Source of the DNA: Eledone cirrhosa
Taxonomy: Eukaryota
Assembly: GCA_964016885.1 (NCBI GenBank)
Contig: OZ024750.1
Location: 9,734,001 to 9,798,000, forward strand
DNA length: 64,000 nucleotides
Direction: 5' to 3'
Shown: in pieces, positions 1 through 64,000 of the stretch
Numbering within the stretch: position 1 is the stretch's first letter
Layout of the letters: every line of letters starts with the position of its first letter
Made by a program: the position numbers and the translations under genes
Notes under the pieces: model-generated
Seen by the model: the letters and a program-made list of their open reading frames with translations, nothing else
Databases searched by the model: none
Told to the model about the DNA's origin: nothing

Positions 1-167
1 TTAGAAGACCCTAATTTTTTAAATCTTTATTTTGAGAAATCAGAAGCATAACATTGGCTTCAGTTGGCGATACATTTTTCTCCTTCTTCCTAAAATAACC
101 ATATTTGGCAGATTTTTATCACAGAATAGCAACCCTTGGCAACTCTCTCTAATTTCTTAAACTCATT

Positions 168-573
168 CACACACACACACACGCACATACACATACACAC
201 TTATACAGGTGGGCATACATACATGCACACATACACACATATAAATATTGAAAATCTAAAAAATACAAGAATTAAACAAAATACATTACAGAGAATAAAG
301 TGAAGTTTTTGTGTTGGTTAGAAACGACTGACAGATATAAATATATGTGTCTGTGTGAGTAAGGGTGTCGGTCTGTGCTTGAATGTGTGTGTGTGTGAGT
401 GTATGTGTGTAACTGTGTTTTGTTTGATTGTGTATACACAAATTTATGTTAATATTTATATTGGTATATTTACATATCTTACTCTGTTTTATAAACATAG
501 ATGCACACACACACATATCTATATATATATACACACACACATATACACACACACACACATATACACAGGCATT

Positions 574-617
<44 letters not shown>

Positions 618-627
618 GGCATTTATG

Positions 628-670
<43 letters not shown>

Positions 671-890
671 ACACACGTAGACAGGCATTTATGTATGTAT
701 AAATATATATATATATCTATATATATGTGCATATAGACAGGCATTTATATATGTATATCTATATATATATACACACATATAGACAGGCATTTATATATAT
801 ATATATATACACACATATAGACAGGCATTTATATATATATATATATACACACATATAGACAGGCATTTATATATATATATATATACACAC
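168..890. repeat. (CA)n/(TA)n microsatellite field with repeated ATAGACAGGCATTTAT motif
   Basis: Dinucleotide runs interleaved with about 8 copies of (T)AGACAGGCATTTAT. Confidence 0.9.
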
Positions 891-1189
891 ACCAGCACCA
901 TCATTCATCATCGTTTTTCACATCTGTTTTCCATAATGGCATGGGTTTAACAGTGATTTTTTTTTTCTTTATGCCAAACCTGACATTAGTTTTAAGTAAG
1001 GTTCTTATTTCACTGGTCACCACGAGCTGCAAAACATATTGTTTATGTGGGACATAAACGAATGTCACCAGCAATGTCAATGTGAAAACATACCGGGAAG
1101 AGGGGTGGGGACACAAACACACTTATAAACATACTTGCAAACTCTTATAAACACACAAACACACTTATAAACATATGCACTCCCTTCAT

Positions 1190-1226
<37 letters not shown>

Positions 1227-1318
1227 TAGAAGTATTTAATTTGTTGGAAGTCCGACAAACATAAATGTTTATAACTGATTTAGAGCACTCAAATAAATAT
1301 ATAAATGATATTAAATTA

Positions 1319-1356
<38 letters not shown>

Positions 1357-1365
1357 TTGTGTCCT

Positions 1366-1422
<57 letters not shown>

Positions 1423-1589
1423 AAGACAATGTCACTGGACCGAGATCTTTGGCGCTACACAGTAATAGAGAAGATCCGCCTTACCTAAAGTGCAAAGTGA
1501 AACCTACTACAGTCAGTAGGCACCTCTAACAAAATACACCCGCGTCCCACTACCCCCACCCCATCCACACCACTCCTTTCAATGTAAAG

Positions 1590-1878
1590 TTATGTCGGTA
1601 CCACAACATCCAGCCCGAAACAAATGAGGTCGTGTAGGTGTCACGACAAAAAAAAACACACAGTCCACGCTGTAATGTGGCCGTGTAGGCAACACGGTAA
1701 AAACCTCCCAGTTCCATACTGTAAATGTGGTTGGTGTTAGGAAGGGCATCCAGCCGTAGAAAACCCGCCAGACAGTCCTATGCGAGCAAGACAACCACTC
1801 TTGCCTCAAGTGGGAAAACTCCCGTCCAAACCCATGCAAGCGTGGAAGATGGACGTTAAACGAAGCTGATGATGATGA
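1590..1878 (+). mobile_element. SINE-like repeat with RTE-type (GAT)n tail
   Basis: GGTGTTAGGAAGGGCATCCAGCCGTAGAAA...AACCCATGCAAGCGTGGAAGATGGACGTTAAACG followed by GATGATGAT; the same 3' end recurs at about 901(-), 4140, 5420, 16400(-), 39480, 42880(-) and 63870. Confidence 0.7.
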
Positions 1879-1885
1879 TATCTCA

Positions 1886-1973
<88 letters not shown>

Positions 1974-2356
1974 TTGTGTCCTGGTATATATATATATTTA
2001 ATACATTAACAGAGAAAGCTTTAAGCAATACTCCGACCGGCTTCCGTCACACTCAACAAACATTAGGATATACCTTAGTATAATCCCAATTATACGTTTA
2101 GGGTGCTAACTATACGTATTTTGCGGATATCCAGTTGTATTATTTTATATGAGACATAATTAAAATACATATATATATATAAATGGAAAAGAATGAAACG
2201 AAATTTCACTTCTCACTCTTAGTACGGCTGATACCTAAATATAAGTATGTATACGTACTTACATATATGTGTACAGACATATATATATGTACGTATGGGT
2301 TTACCGAACATTTATTATAATGTTCGGTTTGTTTGTAAACAAACGTAAACCCATAC

Positions 2357-2399
<43 letters not shown>

Positions 2400-2403
2400 C
2401 ATG

Positions 2404-2442
<39 letters not shown>

Positions 2443-2450
2443 ATATACAT

Positions 2451-2691
2451 ATCAGGATACAACCAGATAAAACCAGTTAGACTATTACTCAACTGAGCAC
2501 TCAATACTTGCTTGGGATAGTAGAATATGACTATATTATCCAGAGTTGGGGCCCTCAACTAGCTGTTGAAGCAGCAAGGGCTCAGCTGTAGGGTCCAGAC
2601 TCTTTATACTATAGCCATACTCTACTACCCCAAGTATTGAGTACTCTGTTGAATAATGGTCTATTTAGTTTCAAACTGAATCTATCCTGAT
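2451..2691. mobile_element. MITE-like element with about 80-bp imperfect terminal inverted repeats
   Basis: ATCAGGATA...ACTCAATACTTG...GACTATA is the reverse complement of TATAGCC...CAAGTATTGAGT...TATCCTGAT; lies in a TA-rich microsatellite; partial copy at about 39280-39390. Confidence 0.75.
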
Positions 2692-2755
2692 TTATGTGTG
2701 TGTGTGCACATATATATATGTATGTGTGTGTGTGTGTGTCTATGTGTATATGTCG

Positions 2756-2800
<45 letters not shown>

Positions 2801-2894
2801 CTATATATATATATATATATACTACCAAATCAACTTTTTAAATGGAAGTTGAAGTTGAAAGGTATGTCAAATCTATCTATTTATAAGACTGTTT

Positions 2895-2971
2895 ATATTG
2901 TATTTTGTCTGAAGAAGGCATAACATATTTTTAATATGATATCCCTGAAATATATATAATGAAATAAATAT
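2895..2971 (+). ncRNA. type-I hammerhead ribozyme motif (HHR-1)
   Basis: CUGAAGA 2909-2915; stem II 2916-2946 (12 of 14 pairs); GAAA 2947-2950; palindromic stem III A-UAUAUA-U; AUA site (A2958); stem I UAUUUUGU/AUGAAAUA extended by AUAUU/AAUAU. Confidence 0.75.
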
Positions 2972-3030
2972 GGTTTTATAAATATAGTTTCCATTTATTT
3001 AATATCGTATATATATATATATATATATAT

Positions 3031-3326
3031 AAATGAAGTAATTCCGTCGGAAAAGTCCAGGAAAAAAGAGTGCTCTATGTAAGCAACAGAGCTTAATTAT
3101 TATTATGTAATAAACAACATAAGGCAATTATTCCATTTACCAGTGGTTTCTTAAAAGCAAAAGGTTTTGCTTTCAATCCTCAGAATGAAAAGAATGTTTT
3201 TAAGATCCAAATTCAATAAACAAACCAGGATTTTTTCATTCTGAGGATTGAAAGCAAAACCTTTTGCTTTTAAGAAACCACTGGTAAATGGAATAATTGC
3301 CTTATGTTGTTTATTACATAATAATA
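3031..3326. repeat. (TA)n-flanked cassette containing a perfect 94-bp inverted repeat
   Basis: Arms 3098-3191 and 3233-3326 are exact reverse complements around a 41-bp spacer; a related cassette without the palindrome lies at about 51877-52010. Confidence 0.9.
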
Positions 3327-3654
3327 TATATATATATACACACACACACCGACATAATATAGATATATATATATATATACATATATACACATCAGCTAGA
3401 CTCTCCAATCTTGAACATATTATTTATCTCATTCAATTCTTTTATCAGTGTTCAAATTTCAAATGTTTTTATCTCAATGAAATATTACTGGACTTTTATA
3501 CCAGTTCAGCAAAATAATTGCCTGACACAGAAAATCAATATCACACTAAGTTGACTTTAAAATAGAGAGAGGGAGAGGGAGCCATTATCAGTTTTATATA
3601 TATATACATATATACATATATATATACATATATGTTCCGTGTATAAATAAATAA

Positions 3655-3692
<38 letters not shown>

Positions 3693-3859
3693 ACTCTTAT
3701 CAGTTATATATATATACTGATAGACTTACAAATATGCATATATACCAATGAAAACAGATATATATATATATATTATATGTTGTGTGTGTGTACATACAAG
3801 GAGACATATATGTGTGTTAATGTATGTGTGTATATGTATATATGCATGTATGTGTTCGA

Positions 3860-4120
3860 GGCAACAAATTGGCAAAAGCCATATTTGTTCCAGTTCTCAG
3901 CCGTCCTTGCAGAATTGTTAGAACGCTGAGCAAAATGCTGTGCGATATTTGTTCCTGCTCTTTAAACTCTGAGCTCAAATCCTGCCAAGGTCAACTTTGC
4001 CTTTCGTCCTTCTGGGGTCGATAAAATAAAATACTAGTACTTAGTCACATACTGGGGTTGATATAATCATATTTCACTTTCCCCCAAATTGCTGGCGTTG
4101 TGCCTATGTTATAAAGAATT
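3860..4120 (+). mobile_element. tRNA-derived SINE family A (Nin/Deu-like central domain), diverged copy
   Basis: B-box-like GAGCTCAAATCC followed by AACTTTGCCTTTCGTCCTTCTGGGGTCGATAAAATAAA. Confidence 0.75.
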
Positions 4121-4709
4121 CTTGTTGTTGTTGTTTTAAGCCATGCACACATGGAAAGATGGACACTAAACTGTGATGATGATACACAAGATTATCGTTA
4201 TTTTATGTTAAACACAAAACTTTATCAACTGAGCTTCACATTTCCTATTAGAGAAGAGAGATTCTGGCTTCTTGAAGGAATCAAATTCCCAGAGAATTAC
4301 ACTCAAGTTATACTTCCAATTGACAGCTTAGTATCTAATACTGGGAACAGTGTTCAGCAGTAGTTAATGCTTGCTCCAGTTAATATGTAAACAATCTAAC
4401 TTCCAGAAATGTTTAGCTTGCACTAGCTTCAATCTTTCAGCCTATATCACCATGGAGACTTAGAAATTCATTTTGAAAGGAGAATGTAAATGAACCTCCA
4501 TTGGTTTCAACAATGGAGCTTCCAGTTGTTGCTTTTTATTAAATTGCCTACTTATTAAATTAACATGTAAGTGACTGCTATTCTTAACATTCTCAGGAAG
4601 ATTCAGTATGACACACTGAGTGACAAGGCTTCTACTCTTACAATCTGATGAGATGGTGAAAATTGGTTGTTGAAACTTTAGTGTTTTTGTTCCGTGTATA
4701 AATAAATAA

Positions 4710-4865
4710 ATGATTGTTTCTACTATAGGCACAAGGCCAGCAATTTGAAGGGGAGGGGAAAGTTGATTAAATCAACCCCAGTGCATTACTGGTACTTTAT
4801 TTATCGACCCCTTGTAAGGATGAAAGGCAAAGCTAACCTCGGCAGGATTTGAACTCAGAACATAA
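4710..4865 (-). mobile_element. SINE family A, 5'-truncated
   Basis: Reverse complement of the GAGTTCAAATCC...GTCGATAAAATAAAGTACCAG...GGCCTTGTGCCTATAGTAGAAAC consensus. Confidence 0.85.
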
Positions 4866-5523
4866 ATGAATTATACAATATATTGTTATATTATGAATAA
4901 TGCTTCATAAACCCTTAATCACCCCCCAGTAGTGCCTTAGACTTTATGATGACCCTCAATAGAAGCAATATTTTCAGAAGTAAATACAGAGGAATTAGTT
5001 TATATATATAAGATATTGATAATCTAAGTGTTAGGCAACCATTGACTAGCTTATTAAACTCACTTCAAACCTCCTGTGGCTATAATATAGAAGAGAATTT
5101 ATTAACACTATAAAGAGAAAGAATAGATTAATCTTAACTTATATAACATTTGATAAATACCTGAACAATATATAGTAAAATTCTACAGCTATGTAAAGCT
5201 AATCTTTTCTTTTTTGTTTTGCTCCTGACTTTTGATCGAAATAAGAATACAAAAGTCGTAGGTTAATAAAAAGTTAAATACAATAGGTAATGGAAAAAAA
5301 ATAATAAAGTAATCTATTTATCCTGTAGTTACTGAAAGAGCAATTCTGAACTAATAAAATATATAATATAATATACTGTGTATATATATATTTATATATA
5401 TATACACATTTATATATACATGTAAGCGTGGAATATGGACGTTAAACGATGATGATGATCATGATGATGATGCACATATGTATTTATATATACATGCATA
5501 TGTTTATATATATTTATACACAA

Positions 5524-5568
<45 letters not shown>

Positions 5569-5963
5569 ATAGGTTGTAGATTTTAGCAACACTCTAGAAT
5601 GATCTAGCTTTTTTTTCTTTTTTTTCTAAACTCCAATCAAGACCACAGAGCCTTTACATCAATGCATTATTGATCTCAAGATGATACAAATGATTTTCAC
5701 CTTGTGTTTGAACTTCCATTAACTATTGACCTTAATAATAAATTGAGGTGACTATAGAATATTTTCCTAAAACCACTCTTTCAAAACCATTCTAGTTTTT
5801 AATGCCATATGAATAGTTTGAATTTTCTGTTCTTTTTTGGTTTGTTTTATTGTTGTTTTTCTTTTATATATATTTTGTAATATAAATTGAATTGTTTTAC
5901 AAAAGGCAAAATTTATATAAATTCTAAAAGAAACTTCTTTTATCATAAGATTTCCTTCTTTAG

Positions 5964-6408
5964 CCCTTTCATCACCACATTTCTAATGAAATATAATTCT
6001 ATATTAATTTATTAATTAAGAATTTCGAAGGATTTACTAAAATTATTAATTATTTCATCACTAAGATAGTAACTTAATGTAAGGTTCTTATATAAAATTA
6101 TGTTGGAAGATTTCAATATGAATTAGAAACCTTTACATTACTCTATATATACTATTGTATTTTTGTGATAAAGGCATTATCTCACATAATTATCTCACAA
6201 AATATTGACTCTATAAGATTTTGTTATTATTTATTTTGAGAATAATACCTTAACATGTGTATGTGTGGCTAGTTACAGCTGGTTTGAACAGAAAGAAGTG
6301 AGAGAATTCTGGCCAGATATGGCCGGTTTAAATGCTTAAGGGTTAAAATAGAATGTTATATTTCATAGAACTAGAGCTGGTTTTGGCCAGGGTTGGTAAC
6401 AAAAGGGC
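5964..6408. mobile_element. piggyBac-like MITE family 2 with a nested family-1 copy (about 6130-6342)
   Basis: CCCTTT...AAAGGG ends with degenerate TTAA-like flanks (TTAG, CTAA); inner segment matches 24454-24880 and ends AAGGG|TTAA; outer part is the reverse complement of 40389-40725. Confidence 0.65.
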
Positions 6409-7075
6409 TAAAACTAATGTCTTGATGAAAGTTGAAATGATATCTATTTTCTGTTTGGTTCACTGAGTCAATTAGTGTAAAACTTTGTTAACGGTCATGC
6501 TATGATGGTTATGTGGTTATGGCAGGATTTTGGTGGGTAGCAGCAAAATAAGTTATGTTGTCAGAAGAAGAGTAAACTTTATAACTAGAAAGCTGCAAAG
6601 CCGCTTGTTTTAAGTTGCTAACTAATAACTAGTTAATCAAGTTGCTAATTAACAACTTATGTAACTTCACTAATTATAGATTAAATGAATTTCTGTATAT
6701 GAAGACCCAGTGCAGTCACTTAACTAGATATTGGATCACGTATATGTTATTAAGGAAACTACTTGTATCTGGTTACAGAAGATCGACCATAAAGATGTCT
6801 GGAGATTCTATTAATTCAATAAACTTCAAGTTAATACTTGTTAATGTTTAGAAATTTTGACATTTCTATTCCTTAAATTTACAACTTGAAGAATGTGAAA
6901 TTTTATGAGTGGTCCAACATTTTACTTTAACTCTGGACTAATTTACTTGTCATCACTATAATTTCTCTTGGAATCAGTTCAAGGGGATTGAAAGAGAAAA
7001 TTGAAACTTCTATAAAATTTTGTCAAGTTGAGATTTACAGTTATTCAAGAAGTATGCTTCTATTATTATTATTGC

Positions 7076-7315
7076 AGTGGATTGGCAGTATCGGTAGAGG
7101 GCCGGACGCCATGCTTTCACGCATAGAGTTACGGTCCTTTATGATCTGAGTTCAAATCCCGCCGAGGTTAACTTTGCCTTTCATCCTTACGGGGTCGATA
7201 AAATAAAGTACCAGTCACGCACTGGGGTCAATTTAATCGACTTTCCCCTCCCCCAAAATTGCTGGCCTTGTGTCTATATAAGAAACAATTATTATTATTA
7301 TTACTATTATTATTA
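7076..7315 (+). mobile_element. SINE family A, near full length with (ATT)n tail
   Basis: A-box-like TGGCAGTATCGG, B-box GAGTTCAAATCC, central GCCTTTCATCCTTACGGGGTCGATAAAATAAAGTACCAG. Confidence 0.9.
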
Positions 7316-7484
7316 TTTAGGAGCTTATTTCAGACATATACAATTAATTCTAAGCTAAAGAAAGGGATTTGAAATGTCAATCTCAACTTTTAGTTCTTCA
7401 GTTCTAAATTATAAATTTACATCCAAAAACAGTAAATAACAAAAGAGAAGAAACTAACGGTACTTTGCATAAGAAAAGTCTCAA

Positions 7485-7700
7485 GTCTGTCTCGAACCTG
7501 GAAGTTCATCGGGCCAGTCCTTATCTCAGTTTCCGTGGCATGAAGTGACTGAGAGTACAAGACTCTCCACTGGACAGAACATCAGTCTATTGCAGGGTTA
7601 AAGAACACAACATATAACCCAACCCAGTCCAAGAATTGAACAACATTACAATCATAAGTCCAACACCTTTAGCACTAGGCCTCGTGCCTCCACTTTGCAT
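7485..7700 (-). mobile_element. SINE family C (V-domain-like), reverse copy
   Basis: Reverse-complement similarity to 30690-30955 (CCCTGCAATAGACTGATGTTCTGTCCAG). Confidence 0.55.
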
Positions 7701-7939
7701 GGACAATAAATTATTTAGTGAAGTCCTGAAATATGAATACCTAATACATACCATCAACCCCTACAATGCTTACCCCTATGACTCTATCAAATGTAATGGG
7801 CCAGAGAGATTTAAATTCTTAATATATACCATCTCCCACTGCAATACCTGCCCTTATGACTCTATCAAAAGCTTAGGGCCAGAGATAAGATTAGAATTAT
7901 TTGATAACATAATTCTAAAGTTTATTTACACAACTGATA

Positions 7940-8152
7940 TGTTTTCGGCCAATTGCAGTGAAGGCCAGCAATTTAAGGGGGGGGGGGAGTCGATTAAATC
8001 AACTTCAGTGTGTTACAGGTACTTTATTTTACCGACTCTGCAATGATAAAAGGCGAAGCTAACCATGGCAAGATTTGAACTCAGAACATAAAGGGACATA
8101 ATTATATGCCACAAAGCATATTGCCCAACGCTCTACCAATTCTACCAATCCA
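7940..8152 (-). mobile_element. SINE family A
   Basis: GATTTGAACTCAGAAC...TCTACCAATTCTACCAATCCA is the reverse complement of the family head. Confidence 0.75.
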
Positions 8153-8879
8153 TCATATACTGCTATATAATACTGAAGGTATTACTCAGTAAAATTCTTA
8201 TATACCATTGCAACAGATACTTAAGAAACAGTCTTTTGTGCCACTGAAAGAAATATTACAGATGTTACAGATGTCTTTGCTTCTTCTTTGCTACATTTTT
8301 TTGTATTAAACTCCCTGCTTAACTTTAGCTACACCTGGCAGGTGTATTTGTTAATGAGATGTTTCATGCTTTGTTATTTATTTAGCTGATTCTCATTATC
8401 TTGCACTACTTCTAAGTATCCGTAATATTAATTGAGCTCCAGTTTTCTTATCAATTCTTATCATAAAATATATTCTTTGTCTTGTTTTCTTTGTTCTTTT
8501 TTGTTTAAGTTTTTTTTTTTTAAGTTTTTTTTCTTCATTTAAAAAATGTTTACCATTTTAATAAACAACACTTGTTCCCATGGAAACTGTATTGAGATGT
8601 CTGATATAAAAATGTTCCCTGTGTGATTCAGTTGATTAATCAAACTGTGTTTCCATTGGTCTTCCCATTGTTGATACCAGTTGCAACTCCTGGCAGAAAG
8701 AGTAAATGTAAAATAAAGTGTCTTGCTCAAGGACATAATGCATCACCCAGTCCAAGAATCAACCTCACAACCTCACAATTACAAATCCAATTCTCTAACC
8801 ATTAAGTCACACACCTTCATGTGATTCAATAAAATCTTTTAATTCTTGTTCTTGTTGTTGTTGATGGTGATGCTTGGCT

Positions 8880-9435
8880 GTGTTGCTACTACTACTATTG
8901 TTGTTGATGTTGGTGGTGGTGATAATGATAGTAGTGGTGATGGTAGTACTATTGCTGTTGTTGTTGTTGTTGGTGGTGGTGTTGCTACTACTATTGTTGT
9001 TGATGTTGGTGGTGGTGATAATGATAGTAGTGGTGATGGTAGTACTATTGCTGTTGTTGTTGTTGTTGGTGGTGGTGTTGCTACTACTATTGTTGTTGAT
9101 GTTGGTGGTGGTGATAATGATAGTAGTGGTGATGGTAGTACTATTGCTGTTGTTGTTGTTGTTGGTGGTGGTGTTGCTACTACTATTGTTGTTGATGTTG
9201 GTGGTGGTGATAATGATAGTAGTGGTGATGGTAGTACTATTGCTGTTGTTGTTGTTGGTGGTGGTGGTGTTGCTACTACTATTGTTGTTGATGTTGGTGG
9301 TGGTGATAATGATAGTAGTGGTGATGGTAGTACTATTGCTGTTGTTGTTGTTGTTGTTGGTGGTGGTGGTGTTGCTACTACTATTGTTGTTGATGTTGGT
9401 GGTGGTGATAATGATAGTAGTGGTGATGTTAGTAC

Positions 9436-9512
<77 letters not shown>

Positions 9513-9610
9513 GTGTTGCTGCTGCTGCTGGTATTGTTGTTGATGTTGGTGGTGGTGATAATGATAGTAGTGGTGATGGTAGTACTATTGCTGCTGTTGT
9601 TGGTGGTGGT
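8880..9610. repeat. 96-bp minisatellite built from GTT/GGT triplets
   Basis: GATAATGATAGT recurs at 8921, 9017, 9113, 9209, 9305 (period 96), then 9407 and 9557. Confidence 0.95.
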
Positions 9611-10074
9611 AGTGGTGATGTTTGACTGGTGGTGATGGTGTTGCTCCTACTATTGTTGTTGATGTTGTTGTAGTTGTTATTTTGAAAAAAAGCACCCTGA
9701 TTAACTTCATTCATGCAGAGTAAGAATTACACAGGTAGCTAATAAAAGTCGTTTGCATTCACTTCAGCTTTAATGCCATCTGGTCTTTATTATGAATATA
9801 AAAATATAAGTTTATTGCGGGATATTTAGCTTCTTAATTGTCAGGTTGGAAATTTCTCTGTTAAAGGTTAATTGCTTTATACATTTCAAGCCATCCATAT
9901 GATTAATTTCCTCCTCCCACCTTCCCTCATAGTTACTTCCCCTCAGGATCATTAGAGACAGTTTTTAAAAATCAGTGAAGATACGAAAATTCTCCTCACA
10001 ATTTCTGCCATGCTTAATACATTTATTTGCCTGATAATGTCTGTGACAGGAATAGTTGTAGCTAAGATATTAAC

Positions 10075-11245
10075 TTCACTATCACATAGCTGTGTAGTTA
10101 AAACTTTACCCTCATGACCACATAGCTGTGTAGTTAAGACTTTACCTTCACAACCACATAGCTGTGTAGCTAAGACTTTAGCTATACTATCACATAGCTG
10201 TGTAGTTAAGACTTTAGCTACATGACCACATAGCTGTGTAGCTAAGACTTTACCTTCACAACCACATAGCTGTGTAGCTAAGACTTTAGCTATACTATCA
10301 CATAGCTGTGTAGTTAAGACTTTAGCTACATGACCACATAGCTGTGTAGCTAAGACTTTACCTTCACAACCACATAGCTGTGTAGCTAAGACTTTAGCTA
10401 TACTATCACATAGCTGTGTAGCTAAGACTTTAGCTATACTATCACATAGCTGTGTAGCTAAGACTTTAGCTATACTATCACATAGCTGTGTAGCTAAGAC
10501 TTTAGCTATACTATCACATAGCTGTGTAGCTAAGACTTTAGCTATACTATCACATAGCTGTGTAGTTAAGACTTTAGCTACATGACCACATAGCTGTGTA
10601 ATTCAGACTTTAGCTACATGACCACATAACTGTGTAGCTAAGACTTTAGCTATACTATCACATAGCTGTGTAGCTAAGACTTTAGCTATACTATCACATA
10701 GCTGTGTAGCTAAGACTTTAGCTATACTATCACATAGCTGTGTAGCTAAGACTTTAGCTATACTATCACATAGCTGTGTAGCTAAGACTTTAGCTATACT
10801 ATCACATAGCTGTGTAGCTAAGACTTTAGCTATACTATCACATAGCTGTGTAGTTAAGACTTTAGCTACATGACCACATAGCTGTGTAATTCAGACTTTA
10901 GCTACATGACCACATAACTGTGTAGCTAAGACTTTAGCTATACTATCACATAGCTGTGTAGCTAAGACTTTAGCTATACTATCACATAGCTGTGTAGCTA
11001 AGACTTTAGCTATACTATCACATAGCTGTGTAGTTAAGACTTTAGCTACATGACCACATAGCTGTGTAGTTAAGACTTTAGCTACATGACCACATAGCTG
11101 TGTAGTTAAGACTTTAGCTACATGACCACATAACTGTGTAGTTAAGACTTTACCTTCACGACCACATAGCTGTGTAGTTAAGAATTTACCTTCATGACCA
11201 CATAACTGTGTAGTTAAGACTTTACCTTCATGACCACATAGTTTC
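10075..11245. repeat. 36-bp minisatellite (about 32 copies) derived from a SINE tRNA-like head
   Basis: Unit ATCACATAGCTGTGTAGCTAAGACTTTAGCTATACT with three variants; the last unit runs into a SINE family-B body (11245-11340). Confidence 0.9.
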
Positions 11246-11443
11246 AAGTTTAATCCCAGTGCTTAGCATCTTAGGTGAGTGTCTTTTATTAATAAAGCTT
11301 TAAATGAATTTAGAAGATGGAAATTGTGAGAAAGCCTATCATATATATATATATTATCACCATCTAGAAACGATCGTAAAGCAGTGAAGTATATCTTTAA
11401 TGACTTCATTTTTTATTTCATTGTTTTAACTTATATATATATG

Positions 11444-11483
<40 letters not shown>

Positions 11484-11484
11484 T

Positions 11485-11874
11485 GTTCTGAGTTCAAATC
11501 TTGCCAAGGCTAACTTTGCCTTTCATCCTTACAGGGTCAATAAAATAAAGTACCAGTAATATACTGGATTGATTTAATCAACTTCTCCCCTAAAATTGTT
11601 GGTCTTATACCTAAATCAGAAACCATTATTATCGTTGTTTCTACTTTTGGCACAAGGCCAGCAATTATCCCAGTGAATTACTGGTACTTTATTTTATCGA
11701 CCCCGTAAGGATGAAAGGAAAAGTTAACCTTGGCGGGATTTGAACTCAGGCCCTTTGTGGTCTGAGTTCAAATCCCGCCGAGGTTAACTTTTCCTTTCAT
11801 CCTTACGGGGTCGATAAAATAAAGTACCAGTAATTCACTGGGATAATTGCTGGCCTTGTGCCAAAAGTAGAAAC
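11485..11874. mobile_element. SINE family A cluster: one + copy followed by a head-to-head inverted pair
   Basis: 11485-11630 (+), 11637-11749 (-), 11762-11874 (+). Confidence 0.9.
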
Positions 11875-12784
11875 CATTATTATCATATGCTTGTCCAATG
11901 TGTGATACAGTGGGTATGAACCTAAAACTACATATCTGGGACCATTGAAACTCTTCATACAGAACATTATCATGATATGCTATCTTTCAGTTATTTTTAT
12001 AGTTAGTTCTATAGTAACTAAGTTAAGTTACTGTATATTTTTAATACATTTCCACTGTTGTGAAATCAACCAATAGTTATATTCTCATAATTTATTCCAA
12101 GTTTCACACTTAATAACCTTCAGCTATTAAGATAATTAATAGTTTTTATCCATATTTTATTTCTATAGATTTCTTTTTACCATCCGTGTTTTGTATGTAG
12201 TGTCATATTCTTTATTCATGCATGAGCACAGTGTGTGAAACAAACTTTGTTGTTGATGTTGTTGTTTCTGTTGTTGATTAGCATGCCTCCACAATTCAGC
12301 CCTGATTCAGTAACTCTATCATTAAAGGTGTGTTCAACTCGAATGTGTGAGTACGGGCGGTTTTGGGCGGCTTGGTCACATGAACCCAAATTTTTTTCGG
12401 GCGGCTTTGGGCGTTTTGGTAACGAAAGGGTTAAACATGTCATCTTTTTCTTTTCTTTTCTTTTTTTTTCATGCATGCAGTACTACATTATCCAGTATGT
12501 CCTTCCCGACTTTTTTAGATAGAAGGGTTGTTTTTGTTGTTGTCGTCATGAGGCCTCTGTCAGTTTTCACCAAACAGAACTATGCTCAGATTTGGCCATT
12601 CTATTTTTGACTACTATTTCTAGCTGATCAGCTGACCAAATAGAGGCTTTCTTGTAAAAGCAGTAAAGTGAGATTTGATGGACATTTAACTCCTATTTCT
12701 AGCAGCTCAAGCAATCAAATAAAGCTTATATTTATTAAGATTGTAGGTTCCAATTTAAGAGCGATTTGCTTTTTCTCACAAGTT

Positions 12785-13152
12785 GAGTGATCACATATTA
12801 CACACCCTTCGTATGATTGTTGGGTGGGAATTGTGGGAGATTTGGCTGTTATTTTGAGCAGGTCAAGGAATCATGTAGGTGCTCTCATGTTAAGACAACA
12901 GAATAAGATTTGGTTGTTATTTTGAGCCAGTCAAGACAACAGCTCCTTCTACTTCTTCAAGCCCCTCCGAGTGATCACATATTACACACCCTTCGTATGA
13001 TTGTTGGGTGGGAATTGTGGGAGATTTGGCTGTTATTTTGAGCAGGTCAAGGAATCATGTAGGTGCTCTCATGTTAAGACAACAGAATAAGATTTGGTTG
13101 TTATTTTGAGCCAGTCAAGACAACAGCTCCTTCTACTTCTTCAAGCCCCTCC
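12785..13152. repeat. exact 184-bp tandem duplication
   Basis: GAGTGATCACATATTACAC...GCCCCTCC at 12785-12968 and 12969-13152. Confidence 0.95.
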
Positions 13153-13434
13153 TTACTTACTCTGACTATTAAATGTCCACCAAAACCACCTCCAGTATTA
13201 ATTAAAATACCCAGAAGATGAAACTATTAACATCATCTAGAGAGCTAATTTGGCAATTCATGGACTTCATTTCCAAGTTATCCTCATCTTAATTACATTT
13301 GTATAATTAACACAACTTAAATGTTCATTCTTTCTCACTCTGTAACATATCCTACGGCATCTTTCCTATATCTAATGTTTACATTGAATAAACAGTATCA
13401 ACTTCCCAGTCCCTAAATATCAATACTGGGCTTA

Positions 13435-13590
13435 AACATGACTGTGGTTAACAAGTTTGCTTTATAGCTATGTGGTATAACGTTTGGTTCCACTGACCAG
13501 CCTCTTGGGTAAGTGTGTTCTATTTATAACCACAGGTCAACCAAAGCCCTCTGATGGAAATTTGATAGACATAAACTATATGAAAACATA
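13435..13590 (+). mobile_element. tRNA-head SINE family B, diverged
   Basis: TGTGGTTAACAAGTTTGCTT...GGTTCCACTG...TTGGGTAAGTGTGTTCTA; related copies at about 17140(+), 25800(-) and 40015(+). Confidence 0.55.
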
Positions 13591-14379
13591 TTGGAAGGAT
13601 CGTTCCTGTTCTTGTTTGATAAACCAGGTCTGTTGCCTCAAAAATTGACAGAAGGTAATATCATTTCATGTAGTACCATGTAGTAATACTGTAGATGTTA
13701 TAAGTTGCTTCAAAAATTGCTGCTAGAGTGTAACACATGTAGTAGTATGTCATTGTGTATGTCTTTTCTTTTCTCTCTGATTCCGTTTTATTGATTTATT
13801 TCTTTTGTAAATTATATATTCATTATGTAAATTGTATATTCATTATGTAAATTGCATTTATCAATAACGATTCTATAAAAGAAAAAGAAATATTCAACTC
13901 TTTGTTGAACAGTTTAAGACCAATGTAGATTTATTATTTAGTGTAACTATCTCCTGTGTCTTAGTTGTAGGTCATGATGTTATTACTATGTCAGTCGTTA
14001 GAGATAACGCCTGTCTGTATTACTTGGTTCACTTATTAAGAAACTGGTATATAATACATACAATCAGCTATAGTGACATTGATATATATATAGTCTAGTA
14101 TACTGGCTATTATATATGTATATAACCTAGTATTCTGACATTGATATATATATATATATAGCCTGGTATAAATGTGTAGTCTAGTATACTGGCTATTATA
14201 TATATATATATAACCTACATGCTATGATATGTGTAGTCTAGTATACTGGCTATTATATATATATATATAACCTACATGCTATGATATGTGTAGTCTAGTA
14301 TACTGGCATTGTGATAGAGACAAACAAAAAAAATTAGATTAAAATCCATTGTAGCTCTTACAATGTTACACACACAAAA

Positions 14380-14575
14380 TAGTGGTTGCTTGATCTATAG
14401 AAAATAACAGCTAAATGTCCCCCAAATAACTTCATACCATGTTAAAAATGGACAGACATTATATAAGGTTGTTCTAGGCAGACTATGTTTGAATTAAACA
14501 CTGAAACATCACATCTGGAATGTCTTTAATCATCAGGTTTGTTTGATTAGAGCTGAACTGAAGCTAAACAACAAC
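14380..14575 (+). mobile_element. dispersed repeat family D (TAGAAATAGCAGCCAAAT ... GCTAAACAAC end)
   Basis: Related segments at 12600-12950(-), 55140-55530(+), 59355-59545(-) and 60770-61030(-). Confidence 0.55.
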
Positions 14576-14968
14576 TTTATACACTATCCCCCTAAATTAT
14601 TTTACTGGTTAAAGTTCATATCTTATGGAAAAACACTTTCTTATTCAATAACAGAACTTAGTACACTGTTTATACAACAATCCCACCATATTACTATGAC
14701 ACAATCTACATGTCACATGCAACAACAATCATACAATAAAATAACAAACCTCATACAACAGAGCACATATTCTATATCTGATATTTTAATAAGAGAGTAT
14801 GAGCCCATGGCAGGACTTTAGTGTTGGTGCTCCACCTGCTAGAAATAGTAGTACCAAGTATCCCTTAAATCATAAAAAGGAATGTTACCTGCACCAGTTA
14901 CCACTGTTTTAAAAAGACTATGGAGGCAATGGTCTCAGGCCCTTCTGCCTGACTCACCACAGTTTTAA

Positions 14969-15177
14969 CCCTTTTGCATTTAAACAGGCCAAAGTTCTCT
15001 CACCTCTTTCTCTTATAACCGGCAATAACTGTCCTCTCATACTGATGTTAAGGTATTGTTATCAAAATAAATAATATCAAAATCTCATAGATTAAATATT
15101 ATGTGAGATAATTATGAGGTAAAGTCTTTATCGTGAAAATACAATAGTATATTTAAAGTAATGTGAATGCTAAAAGG
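14969..15177 (-). mobile_element. piggyBac-like MITE family 1
   Basis: TTAA|CCCTTTTGCATT...AATGCTAAAAGG|TTAA; body is the reverse complement of 24454-24880. Confidence 0.75.
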
Positions 15178-16364
15178 TTAAAGGGATTAGGAAGACCATG
15201 GGCTCAGGCCCTTCTGTCTAACCCCTCCCCCATCCCCAATTCCTTTTAGCTTTTTAATGTTCTCTGCATTAAATATATTAACAATAACAAAATTAAGAAA
15301 TAGATATCTTTTATCTTTCATTTTTTATTTCACTTTATTTTATTATTAAAGGGATGTACATATCAACAAAAAAGAATCTTTCCAATTACTCTCCTAATAG
15401 CCTTGCAACTTACATTAACAGCCCAGCATTTTATTCCCCCTTCCCTGCCTTGAAATAAACGATTTCTAGCTTACTTTGCAACAAAAATAAAATATAAAAT
15501 AAAACACTTACACACTCACAATGATTATTCTTGTTTGTGTTGTTTGCTTCATTATATGTTGTTGTTTTGTTTTTGTTTTGTTTTACCGTTTTTACTGTTG
15601 TTGTGTTTTTTTTTTGGGGGGGGGGGGTGCTTCTTTCATGATAATTATTAAAATTCTAGATTTTTTTTTTTTTTTTTCCTAGAATATTTATTTCTGAAAT
15701 CTCTCTGTTGGTTTTGAATGAGCAATCATATTCCCTAGCTTTTAGTTCATTAAACTAGTTTTGTTGGAAGAGATAATCTATTCCTTATTCTATCTAGTTC
15801 CAATGACTATTCAGGTCATTAGAAGATATGTGAGCAAGACTTACCGAGAGAAGCTTTTAAAAATGTGAACTTTGAACAAATGAATACTACTACTCATGAT
15901 AGCCTTATCCGATTTTTTTCAGTTTTTGTTTGTTGTTGTTTTTTTTCTATGAATTTCAATTAGAAATGTGTATAAGTAAGTTGATTGGGGGTTAGATATC
16001 GAGGAAAAAAAGGTTATTTGTGAGACAGAAACAAAATATTCTTTAATGTCTTACTAATAAAAGCAATTTAAACTCCTAAAAGAAATGTGATTTCTTTAAA
16101 TCAACATGGGGTTTAATTGTATAAGCTATTCACCATTTACTTCAGATGTCCAAGAGAGGTTTCTTTTTAAGTATTAAACTTTGACAATATTTAAGTGAAT
16201 ATTAACTAACCCTTTCAGAGTGAGAGGGGATTGAAAGTATTAACAGTAAGGACAGACAAAAGTTCAATTGTGTGGATATGTGTACATATGTACATGAATA
16301 TATACATATATATATATATATGTGTGTGAGTGTGTATATACACACACATACATATATATGTGTG

Positions 16365-16398
<34 letters not shown>

Positions 16399-16575
16399 CA
16401 TCATCATCATCATCGTTTTAACATCGACTTTCCCTGCTAGCAAGGGTTGGACGGGTCTACATAGACCAAGTCAGTACTGAATCAGAGCCACTGATGTCCC
16501 TGGCAGGTCAGGGATCTTTGTCTCGCATTATGTACGATCGATACTCCACTGAGTGCACAGGGGAGGTTATATATA

Positions 16576-16634
<59 letters not shown>

Positions 16635-16669
16635 GTTTTAGTTTAATTGAGAACATTGTGTTCTTAATA

Positions 16670-16945
16670 TTACTGCTGTTGTTGTTGTTTGAGATGGTGT
16701 TGATGTTGTTGTTTATGTGGTGGTTGTGGTGGTGGTATTACTGCTGTTGTTGTTGTTGTTGTTGTTGCTGTTTGTGATGGTGGTAGTAGTGGTATCACTG
16801 TTGCTGCTGCTACTGTTGTGGCTTGTGATGGTGGTAGTAGTGGTATTACTGTTGCTGCAGTTGCTGTTGCAGTTGCTACTGTTGTTGTTGTTTGTGATGA
16901 TGGTGGCAGTGGTATTACTGCTATTGCTGTTGTTGTTGTTGTCAT
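16670..16945. repeat. GTT/GGT triplet-rich low-complexity repeat
   Basis: Degenerate trinucleotide tract; similar tracts at 17710-17960, 18248-18555 and 23880-24050. Confidence 0.9.
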
Positions 16946-17272
16946 CTCTACTTCATTTGACCTATAGTGTTACAGATAACTAATTAAATGTCACAAACAG
17001 CCTAGAGTTAATTAACCTTACTAATTTGTAGTTGTGCTTTTTTTTTTTGTTAATATTCTAATATTTCCTGTTCACTCATGTATGATATTGTGTACCTACT
17101 TAGTGATTCACCTTTCCCTACTTCAACTAATGGATGTAGACATAGCTGACTGGTTAATAAGTTTTACTCCCAATCAGGAGAACCCAGGTTCAATCCCACT
17201 GTATTATATCTTAGATAATTGTCTTTTACTATAGGTTTGTGGGTGAAATTGGTAATTAAGTTTAAGTCAATA

Positions 17273-17690
17273 GCTCAACAGGCCGGTGCTTGGCTCAACA
17301 GGCCAGTGCTTGGCTCAACAGGCCGGTTCTTGGCTCAACAGGCCAGTGCTTGGCTCAACAGGCCGGTGCTTGGCTCAACAGGCCAGTGCTTGGCTCAACA
17401 GGCCGGTGCTTGGCTCAACAGGCCGGTGCTTGGCTCAACAGGCCAGTGCTTGGCTCACTAGGCTAGTGCTTGGCTCACTAGGCTAGTGCTTGGCTCAACA
17501 GGCCAGTGCTTGGCTCAACAGGCCGGTGCTTGGCTCAACAGGCCGGTGCTTGGCTCAACAGGCCGGTGCTTGGCTCACCAGGCCAGTGCTTGGCTCACCA
17601 GGCTAGTGCTTGGCTCACCAGGCTAGTGCTTGGCTCACCAGGCTAGTGCTTGGCTCAACAGGCTAGTGCTTGGCTCAACAGGCCGGTGCT
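17273..17690. repeat. GC-rich 20-bp minisatellite (about 21 copies)
   Basis: Unit GCTCAACAGGCC(G/A)GTGCTTG, head-to-tail with no spacers. Confidence 0.95.
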
Positions 17691-18564
17691 AGTGGGGGTT
17701 TTAGTAATAGGGTGGTAGTGGTAGTAGTAGTGGTGGTGGTAGTAGAAGTGACAGTAGTGGTAGTAGTATTAATAGTAGTAGTAGTAGAAGTAACTGGTTG
17801 TAGTAGTGGTGGTGGTAGTATTAATAGTAGTAGTAGTGGTGGTGGTGGTGGTATTAATGGTAGTAGTAGTGGTGGTGGTGGTCAGTGTGGTAGTAGTAGT
17901 GGTGTTAGTAATGGTAATAGTGGTGGTGGTGGTGGTGGTGGTGGTCAGTGTGTTGTAGGTGTGTAAAACCCAGGTGAGCTGTAATAAAGCAGGTCTATGT
18001 TATATAGGAAATGGGTTCAATGTCTCAGTTTAAACTGTAGATCTGTGTTTCAGTTATGGGCCACTGCTTCTCTTTAGCTGACAACCACAACCTCTCTCAC
18101 TACATGTCATAGCAAGGCTTTATGATGGGAAACCCCAGTCTGTAACACTGATCTATATGTATCTGAAACATTGTGACTTGAACTGTCTCTATATTATATA
18201 GGATGTATAATATAGGTATGTGGTGTTAACTTTGATATTGTAGTGGTCAACAACAACAGTAACAACAACAGCATCACCACTAACAGCAACACTATAGCCA
18301 CCACCACCATCACCATCAACAACAACAATGACACCAACACTACAGCCACCACCACCATCAACAACAACAGCACCACTGACACCAACACTACAGCCACCAC
18401 CATCACCACCAACAACAACACCACCACCACCAACAACAACAACAACAACACTACCAACAACAACAACAACCACCACTGTCGTCGTCACCACCAACAACAC
18501 AACCAACGCCACCATCACCAACAGCAGCAGCAACAATATGATGGTGATGATGATGAGGGTGATA

Positions 18565-18598
<34 letters not shown>

Positions 18599-19169
18599 CG
18601 CCGGGATATGGAGGTACTTGGTTTGGTGCCCAAGCACATTGTTAGCTCAGCAGGAAAGAGAGTCCCCTAGTTCTTGTTAAGACACCATTCTAGAAGAAGG
18701 AAAATTCTAATCACAGTGTAACTGTTCCAATATTATGTTAACAGTAATGAATCTTTTAATGTTTATCCCCTCAAAAGAAGGAGTGTAGTTAATTGATTTT
18801 ATCATCCCTGAAATAAAATATATATTAACACTTTGCTCTAAAATAAAATAAAATGTTAGAACTAATAAATTATAATTGCTTTATGTTTGGAGTTTTTCAA
18901 AAGTTAATTTTTATATATTTATTTATTTTTTCTTCTGTTTAATTAATTCATTAATTAATTTGGTGGTTAAAGAAAATGCAAGTAAAAATTATGTTGAAGA
19001 AATAAAAGGCATTTTTTTTCAATCATTTAGTAGGATCAGGGAGTCAATTATTAAGGGAGGTAACTCTAATATTACTCTGAACTAACCCCTTTTTTATAAT
19101 TATCTAAAAATCTTTTTTGTTTTGATTTTCTTTTTTTGTTTCTTTTTCAAATTATTCCCAACAAAATGA

Positions 19170-19700
19170 TATGTCTGTTATAAAAAATTGTATCGAAATC
19201 ATTAAAACTTTTTAATTAATTTATGCTATTAACTGTTAACATTTTTGAATGGGGCAACAGAAAATATCTAAAAATGAGTTTGTTAATTCAAATGTTTATA
19301 GCATTTTTACTAGTGAACAGATCATTGTGAAATTTCCAGTAAATTAAAGTGATGACTTTAATTTTTAGTGTAGGGAAGTCATAGTGATGCTTTGTACTTT
19401 TCAAGGATGTCTTGCTAATGTGGATTCATGTGGTACATGATATTAAGAACTGGATAAATAATGATCTACTAATTAGTCCCAAAGAATTAAAAGATGTGTG
19501 AAAGTAAGAAGTTTTAGTGTTCATCATGGTTTGTTTAAGAGCAACATTTCATGGGAGAATTGGCAATAGATTTTATTCTCTAGCAAGAATATCATTGCAA
19601 ATACAAGCGACCGAAATGGGGTTCCTCTGAAAGGTCTTTGGAGTAACATTACTCATTAGAGTTCATAGCTCGGGGATCATGGAGTCACTCCAGATATTAC
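19170..19700 (+). pseudogene. possible highly decayed hAT-like transposase remnant
   Basis: Scattered translated motifs FLNGATENI, LANVDSCG and YSLEFIARG; many stops and frameshifts. Confidence 0.25.
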
Positions 19701-19774
19701 AAACATTTGAATTTACAGCTCAATCTAACCTTCAGGAACAATTTCTGATATAATAGAGGGGGGACTTGTTGCCT

Positions 19775-20720
19775 TAGTTATATAGATATATTCTGGTGTA
19801 ATGGAGGAAGAATTTATAACCTTACATACTACACAGATATATTCTGGTATAATGGAGGGAGGGTTTATAACCTTAGTTGTTACACAGATATATTCTGGTA
19901 TAATGGAGGGAGGAATTATAACCTTAGTTGTTACAGATATATTCTGGTATAATGGAGGAATTATAACCTTAGTTGTTACACAGATATATTCTGGTATAAT
20001 GGAGGAATTATAACCTTAGTTGTTACACAGATATATTCTGGTATAATGGAGGAATTATAACCTTAGTTGTTACACAGATATATTCTGGTATAATGGAGGG
20101 TTTATAACCTTAGTTGTTACACAGATATATTCTGGTATAATGGAGGGTTTATAACCTTAGTTGTTACAGATATATTCTGGTATAATGGAGGGTTTATAAC
20201 CTTAGTTGTTACACAGATATATTCTGGTATAATGGAGGGTTTATAACCTTAGTTGTTACAGATATATTCTGGTATAATGGAGGGTTTATAACCTTAGTTG
20301 TTACAGATATATTCTGGTATAATGGAGGAATTATAACCTTAGTTGTTACAGACATATTCTGGTATAATGGAGGAATTATAACCTTAGTTGTTACAGATAT
20401 ATTCTGGTATAATAGAGGAATTATAACCTTAGTTGTTACAGATATATTCTGGTATAATGGAGAGTTTATAACCTTAGTTGTTACACAGATATATTCTGGT
20501 ATAATGGAGGGTTTATAACCTTAGTTGTTACACAGATATATTCTGGTATAATGGAGGGTTTATAACCTTAGTTGTTACAGATATATTCTGGTATAATAGA
20601 GGAATTATAACCTTAGTTGTTACAGATATATTCTGGTATAATGGAGGAATTATAACCTTAGTTGTTACAGATATATTCTGGTATAATGGAGGAATTATAA
20701 CCTTAGTTGTTATACAGATA
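19775..20720. repeat. 45/47-bp minisatellite (about 20 copies)
   Basis: Unit ACAGATATATTCTGGTATAATGGAGGAATTATAACCTTAGTTGTT(AC). Confidence 0.95.
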
Positions 20721-21184
20721 TTAAAGAGATGCAAAAATTGCTTTCACAATAAAATAAAAAATTTATAATGAAGATGAAATGTTACATAATATTTCATTAC
20801 ATCTTTTGTCTGTTGTTGCTGTGAAATTGTTTCTCTCTATTGGGGCAGCCATTGAATTATCACTTTAAACATCTGCTTTCTTTGATTTCCATTCCATTTC
20901 ATTTGGAATTAATAACATTGGTCCTCCTCTTGGTACTTTGTGTGTGTATGTGTCTGTGTGACTGTGTGTATGCGATTGGTGTGACTGTTTAGTTTTTCAC
21001 TGTTCAATCTATTTTCTTCTACAGTGGCAGGGGTAGGATGGGTATGAAGAATATTAGATGTTTGAATTGTTGAAGAAATTACTTTGTTGTGGTTGGATGC
21101 CATTTCCAACTGTAACCACTCAACTGTAAAATAAGGTCTGATACTTATTTTCAACTAGAAATACCGAAACTAATAAAGTAATAT

Positions 21185-21372
21185 GGGTGGATGGATGGAT
21201 GGTTAAATGATGAACGACTGGGTGGATGGATGGATGGATGGTTAAATGATGAACGACTGGATGGATGGATGGATAAATGATAAATGACTGGATGGATGGA
21301 TGGATGGATAGACGGATGGATAGATGGATGGATAGATGGATGGATAAATAAATAGATGGATGGGTGGATAGA
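21185..21372. repeat. (GGAT)n tetranucleotide repeat
   Basis: Direct reading of the sequence. Confidence 0.9.
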
Positions 21373-22539
21373 TTGAAAAGTAGAACTGTTAAATCAAATT
21401 TGACTTCTGTTGATCGTGTGAATTTCTAAAAGTGTTTCTAAATATATTACAGAGGTTATTTCCATTGCCTTCCTTTGGAGTTCAGTTTTACTACAGAAGT
21501 AATTCACTTCTATACCTATTTACAGCTAAATAGGCTGGGTCACTGACACAATGCAAAGCTACAGACAAGATTTGAACTGCTGGACCTCTAAGAATCTCAT
21601 ATATCTTTATCTGAGCACTCAAACTGTGTTAACAATGAAGTCTGTCCTATTATAATGTAGTTGCTAATAAAGGACAATTTCAAGACTTTACACCATCACC
21701 ACCAGGTGGAATATCTATCTCAGTCCTGCTTTCACCACAGTTTTTTCTCATGCTCCATGTCCTTCCTGTCAACACTATTGACTGAGTCACATAATCAATA
21801 ATATCCACCAACCCCCTCCCATAGCACCATCATATGGCAGTGGTCTTTTGCAATTTTCAATTCCTTCACCATGATGTTAAAGGCAGCTGGAGTTAAGTTG
21901 TACTGTAGCACTACTGTACAGCACAACTTGTGTAAAACCTGGCAATAGATCAAGTCACTCCCTCTGGTAGGAACTTACTGGAATACCTTTCCATTCCTCT
22001 AATCTTGTCAATGGTAGAGATCTGAAGAGAAATATTAGAATATGAGAAGACCAAAAGACTAAAGATGGAAAGAGAAAGAACAAGAAATAACTAATAATAA
22101 TAACAAAAAGAAGAAGAAAGAAAGAATAAAAAAAGGAAAGAATTAGAGATAAAAAGAATATCCATCTTACAATTTACTTTGATAAGAATTATCATAAAAC
22201 AGCTAAATAACATTGAGATGGTTTTGTGATTTTTAATCTGAAGACCAGCAAGAGTCAATAGATTTGGAGTGGAGGAGAGGAATGGAAATCTAGAATGGCC
22301 CAGCAAGTACATAATAACAGCAGCTAAGTAATCAATACTTACAGCTATAATTAGCTACGATGTCAGTATTGAAATAGAAGCAACAATAACAAAAACAACA
22401 TGCCTTCACTGCCATTCTGCATTTCTTCATGCCATACAATCAAACACTCTCTGACAGAATTTATCATTGATCTCTGCCAATCAAAAATACAGTTAAAGTA
22501 CTGACTGGATTTATAGGTCTCTTTTTCTTCATTTTCTTC

Positions 22540-22660
22540 TTCTTTGCCCACTTACTCCTGAGAGGGTCGCGGAGGCAGAATCCTCAAAAGCTCCTTCCAG
22601 TAAATCTTGTTAGAAGTAACTGTGTCCAAGCGAGACCAGCCAAGCTCATGTATGTTATAT
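22540..22660 (-). mobile_element. 3' end fragment of an RTE/Expander-like LINE
   Basis: Similar to 36830-37060; CCAAGCGAGACCAGCCAAGCTCATG encodes HELGWSRLG on the - strand. Confidence 0.6.
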
Positions 22661-22719
22661 GTGTTTAGAACATAGCTTAACAAGGATTCTTACTTAAAAT
22701 TATAAGAGGTTTGCATTTA

Positions 22720-22940
22720 AATATTGTTTCTGATTTAGGCACAAGGCCAAACATTTGTAGGGAGAAAAAAGTCAACTAAATCAACCCCAGCGCATTACTG
22801 GTACTTTATTTTATCGACCTCATCATATAAAAGACAAAGCTAACCACGGTAGGGTTTGAAATCAGGACGCAAAGAGCCGTAACTCTATACCGTACAGCAT
22901 GGTGTCTGACACTCTATCGATTCTACTACCAATCCACCAC
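22720..22940 (-). mobile_element. SINE family A
   Basis: Reverse complement of the family consensus. Confidence 0.85.
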
Positions 22941-23029
22941 CAAGGTTTTCATTATAGAACCAGAAGCAGTTTCAGGTGGGTAAGTTTCAAAAGGATTATC
23001 CATAGGTATGTCTCTCTCTCTCTATATAT

Positions 23030-23185
23030 ATAGTCCGCTTTTCCCTGCTTGCAAGGGTGGGACAGTTCCTATTCAGCACAGCATCTCTCCACTTGTCACT
23101 GTTCTTTGTCATCTCCTCCATGAGCTTCAGCAATCTGAGGTTTGCTCTCACCACCTCCGCCCATGTTTCCATGTTTTCGGGGTCT
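23030..23185 (-). mobile_element. RTE LINE 3' fragment
   Basis: Reverse complement of 34735-34880; another copy at about 25440-25610. Confidence 0.75.
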
Positions 23186-24453
23186 TCCTCTATATATATT
23201 CAATCAGGAATAACCACAGTTAGTAAGGTGCTCAATACATTAGTAGAGTGTAAACATTAATGGTGTTTAGGGGTCCTGTGAAAGCCTTAGGCATATCCCC
23301 TTCTTACTCCAGATGAAACCAGTAAAAGAAAGAATGCTAAGAAGACTAGAACCACCATTATCAGCAACAACAACACAAAGTAGTAACACTCTAACAACAA
23401 TGACATCAAATTCTTGGCTAGATTGTACAATAAAACATCAGAACTATAAATAGTACCAACATAAAGGAATACCAGAGACAGACCTACACCCACCCACCTT
23501 TACATGTACACACACACACACACACACACATGTATATATATATGTGTGTGTAGGTATGTTTCTCTCTTTATATATATATGTGTGTGTGCGTGAGTGTGTG
23601 TAGGTATCTATGTATCTATACATTTATGTGTGTGCATGTTGTTTGTGTGTTTATATGCCTGTGTGTGAGTGTGTAAGCGTACATATGTAAATGTATCATC
23701 ATGTTTGTATGTGAGTATGTAAGCATGCATGTGTAAATGTATCGGTGTGTATGAGTGAACATAAGTGCATGAGTGTTGTGTGTGTTGTGTTTGTGTATGA
23801 ACATAAGTGTGTGTGTGTGATTTAGACCAGACTGAAGTAGAGCTTACCAAGTGTTCAGACTCTGTGACGGGAGATACTCAGCAACAGTTATAACAACAAG
23901 TATAGCAACAATAACATCAACAACAACAACAAAAACATTAACCACCACCACCACAAAAACATTAACATTAACAATTACACCAACAACAACAACCATAACA
24001 TTAACAACAACATTAGCAACAATAACAACAACCACAACAACAACACTAAATGTAAAGACTGAAAGAAAAAATCAATATTGAAATATTTGAATATTGAAAT
24101 GTAGAGTTAAGACATCATAAACTAATATTCACTACCTGAAACAGAAGAGATATTGGAACTACTCCAACAACTAAACTATATGGCACTACATCAGATTTAT
24201 TCTCTGCTGCACTAACATTTCTGGTTGGGGGCTTTTTATTTTGTTGTTGATTTCCATGACTTAGTCAGCAAAGGAAAGATAGCGCCCCCATCTCCTCCTC
24301 CTTCCATAATCCTTTCTTGAGCTTCCATGAATCGTGAGAGAAAAAAAGAGAAGCCGTTATCATCATACAGACAATAGCGTGCAGAGAATTGTTATGTCCT
24401 TAAAACTCAAATTTAGAGCCTTGTATTGAGAAACATGAGCAAAGACATTTTAA

Positions 24454-24880
24454 CCCTTTAGTATTTGCATTACTCTATATTTACTATTATATTTTCACAG
24501 TAAACGGCGGTGGATTGGCAGTATCGGTAGACGGTCGGACGCCATGCTTTGCAGCAAAGAGTTACGGCCCTTGCCATTCTGAGTTCAAATCCCACCGAGG
24601 TTAACTTTGCCGTTCATCCTTACGGGCGTCGATAAAATAAAGTACCAGTAATACACTGGGATAATTGCTGGCTTTGTGCCAAAAGTAGAAACAATTATAT
24701 TTTCACAGTAAACACTTTACCTCACAATTATTTCACATAATATCGAATCTAGGAAATTTTGATATTATTTGTTTTGAAAACAATACCTTAACATCAGTAT
24801 GAGTGGCCAGTTATGGCTGGTTTGAACAGAAAGAGGTGAGAGAATTCTGGCCAGTTACAGCTGGTTTAGATGCTAAAGGG
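24454..24880 (+). mobile_element. piggyBac-like MITE family 1 interrupted by a SINE
   Basis: TTAA (24450-53)|CCCTTTAGTAT ... ATGCTAAAGGG|TTAA (24881-84). Confidence 0.8.
24506..24693 (+). mobile_element. SINE family A with 20-bp TSD
   Basis: ATTATATTTTCACAGTAAAC at 24486-24505 and 24694-24713. Confidence 0.92.
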
Positions 24881-25962
24881 TTAAATATCTAAAAACAAAT
24901 GGAACATGAAATAAACAAAGTGTGAACATCAAAAGTGAGTTAATTTAAAAGATAGATGTAGAAAGATTCACTGTGATACACATCATTGCCTAAATTTGTA
25001 CAAACATAAACATCAAATATCAAATTAATAAATTTTTCAGCTTTTTGATTTAAGCAAAAAACTGATCACACATTTTAGATGGATGCTTGAGAAATCTATG
25101 TTGGTGCTGCACTTAGTAGCCATATATTGAATGGAGAACTGTAATGAAATTATAAGTTTATTAAATTCTTCCTAAATTCTTTCATTAAATTAATTAATAA
25201 TACAAATTATTTCATTAGGAATATGGTAAGGAAAAGGTTAAATCAGTCAATGGAATATGTCTAGAATTTCTTCACTAGACTCTGCTACACTACATTGTGT
25301 TAAATTATTCTTGTAAACTACATAACATTGTATGACATGAAGGTCTCCACAATATCTCAAGGCCATCACAAACTTTACACATTATCAAATACAGAGTTAT
25401 ATTCAGCCAAACACTTAACCATGTAAGAACATCATTTTTTTACCACCATTTTTCTGTGCTTGTGTGTGTTGGACAGGTCTTTTCCACCACGTCATCCCTA
25501 TACTCATTGCAGTCCTTCATCATATCTTCTGGGAACTTCAATGAGTTGAGATCAGCTCTTACAACCTCTGCCCAGGTCTTCCTTGCCCTCCCTCTACTAG
25601 CCAAGTCCCTAGCAGGACTAAAAAGCCATGTCCATGATGCTCATGCTTAAGTGTCAAGAGATGGCATTACTCGCAATCAAGTTTGCAGCCATCATCATCA
25701 TGTATGTGTATATATATGGATGTATGTATATGTGAACCATCCATCCAATCCATGCCAGCATGTAAAAATGGGCAAAAATGATATGACTTCTATATAGCTA
25801 CCATCTACCAATTTCAATGAGAAAATATTCTGTAGCCTGGGGGTATTGTAGAAGACACTTGTCTCCAAGTGTCACACAATGGAATTGAACCTGAAACCAT
25901 AAGGTTACAAAGTAAACTTTATCACCACACAGTCATGCCTGCATTTCTCTCACCTTTGTGTG

Positions 25963-26160
25963 TATATATATATTTACCATACACTATTTCTTCCCTACTG
26001 CCATAGCTGTTATATATATATTTACCATACACTATTTCTTCCCTACTGCCATAGCTGTTATATATATATTTACCATACACTATTTCTTCCCTACTGCCAT
26101 AGCTGTTATATATATATTTACCATACACTATTTCTTCCCTACTGCCATAGCTGTTATATT
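25963..26160. repeat. 48-bp tandem repeat, 4 copies
   Basis: TATATATATATTTACCATACACTATTTCTTCCCTACTGCCATAGCTGT. Confidence 0.95.
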
Positions 26161-26448
26161 TTCATAAATTATTGTATTCTATTGGTTTGTAAAGATTTTC
26201 TCCATGCAGCAAAATAGTTTATCTGCTGTTGTTGTTGTTATTATTATAATCAAATGGTTATAACTATTTTACAACCTGTTTTTATTGTTGTTATTACATG
26301 TACACATATACCTATATCACTATATCCTTCTCTCTCCACAACATATTCTTTGAAACTTCATACTTTGCAATTTCTAAGACAACACAAGTTGTCTCCACAT
26401 TTCTCTAATTAGTGCCAGGCATAAAATGCTATTATTATTATTTTCAAT

Positions 26449-27003
26449 ATGGTGGATTGGCAGAATTGGTAAAGGGTTGGACATGCTTTCCAGCATAGCT
26501 ACGTCTCTTTACGATCTAAGTTCAAATCCCGCTGAGGTTAACTTTGCCTTTCATCCTTATGAGGTCGATAAAGTACCAGTAATGTACTGGGCTGGCCTTG
26601 TGCCGAAAGTAGAAACAATTATTATTTTCAATACTATTCAACTTATGACCCTTTAAGTTCTGAGTTCAAATCCCGCCGAGGTTAGCTTTGCCTTTCATCC
26701 TTACGGGGTCGATAAAATAAAGTACCAGTAACATACTGGAGTCGATTTAATTGACTTTCCACTCTCCCAAAAATTGCTGACCTTGTATCTATAGTAGAAA
26801 CCACAGTGGATTGGCAGTATCGGTAGAGCGTCGGACAACATGCTTCGCAGCATAGAGTTATGGTCTGAGTTCAAATCCTGCCGAGGTTAACTTTGCCTTT
26901 CGTCCTTACGGGGTCGATAAAATAAAGCACCAGTAATGTACTGAGGTCGATTTAATCGACTTTCCCCTCCCCTTCAAATTTCTGGCCTATATAAGAAACC
27001 ATT
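26449..27003 (+). mobile_element. three tandem SINE family A copies
   Basis: B-box at about 26520, 26660 and 26867, each followed by the central domain. Confidence 0.9.
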
Positions 27004-27919
27004 AATCAACTCTAATCAAACAGCCAGTTGCCTTCCCCTGCTGTGTTAGTTCTCCTCCTAAATCTTCAGCTAATATCTTTCCCATATGGCAAGTGGTTTT
27101 CTCTACTTTCAACACTTCTCCTTCTTCTTCTCTTCCTCCTTCACGTTCTTCTTGTTCTTCTCCTCCTCCTTATTATTCTCACCACCACCACCAGCACCGT
27201 CAACATCATCATTCCTTTTTCTTTTCTTTTTTTTGTGCATCTCCTCCAATTCCTCCTTCTTCACCTTTATTAATCAACTAAAAACAATAATTCTACCATA
27301 AAATGTGTTGTTGTTGTTGTTTACTCCATATATTCACAAGTTAAGTTCTTTTATCTGGAGTACGTTTTATTTCTTTCATTTAAAGGAAACAAAATATAAC
27401 CATTGGCAACTCCTTCCTAGTTTTATAATTGTCAGCAACCTTCTTTATATACACACTATATATTTCACATACATAAAATACATATAGATTTGGTGATTGT
27501 TGTATAATTTATATACACACTACATATTTCACACTAACAAAAGATACACATAGGTTTGGTGAGTATAGTATAAATCATTCGTGTCTCCAGAAAATGTATA
27601 CACACTTTGATTACCTGTACAGGCAATATTTATTTGAACACTGTTGAAATGTCTATACATTTTGGAGGGACATCCTGTATACACACTATGTATTCCATGC
27701 ACATAAAATGTACAGGTTTGGTGAGTGTAGTATAAATTTTCAAATATACGCATCAAAAGTATTTGATGTGTATAAAAGAGTCTATGTTTTTATTATCTAA
27801 GCCCAAGGCCCCTGTGGTGCTTTACCAATATCTCACCAAATACAGTTCCACATTTCCTATAAGAACTTGCTGTTAAATGCTGCAGACAAAAGAGGTTTAG
27901 TGTGGTGCTGGGTGGCAGG

Positions 27920-28562
27920 AGGACACTGGTTTAATCAAGAGGTCAAAGATGCCATCCAAACAAAAAAGGAGACCTACAAAGCCTGGCTTGGAAATAAGTC
28001 CTCCCTCTTGCACTTGCAGTGCAAGCAGGCACAAAAAGTCACAGCAATGACAGTAAAGTTAAGACATGGGAGGACTTTGGAGTTAAGCTGGAATCCAACT
28101 TCAGATCAGGAAATACAGATTCAGTGGATAGTCAGCAAGAATACTTTAATAAGAAGTCCTCCTCCATGCCTGCTATTAGGGACACGTCTGGGGTTCTCCT
28201 CTCTTCCGAGAGGTGGAAAGAATATTTTGCTAATCTTCTAAATCCGGTCACAACAGCATCTTCTAATGTACACGAGGTGCATCTCAGAGGCTGAGGTTAC
28301 AAGAGCAGTTAAAGAACTCAAATATGACATAGCCACTGGAGAGGATGAAATTTGGCCCGAGATCTTAAAAACTTTAAATAGAGAAGGTATTCTCTGGCTA
28401 ACTAGTGGGTGCCGGGTGGCCTGGATCTCTGGAAAGGAACTTCAGCAATGGCAATCAGGAATGATAATCCCAAATTTCACAAAGGGAGACAAGATTGCAA
28501 AGAGATGTAGAGACATTGTGGAGTCCATGTTAACTGATGAACAATGTGGTTTTCTCCCCAGA
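27920..28562 (+). pseudogene. RTE-clade LINE ORF fragment (linker and start of reverse transcriptase)
   Basis: WFNQEVKDAIQTKKETYKAWL; ISEAEVTRAVKELK..ATGEDEIWPEILK; WQSGMIIPNFTKGDK; EQCGFLP; frameshifted. Confidence 0.8.
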
Positions 28563-29664
28563 CAGCCAACCAAATATATATATATGTATGTATGTGTGTG
28601 TTTGTAAATATATATGTATGTGTGTACAGATATGTGCACGCACACACACGCACGCGCATACACACACATACACGCGTATATGGTGAAAGTGAGGAGGTAG
28701 AAGTAGAAAGAGATCTGAGAATTTGGTTTGCTGTGAACTGGGTAGTGTTAAATTCCTAATGAAATTGCTAGCAAGTTGTATGGTGTGGTATTTAGCTGAC
28801 TGCTGATTTAGAGAGAGTTGCTGGGGGGAGTGGGTAGAGTTACAGAGAGACTTGCTGTGGGGGAATGGGTAGTCATATAGGGGGAGAGAGAGAGAGAGAT
28901 AGTAGAGGTAAGAGTGGGGAAAGACAGGCTAAATAAATAGAGTGGGAGTATGAGAAGGAAATAGAGATAGAGATAGAGAGAGGGGAAAATAGAAATTCAG
29001 AGAAATAGAGCAAGAAAGATGAATATAGAGAGACAGTCAGGCAGACTGACAGAGAGAGAAGGAAACTAACAAACAGAAAGATCAAATCAGATAGAGACAT
29101 AGTAGAAAAAGAAATATTTGACAAATAAAGAGAGGGTGCAAGAGAGAGAGGGATGGATAGATAGATAGAGAGAGTGAGAGAGACATGAAGATAAAATCTG
29201 AAAGAAAGAAAATGGCAGACAAACAAATCTAGACAGACAGACAGACAAATAAGAGAGAGTGCGAGATAGAGTAAAGTATGGGACAGTTGAACTGACTGAA
29301 ATATAGAAGTGACAATGTTTGATTGATTGACAGGTTGAGAGGAGACTGACTGACATATATATATATATATATATAGTGACAAAGAGACAGACACACACAC
29401 ACACATATATAGTGACAAAGAGACAGACTGTCTGACACATACAGAAACCAAAATAGATAAGCAGATACATACATTCACACACATAATTTGTGGAGGAGGA
29501 GGAAGTGCATTGCTGGTACTTTATTTTATCAACCCCAGCAAAGCTAACCCCAGTAGGGTTTGGCTTGGTTTCTATGGCTGGACTGAGTGCTTTTTGTTGT
29601 GACACCAAAATGACCACTTTACAGTGTGGACTGAGCGCTTTTGTCATGTCACCACTTTACTGAA

Positions 29665-30050
29665 ATAATTGTTTCTACTTCTGGCACAAGGCCAGCAATT
29701 ATCCCAGTGCATTACTGGTACTTTATTTTATCGACCCCGTAAGGATGAAAGGCAAAGCTAACCTCAGCAAGATTTGAACTCAGACCGTAAAGGACCGTAA
29801 CTCTATGCTGCAAAGCATAGCGTCCGACCCTCTACCGATACTACCAATCCAGTGCCCTTTACTGAAATAATTGTTTCTACTTTTGGCACAAGGCCAGCAA
29901 TTACCCAGTGTATTACTGGTACTTTATTTTATCGACCCCATAAGGATGAAAGGTAAAGTTAACCTCGACGGGATTTGAACTCAGAATGGCAAGGGCCGTA
30001 ACTCTGTGTCAAAGCATGGCGACCGACTCTCTACCGATACTGCCAATCCA
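29665..30050 (-). mobile_element. two tandem SINE family A copies
   Basis: TTTACTGAAATAATT is duplicated at about 29656 and 29858, flanking the first copy. Confidence 0.9.
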
Positions 30051-30604
30051 TAATGAGAGGGAGAAAGACATAAAACTAGAGATGTGATAAAGTGACATAT
30101 GCATCAGTGTGTGTGTGTGTTCATAAGTGACAATGAAATTAGTTGCTAATGTAAAACAGAAAGAATGATGTCTTGAGAGAATTCTGTTGGCAATTGTTGA
30201 GAAAGATTTCCATGATAAGAAACTCCTGACTTTATATCTCAAGCCAACCCAACCCAATTTGATACACTCTCAAAAGACAAAGATCTAGGACATTGCAATG
30301 TAAAGCTCCAGTAAGTTTCACTCAGCACAAAGATATACCAGCTAAAACAAACATACTATTAAATATAAGGGCATTCAGTAACTTTGAAAAGTAAATAAGG
30401 AAACTATGATAGTAGTTAACAAGATAAACATAAGATTCACCACTGAATATATCAATATTGTTTCTCTTTTCTCTCAAATACAAACACTAAATGAATAGAA
30501 ACAATGAAATATAGTACTTGTACCTTTATAACTGATTGCACATATACCATACTTATATACTCTTTACATATCATAAGACAACACAAGTATTTTAAAGTTA
30601 TTTT

Positions 30605-30955
30605 CCATGGTCTACTGGTAAGGGTGTTGGACTTATGATCCTAATGTCGTGGGTTTGATTCCTGGACTGGGTTGTGTGCTGTGTGAAGATACGTGGCCTA
30701 GTGGTAAGAGTGTTGGACTTACGTTCATAATGTCATGGGGTTGGTTCCTGGGTTGTATGTTGCGTTCTTGAACAAAACACTTCAATTCACTTTGCTCCAG
30801 TATACTCAGTTAAAAAGGAGTACCAGCAATATATGGGGGGTTTAACCCTGTGATGGACTGGAATCCTGTCCAGGTAGGAATTCTTGTACTCTCAATCACT
30901 TGGAAACCAGGATAAGCACCAGCCTGATTAGCCTTCTGGCTTAAGACAGACCTGA
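30605..30955 (+). mobile_element. tRNA-derived SINE family C with duplicated head and V-domain-like core
   Basis: TGGCCTAGTGGTAAGAGTGTTGGACT head (twice) and CCCTGTGATGGACTGGAATCCTGTCCAGG core. Confidence 0.65.
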
Positions 30956-31611
30956 GACCTTAGACTTTGAGCAAAGTTTAGCCTAGTGATCCCAATACAC
31001 ATCATGAAGCCCTTTTTGAGGCATTGTTTTACAGTTGGATGTCCTTCTTGGTGCCAATCTTAGCTGATCCTTACAACACGCCAGGAATACAGTGTACTTA
31101 TTCAAAACTGAATATATACAGCATCATTTTGATGTTCTTACACATTAAAATAGAGATATTAAATCTGAAAGTAAAGTTATATATATTTATAAGAATCATA
31201 AATCATTGATGCAGCCTGTTTCAACTCACTTAGCTTCTGTAGAATTTGCATGGGGACAATCCCACTCTCTGAACATCGAATGCAGTTGCCCAAAATATTT
31301 ACTTCATTGGATGCAAACGAAGTCGCAGGTTTTAAATCAGAGAGACCTTCTTTTAGAGAGATGTTTTAATGAAGACTAGGAGTCATTCGCTCCACACACA
31401 AAAAAAGAGATCTTTATATATATGTAATGCTCATGTGACTCTATGATAGCTCTATGAGAGAATTGAAGCTCACAAACAAAGACCTCTGAACAGTTGCTCA
31501 CTGCCAATATCATAAGAAACCATATATCTAATATTTTGCAGAAAACAGCGTATTGAGGCTAAAATACAAAGACAGACAGAATAAGTATTATACTTATATA
31601 GACACTAAGTT

Positions 31612-31667
<56 letters not shown>

Positions 31668-32445
31668 CAGACAATGATGATATATATATAGTACAAGGTC
31701 AACAAAAACCAAAAACATTAAAAACAAACATACATATTATGCATACACCTGCACATACATATGTTTGTTTGTGTGTATATATGTATACATACTTATATAT
31801 GCATATATATGTGTATGTCTGCATTTAAAAATAGCTTCAATTGACACACACACACTCACTCTTCCTCATATGTATTGAGTGATACTAAAGAGAGGACACA
31901 GCTGTTTCTAATTTTATCTGCCCGTGTTTGTTGTATAACAGCAAGAGGAGAATAAAGAGCTATGATCTCTCTTTGCCAGTATTGCCATTAGTATGTAGTT
32001 CAAGTTTAATCTCTACCACACTAATCTTATCTGTACCGAAGGGATTTCAAAGGTCATGGCCATGGACCTCCAACCAGATTAATCAATAAAACAAATATAT
32101 TAAACTTCTTGGAAATGTTCAAGATTTAAGCAGTGGGATAATGATAGACTGTCGATAGACAATATGGACACGTATATATCACCATCATCATCATCGTTTA
32201 ACATATATATACACACACACACCATTGGGCTGAGTACATACATACATGCACATACAAACATGTACAAGCGTTCATTCTCTTACAGATACTTACACAGGAA
32301 AACACAAAATCACACACATACATAAATACATATGCAGATGTGTTATCATCATCATCATCACTGCGATCTTCATCATCATCATCATTATCATTTTATGTCT
32401 ATTTTCCTTGCTATCATTGGTTATACAGATTGTCATAGTCTAAAA

Positions 32446-32893
32446 CTAGACAGATTAGATGACCCTATCTTGCTCATAATTTTCATTTTGGCATGGTTTC
32501 TACAGCTTGATGGTATTTTTGAATATTTAAGCGGCTGCCACGCCGTCCCTGAACAACAAATGCAAAATATAAAGCCATTACAGGAAGGATGTGCAATGAT
32601 AAATTCTATTTTGCTTTAAAATTTGAACGAAATCGGTGGCAAAATGTGGAAGCGAGAGCCAAAAATCTTATTTTTCGATACCTAAAAAAAGGTGATTTCC
32701 CCCCCCCCCCTTATCGATTTTTATCTGCAGAATGACCACGGAATAAAAAAACAATACGCTGATATATAGAAAACACTCCCCGATGACTAATCTATGAGCC
32801 TGTAAAGTTTCATGAAAATCGGTTGTAAGATGTAGGCCCCTATAGGTAATACACAGACACACACATACTTAATTTTATATATATATATACAGA
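32446..32893 (-). mobile_element. probable non-autonomous Helitron
   Basis: On the - strand it begins A|TCTGTATATATAT and ends CTAG|T; no TSD seen. Confidence 0.4.
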
Positions 32894-33842
32894 TATCCTT
32901 CACTATTTGACAGCTTATAGATTAGAATACAACCACCGTTCTCCTTCCATTTCCAATATGGCAGTTAGTTATGAATTGTAAAAGAAATTTAGGAATCGAC
33001 CATTCCAGAGATTAGCAACATAAAATTTTCCACAACACAAACATTTCCTACTGCCATTTTCTTCCTGTGTATAAACTCTGTTTATATGACAAAACATTTT
33101 ATGAAAAAAAATGCTATCTTAAATTCTTCTTTCAAGTGAGATAAAAGAGTTCTGTAAGGCATTATTTGGTTTGTATTCTACTTCTTGTCTTTGAACTTCT
33201 GCAAAAGAACAAAAAGATATATATATCATAAATATATACATTAAACAATAAAGAAATAAAATTACCAAAAATGGTTGAATAAAAAAGGGAGAAAACCACA
33301 ACAGACAGCAAAAAAATGTTGAAGCTCTTTAGTCTGGGATATAACAAATGTACAAAAAGATAAAAGGGAAAGAAAAGACCCTCTGTTAAAGGTTTTATTT
33401 TATTTTAATCCCATTATGTGGGATTTTTTTTTTGGAGGGAGGTGAGTGTTTACTTTCAGTTAGTTATCTCTAAACAAACAAGTGTATATTTTAGATTTTC
33501 TTAAATAAGAATCACCTATCATCATACATTTATTTAAGCATAATAAAGTCTTACCAACATTCTGCTTGAATCTCAGTGCCTGTTTACAGTTTATACATTT
33601 ACATACACACACATACACAAATAAATGCACACACTTAGACCCACATATATATGCACACACACACAAACAAATAAATGCACACTCACACATATATACTCAT
33701 GTATGCTCATACACATTCACATAGATTATTGTTAAATTTGACACCTTTGTCATAACTTAACATTTTTCAGAAGGGTTATTAATGAAGAATTTATAGTTTC
33801 ACTTCTTGCAATTCCTGGACTGAGGTTATGCTTATGTTCTGA

Positions 33843-33891
<49 letters not shown>

Positions 33892-33934
33892 TAGGTGATT
33901 CAGTGAATTACTGATGGTGGTATATATATATATA

Positions 33935-34095
33935 GTGTCACCAGCACTACCATTTCACAGAGTGTACTGGGTGTATTTTATAGTGTGACCAGCACTGCCA
34001 CTTTACAGATATGGCAGGGTGCTTTTTATTGTAGTACCATAACTGCCACTTTACAGAGTGTACTGGGTGTTTTTATAGTGACACCAGCACTACTG
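33935..34095. repeat. imperfect tandem repeat of about 46 bp
   Basis: CACCAGCACT...TTTACAGAGTGTACTGGGTG..TTTTATAGTG, 3-4 copies. Confidence 0.75.
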
Positions 34096-34278
34096 CATAC
34101 ATTAATATTTATATATAAAATGTACACAATGCAGATCTAGGGTACACAAGAGATGTAGTGGGATAGCAGGCAAACTAACAGGTAGAGAAAACTATGTATG
34201 CAGTAGATGTACAGGGAAATTTGACAGTAGAAGTTGCAGTGATAGACACATTTTTCAAATGCAGGTGGGTTCTATATA

Positions 34279-34901
34279 AGTGGTTGATAGCTTCCGGTAC
34301 CGAGGTGATCAGATTAGCATGGGAGGGGGTGTTCTGAGGCCATAGTATCTAGAATAAGGATGGGTTGGAAGAAGTTTAGGGAGCTGCTTCCTCTGTTGAC
34401 AAAGAAGGGTTTTTCCCTGCGTACGAAAGGCCAGTTATATGATGCCTGTGTGAGATGCGTGATGCTGCATGGTAGTGAGACATGGGCAGTAACTGCATAG
34501 GATATGCAACGGCTGGAGAGAAATGAAGCAAGCATGCTCCATTGGATGTGCAATGTCAATGTGCGTGAACAACCAAGCATAGATGAGTTGAGAGAGAAAC
34601 TGTGTATAAGAGGGATAAGTTGTAGTGTGCGGCAGAGAAGACTGCGTTGGTGTGAACATGTGATGCACATGGACGATGACCGCTGGGTAAAGAAGTGCCA
34701 AGAAATCCCAGTAGAAGGAAGGCGCAGTAGTGGAAGACCACGAAAAATATGGGCGGAGGTGGTAAGAGCAGACCTCAGATCACTGAAGCTCATGGAGGAG
34801 ATGACAAAGGACCGTGATACGTGGAGAGATGCTGTGCTGAATAGGACCCGTCCCACCCTTGCAAGCTGGGAAAAGCAGACATAAAATGATGATGATGATG
34901 A
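34279..34901 (+). pseudogene. RTE-clade LINE 3' end (post-RT region) with (GAT)n tail
   Basis: SRIRMGWKKFRELLPLL..KGQLYDACVRCVMLHGSETW..RRLRWCEHVMHM..GRPRKIW; one in-frame stop; ends ATGATGATGATGAT. Confidence 0.92.
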
Positions 34902-36827
34902 TTAACAGCAAATAGATTCATTCATTTTACCTTTTCTTCTTTGTTTTCTTGAGGTATGGATTGTATAGTGGGTGGGAATAGTAATGTGGGGGTGGAGGTC
35001 GTAGTTCTGGGGGTGTAGTGTGGCCCTTGTATTCAGGGTATCCATTTTACCCTCATATAAAGTATGTGGGACTTCAAATCATCATGTCCAAGGCTAGATA
35101 GATATATAGACAGGCAGACATTACATGATCTATGGTATCATATTGGTACAATTGTTTATTTGGCTGTCTGTTTCAGACTTGCATTGAGACAAGCCCAAAT
35201 CCTCAGCCTATATTGTAAAAGTTGTCCAATCATTACAAAATGGTGTCGATAAAAGCTGAAGATCTGAGACCTACTCCAGTTAAAATCTGAAACACAGCCA
35301 GAGAAACAACTGTACCTATATGACAGTATATTTAGTGGAAGAAATATCTACAGAATATACAACACTTTCCACAGATTGAGTGCTCTCTCAACTTGGGATA
35401 GTCTTTACCAAATTACACCCCCCCCCCCTCTCTTTCTCTCTATTATATATACACATACACATATCAAGAACAAAACGAGGTTTCACATTGAGGTTTTTAT
35501 TGATTTAGAGAGAGAGGGAGGAGATAAAGAGAGAGTGGAAAGAGAGCTAGAGTGGGGGGGGGGGAGTGTGTGTGACGGACGTTTTAGATTTACAAGCAGT
35601 AGAGAAAACAGTACTCAATATATGTAGAATAGTTTATTTATTCGTTCGAAGCTAACGATTTACTTGGCTTCTCAATGATTCAGCAGTTTTCATTGGTATT
35701 TTCTTTTTTCTATTTATTTCTATTTTTTTTGTTAGCTCTCCTTTGAATATATCTCCTAATTCATTAGGGAATAAAATAAGTTGAAAATTAAATCATCACA
35801 GACATATCATTAAGAAAGAAAAATCAAACAACCTTCTGCAATCTTTTCTATTTATGTCATTCCGTTCAAAGAACGTTGAAAAAGCTAGACCTCCCCTTCC
35901 TCTCTCTCTTTATCCCCCTCTCTCTCTCTATCTCTCTCTATCTATCCCTTCCCTCGTCATACACACACTCGCTCTTTCTGACAGTTTTTCTCCTACTTAG
36001 TAACCCATTTCTTTCTCTCTTTCTATGTTTGTCTGTCTCTCTCTTTCTCTATACCCCTCTCTTTCTGTCTCTCTCTCCCTCTGTCTCTCCTTATCCGTAT
36101 ATTTCTGTCTCTATCCCTCACTCGCTCTCTTTGTCTCTATATCTTTCTCTATTTATCTCTCTCTCTCTGTCTCTCTCTCCTTTATACTAGCTAACTCACT
36201 CTATTCCCCCCTCCCTCCTCACAGTAGTCCGTTAACGGCTTCGTTCTGGTGTAAAGTGGAAACACGCAGGCGACCTAAGCTTCTGTATGTATGTGTGAGG
36301 CGTATGTGTATGCGTGTATATATAAATATATATATACACACACGCAATATATATGTGTGTATGCGTGGGTGTGTGTGTACGTATGGAGTAGTGCCAGGAT
36401 AACTACTATTGGTAGTGGTTGTAATAGTAGTAGTGGTTGTAGTGGTGGTAGTAGTAGTAGTAGTAGAAGACGAATCATCAGCAGCAGGAGCTGAAATATT
36501 AGTAAGAGCAATAGCAGCAGTAGTAATGGTAACAGCAGTTGCTAGCGATGGTGGTTTTTATTTCGTAAGAATTGCAGTAAATAATCTTTAATAGATTTTC
36601 AGCCAGACGTCTTTCCAAACAGCAAGCGAAACGGTAATACAAACAAAACAGAGAGAAAAAGACCAGAAGCCAGAAAGATCTCTCTCTCTCTCATAAAATT
36701 ATATTTATATATATAATATAATATTATCATCATCATTATATATATATATATATATATAATATGACCAAAGGTTTAGGGAAAATTTATACAATTTCACCAA
36801 ACGCAGAAAATATCTACAAATAGATAT

Positions 36828-37060
36828 CTTCTTCGCCCACTTATTCCTGAGAGGGTCGTAGGGGGCAAAGTCCTCAAACATTCCTTCCAGAAGATCCTGT
36901 CAAAAGCAACCGTCTCGGTAATCAGAAAAAGGGAGGGTGGTGTAAAAGCCAAACTCACTATTTTCAATTCGGTATTCATGTCAACCCTTACCCAAGCGAG
37001 ACCAGCCAAGCTCATGGATGTTATCCAACCATCTTGCTCGGGGTTCCTGCTGGTTGGCTT
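36828..37060 (-). mobile_element. RTE/Expander-like LINE 3' fragment
   Basis: Minus strand encodes RARWLDNIHELGWSRLG-like and FWKECLRTLPP; + strand relative at 47300-47400. Confidence 0.65.
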
Positions 37061-37765
37061 TGACCATAAAATTGAGGATTCCTTGTGAAAACACTCTTTC
37101 AGCTTTAGCATTGCTTTGGGGCACATATTAAACAGTTACTGCATATTCTGAGAAATTTAGCTATCCAGATTTACCATTTTAAGAGCTACTGAAGTAATTT
37201 CTTCAGGGAATTTACTTCTCCAATCAAATGTTAGTGATTTATGCTACTGGTTCTCTATTTCTCAAATTTTATTGATTTGCCAAAGCTAAAGCAAGAGCTG
37301 TCAAAAAAAGACTAATATGGTTAAAACAAACTCATGGAAAGAGGGGTAACTTTTGATGGGTACACAGTCCTAAAGTTCTTTTCACACCTGCCTTAAAAAG
37401 TTTTAGCTATTCCGTTTTTATATAATGTTTCCTTGTTCTTGGAGTTGGTTTGATGAAATTTTGTTACCCAAAATGTTTTAGAATTTGTACTCATATGAAG
37501 TCTATGATTCAATGACTCAATGACTAAATTTGTTTCAAGATTAACATATTGAGAATGTACAAGTGTGGACAGTGCAACACTGCATAGTTCAGTCTGAGGT
37601 ACTACAGTGACCCAGCATTTCTTTATGAAACAACAAGTTTTACACGACACAAGACTCAATGATCCAACATTTCTTTATGAAACAGAAGGTTTTATACAAC
37701 ACAGGCCTCATAAATGATAAGTAAAGTTCATTGTATCTAAATACAAAGCATACAATTCCCTTGCA

Positions 37766-37960
37766 TAATGGTTTCTGATTTAGGCACAATGCCAACAATT
37801 TGGGAGGAGGGGAAAGTTGATTAATTCAACCCCCACTGCGTTACTGGTACTTTTATTTTATTGACCTCCATAAGGATGAAAGGCAAAGCTAACCTCGGAG
37901 GGAGTTGAACTCAGACTGTAAAGGGACGTAACTACATGCTGCAAAGCATGTTACCTGATG
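37766..37960 (-). mobile_element. SINE family A
   Basis: Reverse complement of the consensus. Confidence 0.85.
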
Positions 37961-38059
37961 TTCCCATGTATCTAATGTAAGTAAATGATGTCATTTGAAA
38001 ATATAACTTTAATACATGCTACTGACTAAGAATAATTTTTACATAATTACTTCTCGTTA

Positions 38060-39010
38060 ACCATCTAGTGGTTGATAAATGAATTACCATTATCGTAAAT
38101 GGTTCCTCACCATCATTAATAAATCTAGATATTTCCATATACGAGATTCTCTTCATGTTTGCTAAGCTAGAATCCAATTGTGTTCCTCTTAACAGCTAGT
38201 CTATGTTAGAAAATAATTCTTCAGCAGCATAGGGAAATGCTAAATGGAGAAAGTGAAGAATAAAGTTTGGATTATCTAATTTCATTGCCGTGCAGAGAGA
38301 GAATTATTAACACCGGGAAGGTTTGAAGGTCCGTCTGCTTGTAGCAGTAAAACAGCTTTCATTGTTAATTCCCATATCAGTCAATAACTATTTCATGCCT
38401 TGATGCAACAATTTAGCTGTAGATTCTCTTACAGGAATTAACCTTAAAAACTGTAATGCAGTTATATTAGGTTGTCTATTGTAACATCAAGCATACACAC
38501 ATAGGTGATTTTCACAAGTAAAATCAGTTGGCTTGTTTCTATTTTTCTCATGTCTTCAATTTGTTATTTCAGTAAAGGATGTAACAATAACAATAATATT
38601 TTTACATATCATGTAATTTCAAATCAGCTGGAATTGGTGATGAAGGAATTCCTTTAGTAAGTTCTAAATGATCAATGCTACAAATACTTGCTTGACAAGC
38701 TACAACTGCTGCTAACTGTAGCTCTAATTCTGTTATTTTGTTACTGGTGGGGTGGGGAAACTGCTTTGATAGTTTGTTACTGGGGGTGGGGAATACTTTG
38801 ATAGATTGCTGTGAATTTCAGTTTATTTGAGCCATGTCTTTTTACTTAGCCAAAGAAACATACAAACGCACAAGTTAGTTTTCTGAACACATTTAACTCC
38901 ACCGACCTTTCCTTTGGGGATTTTTTTGTGGAGATCACTGTTGCAAATATTTCAGGCCAGGTTTCTGATTTAAGGATATATTCCACCCTCCCTCCTTCCA
39001 GTCTCTGAGG
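38060..39010 (-). pseudogene. decayed hAT-superfamily transposase (N-terminal part)
   Basis: Minus-strand peptides ITELELQLAAVVACQASICSIDHL, DLKLH, TDFTCENHLCV, FLRLIPVRESTAKLL and HFLHLAFPYAAEEL; stops and frameshifts. Confidence 0.6.
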
Positions 39011-40388
39011 TGATGGAAACTGTCCTTCTTCTTGACTGAAAATATAAGGAACAAAAAGCATGAAGCTCTAATGCTATCGTGTTTTACTTTTTTCCAATCA
39101 GTTTGAAAATTGTGGATCAGCAAACTAAGTTTATTAAAATATTTTACCATACTTTGGCCAGCTGATTATTGAATAAATTAGGTATGGTTTGAGAAATATA
39201 TTAGAAAGATTCAGGGCCCATTTGCTGAGCTCTTACTGTTTTGACTCAGTCTGGAATTAGCTGTCAAAATGGCAAGAGCTCAGCCATCATGCCTCAACTC
39301 TTTCTAATATAGTCACACTCTACTATCCCAAGTATTGAGTACTCTGTTGAATAATGGTCTTACTAGTTTAATTCTGGTTTAATCCTGATATATATATAGA
39401 AACCAAGCCAAAACCAGTCCTGTATGAGCTAGTCATGGTCATCAGACTTAGCTTGTCTCACAACGGAGCAACCCGTCTAACCCATGCTAGCATGGAAAAT
39501 GGACGTTAAATGATAATGATGATGATATATAATAGAAAAGCATCAGTTTGTAGCCTCTCCTATCAAAAAATGTTAAGTCACTTAAAAAGTATGTAGCCCA
39601 AATTAAATTTAAAAAAAGAACAAACTAAACCATAGTCAAGTACAGTCCTGAGATGTGGAGTAATCTGCTCTTTGTATTCCAATATATCAACTATTGTCTG
39701 AACATGTTGTGAAGTCATTAGTTTTGCTTTGTTGGTTTACAAGTTATTTGTAGGGAAGAGCACGTAAATGTTGTCTTCTCCCTCTCTTCAATTGACGTGA
39801 CACAAACAGTAGGACCTGTTAGAAGTGCAGCCTCTCCTACACCACATGCCTTCCTAGTCTAATAAATCAATACGGTTTTAATGTTTTCAATTTAGTATTT
39901 GGCATACTTCTTCTGCGGTAGGCTGATTGTATCTTCGAATATCAAATCTACAAACTTGTTTATTTTCAGGAATAACTATTAAAAGCTTGCATTTTAACCG
40001 TATCTATGGATGCAGCTTAGCCACATGGTTGAGCAGTTTGATTTACAATCTTGAGTTATCGGATTCAATCCCACTGTGTGTCATCTTGGGCAAGTATTAT
40101 TTACCATAGCCTCAGGTTGACCTATGTCTTGTGAGTAAAATTGGGTAGACAGAAACTGTTTGGAAGCCTGTCAGATGGACTGTACCTGTAATTCAAAGGT
40201 CCATTCCAACCATATCTATGTATTCTTTGTTATTATCCTGAAACAAAGCTGCAAATTTGCTATTCTGTAACATCATTCTTGAAGTGATTCCATAGTATCT
40301 CTGTGAGATTAGTATAGATATCCTCTGGTCCAAATTGATATATCATAGATTTGAACAAATTCCTCAATTATTGTCTTAATGCCTTTAA

Positions 40389-40725
40389 CTCTTTATTTAC
40401 CAACCAAGCCAAAAGCAGTCGTGGTTCTATGAAATACCCCCCTCCCTCCCATTTTAAAGGTTTCTTATTTAAATTAATATCTTTCAACATAATTTTATAT
40501 AAGAACCTTACAGCCGAGGTCAACTTTGCCTTTCATCCTTACGGGATCGATAAAATAAAGTACCAGTAATGTACTGGGTAATTGCTGGCCTTGTGCCTAA
40601 AGTAGAAACAATTATATTACTATCTTAGTAATGAAATAATTAATAATTGTAGTAAATCCCTCAAAATTCTTCATTAATTAATTGACATAGAGTGTATTTC
40701 ATTAGAAATATGGTAATGAAAGGGT
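40389..40725 (-). mobile_element. piggyBac-like MITE family 2 containing a 5'-truncated SINE A (about 40513-40612)
   Basis: TTAA|CTCTTT ... GAAAGGG|TTAA. Confidence 0.65.
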
Positions 40726-41042
40726 TAAACAGTTTCTCTTGCTTGTCTTTATGTAAAACAGTCACAGCAGACCTGTCTTTCCTTGTCTGTTTGTTCCCCT
40801 GTATTTTTCACAGTAGACATTCTTCTTGTGTTAATTTGTCATCATTCTAATATTTGCTACTGAGTTTGTAAGCTATGACAGATACATATCCATTTGTTGG
40901 GATGACATGTGTTTTTACTTGTAGCTATTGTAACACATTCATGTTTGTAAACATATTCAATGGATGTGGGGGAGTGGAGTGGGGTTGGGGAGTGAAGGTA
41001 AACTGGGTATCAGTGAAGAATTGGAGTATATCAAATTGGAAG

Positions 41043-41210
41043 AAAATTTTAAATAAATAATAATAATAATAATTTCTACTATAGGCCAGTAATTTCTACT
41101 ATAGGCCAGAAAATTTTAAATAAATAATAATAATAATAATTTCTACTATAGGCCAGAAAATTTTAAATAAATAATAATAATAATAATTTCTACTATAGGC
41201 CAGTAATTTG
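41043..41210. repeat. short tandem repeat of a SINE-tail-like unit (3 copies)
   Basis: AAATTTTAAATAAATAATAATAATAATAATTTCTACTATAGGCCAG. Confidence 0.85.
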
Positions 41211-41569
41211 GGAAGAGTGGTGTGCTCATGCACAGAGATACTATAAAATAGCTTATAAAATAGGGTGAAGACTCTTAGAGAATGAAAAAGTTGACAATGG
41301 CAATATATATATGTGTGTCTCGCTCTCTCTTTATCTATCTATCTATGGAAGAAATCTGCTATATTCAGGTCTGAAGAGGAGATGGGCTCCACCAGGTTTT
41401 AAAAAGAATTGTCCAAGAAATGCTGTATGTCACTACGGTGCCTCTACAACTCCAACAGGGTTACAGGATCATACATATATAGTTGCAGTTGAAAAACTAT
41501 TAGCTCGACTCATTGCAAACTTTGTAAGTGTGATATCAATGTAGTTTACTCTGATTTTAGTCAACATTT

Positions 41570-42364
41570 GAAATTCAATACATATTGGTGCCAAATTTTG
41601 TAAAAAATAGTGTTATTGCTTTAATATATTGAATCTAAATGCAATGAAGTTTCCAGTCTTGAAGGAAGAACTGTCAGGTTTAGTAGCTGCCATGGTGCAA
41701 AAATGAATTGCAACCATTTAATTGATTTATGTAAAAAATAATATTAATGGTAATAAAATTACTTCCAAATTAAGAATGCACCGTTGAAAGTGTTCAGACA
41801 TGATTAAAAACGTGATCAGTGTTCATTTTGGGAGATGATTTGATTAATGACTTAGGAGAAAGAAATTTTAGTTTATTAGTAAATGAGTGAAATAATATCA
41901 CTGTTGTGAAAATATTTGGGATAGATTAAATATATTTTAGAACATATAATAGAGTTATCTGTTCATATCTTGCTCTATTAGAATTAGATAAATACAATGT
42001 TGACAGTATCATGAAAGCTTTAAAAATCTGAATTAATGAGAAAATTATAAATATAAAGAAGCGTACAGCTATTGGTAGAGATAATGTTAGTGTCATATCA
42101 AAAAACTTTAAGCCGAAATTCTTCCAATTATTTTAATTAGATGTGTATGTCATTCACTTCAGTTAGCAATGTTTCATGCTTCTGCTGATTCTACCGAAAT
42201 GTTTGGAATTTTATTCTCACCATTTAGCCAGTTAGTGTATAAAAACATATACCAGATAATTGATAATGGGAAAAGCCCGTTAAAAATTCCTATGAACTGC
42301 AAATCTAGATGGTTATCTATTGAACTGGCTGTAAGGCAAATTATGATTAAATGGCTCCAACTTT
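41570..42364 (+). pseudogene. decayed hAT-superfamily transposase fragment
   Basis: KLRMHR*KCSDMIKNVI; FSLLVNE; IGRDNVSV; IRCVCHSLQLA (CxxH, 42142-42153); PLKIP..SRWLSIE. Confidence 0.8.
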
Positions 42365-42369
42365 GTCAC

Positions 42370-42632
42370 TTAGGCTGCAAACCCAGGCACCACTGACTGA
42401 AATGCAGAGAAGAGGAAGATAATTAAATACTGAGGCTTAACCAACCACTTCTGTTTTGTACTGGTAGCCGTTGAAACCTTAGGTGTCCTCACTACACTGC
42501 TGTACTGATTTCTTTCATAACATTTGGGAAAACTGCAGCCCACCTGAGATAGGAGCCCTGTAAGGTGGGGGTGGCTGATGTAGCAGGTATCACTGGCCAT
42601 TCTCCATGGCAATGCCTTCGCCATTTTGTCCA
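42370..42632 (+). pseudogene. CRE-clade non-LTR retrotransposon C-terminal (restriction-like endonuclease) fragment
   Basis: AEKRKIIKY*GL...FVLVAVETLGV ... QVSLAILHGNAFAIL. Confidence 0.65.
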
Positions 42633-43003
42633 CAGGACACAGTTAGAAGATACTGCTCAGTCTGGGGTCTAGAGTCTATCGTTCCCTTCTCCCTCTCCCT
42701 TTCTTCCATTGCTTAATCCCTTTTTTGTTACTCTTTTACTTCTTTTCCACTCTTGTTTTCTTGTTGCCATGGATATTGTACAGTTTTTATCACATTTTCT
42801 GTATTCTTACATTATGTAAATCACATTTTTATGTAAATCACGTTTTTATCACATTTTCTGTATCCTTACGTTATGTAAATCATCATCATCATCAGTTAAT
42901 GTTCCACGCTAGCATGGGTTAGACAGGTTGTCCCATTTGAGGCAAGTCGCGTCAGGTGACCGTGTCTTGCTCCACCGATTCTACTGCCTATCCACTGCCC
43001 TAC

Positions 43004-43468
43004 TGTCTTGTATGTAATATTGGTTTCTGATTTAGGCACAAGGCCAACAATTTTGGGAGAGGGGAAAGTCGACTAAATTAACCCCAGTGCATTACTGGTA
43101 CTTTATTTTATCAACCCTGTACGGATGTCTTGTATGTAATATTGAAGAATATTTAGGTCCTATTTACAGTGCGACTGTGACCTACATTATTTCATTACTG
43201 GGATATTTTGACGACATTGGTTAAAGTTTGGAATGATAAAAATTAAAAATTGTTTCTATTTTTGGTACAAGGCCAGCAATTACCCAGTACATTACTGGTA
43301 CTTTATTGACCTCGTAAGGATGAAAGGCAAAGTTAACTTCGGCAGGATTTGAACTCAGTCCGTAAAGGGACGTAACTCTATGCTGGAAAGCATGGCGTTC
43401 GACCCTCTACCAATCCATCGCCCTATGATAAAAATTAATAATTGTTTCTACTTTAGGCACAAGGCCAG
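43004..43468 (-). mobile_element. SINE family A copies with TSDs
   Basis: TGTCTTGTATGTAATATTG duplicated at 43004 and 43126; ATGATAAAAATTAA duplicated at 43233 and 43425. Confidence 0.88.
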
Positions 43469-44269
43469 AATGTATGCATAACATATGTGGAGTTATATGA
43501 TGGTTGTTTAGTTGTCAAAGTTCTTTTGTCACATATATGCTGTTAGTCTGTAGAAGAAAAAACAGTCGTACTTATAAAACTTTATTCAATTTATTATCCA
43601 ATCAGTCAGAATCTGCAGATTTTTCTCTTTTTTTTCCTTCTTTCTTTCTTTTTTTCTCTTATTTCTTTCTTTCTTTTCTTTTTTCTTCCGGCTATTCTCA
43701 TTTCAGGAAGGAAATTTCACAGCAACTGCATTTAGATTTATTTAGATTTATTTTGTCTTTCCTTTATTGATACGAAAATATAGTCAGGGAATATAATCTC
43801 CCTTGTGACATTCTTCACCAAAGACATGTCTTTTATCGTATCGTTTGCTTGAGAAAATTGTTCGTTCAGCCATAGCAGATGATGTAGGATTTACCAGCAG
43901 AAGTTGGCAAACTGTACAAGTCTCTAATATTAGGTGCTTGGCATCAACTTGTTTTTGTTTTGTTTAGATTTAGATTGTCTATAATGTCTGCCAAACAATA
44001 AATAGCTATCTTTCTCATGAAAAAAATACCAAAAAAACTTTAAATTCCAGAAGTTGACTTATTAAAGAATTAATGTGAATGTCACTGGAGTAATTTTCTT
44101 CAACCAGAGATTAATTTCTGGTTTCTTCTTCTCTTTGTTGATTGTTTTTAGAAGCAATGTCTCCAGCTTTGAAAATACCATGTAAATTGCTTGAATACAG
44201 CGTTCGTTGACAGACGAGATTGGTAAATACAGCTTTAAAAAACACATCTACAATAGTCTTAAACCATCA

Positions 44270-44478
44270 CAAACCATGGGCTCCACTGCCTGCAATGCGA
44301 AGAAGAGGAAGATTGTCAAATACCGGTCTCCATTAAGACCTCTGGTGTCCTTGGTTCCCACACTGCTGATTTCCTTTGTAAAGTCGGAAAGACAGTGGCC
44401 TGCTTCAGGCTGGGTTGACTATTGTAGCAGGTGTCTCTGGCCATACCAGGCAGAAATGCCTTTACCATTTTGTCTGAA
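44270..44478 (+). pseudogene. second CRE-like C-terminal fragment
   Basis: CNAKKRKIVKY ... VSLAIPGRNAFTILS; similar to 42370-42632. Confidence 0.55.
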
Positions 44479-44796
44479 ATGTGGCTGAGGCACTGCACAG
44501 ACTGGTTTGGTGTGGTGTTTGTCCACCACTCACCTCTCCCTTTCTTTCTTTGCTTGATTCTTTTTTCTTTTTCTTCTTTTCATTTCCTTTTGTTGTTCTC
44601 TTTAATAGTGTGTTTTGTTTTTATATAAACAACTTTGTCAAATAGAATAGCCATTGTTTTCTTAAACTAACTGTAGAAATGTCTCTTCCCCAATGTATAG
44701 GAATTTTTAAGTCATAAATTTTATATTAGCTATAATCATGTTCTTAAAAGCTTTACACATCATAGAAGCTTGAAAACTTCAACGTAAGGCATGTAC

Positions 44797-44939
44797 TCTC
44801 TATATAATAAAACATATATACAAATAAAATTACATATAAAACCAAGTACATAAAAATGTACCATAAATCATTTAGGCTTAACAAAAATAAAATGTTTCTA
44901 CATATTTGGTACCTGTGCAACACCAAGTACTTCTGCTAG
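44797..44939 (+). mobile_element. short non-autonomous Helitron-like element
   Basis: 5' TCTCTATATAATAAAA; 3' GTACCTGTGCAACACCAAGTAC (degenerate hairpin) then CTAG|T. Confidence 0.5.
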
Positions 44940-45651
44940 TAATTTAATTCATTACCTTAACAGAATAATAGACTACCGGATTTGCTTTTCTTTATCATAA
45001 AGCCAATTAATCTTCTGTTTCTATCCGGTTGCCTTGGCTATTTTAGCTCCAAGCTGACAAATTAAACTAAAAGTTGAAGATTCATTAACTTAAGTTGTTT
45101 CCAGTGCCACTGGCTGAAAGATATAATTTCCAAACAAGTTGTTATACTTATCAATGTTATTGTCTTCAGCTTTCCTGGACACTGATGAAGCAAAGGTGAG
45201 GCTACTGACAACATTTTATCTGTCAAACATATCAACAATCCCATACCAGATATTTACCAAACTTCAAGAGGAAGGGGTCTATTAGGTCAGGTTTTCTTGC
45301 CATTCACTATTGCCAAACTGGTGATACGAGAAGAGTGGGGATACCAGCTTTAGTTAGAGTTTACTTGACAATTATATTGACCACAACATGGACTGAAAAT
45401 ATTTCTGTTTGGATGTCATTTATAATCTGTGGCAAATGATATTTGGTTGGTTCACAGATAGCGAGTCTGGGTTTGAGGGTATATGTGATTCTCAAGTTAA
45501 ATAAGCACAGTAGGTTGCATAGGGATAACATTGGGTTCGTTGAGGCCCCTGTTTATGAATAAAGAAAAAGAGCTGCGAGCAAACAACCACAATTATACTA
45601 GTTGGCTCCAAATAGTAACATGTCCAACAAAATTTCTAGTAACATAGTCAA

Positions 45652-45845
45652 AGCATTGCATCTGATGAGGAGATGTGGGTAGAATAAGCAAAGTTTCACT
45701 CATCAAGTACATTAGTTGGAGCACTGCATCTGATGAGGAGATGTGGGTAGAATAAGCAAAGTTTCACTCATCAAGTACATTAGTTGGAGCATTGCTTCTG
45801 ATGAGGAGATGTGGGTAGAATGAACAAAGTTTCACTCCTCAAGTG
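45652..45845 (+). repeat. 68-bp tandem repeat (3 copies), each carrying CTGATGAG
   Basis: CTGATGAG at 45662, 45730 and 45798. Confidence 0.9.
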
Positions 45846-47447
45846 TTCTCTTCAGGTCTTGAAAGATGCTAGAATATTGAACATGAGTGGAAGGAAATGA
45901 GTAATGAGAGGAAGTGATGCATGATGAGGTGATTGCTAAAAAATGAATGTGGTTTATGTATGTATGTTTATGTCAACAGGTCTATTTTAGTCTAAATTTT
46001 TTTGTGTTGTATTGGGAGAGAATGTCAAATGTTTTCTATAGTAGTGGTATAGAAATAAAGATTTAGAGACACAATCTTTAGTTTCGGCTTCATGATATAT
46101 ATATATATATATATAAAAGATAAATCCTTCTTTTTGGATTAGGAGCTGTTCTATAGTAAGTGTATTATCCTCATCATCTGCTACCTATTCTTGTCAGTTC
46201 ATACAGAATCACATCAAAACAATTGCAACAGAATTGAACTAGCAACTCATAACAGATAATGCATTGAGCTTCCACTAATAGCCACCATCTAGCAGCTTCT
46301 TCTAATAACTGTCGTTTAGCTTTTACCAATAATTATCATTTATTTTCTAATAAAAATTAATACATAGCCGATAGTCTTTCATCGATTGTTGAGATCATTT
46401 ATCATTTATCATTTTTGTTATATATATGTTGGTGTTTTGTGATATGTTTACAAGAAGCTGTTTGAGAAGCCCCGTAGTGTAACATAAACACTATTGATTA
46501 GCTAGAATACAACTTTACACGATGTCATTAATTGTGATCGATATTTGATAAACATGTGAGAGAGATGAGTAGCAGAATTTGTATCATATGAAGCAAAATA
46601 TCATACTCCTTTAAACCTTAAGTTATGAGTTCTAATTTCGCCGAAGTCAGTTTTATTTTTCACCCCTTCTCCTTCAAAATAACTTAGTTTATTCTGCTTT
46701 GTGGACTTTTTAAACTAAATATACGCTGATGTAGACCACTGCCAACTTTCTCAGATTCCACTGTTTTGCTCTGTCTCTTGTTATTCGGGTCTCTCTAAAA
46801 TAAATACTAATCAAGTATTGATTTAATCATTTCGGCACCAAATGTGCATCCTTGTGTCAAATATTTCATTAATTTATATTAGATATGGCATTTCATGTAT
46901 TGGTAGTTTGAAAGGTAATAATAAGTATTTTGTTGAAATTCTACTTTAAACCATTCTTTTAAAAAAACTAACGTGACTTTAGTGCTAATATTTTTCGTTG
47001 TGGATGTTTATGACTAAGTTTTTTCAACATAAAGCATCGACTTCTAACAACAGCTGAATTTATTGACTCTCAACGAACTCTCCTGGATTTACTATTATCA
47101 TTATTATTGAAACATAGCATCACCAGTTCGCTCAGATTTCAGATTTTACTATTTAAAAGCTTAACTTTACATGTATTTCTAATTCTTCTTTTTGCTCTTG
47201 CTCAATCAGACTAGGGTCATCTTAGGTCAGTGATCCACATGCATCATTGTGCATAGAGCCAACCAGGTCTATCAGTGCCAGCTCCTCTGCATCCTCCAAG
47301 GTGATGTCAAGCCTCTGGAGACCCAGCGGGTAGACCCCAAGCGAGATGGTTGGATAACATTTATGAGCTTGGCTGGTCTGACTTTGGGTTTCAGTTGGAT
47401 CAATTGGAGGAGGAGGAAGAAGAATCCATTTGTGATTATATATATAC

Positions 47448-47493
<46 letters not shown>

Positions 47494-47575
47494 AAATAAC
47501 AGATTAAAGTTTAAGCAAAGAATCGCTGCTTTCACTCTTAACGGGTTGGATTTTAGTCTTCAAATTTATTATTAT

Positions 47576-47616
<41 letters not shown>

Positions 47617-47989
47617 ATTATATATATACTATGCATATATGTGATAATATATAAATACTGTGTATTAGGGTAGCCCTTAGCAATAGGTAATTTTCCGAAA
47701 GTTAACATTTTTCTGCTCCCACCCCCTAATCCTGTTCCAATCAACAAAAGAACTTGGTGTGCATAATTTCAGCTCAAACGGACAATTGTGAGGCGACCCT
47801 CAAACACCTTGAAGTTGGAACATAGTATGCGCAACGATTAATTCTGTTCAAAACTGTTCCCTATCTTAACCATTTTCTTTTTTCTTCTTAGAGAAATCTA
47901 TGTGCACACATCCAAGCAACCCCTGCAAATGTATATATATCAAGAGAGTACCAGGGGATAAGTCCCCCCCCCCCCACACTTTTCTAGCC

Positions 47990-48320
47990 TTCCTCCATGC
48001 CCCCACCCCCTTTTCTCTCCTTGTTTTCCTTTTCTCATTTTCTCATTGCTCTCCTTACTCTCCTTTTCTCCTTCCTCCCCTTGCTCTCCTTTTATCCTTG
48101 CCTCATTGCTCTCCCTTTATCATTGCTCTCCTTGCCTCATTGCACCCTTTGCTCTCCCTTTCTCACTGCTCTCCTTGCTCTCCTTTTATCCTTGCCTCAT
48201 TGCTCTCCTTTTCTTACGGCTCTCCTTTTTTCATTGCTCACCTTTTCTCACTGCTTTCCTTTTCTCCTTCCTCTCCTTTTCTCCTTACTCTCCTTTTATC
48301 CCTGCTCTCCCTGTCTTCTT
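47990..48320. repeat. pyrimidine-rich repeat (CTCATTGCTCTCCTT-like units)
   Basis: Direct reading of the sequence. Confidence 0.8.
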
Positions 48321-48401
48321 GTATCTATATACTTGTTTATATACAAATACAATGAGAAAAGTGGAGCAACGAGAAATATGAAAGCAAGTATAGTAAGGAG
48401 A

Positions 48402-48441
<40 letters not shown>

Positions 48442-48497
48442 CTCAATACTGAGTACTCATTTCTCTCAGCTGTCAACCACATAAGGATATATGTATA

Positions 48498-48870
48498 TCA
48501 GGGTGGCCCTTAGTAATAGGTAATATTCCAAAAGTTAAAATTTTGCTTCTCCCACAGTGAAAAATAGGTGTTAGCCCTATACCTGCGCTCTGACCCAGCT
48601 TTGCAAGTTGCCTTCCCCATTATATTTATTGTCACTTATCCTTCTAATACCAAGAATAAGTCTCAACAAGTTTTTAATTTAAGAGAAAATTATATCTGAA
48701 AAAATGACTTTCCAGGCGAAAACTTCAAACTTTTACGGTCGATGAGGGTCACCTTGTAGTTAACCACTTGAGCTAAAATTTTGCAGGGATTTGGGTTTTG
48801 TAAATTGTAACAAAATAAGGGGGTGGGAGCTAAACTTTTAGAAAGTTGAAAAATAAGAGCTACCCTACTG
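48498..48870. mobile_element. Tc1/mariner-like MITE (degenerate TIRs, TA-rich flanks)
   Basis: CAGGGTGGCCCTTAG...AAGAGCTACCCT; related left end at 47666-47730. Confidence 0.45.
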
Positions 48871-49084
48871 TGTATATATATATATATATATATATATTAG
48901 GTATAGGATTATCCAAGATGCAGTGATGGTTAATTACTACACTAGATATGGTTGACGTACGGTAAGAGGTTACTCTACGAGTTATGGAAGAATTGTTCAA
49001 GAAACTTAGTTCCTGATCCTTCAGTATTCCGGAGTGTATATAAAGAATGAATAATAACAGGTAGACATCATAAAAAGGTAGTTT

Positions 49085-49208
49085 ATTCCGTGTGCTTACA
49101 AGTGTTTCCACGGTGGTACTGCAGCCTAGTTCCGCTACGTGCAAATTCACAAGTATTTGCAGAACTCGAATATCCAATGCTGTGACCACTGTTTCCTCAG
49201 AGCAGAAT
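49085..49208 (-). ncRNA. type-I hammerhead ribozyme motif (HHR-3) in the Penelope-like 3' region
   Basis: Minus strand: UGCU-CUGAGGA (49200-49194), long stem II, GAAA (49108-49105), ACA-CU-UGU, GUA site, AGCA; the first stem II pair is an A.G mismatch. Confidence 0.7.
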
Positions 49209-49697
49209 GGTAAATATACAATGTAAAAACCCTTAAGTGGGGTTGTTGGGGAAGATAGAGTGGAACAGGAAGAGAGAAAAGTAGGGAAGATGGAGAGAGA
49301 AGGAAAGATATGCAGGGGTTGGAGAAGTAGGAGAGAGTGGCTTGTAGATATCTTAATCAAAATAATATGGTAGGGGTTTTATTAGTTACTTTTGGAGAGA
49401 TGCGTAGATAGTTGAGGTCGGAATTATTTATTGCCCCAGAGGTCAAGTTCATAGATGTTGAGAGGGAGGTACGTCAAAGGTGAGAGAGAGAGAGTGTAAT
49501 GGATGTAGAGATAGATATATAGGTAGAGAGGGGACAGATAAAGTATATGTGGTGAGTGAACTTTTGGTTTTGTAGTTGTAATCTAGGAATTGTACTGAGT
49601 TACCATGTATAGTGATAAGCAGTGTATTGTCTTGTAGTGTGGGGGAGAAGAGAAGGTTGTTAGCTAGAAAGTGGTGTTGTAGTTACGGGTTCAAATG

Positions 49698-50024
49698 TTA
49701 AGTTATTTTATAGTGAGAGAATTTAGCTTTTAGTTTGTGGTTGCAGTATAATGATCGTTCAATTCTATCGTTAAGTAGTTTGTTTTTGGATTTTAGTATG
49801 TAAAATAGCTCAAGGTTACATAACCTGCAGTACTTCAAACCACTCCGATATGCATTTGCGCTGGAAAGTATGTCCCATTTTAAGGTGAACTGTTGGTTGT
49901 GTTCACGGAGTTGCCAGGTCTTGTTGGCGAGCGTGGTCACAAAACGGTGATTCTGATGTTTGATTGAGAATCGATGACGGTACCAGCGAGATTTAAACGA
50001 TGTGGTGGTAGATCCGATATAATA
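49698..50024 (-). pseudogene. GIY-YIG endonuclease C-terminal part of a Penelope-like element
   Basis: Uninterrupted frame YYIGSTTTSFKSRWYRH...LKWDIL...CRLCNLELFYI...LLNDRIE..CNH. Confidence 0.85.
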
Positions 50025-51419
50025 CCATGGATAACATGTTATTATTCATTCTTTATATATATATATATATATATATGAAAAATATGGGGCGAAGAATACT
50101 GCATGGTTGCACATGGATAACATGTTATAAAATGAGTCCCTCATCAGTGATTTGCCAACGGTCATTGGTATTTCATTGCATTAAAAATCATATACCTCAC
50201 GTTGGTGCAATAATAACTAAAATAAGTTATTAGGACAATTAAAACGCGTAAAACGAGTGAGACAAGTAAACAAACAGGGGAAAGCTAACCGAAGAATATA
50301 TATATACACGCGCACACACACACACATATACCCCCCTCCTATTCTTCCTTCCTTCTGTCAATCAAAATGTCAGTTTGCCTTAATTATGGAAGCAAAAATA
50401 TTAAGTGAACCAATCTGATCTGACACGATATCCTTTTTTGAATTCCTTAGACAAAGGCCAGACAGCAAATGAAATGTAAGACTAAACCAGATCCCTATTT
50501 ATTTATTTATTTATTTATTGCTTTATTTATCTATTTCCGGTAAAGATATATATATATGTATAGATAGATAGAGAGTGAGATTTAGCCGATAGCCAGATCT
50601 GTCTTACAGGCGACATCAGTTGTTCGACATAGCTCCACTTGTAAGCAATGCTTGGACACTAGATGACTGCATGCTAGATGGTTTTGTCACCCAATGCACA
50701 TCTCAGACAGGCCTGGCTAATGACACTTCCATACCTTATTTTGAACCGGCAATACCTCCCAGTAGTACTGCCAAGCCAAAACCGGTCCAAGGTTGAAAGA
50801 TCTCTAGAACTTAACTGGCCTGTCCATCCAACACCCCATCATTGCTGTTGGGTGGCATAGATCTCTCTCTCCAGGTGCCAAATGTAAGCCCATTGACTTT
50901 TTCTCCTGTTACCATCTCATTCACCCTTAGAAGGGGGCCGACCACCTCAATGTGTTTCAATGCACCTAGGTCTAGGTGCAATTTGGGTTTAGTTTTTGTT
51001 GTTGTTATTGTTGTCATTGTAGTCGTCATTGTTGTGCTGGTGGTAAAGTTGGTATTGAAGTCTACTATTATTTTTATTACTGAATTAAGCTTCCATAATT
51101 TTTCTATTGTTTTCTTTTTTCTTAATATATTCTATTATTGATTGAAGTAACAACAATTATAAGAATAACATTAAGTATTATTAAACATATACTCTCTAGT
51201 TATATTCCTATAACATTATTTTAGTGTGTAGTATACGTGCAATAGAGTGTAATAGTCAATCAAAATATATTTTAGTCCCTGCACGTTAAATCTTTATTAG
51301 TAATACATTTTTAATTGCGTGTTTAGTCTTCCATAAAGTTTTAACGTTTTCCCAACTGTAGTTGAAATTTGTTTACCTTTTCGGAACGGAGATGTTAGGA
51401 CATGTGGTTGGTAAATAAT

Positions 51420-51523
51420 TGTTTCTACTTTAGGCACAAGGCCAGCAATTACCCAGTGCATTACTGGTACTTTATTTTATCGACCCCCGTAAGGATGAAA
51501 GGCAAAGTCAACCTCGGCGGGAT
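51420..51523 (-). mobile_element. SINE family A, 5'-truncated, with TSD
   Basis: TTGGTAAATAAT on both sides. Confidence 0.85.
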
Positions 51524-51548
51524 TTGGTAAATAATGATGTTATTTATG

Positions 51549-51635
51549 TTGTTTAATAGATTCTGAAGAAATCAATACATAGGAAATGTGTTTTCGTACT
51601 GTATTGATTGAAACGTTCGTAAATCAATTAAATAA
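51549..51635 (+). ncRNA. type-I hammerhead ribozyme motif (HHR-2)
   Basis: GAUU-CUGAAGA (51563-69); perfect 10-bp stem II AAUCAAUACA/UGUAUUGAUU; GAAA 51610-13; stem III ACG-UU-CGU; GUA site (A51621); AAUC plus a 9-bp stem I extension. Confidence 0.85.
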
Positions 51636-51690
51636 TTTAATGTAATTTAATCCTGGTTATTTTTATTCATTATATACATATATATATATA

Positions 51691-51768
51691 TAGGGTGTCC
51701 CCCAAAAATGTATACACATATTCATCAGAATGCTCTTGAAGTGTCTACATTATTTTGGGAAACCCTGT
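51691..51768. mobile_element. Tc1/mariner-type mini-MITE of about 77 bp
   Basis: AGGGTGTCCCCCAAAAATGTATACAC ... GTGTCTACATTATTTTGGGAAACCCTG|TA; relative at 27580-27678. Confidence 0.6.
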
Positions 51769-51785
51769 ATATATATACATATATT

Positions 51786-51822
<37 letters not shown>

Positions 51823-52002
51823 TATATGTGTGTGTGTGTGTGTGGTGTGTATGTGTATATATATATATATATATATAAATGAAATATTTCCGTCGGAAAG
51901 GTATAGGAGTGCTCTATGTAGGCTACAGACAAAACATTTTAACATCTGCCTTCAAGAAACCACTGGTAAATGAAATAATTATCTTATGTTGTTTATTACA
52001 TA

Positions 52003-52059
<57 letters not shown>

Positions 52060-52696
52060 TAAAAAAATAATGAATAAAACAATGAAACAGTTCCTTATAT
52101 TAAACAAAAAAAGTTCATTATTTAACGATCGTTTCTAGGATATATATGTGTTAGAATTGGCATGCATATTCAACAGATCTATGTACAAAATTATACAAAA
52201 TTATACAAACTATCAAGATTAAATATACATACCAAACACACATATATGCCGTCTTCATATATATATATATGTGTGTGTGTGTGTAAACAGAAACAACAAC
52301 GGACCCTGGTTATTACTCAAGTAAAATACATATAAATATATATAATTATATAGAAATACATATAAATACTAAAATATATAAATACAGACGAATGATGATA
52401 TAGATGAAAATATGATGACGACGATAATGATGATGATAACTAGATAACTAAATGACAACAGTATTGCTTGTAGAGAGGATTATTATGTGGAATGTAATGA
52501 AATGTTATTATCGCCATGGTCATCATTGTTTTCATCGTCTCTAAACAATAAGAGCAATAACAGTAAGAAGCCGTCAGTGATAACAGCCGTGACGAGGACT
52601 GTTATACGAATGAGAAATATTGTTTGGTTTGAAGGGTAACAGAAATAGAATATTAGAATAAAATAGAGAGAGGATATGAATTAATATGTAAACATT

Positions 52697-53072
52697 GTAG
52701 TGTGGTGTGGTGAGGTGTTGTGTTGTGGTGAGGTGTAGTGGTGTGGTGTGGTGAGGTGAGGTGTAATGTTGTGGTGAGGTGTAGTGGTGTGGTGAGGTGT
52801 AGTGTGATGAGGTGGTGTGGTGTGGTGAGGTGTAGTGAGTGGTGTGGTGAGGTGTGGTGTAGTGGTGTGGTTTGGTGCGTGATGTGGTCTGTTGTGTGGT
52901 GGTGTAATATTATAGTGTCGTGGTGTGTTCTGTTGTGGTGTAGTGTGGTGTGGTCTGTTGTGGTGTAGTGTGGTCTGTTGTGGTGTAGTGTGGTCTGTTG
53001 TGGTGTAGTGTGGTCTGTTGTGGTGTAGTGTGGTCTGTTGTGGTGTGGTGTGGTCTGTTGTGGTGTGGTGTA
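52697..53072. repeat. GTGTG/GTGAG pentamer-based and 20-bp tandem repeats
   Basis: Direct reading of the sequence. Confidence 0.9.
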
Positions 53073-53369
53073 AACAGGCCTAGATAAATAGATATATAAA
53101 ATAAAGTGGTCTCCCACTAGAAAAAAAAAAACATCGGGATCAAAGGACAAATAATGATCAACAAGAAAGAACATCATCATCCCCATCATAACTATCACAA
53201 TTATTGTTATTATTATTAGAGACCAAGATTCTTGGAGTCCAGAGCCTCTCCCAAGAACGTCGCCCCTTTTTCTTAGCCGCTAATTCTCTATAGTACGCTA
53301 AAGTGGATTTTCCAATAATCGTAGTGCCCAACTAGCTGTAAGTGTTTTAAAATACACCGCCCTCTACCT

Positions 53370-53960
53370 GTTGGGTACTGCGATCGATGGGAAATCCACT
53401 TTAGCGTGGATTAAACAGAGAATTAATGGCAGGGGAAAAGTGACGGCGTTCTTGGGGAGACTCTTCTGGAGAACTTTCATCCCAGGACCGATGGGTAACC
53501 TCTAGAAATTCCAGACCTGGAGGTGCTACCTGCCATTGCTAGTTCGAGATGATCTCTACAAGCACGGAAGTGTCGCCAGCTGAGCCTGTCCGAAATGCTC
53601 GCTGGGCAACGAAACCGTCCTGCACGCATTTGCCCAGTGTCCGAGCATTGCTGACTTGTGGATCTATGTTGAACAGCTGTTGTCGTGTATAGAATGGTAG
53701 AATAGGTTCGGGTGAGTCTATCATGAAGATAGCCCCGCCATCTTCCTTTAGTTGAGAAAGGCATACAGTTTTCATTTGCTTGGTGGCCATGGTGAACGTT
53801 GGTTGAAAGGGATTGAAAGACGGCCACTTTCCTCTTTGGTGAGGCCCTGATTAACATTCTCTCGTCTCACTTGAAGAGGAAATTCAGGATATAGAGGGAA
53901 GTGTTGCCTTCCAGCTAGTTAGTTGAAAGGTGGATGAGAGTGGCAAGCATGATCTAAATA
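53370..53960 (+). pseudogene. L1/Tx1-clade LINE ORF2 C-terminal fragment with CCHC zinc knuckle
   Basis: FW...N.*KFQTWRCY..LVRDDLYKHG...CPKCSLGNETVLHAFAQCPSIADLW (C at 53587). Confidence 0.8.
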
Positions 53961-54229
53961 TATTGCTTGTAGAGTGAGAGAAGCACTTGTGTTTAATAGT
54001 CAAGGTGGTCGTGGCTTTTTGTGGGCTTTCTCTACGAATGACCCTCGGAGGTCTCCTCTCATTCTATTTGGGGGATTTTCTTTTGTATTAATTTTTTACA
54101 TATTCGTTGCTTCTGTTATAACATTTTTCACACACAAAAACCCCCACATTGTATCGTCCTTAATGTTTTCTATCATTATTATTTATAGGTCGAAACTTTA
54201 TAGAAATATTAAATCGTAACTAGTACTTG

Positions 54230-54790
54230 ACTAGTACTACCTTATTTTTATCGACCCCGGAAAGGATAATCGACTGCTCACCTCGGCCTTCTACTAATGT
54301 CAGAAATCATCATCATCATTATCACCACCACCATCGTTGACCGACAGAATTGTTCAAACGTCAGACAACATGCCTGTGGTATTTAATTGGTCCTTTACAT
54401 TCTGAGTTCAAATTTCGCCGAGGTTGACTCTACTTTTCATCCCTCAGATTGTACATAAAATAAATGAATATATAAATACCAGTTATATACTGGATCGATT
54501 TAATGGACTATATATTCGTCCTATATAAAAAAAATGTATCCCTGTGCCAATACTTAGAAATCACTAATTTCCAATAATGGTTTCTGATTTAGCTACAAAG
54601 CCAACAATTTTAGTGGAAGGGAAGGGGAAAGTCGATTAAATCGACCCGAGTGCGTAACTGGTACTTTATTCTATCAACCTCGTAAGGATGAAAGGCAAAG
54701 CTAACTAACATGAGTGGGATTCGAACTCAGAACATAAAGGGACTTAATTATATGTCACATAGCATCTTATCCGACGCTCTACCGATCCTG
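54230..54790. mobile_element. cluster of diverged SINE family A copies (-, +, -)
   Basis: TATTTTATCGACCCC at about 54245, GAGTTCAAATTTCG at 54404, GGATTCGAACTCAG at 54717. Confidence 0.75.
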
Positions 54791-55634
54791 CCTCCAATAA
54801 TTATAGCAAGCATTGACTTTAGTCCTCACGATGGTAAAAATCAATTTAATCGAAAACCTCAGTGCTTATCTTATCTATATGAAAACCTCAGTATTTATTT
54901 TATCTATATCTAAATGTTAAAATATAAACACTAGTTAAAATAAAGCTCTGAATATATATATAAAGAGAGAGAAGCGAAGCTTAAATGCTGTGAGGTATTT
55001 AGTTCGGCGCTTTGCTGTTTCCGCCATTACGTCATTAATAATACTTCTGAGAAAGGCATGCGAGCCATATAATTATTACCTCTACCATGGAACTTCTTAA
55101 TTCGGACCTCTCTCTCTACGAGGGAGCTTTTCTAGGAGAACCCTCACTATATGATAGCACGACTTACTAGAAATAACAGCCAAGTCTCGTTCAAATCACA
55201 CACCGTCTTTAATTTAATTTTATTTAGTTTTATTTTTAAAATAGGGGTAGGTATACTGGACAATGTTGACTGTGATTTACAAAAGAAAAAAAATTAAATA
55301 GGATAGCCATGGTTGGAGTGTCTTTTATCTCTCTCTCTATATATAAGACTACAGGATCTAAACAATAACAAATATCCACCCCAACCATTACCTTTTTCAA
55401 ACGTCTCGGGCTGCAAGAAACAAAGCTTTTATAAATATTTTGTTAAATGGAATGGTCATGGTTGGAATGCATTTTATTTTATATATATATATAGGAGTAC
55501 AGGGTGAGAGCTGACCTGGGGCTAAACAATATCAACAAATCTCCACCACCACCTTTTTCAAATGTCTCGGGCTGCAAGAAACAAATTGATAATAGAGCTT
55601 TTATAAACATTAAAACGTCAAAACACAGCATTAC

Positions 55635-56523
55635 AGCAACCACCACCACCACTACTACTACCACTACTACTACTACTTCTACTACTGCTACTATTGCTGC
55701 TGCAGCTACCTAAGAATGTAATAACAACAGCAGCAGTAGCTGTAGTTGCAACAGCAGCAGTAGTTGCAGCAGAAATAACAGCGACAGCAGCAGGAATAAC
55801 AACAGAAACACAGCAGCAGCAGCAGCAGCAGGGTTCGAGACAGTAACAGCAGCAGCAACACTGCAAATAGTAGTAGTAGTAACACTACATGGTAATAACA
55901 GTAGTAGTGGTAGTAACACTACATGGTAATAACAGTAGTAGTGGTAGTAACACTACATGGTAATAACAGTAGTAGTAGTAACGATACTACATGTAGTAGT
56001 AGTAGTAATAGCAACAACATTACATGTAGTAATAGCAGTAATAGTGGTGGTAGTAGTAGTATTAGCAGTAGTGGTGGTGGTAGTAATAGTAGTAGTAATA
56101 GCAGTAATAGTAACAGCATTACATGTAGTAGTAGTAGTGGTGGTGGTAGCAGTAATAGCAACAATATTACATGTAGTAGCAATAGTGGTGGTAGTAGTAA
56201 TATTAGTAGTGATGATAGTGGTATTAGCAACAATATTACATGTAGTAACAGCAGTGGTAGAAGTAGTAGTAGTATTAACAAAACAACAGTATTACATGTA
56301 GTAATAGTAGCAGTAGTGGTGGTAATAGTGGTAGTAGCAACATTACATGTAGTAATAGTAGTAGCAGTAGTGGTGGTAATAGTGGTAGTAGCAACATTAC
56401 ATGTAGTAATAGTAGTAGCAGTAGTAGTAACAGTAACAGTAGTAGCAGTAGTAGTAACAGTAACAGTAGTAGCAGTAGTAACAGCAGCAGTAACAGTAGT
56501 AGTGGTGGTGGTAGTAGTAATAG
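55635..56523. repeat. AGT/AGC triplet-rich tract with recurrent CATTACATGTAG motif
   Basis: Direct reading of the sequence. Confidence 0.9.
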
Positions 56524-56924
56524 TCTAGTCATAGTCGGACACGTGACCCGGCTGGTTGTTCGAGATTGCGCAGTTGCATCGATCTCCACGTATTCTTGAA
56601 AGACGAGGTTCACTTCGTTATGAGTCTGCTGCCTAACTCGGCCTCCCAAACGGGCCTGTTAGTACAGCTCAATAAATACTGTGAGAATCTATATATTTCG
56701 GCAATATTATTATCATCATTTAATCTCTCAGCTCCGGTGCTATGTAGATAATTCTATTTTGACTCTTTAAAACAAAACAAAACAAAATTTTAACAAAAAA
56801 AGAGAAAGAGAAATATTGAAACACAAAAAAAGAAAAAAATATATTATTAAAAAAAAAACGAAGACGAAGGCGACAGATTAAAAAAAGAGAGGACAAGAAG
56901 ATTTAAACTAAAATAAACTCCCAG

Positions 56925-56957
<33 letters not shown>

Positions 56958-57339
56958 ATATATATGATATCAATCAACTAAGACATATTATGACAACATC
57001 AACACCAAATTAATAAATATATCCATTACGAAAGAAAGGATAGAAGGAAAAAAAAAAAAAGAAACACACAACATAACATAACACAAACAAAAGCGAGAAA
57101 CAAAATTCATCCCAAATATATATAAATATATAAATATATATCTATATATATATATCTAAATATATATAGTCGTGTGTGTTGTATAGTTTTCCCCCCCAAG
57201 CAGATTCTGTGATAAAAGTGCAATTTTGCAGGGTATATTCTAGATTAAAAACACAAAAAATACACAAAAAAGGACGAAATACTGAGATAATTATTAATCG
57301 GCGATTTAATTATTAAAACAACTCCTTTTGAAGGTAAGT
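56520..57339 (+). promoter_or_regulatory. candidate CpG-rich promoter and non-coding first exon ending at a consensus 5' splice site
   Basis: Unique CpG-dense block 56525-56660 with CACGTG and TTGCGCA; AAG|GTAAGT at 57331-57339. Confidence 0.35.
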
Positions 57340-58215
57340 GATAAATATATAATAATCAAACATATATGTTTGTGTATTGATATATATATATATGTGTGTG
57401 TGTGTTTGTCTATTGGTATATGTTTGTTTGTATTGATATTAATATATATAGATGTGTGTGTGTGTATTGATATATATGTGTTTATATTGGTATATATGTA
57501 TGTTTGTATTGCTATATGTGTATGTGTAGATATGGTAGTGTGTATTGATATATATATATATGTGTGTATTGATGTGTGATTGTATTTACTTAATTTTGAG
57601 AGCATTTGTTAATTATATAAATACATCGCATAGATGTACACATTTTATATATATACACACAAGTATGTATATATATATGTGTATTGCATAGTTGTACACA
57701 CACACATATATATATTTACATTATATGTATAAGTGCATCGTATATGTGTGTATACTTATATACACACACTATATTAAGGTATCTATATACATATGATGAT
57801 TATGTATGATTTCTTCCACCTTAAAGTATGTACATTTTCCTGAATATTGTGTGCTTTAAATATATATGTATATATATATACAAAATACTGTGTTTTCCAC
57901 ACGATCTCTCGCTCTCTATACATAAAGCTTTCAATTTGAATTATATGTGTGTATATATATATATATACACACACATATATGTATATATACATACACACAC
58001 ACATATATATGTATTATATATGTATATGTATATGTTTGTTTCCTGTTAATTACCACCACCACCACTACTACTACCACCTCTATATATATCTATAGTCTTT
58101 CTATATTTTTCTTTAATCACACCCCTCAAAAATGTTCAATCTTTTTTTTCATACTCACATTTGTTTCATTTTTCCGTCTTTATTTACTTTATTCCCCCCC
58201 CCCCCCTGTCTCTCG

Positions 58216-58415
<200 letters not shown>

Positions 58416-60585
58416 TTATGTATATATCTCTCTCTTTCTCCATATATATATATATATATATATTTATTTGTGTATAGGTCTTGTCTTTCGTTTCGTTCTC
58501 TGTTTCTATTCATTTTTTTTCATTTCTGTTTTTATATCATTTTGTTTATGTTTCCTCTTGTTTCTTGCTTTATCTCCTCTTCTTCCCCTCCTTTTCCCCC
58601 TCCTTCCTTGTCTTATGCTAGCTTTACCTCTTCCTCTTTCCCTCACCCTCTCGTATTATCTCTACCTCTTTCTGTCACCCTTTCTGCTGTTATCTCTACC
58701 TCTTCCTCTCCCCCTCACACTATCTAACTACTCCTCCTCCTCCCTTCACTCACTTCTATTCTTCCTCTATTATCTACCTACATTCTTCAAAATTATATTT
58801 CCTGCCATTTTTCCATTTTCCAATTCTATTCTTCTAGCTTTACTGTTTACATTGCTAAAATTATATATATATTATATATATATATATTACATGTAATAAT
58901 ATATATAATTAGAATTAATAAACACATCCAATGATAAGAATGATAATGAAAATAATAAACTAGCAGCCATTAGAATGTCTCTCTCTCTTCACGATTTTCC
59001 ACGAATTATCATCTTCAGTGCTTAACATTTTGCAGCAGTTTTTGTTTTGTTTTGTTTTTTTTTATCTCTAAAAATACTCCAGCACGAATCGTCGATTTGT
59101 ACTTATTACTCAGCTTTTTATCTCGCAATATAGGATTGTGTGTGTGTGTATATATATATTATGTGTGTGATTTGTGTGGTGTGTACGTATGCATACATAC
59201 ATGTATGTATGTGTGTGTATATATATGTGTATATAATATATATATATATATATACGTGTGTAATGTTAATTAATATGCAGTTTAAACGTGTAATACTCTG
59301 CAAAACAAACACTCGTCCAACCAACAGAAATGAGATTCTTACTGCCATCATCTACGTTGTTTAGCCCCCAAGTCGGTCCTGTTAGAGCAGAGCTTTCATT
59401 TTTATTATTTTTCGTTCAAGAATAGTATATTCAGTACCACCTTGTTTATGTCCTTTGTATTTTATAAGAAACAATTCAATTAAACAAAAGAAAAAGAGGC
59501 ACTAGGTTATGATTTGAGGGCGTTTGACTGCTATTTCTAACAGTGGGTGACCATTAGCTCGTTGCCTCATTTTATACATGTAATCATGTATGTCCTTATA
59601 TGTCTGTCTATATTTTTTTTATTGTATGTATAGTATATATATAGTGAATAAAAAAAAAAATAAGGGCGAAGACAGGAAAATGAAGGAATACAGATCAATG
59701 GACCGCTAGAGATACGTTGTTTCGGTACTTTAAGGTCAATACAACTGGCTCTAGTGCACAAGCGACAGTAAGAAATGGACAAAGGACAAGACGATAGTCT
59801 TAATGACTATTTACAAATAATGCACAAATGACTAAGAAATGGATAAAAGACCAGACGATAGTCTGAACGACTATTTACAAATATGAGCAAATTTGCTACA
59901 CACCCATGAACTGCAACTGAAAAGATATTGACGAAGTCCAACATAATCGATTAGCCAAGGAGAAGAGATAGAGAATATGAAAACGATAAAATTACTTTCA
60001 GTTTGTTTATATACACACATACAGACTGTTATGTATATACTATATATATTTAACATGTATAATGATCATGTTTCTTCAGAGCATCAATTATTTAAGTGTA
60101 AAAGATATATATGTAGAGAGAAAGAAGCATACATCATTTAAGAATCACATCATTTTGTACACACACACATATATATAGAGAGCAAATAATATTCAGGAAA
60201 ATATATATACTTTAAGGTGGTATATATAACATTTTGTACATATATATAAAGCAAATGATATTCAGGAAAATATGCATACTTTAAGATGTTATAGTATATA
60301 TAGTATGTATATTTTCCTGCATTTTATTTACTTTATATATATGTGTGTGTACAAAAATAAAGATATATATATATAGTACGTATGTGTATGTAAATGTTTT
60401 GATTTCTAAAGCGTCAGTATTTTTATTCTCATTGAATTAATTGCCAGTCAGGTTTGTTTATGTGACCAAGTAAAGCTAACTCATCACTAAGACAGACATT
60501 ATTGGCCTAGGCTAAGCCAAGCTATTGCTTGCTTGCTTGCAAATCCCATCGACCATATATATATATATATTGTATATGTGTGTGC

Positions 60586-60635
<50 letters not shown>

Positions 60636-60644
60636 ATAAATATG

Positions 60645-60679
<35 letters not shown>

Positions 60680-61586
60680 ATTAACTAATTCATTGCACAC
60701 TCACACACACACTTATAGGTTGCTATCGTTGATAACCTGTATATTTACAACCTATTCATTTGGTCATGGTTGTTGTTGTTCTTTATCTAGATAATGCTGA
60801 TCGAGCAAGAACTGAGATAAAAATGATTTCAACCGCGACTTTTGTTGTTATATTTAAGCACTAGACTCCATTATCTAATGGGATTTTTTATTTTATTTTA
60901 TTTGCTATTTCAAGACGGTAGGGCGTATGGCTGTGTGTGTGATCTGGGAGAAATTTAGCTTCTATTTCTAGCAGGCTGTGCGGATACATTAGTGGATGGG
61001 ATTTGATGTTTTGGCTGCTATTTCTAGCAGGACGAAAGACGACGTAGAGGGTTGAATTAGTGGGTGTTGATTTCAGTGAATGGATGTATATTATGACCTT
61101 TGCTAATATAAAAATGTTCAATTTTGACAAATCGTTAAATCATTTGTTTTAATTAATCTACATTGGCAGTAATTGTTAGATTGTCTTATTTGTCAATAAT
61201 TAAAGTAAACAAGTTAGAGTTGTTCTAAATAGTAGTAGTAGTAGTAGTAGCCTTTATTTATATATCTTCCAACTACAGACAGTATATGTCAAAATTTCTG
61301 TATCGAGGGAGCACCACTGTTTTACACTTTAATTTGTATGAAGAATAGTTATTAGATAGTTAATATATTCTGATCTCTCTTTCTCTCCTATCTTTATTTC
61401 TTATTTCTCATTCTATTTTCTGATGAAAGACTAATATCCGAAGCGTTCAATGTTTTTCCCTACCATCCCAAGCATTCATATAATCATTTTACTGTATTGT
61501 CTGCCTGTATTGTTTTTTCTATAATACACACACACTCACTCACACACACACACACACACACACTCACACACACACTCACACTCACA

Positions 61587-61628
<42 letters not shown>

Positions 61629-61635
61629 TACATAC

Positions 61636-61677
<42 letters not shown>

Positions 61678-61988
61678 TATATGTGTGTGTGTGTATTACT
61701 GAGGTTAATATATATTACTCTTCTTCATGTTTGTAAACCCGATTATGCGCATTCGTATATATATATATAGCGAGCAAATGCTTTCACTATTCAGGGACAA
61801 TTCTTCAACAAACACAGTATGCTGGAGATAGCTTCTAAACAGTTCTCTTTTTTGTTCCTAATATATGATTTCCATCGAATGAAACAGTTTTAGTCCTGTA
61901 GAAGCCATTTTTATATTAGATATTGTATTTACTCTATGTATTGAGTACGTTACTATGGTTGAACCCGGGGGACACACACGCACATAAA

Positions 61989-62025
<37 letters not shown>

Positions 62026-62525
62026 TATGTCTAGTACAAGCTACTGTAGAGTAGTTGGTTATACTCAAAGGATGTGTATATGTTTGTATATATATATATT
62101 ATATATATGTGTGTGTGTAGTACAGGCTACTGTAGAGTTAGTTATATTCCAAGGATGTGTGTCAAATTTATCGCCTAAGCTTGCTGCTGAATATTTTTTA
62201 CCTTTCTCTCCTCTTCAATTACAGTGATTAAGGGTCACCCTCTGACCTAATTATTAACCCCGCTCTCTCCGATATACAGATAAACAATGTCACTTTGTTT
62301 ATAAAACTCATTTCCTTTGTGTCTATGTGTGTGTGTGTGTGTGTATATATATGAGTTGACGGACCCAGCATATTTATCAATGCCAGTATATATATATATA
62401 CACTCACACACACACACATACATACATATAAAATATATATATTTATGATATATATATATATATGTAACCTTTCACTATACGTATCGAGTACTTAGCTCAA
62501 CTTGATCTTACTAGTCTAAACTGTT

Positions 62526-62526
<1 letters not shown>

Positions 62527-62605
<79 letters not shown>
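62527..62605. repeat. (CT)n microsatellite
   Basis: Direct reading of the sequence. Confidence 0.97.
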
Positions 62606-62606
<1 letters not shown>

Positions 62607-62732
62607 ACATCCAAGAAGCAGAAATTATAACAATAGGCCACTAAGTTTCCTAATACTATCTGTGATTATAATAAGCAGCAGTATGTATAGATTTATATGT
62701 AATATGTATATTAGATATACAACATGGATATT

Positions 62733-62908
62733 ATGGCAGTATCGGTAGAGGGTCGGACGCCATACTTTCCAGCATAGTTACGTCCCTTTACGATCGGAGT
62801 TCAAATCCCGCCGAGGTTGACTTTGCCTTTCATCCTTACGGGATCGATAAAATAAAGTACCAGTAATGCACTGTGTAATTGCTGGCCTTGTGCCTAAAGT
62901 AGAAACAA
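62733..62908 (+). mobile_element. SINE family A
   Basis: TGGCAGTATCGGTAGAGGGTCGGACG...GAGTTCAAATCCCG...GTAGAAAC. Confidence 0.9.
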
Positions 62909-64000
62909 TCAATATCTATATGTGTATATGTTCATTTGAGTCGTAGGGGCGCTATCTTTGACATGTTACACCTTGTGGCGTCAATCCCTCTCCAGGTTTG
63001 TATACCTGTAAATAAGAGCAACATTTTTATCAAAATTATATTATGATCCCAAAATTGATAAAGTTTTACTCACATCTATAAAAATGTTTACATTTATAAT
63101 AGGTCTCGAGTTAAATCTCGGGTAACCACAGTAATTAAGGTACTCAATACAGTAGTGGAGTGTAAACATCAAAATTTTCTGTTTCATTTGTATGAAACGG
63201 TTCTAGGCCTGTAGAAGCCATTAGGATAGACTAAATTAAAATTCAGTCATATTACACCTTAAATGATGGCTCAAATACTATATGTAGGCTTAAACACTAT
63301 TATTTGTTGAGCTTCATTTTTTCAAAAATTATATTTAGGTGTTAAAATTTACAGTATATTAAAAGTAAGCATTTACAAGCAAAAATATAGTTTCACCTAC
63401 AAACTCGTGCTTATACTGCGGTTTCATTTAGGCAAAGAAACAGATATTAAGATAAGATATGTGTGTGTGTACTATAAGCAAGCAGGACATTGCCATGAAA
63501 ATAAAGCACTCTGTTGGTAGCCAGTTTTTTGGGGCATGAGAATCGATCATGATAATTCTGTATGAATATATTTTTTCAAACACAGTATTGATAATATCTG
63601 TATCTCATTTACAAATTCCATTGTATTTTATATTGTATATATATGTGTGTTACTTATTTTATATGTATACATTACACATTAGTGTAAACATTACATTATA
63701 TATATGTGTGTGTGAATTGGCAGAAATCGACTGTGTTCAGATCTAGAAAGGAGATGGGTTCCACCAGGTTTACAATACCCAAGAAAAAGCAAGTCTCTAC
63801 AGTATCCCTACGACTCCAGCTGGAGTTTCAGGTTAAAAGAAAAATGTGTGTGTATATATATATACACATGCAAGCGTGGAACATGGACGTTAAACGATGA
63901 TGATGAATAGTAATATACGTGAACGGCAAAGCATAAATGAACTAAGTGAGAAATTAGGAATAAGAAGGATCAGATGCTGTTTACTTGAGAGAAGACTACG

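Follow-up and report, generated by a model that had tools for sequence, protein, structure and literature searches.

We find that a 64,000-nucleotide stretch of the Eledone cirrhosa genome (contig OZ024750.1, hereafter the window) can be read, with good confidence, as holding several 3' ends of Penelope-like elements (PLEs) in TA microsatellites, one of them with a permuted hammerhead predicted to cleave itself. No clear host gene was seen within the window. Its features are as follows, the H7 terminus having been overlooked in the first reading:

2821..3015, plus: H1, Hydra-clade PLE terminus (3'); hammerhead of type I, core 2909, stem II insert of 31 nt, H17 at 2958
3032..3326, no strand: H4, inverted pair of 3' ends (minus copy 3191-3032 with tail, plus copy 3195-3326); intact type I hammerheads 3183(-) and 3241(+); tail ("cassette") 3031-3097
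45652..45844, no strand: 68-bp tandem, 2.8 copies; no other locus found; outside the system
48895..50056, minus: H3, 5'-truncated Hydra-clade PLE, unit positions 2192-3180 plus a 147-nt tail; inverted 23-nt piece 50034-50056; GIY-YIG 50027-49704(-); type I hammerhead, core 49200, 85-nt stem II insert, H17 at 49097
50067..50295, minus: H5, Penelope-like repeat (529 nt, non-coding, forms tandems), here a copy truncated at its 5' side; the repeat ends at (TA)n
50136..50236, minus: putative permuted hammerhead, type SGC order, supported by covariation and a check on unselected block S
51069..51670, plus: H2, older PLE 3' end; type I hammerhead, core 51563, 40-nt insert, H17 at 51621; interrupted by a SINE-like piece, 51420-51523
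51878..52010, no strand: H4-related mini-insertion, inverted tail piece (second "cassette") and half-hammerhead without CUGANGA
52054..52263, minus: H7, Hydra-type PLE 3' end; stem II insert of ~110 nt, truncated inside the CUGANGA core
61400..61500, plus: H6, decayed minimal hammerhead with a short 4-bp stem II

The motif at 50147(-) contains all hammerhead core blocks in full (CUGANGA, GAAA, A15.1-U16.1 and an H17 that is not G), in the order site-GAAA-CUGANGA (SGC), a non-circular permutation; the first-pass annotation had listed a probable relic at 50142, where this intact permuted hammerhead lies. Assignment to type I, II or III was rejected because no GAAA follows the core. The predicted parts, in 5' to 3' order on the minus strand, are:

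IIa' 50236-50233; hairpin P 50232-50211; IIb' 50210-50206; Q' 50205-50200
stem III 3' strand 50196-50192; H17 50191, after which the cut is predicted (50191/50190)
stem I 3' strand 50190-50185; IIb 50180-50176; GAAA 50174-50171
stem III 5' strand 50171-50167; Q 50160-50155; stem I 5' strand 50153-50148
CUGANGA 50147-50141; IIa 50139-50136

Stem II is rebuilt by an upstream bridging strand that pairs with both the G-side and the C-side strands, and direct stem II consists of pair 10.1-11.1 alone, followed by the junction; across 26 aligned rows this pair is A-U in 20, G.U in 3, U-A in 1 and mismatched in 2. With its bridged stem II and single direct pair, we therefore regard the motif as a variant working like SGC that does not belong to HRIMA-1. 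Eckert et al. (2023, PMC10085705) described non-circularly permuted hammerheads of types SGC and CSG from metatranscriptomes or metagenomes, and report none from the genome of a known organism bar one bacterial GCS candidate. The motif shares with the published SGC type the S-G-C order, the full core, an extra helix Q beside stem I and the short linker between stem I and the strand preceding GAAA. In contrast to those ribozymes, which form stem II directly between blocks G and C, it uses an upstream strand and hairpin in a four-way junction; compared with the validated examples its direct stem II has one pair only and its cleavage is predicted, and it resides in an animal retroelement, in more than 10^4 copies.

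Alignments of related copies argue for the fold. Among 17 rows picked by homology 94.1% of positions are paired and 12/30 pairs are double-changed, and among 26 rows 95.2% are paired and 12/31 double-changed (slid controls at most 51%), counts that mirror a few subfamilies and not independent events. The six helices are paired at 94-95%, with compensatory changes in five: stem I is 99% paired, with 4/6 and 3/6 pairs double-changed in the two alignments; stem III is 89-98% paired, with one pair double-changed; and helix IIa has no double change in the 26-row alignment and one, found by eye, in locus L021. Blocks G and C do not vary in alignment A3 because it was constructed that way, which does not apply to the constancy of block S. 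When only blocks G and C are put into a pattern, the genome gives 10,578 matches, against 0 for a control pattern. At 30 of these loci block S, for which no selection was made, completes an 8-bp stem I in 26 and a stem III of at least 5 bp in 23, and its H17 is A or C throughout. Another decayed family, unrelated in sequence, can be fitted by eye to the SGC fold. A descriptor for the SGC order found 0 matches in a 600-kb genome sample, where about 2 were expected. Judged on these comparisons, the permuted fold is very probably real. Single-strand folding is unable to model the pseudoknotted motif.

The RNA would probably also cleave itself. Variation falls on the positions that an active hammerhead leaves free (N7 is U or C, H17 is A or C and never G), and the core is kept across sequence-unrelated families and phyla; both observations speak against the motif being a selected RNA fold that the PLE protein uses as a signal for binding or priming and that is catalytically dead or protein-dependent. 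We consider this alternative unlikely, though several points agree with it. Stem II is reduced to one often mismatched pair, the hammerhead of an Anolis PLE cuts only with protein and its cleavage is dispensable for insertion in vitro (PMC11167929), and minimal PLE hammerheads cut poorly (PMC4209133). Moreover, truncated copies show no accumulation of their 5' ends at the cuts predicted for H3, H1, H4, H2 or SGC, the ends within 3 nt numbering 1/23, 1/45, 1/32, 0/22 and 3/19, respectively. As full-length copies also read through the ribozyme, the templates were therefore either uncut or re-ligated.

It is very improbable that the S-G-C order is an artefact of PLE inversions and duplications, or a chance fit in AT-rich DNA. 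PLE insertions do make inverted pieces, a few SGC descriptor matches are such junctions (L175, L180), and the descriptor found 3 matches in 20 x 600 kb of shuffled sequence. However, each unit of the tandem arrays has the motif inside it at a fixed place, five helices covary, long-range ones included, the 10,578 matches stand against none for the control, and the same architecture recurs in unrelated sequences; covariation in particular already largely refutes this explanation.

Self-cleavage by a permuted hammerhead may extend to the Naiad PLEs, described without canonical hammerheads ("HHR_core", "HHR_half_core") (Craig et al., 2021, PMC8557442). In the portion of the published Naiad set consulted, SGC or CSG folds were recognized by eye at the 3' ends of 18 sequences, which are the cases seen in an unsystematic inspection of 54 entries and not a rate. 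The SGC architecture was seen at the 3' ends of Naiad_Obim, Naiad_Ovul and other published consensi, the nematode entries show CSG, and many entries target (TA)n; within the same material no such fold was seen at the ends of Movir-1, Dcar, Lpol and two clam selenoprotein entries, among others. It seems fairly likely that Naiad PLEs and their non-coding derivatives carry hammerheads in non-circular permutations that are invisible to canonical descriptors, with SGC and a bridged four-way-junction stem II in ctenophore, cnidarian, acanthocephalan, arthropod and cephalopod elements and CSG in nematode ones.

The likeness of H5 to Naiad lies in this SGC architecture, shared with Naiad_Obim and Naiad_Ovul, H5 itself being without an ORF. 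No intact Naiad bearing the motif turned up in this genome: a search gave 0 matches to the exact motif and 3 to a looser one, one of which led to an old decayed SGC family without ORF, and the loci scanned contained none of the Naiad protein motifs (N-terminal GIY-YIG, CxC, DKA, RT with IFD). Since it has neither an ORF nor a Naiad protein motif, H5 is at most a non-autonomous Naiad derivative. The window copy is 98% identical to a unit in L197, and a first look yielded 2,764 candidates, which form partial head-to-tail tandems with staggered 5' ends and a fixed 3' end. Tandem units bearing the SGC motif measure 529 nt and about 620-750 nt, occur in arrays of up to 9 units, show a Penelope footprint and contain no coding ORF; a separate 528-nt tandem in L250 has a type I hammerhead.

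Animal non-LTR retrozymes, as far as the parts of these reports consulted go, have 170-400-nt units with type I hammerheads and experimentally shown circles (Cervera and de la Pena, 2020, PMC7229834; Li et al., 2026, preprint, 10.64898/2026.07.22.740005). H5 resembles what they describe in its non-coding tandem repeats, one hammerhead per unit and proposed PLE mobilisation; it differs in its 529-750-nt units and its permuted core, and as its order is SGC it falls outside the type I definition of a retrozyme. We infer that H5-type families are non-autonomous retrozymes, likely derived from Naiad 3' ends, a descent traced solely through the RNA fold. Stems I and III of the SGC ribozyme are long, and it would act as a monomer. 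Tandem transcripts would be cut to unit length; the unit RNAs would probably be ligated into circles by a host ligase and could be copied in trans by a Penelope-type RT. On the circular intermediate itself we are evenly divided.

The three type I hammerheads of the first reading are real, and two supposed relics are intact as well. A descriptor search recovered type I motifs with cores at 2909(+), 51563(+) and 49200(-), all with the long stem II (CUGANGA-to-GAAA inserts of 31, 40 and 85 nt), the 3-bp stem III with a 2-nt loop and the interrupted stem I noted in the first-pass annotation; the 49200 motif was found with the relaxed descriptor only, its first stem II pair being an A.G mismatch. 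That these three are foldable stands for the motifs but not for the energies: 51563 alone beats its own shuffles (z -3.75), four other type I motifs scored z -1.5 to +0.1, and none of the five minimum free energy structures is a hammerhead. Among the 150 of 153 Rfam matches listed at E<=1 there was no hammerhead but only AT-repeat noise. The strict type I descriptor gave 4 matches in the window against a mean of 0.01 over 100 dinucleotide shuffles, and covariation in the H1 group was clear (92.4% of cells paired, 8/21 pairs double-changed, slid controls at most 52%). The region 3175-3290, taken for a relic, holds two intact inverted hammerheads, with cores 3183(-) and 3241(+). The supposed relic at 61420 is indeed decayed (GAAA mutated to GAAG) but belongs to a minimal-hammerhead family with a short stem II. 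The one at 45662 was rejected, as the 68-bp tandem there has no GAAA block and no other locus of it was found in a search that skipped very common words.

In 599,600 nt of arbitrarily placed genome there were 24 type I matches and 0 in each of 12 shuffles, with stem II inserts of 18-109 nt (median 31); 19/24 lay within 200 nt of a (TA)4, compared with 84/428 other cores and 24% of random sites. Long-stem type I hammerheads number about 10^5 copies in this genome.

Several of these termini could be connected to coding elements, and the PLE identity is almost certain. The H3 window copy is 99.3% identical to a full-length copy in L122, whose single ORF of 774 aa from the ATG encodes an RT plus a GIY-YIG at the C-terminus, with RWK at residue 37 and DKT (vs DKG) at residue 115, and whose EN has one Cys between the GIY and YIG positions. 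Open frames 776-786 codons long surround 21 of the 150 H3 EN matches scored, and three of these contain one stop. The window copy of H1, a family with 1,361 candidates, is 99.5% identical to the 3' end of long copies, with a GIY-YIG about 1.38 kb upstream, and in L129 and L130 a Hydra-type EN lies 2.3-2.45 kb upstream of the H4 terminus; in H1 and H4 the RT and EN are present as frameshifted pieces. The CxCX5C linker and CxxC/CxH around the conserved E and N, with no CCHH, were seen in H3, H1, H4 and H7. Pfam gave a weak GIY-YIG match below cut-off on the window H3 piece (E 0.002) and nothing relevant on longer ORFs. The H1, H3 and H4 termini trace to Hydra-clade Penelope-like RT/GIY-YIG ORFs. 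H2 (496 candidates; 40 best copies 88-94% identical, the window's own excepted) is weakly tied to such an ORF, with Hydra-type fragments in 3/30 longer loci, two in the same orientation, and an end anatomy that fits; an ORF in L135 considered for H2 was rejected, as it belongs to H7. The proposal of diverse and abundant ribozyme-bearing retroelement termini or retrozymes in TA microsatellites is supported by these three families, more weakly by H2, and by the non-coding tandem units.

Hydra-clade PLEs include Hydra-1_Obim of Octopus bimaculoides (Craig et al., 2021, PMC8557442), to which a likeness was seen by eye. H3 shares with this clade the C-terminal GIY-YIG without CCHH, RWK, DKT, the CxCX5C linker and CxxC/CxH, and the families here share (TA)n targets, a type I hammerhead near the 3' end and a short self-complementary stem III. 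In contrast to the published clade, several families are present at 27-40% EN identity, some of them young and with their ORFs intact; 3' UTRs are up to 2.4 kb long (1.4-2.4 kb in H1 and H4); and stem II inserts span 18-109 nt, where the published Hydra table, from a descriptor search, lists up to 26 nt, although a long stem II is also listed for a spike-moss PLE (PMC8557442). The 3,180-nt H3 unit exceeds the <3 kb typical of the clade, a descriptive and not a diagnostic trait. The minimal hammerheads in the pLTRs of metazoan PLEs (Cervera and de la Pena, 2014, PMC4209133) match H6 in the palindromic or absent helix III, the extra nucleotide after A9 and thousands of truncated copies, whereas in H1-H4 and H7 stem III has 3 bp and stem II is much longer. 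Hammerhead termini of Hydra-clade elements are thus already published (PMC8557442; PMC4209133), and new in the type I part are the long stems II and the abundance, nothing else.

Among 47 3' ends of H3 copies, positions 3179-3180 account for 23 and tail +144 to +149 for 21, two clusters resembling the two RT start sites of the Anolis PLE (PMC11167929). The Hydra-clade RT/GIY-YIG protein may nick (TA)n and prime cDNA at one of two fixed RNA points, the pLTR end or 147 nt beyond it (the tail); synthesis would usually stop early and often invert, so that short ribozyme-bearing termini would accumulate in the same TA tracts. The short self-complementary stems III likely indicate function as dimers. 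Adjacency to (TA)n is confirmed, with a (TA)4 run within 250 nt downstream of 28/30, 24/30, 30/30 and 30/30 copies of four families against a 32% background. A single system that ties two hammerheads, HHR-1 and HHR-2, to one shared cassette and has them acting on host transcripts is scarcely credible: the cassette does lie 26 nt and about 230 nt downstream of their query ends, but at 3031 and 51877 it is the reverse-complemented 3' tail of the 3241 family (H4), present in 18/30 H4 loci and in 1/30 loci for each of the two, both being the window itself, where TA tracts are very dense (75). The coupling is rejected, and the proximity is a chance co-insertion into one TA tract.

If the permuted fold is real, permuted hammerheads would move from environmental RNA into animal genomes and gain a new third-strand stem II architecture; if the predicted cleavage is also true, active permuted hammerheads would be seen in animal genomes for the first time, with more than 10,000 copies here that form a new kind of retrozyme. 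Censuses based on type I-III descriptors overlook a class with more than 10^4 copies in one genome. The young families with intact Hydra-type ORFs and the about 10^5 long-stem type I hammerheads of this genome offer a test system. Naiads are among the most prolific PLEs, and their reported lack of canonical hammerheads has been cited in print as a hint that hammerheads may be no more than parasites of PLEs. If Naiads of different phyla instead retain a permuted hammerhead, self-cleavage of the RNA is likely an integral part of the PLE cycle, and would be near-universal in PLE RNAs and not an optional passenger.

The hammerhead-related features of the window are listed below by core position or interval and by strand; H1 to H7 are our labels for the repeat families concerned, as are P, Q, IIa and IIb for helices. 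Hammerhead positions are numbered conventionally, and the NUH rule is applied throughout.

Hammerhead-related features of the window
2909, +: type I hammerhead of family H1
3183, -, and 3241, +: type I hammerheads of family H4
49200, -: type I hammerhead of family H3
50067-50295, -: copy of family H5, part of a 529-nt non-coding unit (2,764 candidates)
51563, +: type I hammerhead of family H2
52054-52263, -: copy of family H7, overlooked by the first-pass annotation; truncated within the hammerhead core

A strict type I descriptor recovers four motifs (2909, 3241 and 51563 on the forward strand, 3183 on the reverse), and in the dinucleotide-shuffle comparison that the first-pass annotation had proposed, these four stand against a mean of 0.01 motifs per shuffle (100 block-wise shuffles of the window). 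The motif at 49200 was gained only with a relaxed descriptor, in which one extra nucleotide or mismatch at 10.1-11.1 is tolerated. The three hammerheads originally named therefore exist, 2909 and 51563 by the strict descriptor and 49200 by the relaxed one. The supposed relic at 3175-3290 consists instead of two intact hammerheads in opposite orientations, and that at 45662 is a 68-bp tandem lacking a GAAA block, for which no second locus was found. The motif at 61420 (family H6) is indeed decayed; in other copies of its family the sequence corresponds to a classical minimal hammerhead, stem II being 4 bp. No hammerhead is present among the 150 listed of the 153 Rfam matches in the window, and of the type I motifs tested, 51563 alone folds better than its own shuffles. 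Elsewhere in the window, long minisatellites at 8880-9557, 10057-11241 and 19784-20721 have periods of 96, 36 and 45 bp, two of them with open frames, and no host gene is evident.

Genome-wide, the type I descriptor gave 24 matches, three of them in one tandem, in 599,600 nt (60 arbitrarily placed 10-kb stretches at round coordinates, not length-weighted), against none in each of 12 shuffles of this sample; extrapolation to the 3.0-Gb assembly gives about 1.2 x 10^5 copies (Poisson about 0.8-1.8 x 10^5). For 19 of these matches a (TA)4 run is no more than 200 nt away; the corresponding figures are 84 of 428 for other cores and 24% for random sites. Their stem II inserts measure 18-109 nt (median 31), in contrast to at most 26 nt, counted by eye, in the published Hydra table (PMC8557442). 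Stem III inserts of type I motifs are self-complementary or almost so, in keeping with the dimeric cleavage proposed in PMC4209133. In an alignment of the H1 group (34 distinct homology-picked sequences from 66 distinct matches, with TA-repeat noise, truncated and near-duplicate rows left out), 92.4% of cells pair, compared with at most 52% in slid controls, and double changes occur in 8 of 21 pairs, seven of these in stem II. A separate locus (L250:6450-7940) carries three tandem copies of a non-coding 528-nt unit, each with a type I hammerhead (stem II about 50 nt, palindromic stem III 10 nt), together with a 5' piece in inverted orientation and a tail that has (TA)n at its end; judged from its sequence, this array is a classical retrozyme with a Penelope-like element (PLE) footprint.

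First-look candidates number 1,361 for H1, 496 for H2, 1,538 for H3 and 273 for H4. Among 40 scored for each family, the best copies are 99-100% identical in H1, H3 and H4 and 88-94% in H2. The proposed adjacency to (TA)n holds across all four: a (TA)4 run lies within 250 nt downstream in 28, 24, 30 and 30 of 30 copies of H1, H2, H3 and H4, respectively, against a background of 32%. The coupling of the H1 and H2 hammerheads to a common cassette (3031 and 51877) does not hold. This cassette is the tail of H4, reverse-complemented; it occurs at 18/30 H4 loci, 0/30 H3 loci and 1/30 loci each of H1 and H2, the sole instance in both being the window itself. Its presence beside these hammerheads is simply due to separate families landing in one TA tract.

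Longer copies of H3, H1 and H4 carry an upstream ORF on the same strand with reverse transcriptase (RT) and GIY-YIG domains, bearing out the first-pass placement of the hammerheads at Penelope-like termini. The H3 ORF (774 aa counted from ATG) has RWK, DKT, a CxCX5C linker and CxxC/CxH and lacks CCHH, all diagnostics of the Hydra clade in PMC8557442. The supplement of that paper includes Hydra-1_Obim, a family from octopus that targets (TA)n and has a hammerhead. Linker and endonuclease (EN) motifs are common to H1, H4 and H7, at pairwise identities of 27-40%. On these sequence features, the type I hammerheads of H1, H3 and H4 are ends of Hydra-clade PLEs; that of H2 may be one too, but of 30 longer H2 loci only three contained fragments of such an ORF. 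The system is real and largely known already.

The H3 EN has 60,405 first-look candidates genome-wide; of the 150 that were scored, 21 are in frames 776-786 codons long, and three of these frames contain one stop. The H3 unit is 3,180 nt long. Its 3' ends, 47 distinct ones in all, concentrate at 3179-3180 (23 ends) and at +144 to +149 (21 ends), in agreement with the pair of internal start sites for RT and the tail shown for an Anolis PLE (PMC11167929). The 5' ends vary widely in position, frequently with inversion. The window copy comprises unit positions 2192-3180 and the tail, plus an inverted 23-nt piece. At its 5' junction, 50026-50042 is a 17-nt direct repeat of the neighbouring H5 copy (50112-50128) across a TA tract; it resembles a templated insertion for which the flank served as template when the insertion was resolved. 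Eleven of about 105 H3 5' ends lie within 20 nt (unit 3076-3095, window about 49125-49145), where the long stem II contains the 3' arm of a hairpin; this cluster, noted post hoc in a biased sample, is perhaps an RT pause site. Downstream of the ORF, long H4 copies (L130, and L129 at 2308-2405 and 4089-4219) have a pair of hammerhead-like motifs on one strand, separated by about 1.8 kb; in the first of these motifs the initial pair of stem I is mismatched. The H2 copy is interrupted by a SINE-like piece (51420-51523) with a 12-bp target duplication (51408-51535), and related sequence recurs at two other places in the window, 11711-11800 and a 201-bp tandem (29655-30050).

The supposed relic at 50142 is, with strong comparative support, a predicted permuted hammerhead. 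Its core runs from the cleavage-site block (S) to GAAA (G) and then CUGANGA (C), with no GAAA after CUGANGA; this order cannot be reached by any circular permutation and equals type SGC of Eckert et al. 2023 (PMC10085705). Six helices are predicted in the window copy: stem I (6 bp), stem III (5 bp), Q (6 bp, beside stem I), IIa (4 bp, the strand after CUGANGA), IIb (5 bp, the strand before GAAA) and P (7 bp). Stem II is rebuilt as the IIa and IIb strands each pair with one upstream strand, which holds hairpin P between their partners and gives a four-way junction on pair 10.1-11.1. The family bears a PLE footprint, with a 3' end fixed at (TA)n, staggered 5' ends, inverted pieces and partial head-to-tail tandems.

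A pattern of blocks G and C alone, which misses even the window's own subfamily, matches the genome exactly at 10,578 places, against none for the reversed control. Block S is unspecified by the pattern; among the first 30 loci it closes an 8-bp stem I at 26, and at 23 it closes a stem III of 5 bp or more. The cleavage-site nucleotide H17 is A or C throughout. Three of the four loci without stem I are 5'-truncated copies. The pairing counts, which come from few subfamilies, are 94.1% in 17 homology-picked relatives (five helices, IIa being omitted owing to a register shift; double changes in 12 of 30 pairs; slid controls at most 42%) and 95.2% in 25 of the 30 pattern loci plus the window (six helices, five truncated copies dropped; double changes in 12 of 31 pairs, none in IIa). 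At one locus (L359) three Q pairs changed together, and pair 10.1-11.1 is mismatched in 2 of 26 sequences. The longest SGC tandem arrays comprise 9 units, each about 750 nt; the 600-kb sample held no SGC match, with about 2 expected. A second, old and decayed SGC family (L407-L436, 32 matches), unrelated to H5 in sequence and with no ORF nearby, fits the H5-type fold by eye. One H5-type insertion adjoins a 499-codon ORF with a DKG motif (L313:4-1500; Neptune- or Poseidon-like PLE), probably a chance neighbour.

Craig et al. (PMC8557442) report no canonical hammerhead in Naiads, with some flagged 'HHR_core' or 'HHR_half_core'. Judged by eye in passages of their supplement, an H5-type fold appears also to end published Naiad elements: 11 entries have SGC with bridged stem II, and seven nematode entries have CSG, in which stem II forms directly and measures 4-5 bp, these 18 of 54 being cases met and not a survey rate.

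Naiad ends with a predicted permuted fold, by eye (passages of the PMC8557442 supplement)
Naiad_Obim, Ovul, Amil, Aacu, Anas, Movir-2, Plae: SGC, bridged stem II
Entry near part 9: SGC, Clytia by file order
Entry near part 19: SGC, crustacean by file order
Entry near part 25: SGC, squid by file order, IIb weak
Bfor: SGC, weak, stem I only 2 bp, P absent
Nbra-1, -2, -3, Hcon, Hpol, Asuum: CSG, nematode
Entry near part 13: CSG, Pristionchus by file order

In the coral entries, by eye in the same passages, the helices measure 13 (III), 6 (I), 7 (IIa), about 5 (IIb) and 9 bp (Q); some Naiad ends in these passages have neither fold. A motif search for an intact Naiad in this genome found none. The ends of Naiad-1_Movir, Scon and Mmer have in common a short motif that we take to resemble twister. 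This motif is conserved, and in the supplement passages no permuted hammerhead was seen at these three ends. Ribozyme classes may have been swapped among Naiads.

The anatomy, targets, fixed 3' ends and covarying folds of these elements are direct observations. From PLE biochemistry, the GIY-YIG domain would nick (TA)n, and target-primed reverse transcription would start at two fixed points and yield truncated and inverted copies; the predicted ribozymes would release unit-length RNAs from transcripts that are tandem or read through. cDNAs extend through the predicted cut sites, and 5' ends within 3 nt of them show no pile-up (H3 1/23, H1 1/45, H4 1/32, H2 0/22, SGC 3/19); the template was therefore uncut or re-ligated. 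By analogy with the circles shown for other animal retrozymes (PMC7229834), a ligated circle would be the favoured template of the non-coding units, a proposal to which we give about an even chance.

Our literature search, with subscription journals mostly outside it, found PMC10085705 as the sole source on type SGC and no report since 2021 of a permuted hammerhead in a retrotransposon; on hammerheads in Naiads it yielded Craig 2021 and a 2026 retrozyme preprint (10.64898/2026.07.22.740005), the Naiad passages of which are silent on the permuted fold. According to Eckert et al. (PMC10085705), no permuted RNA had been detected in any known organism's genome, bar one bacterial GCS candidate. With strong comparative support, the predicted permuted hammerhead at 50142 is probably the novel element of the window, and the type I part adds members to a known system.
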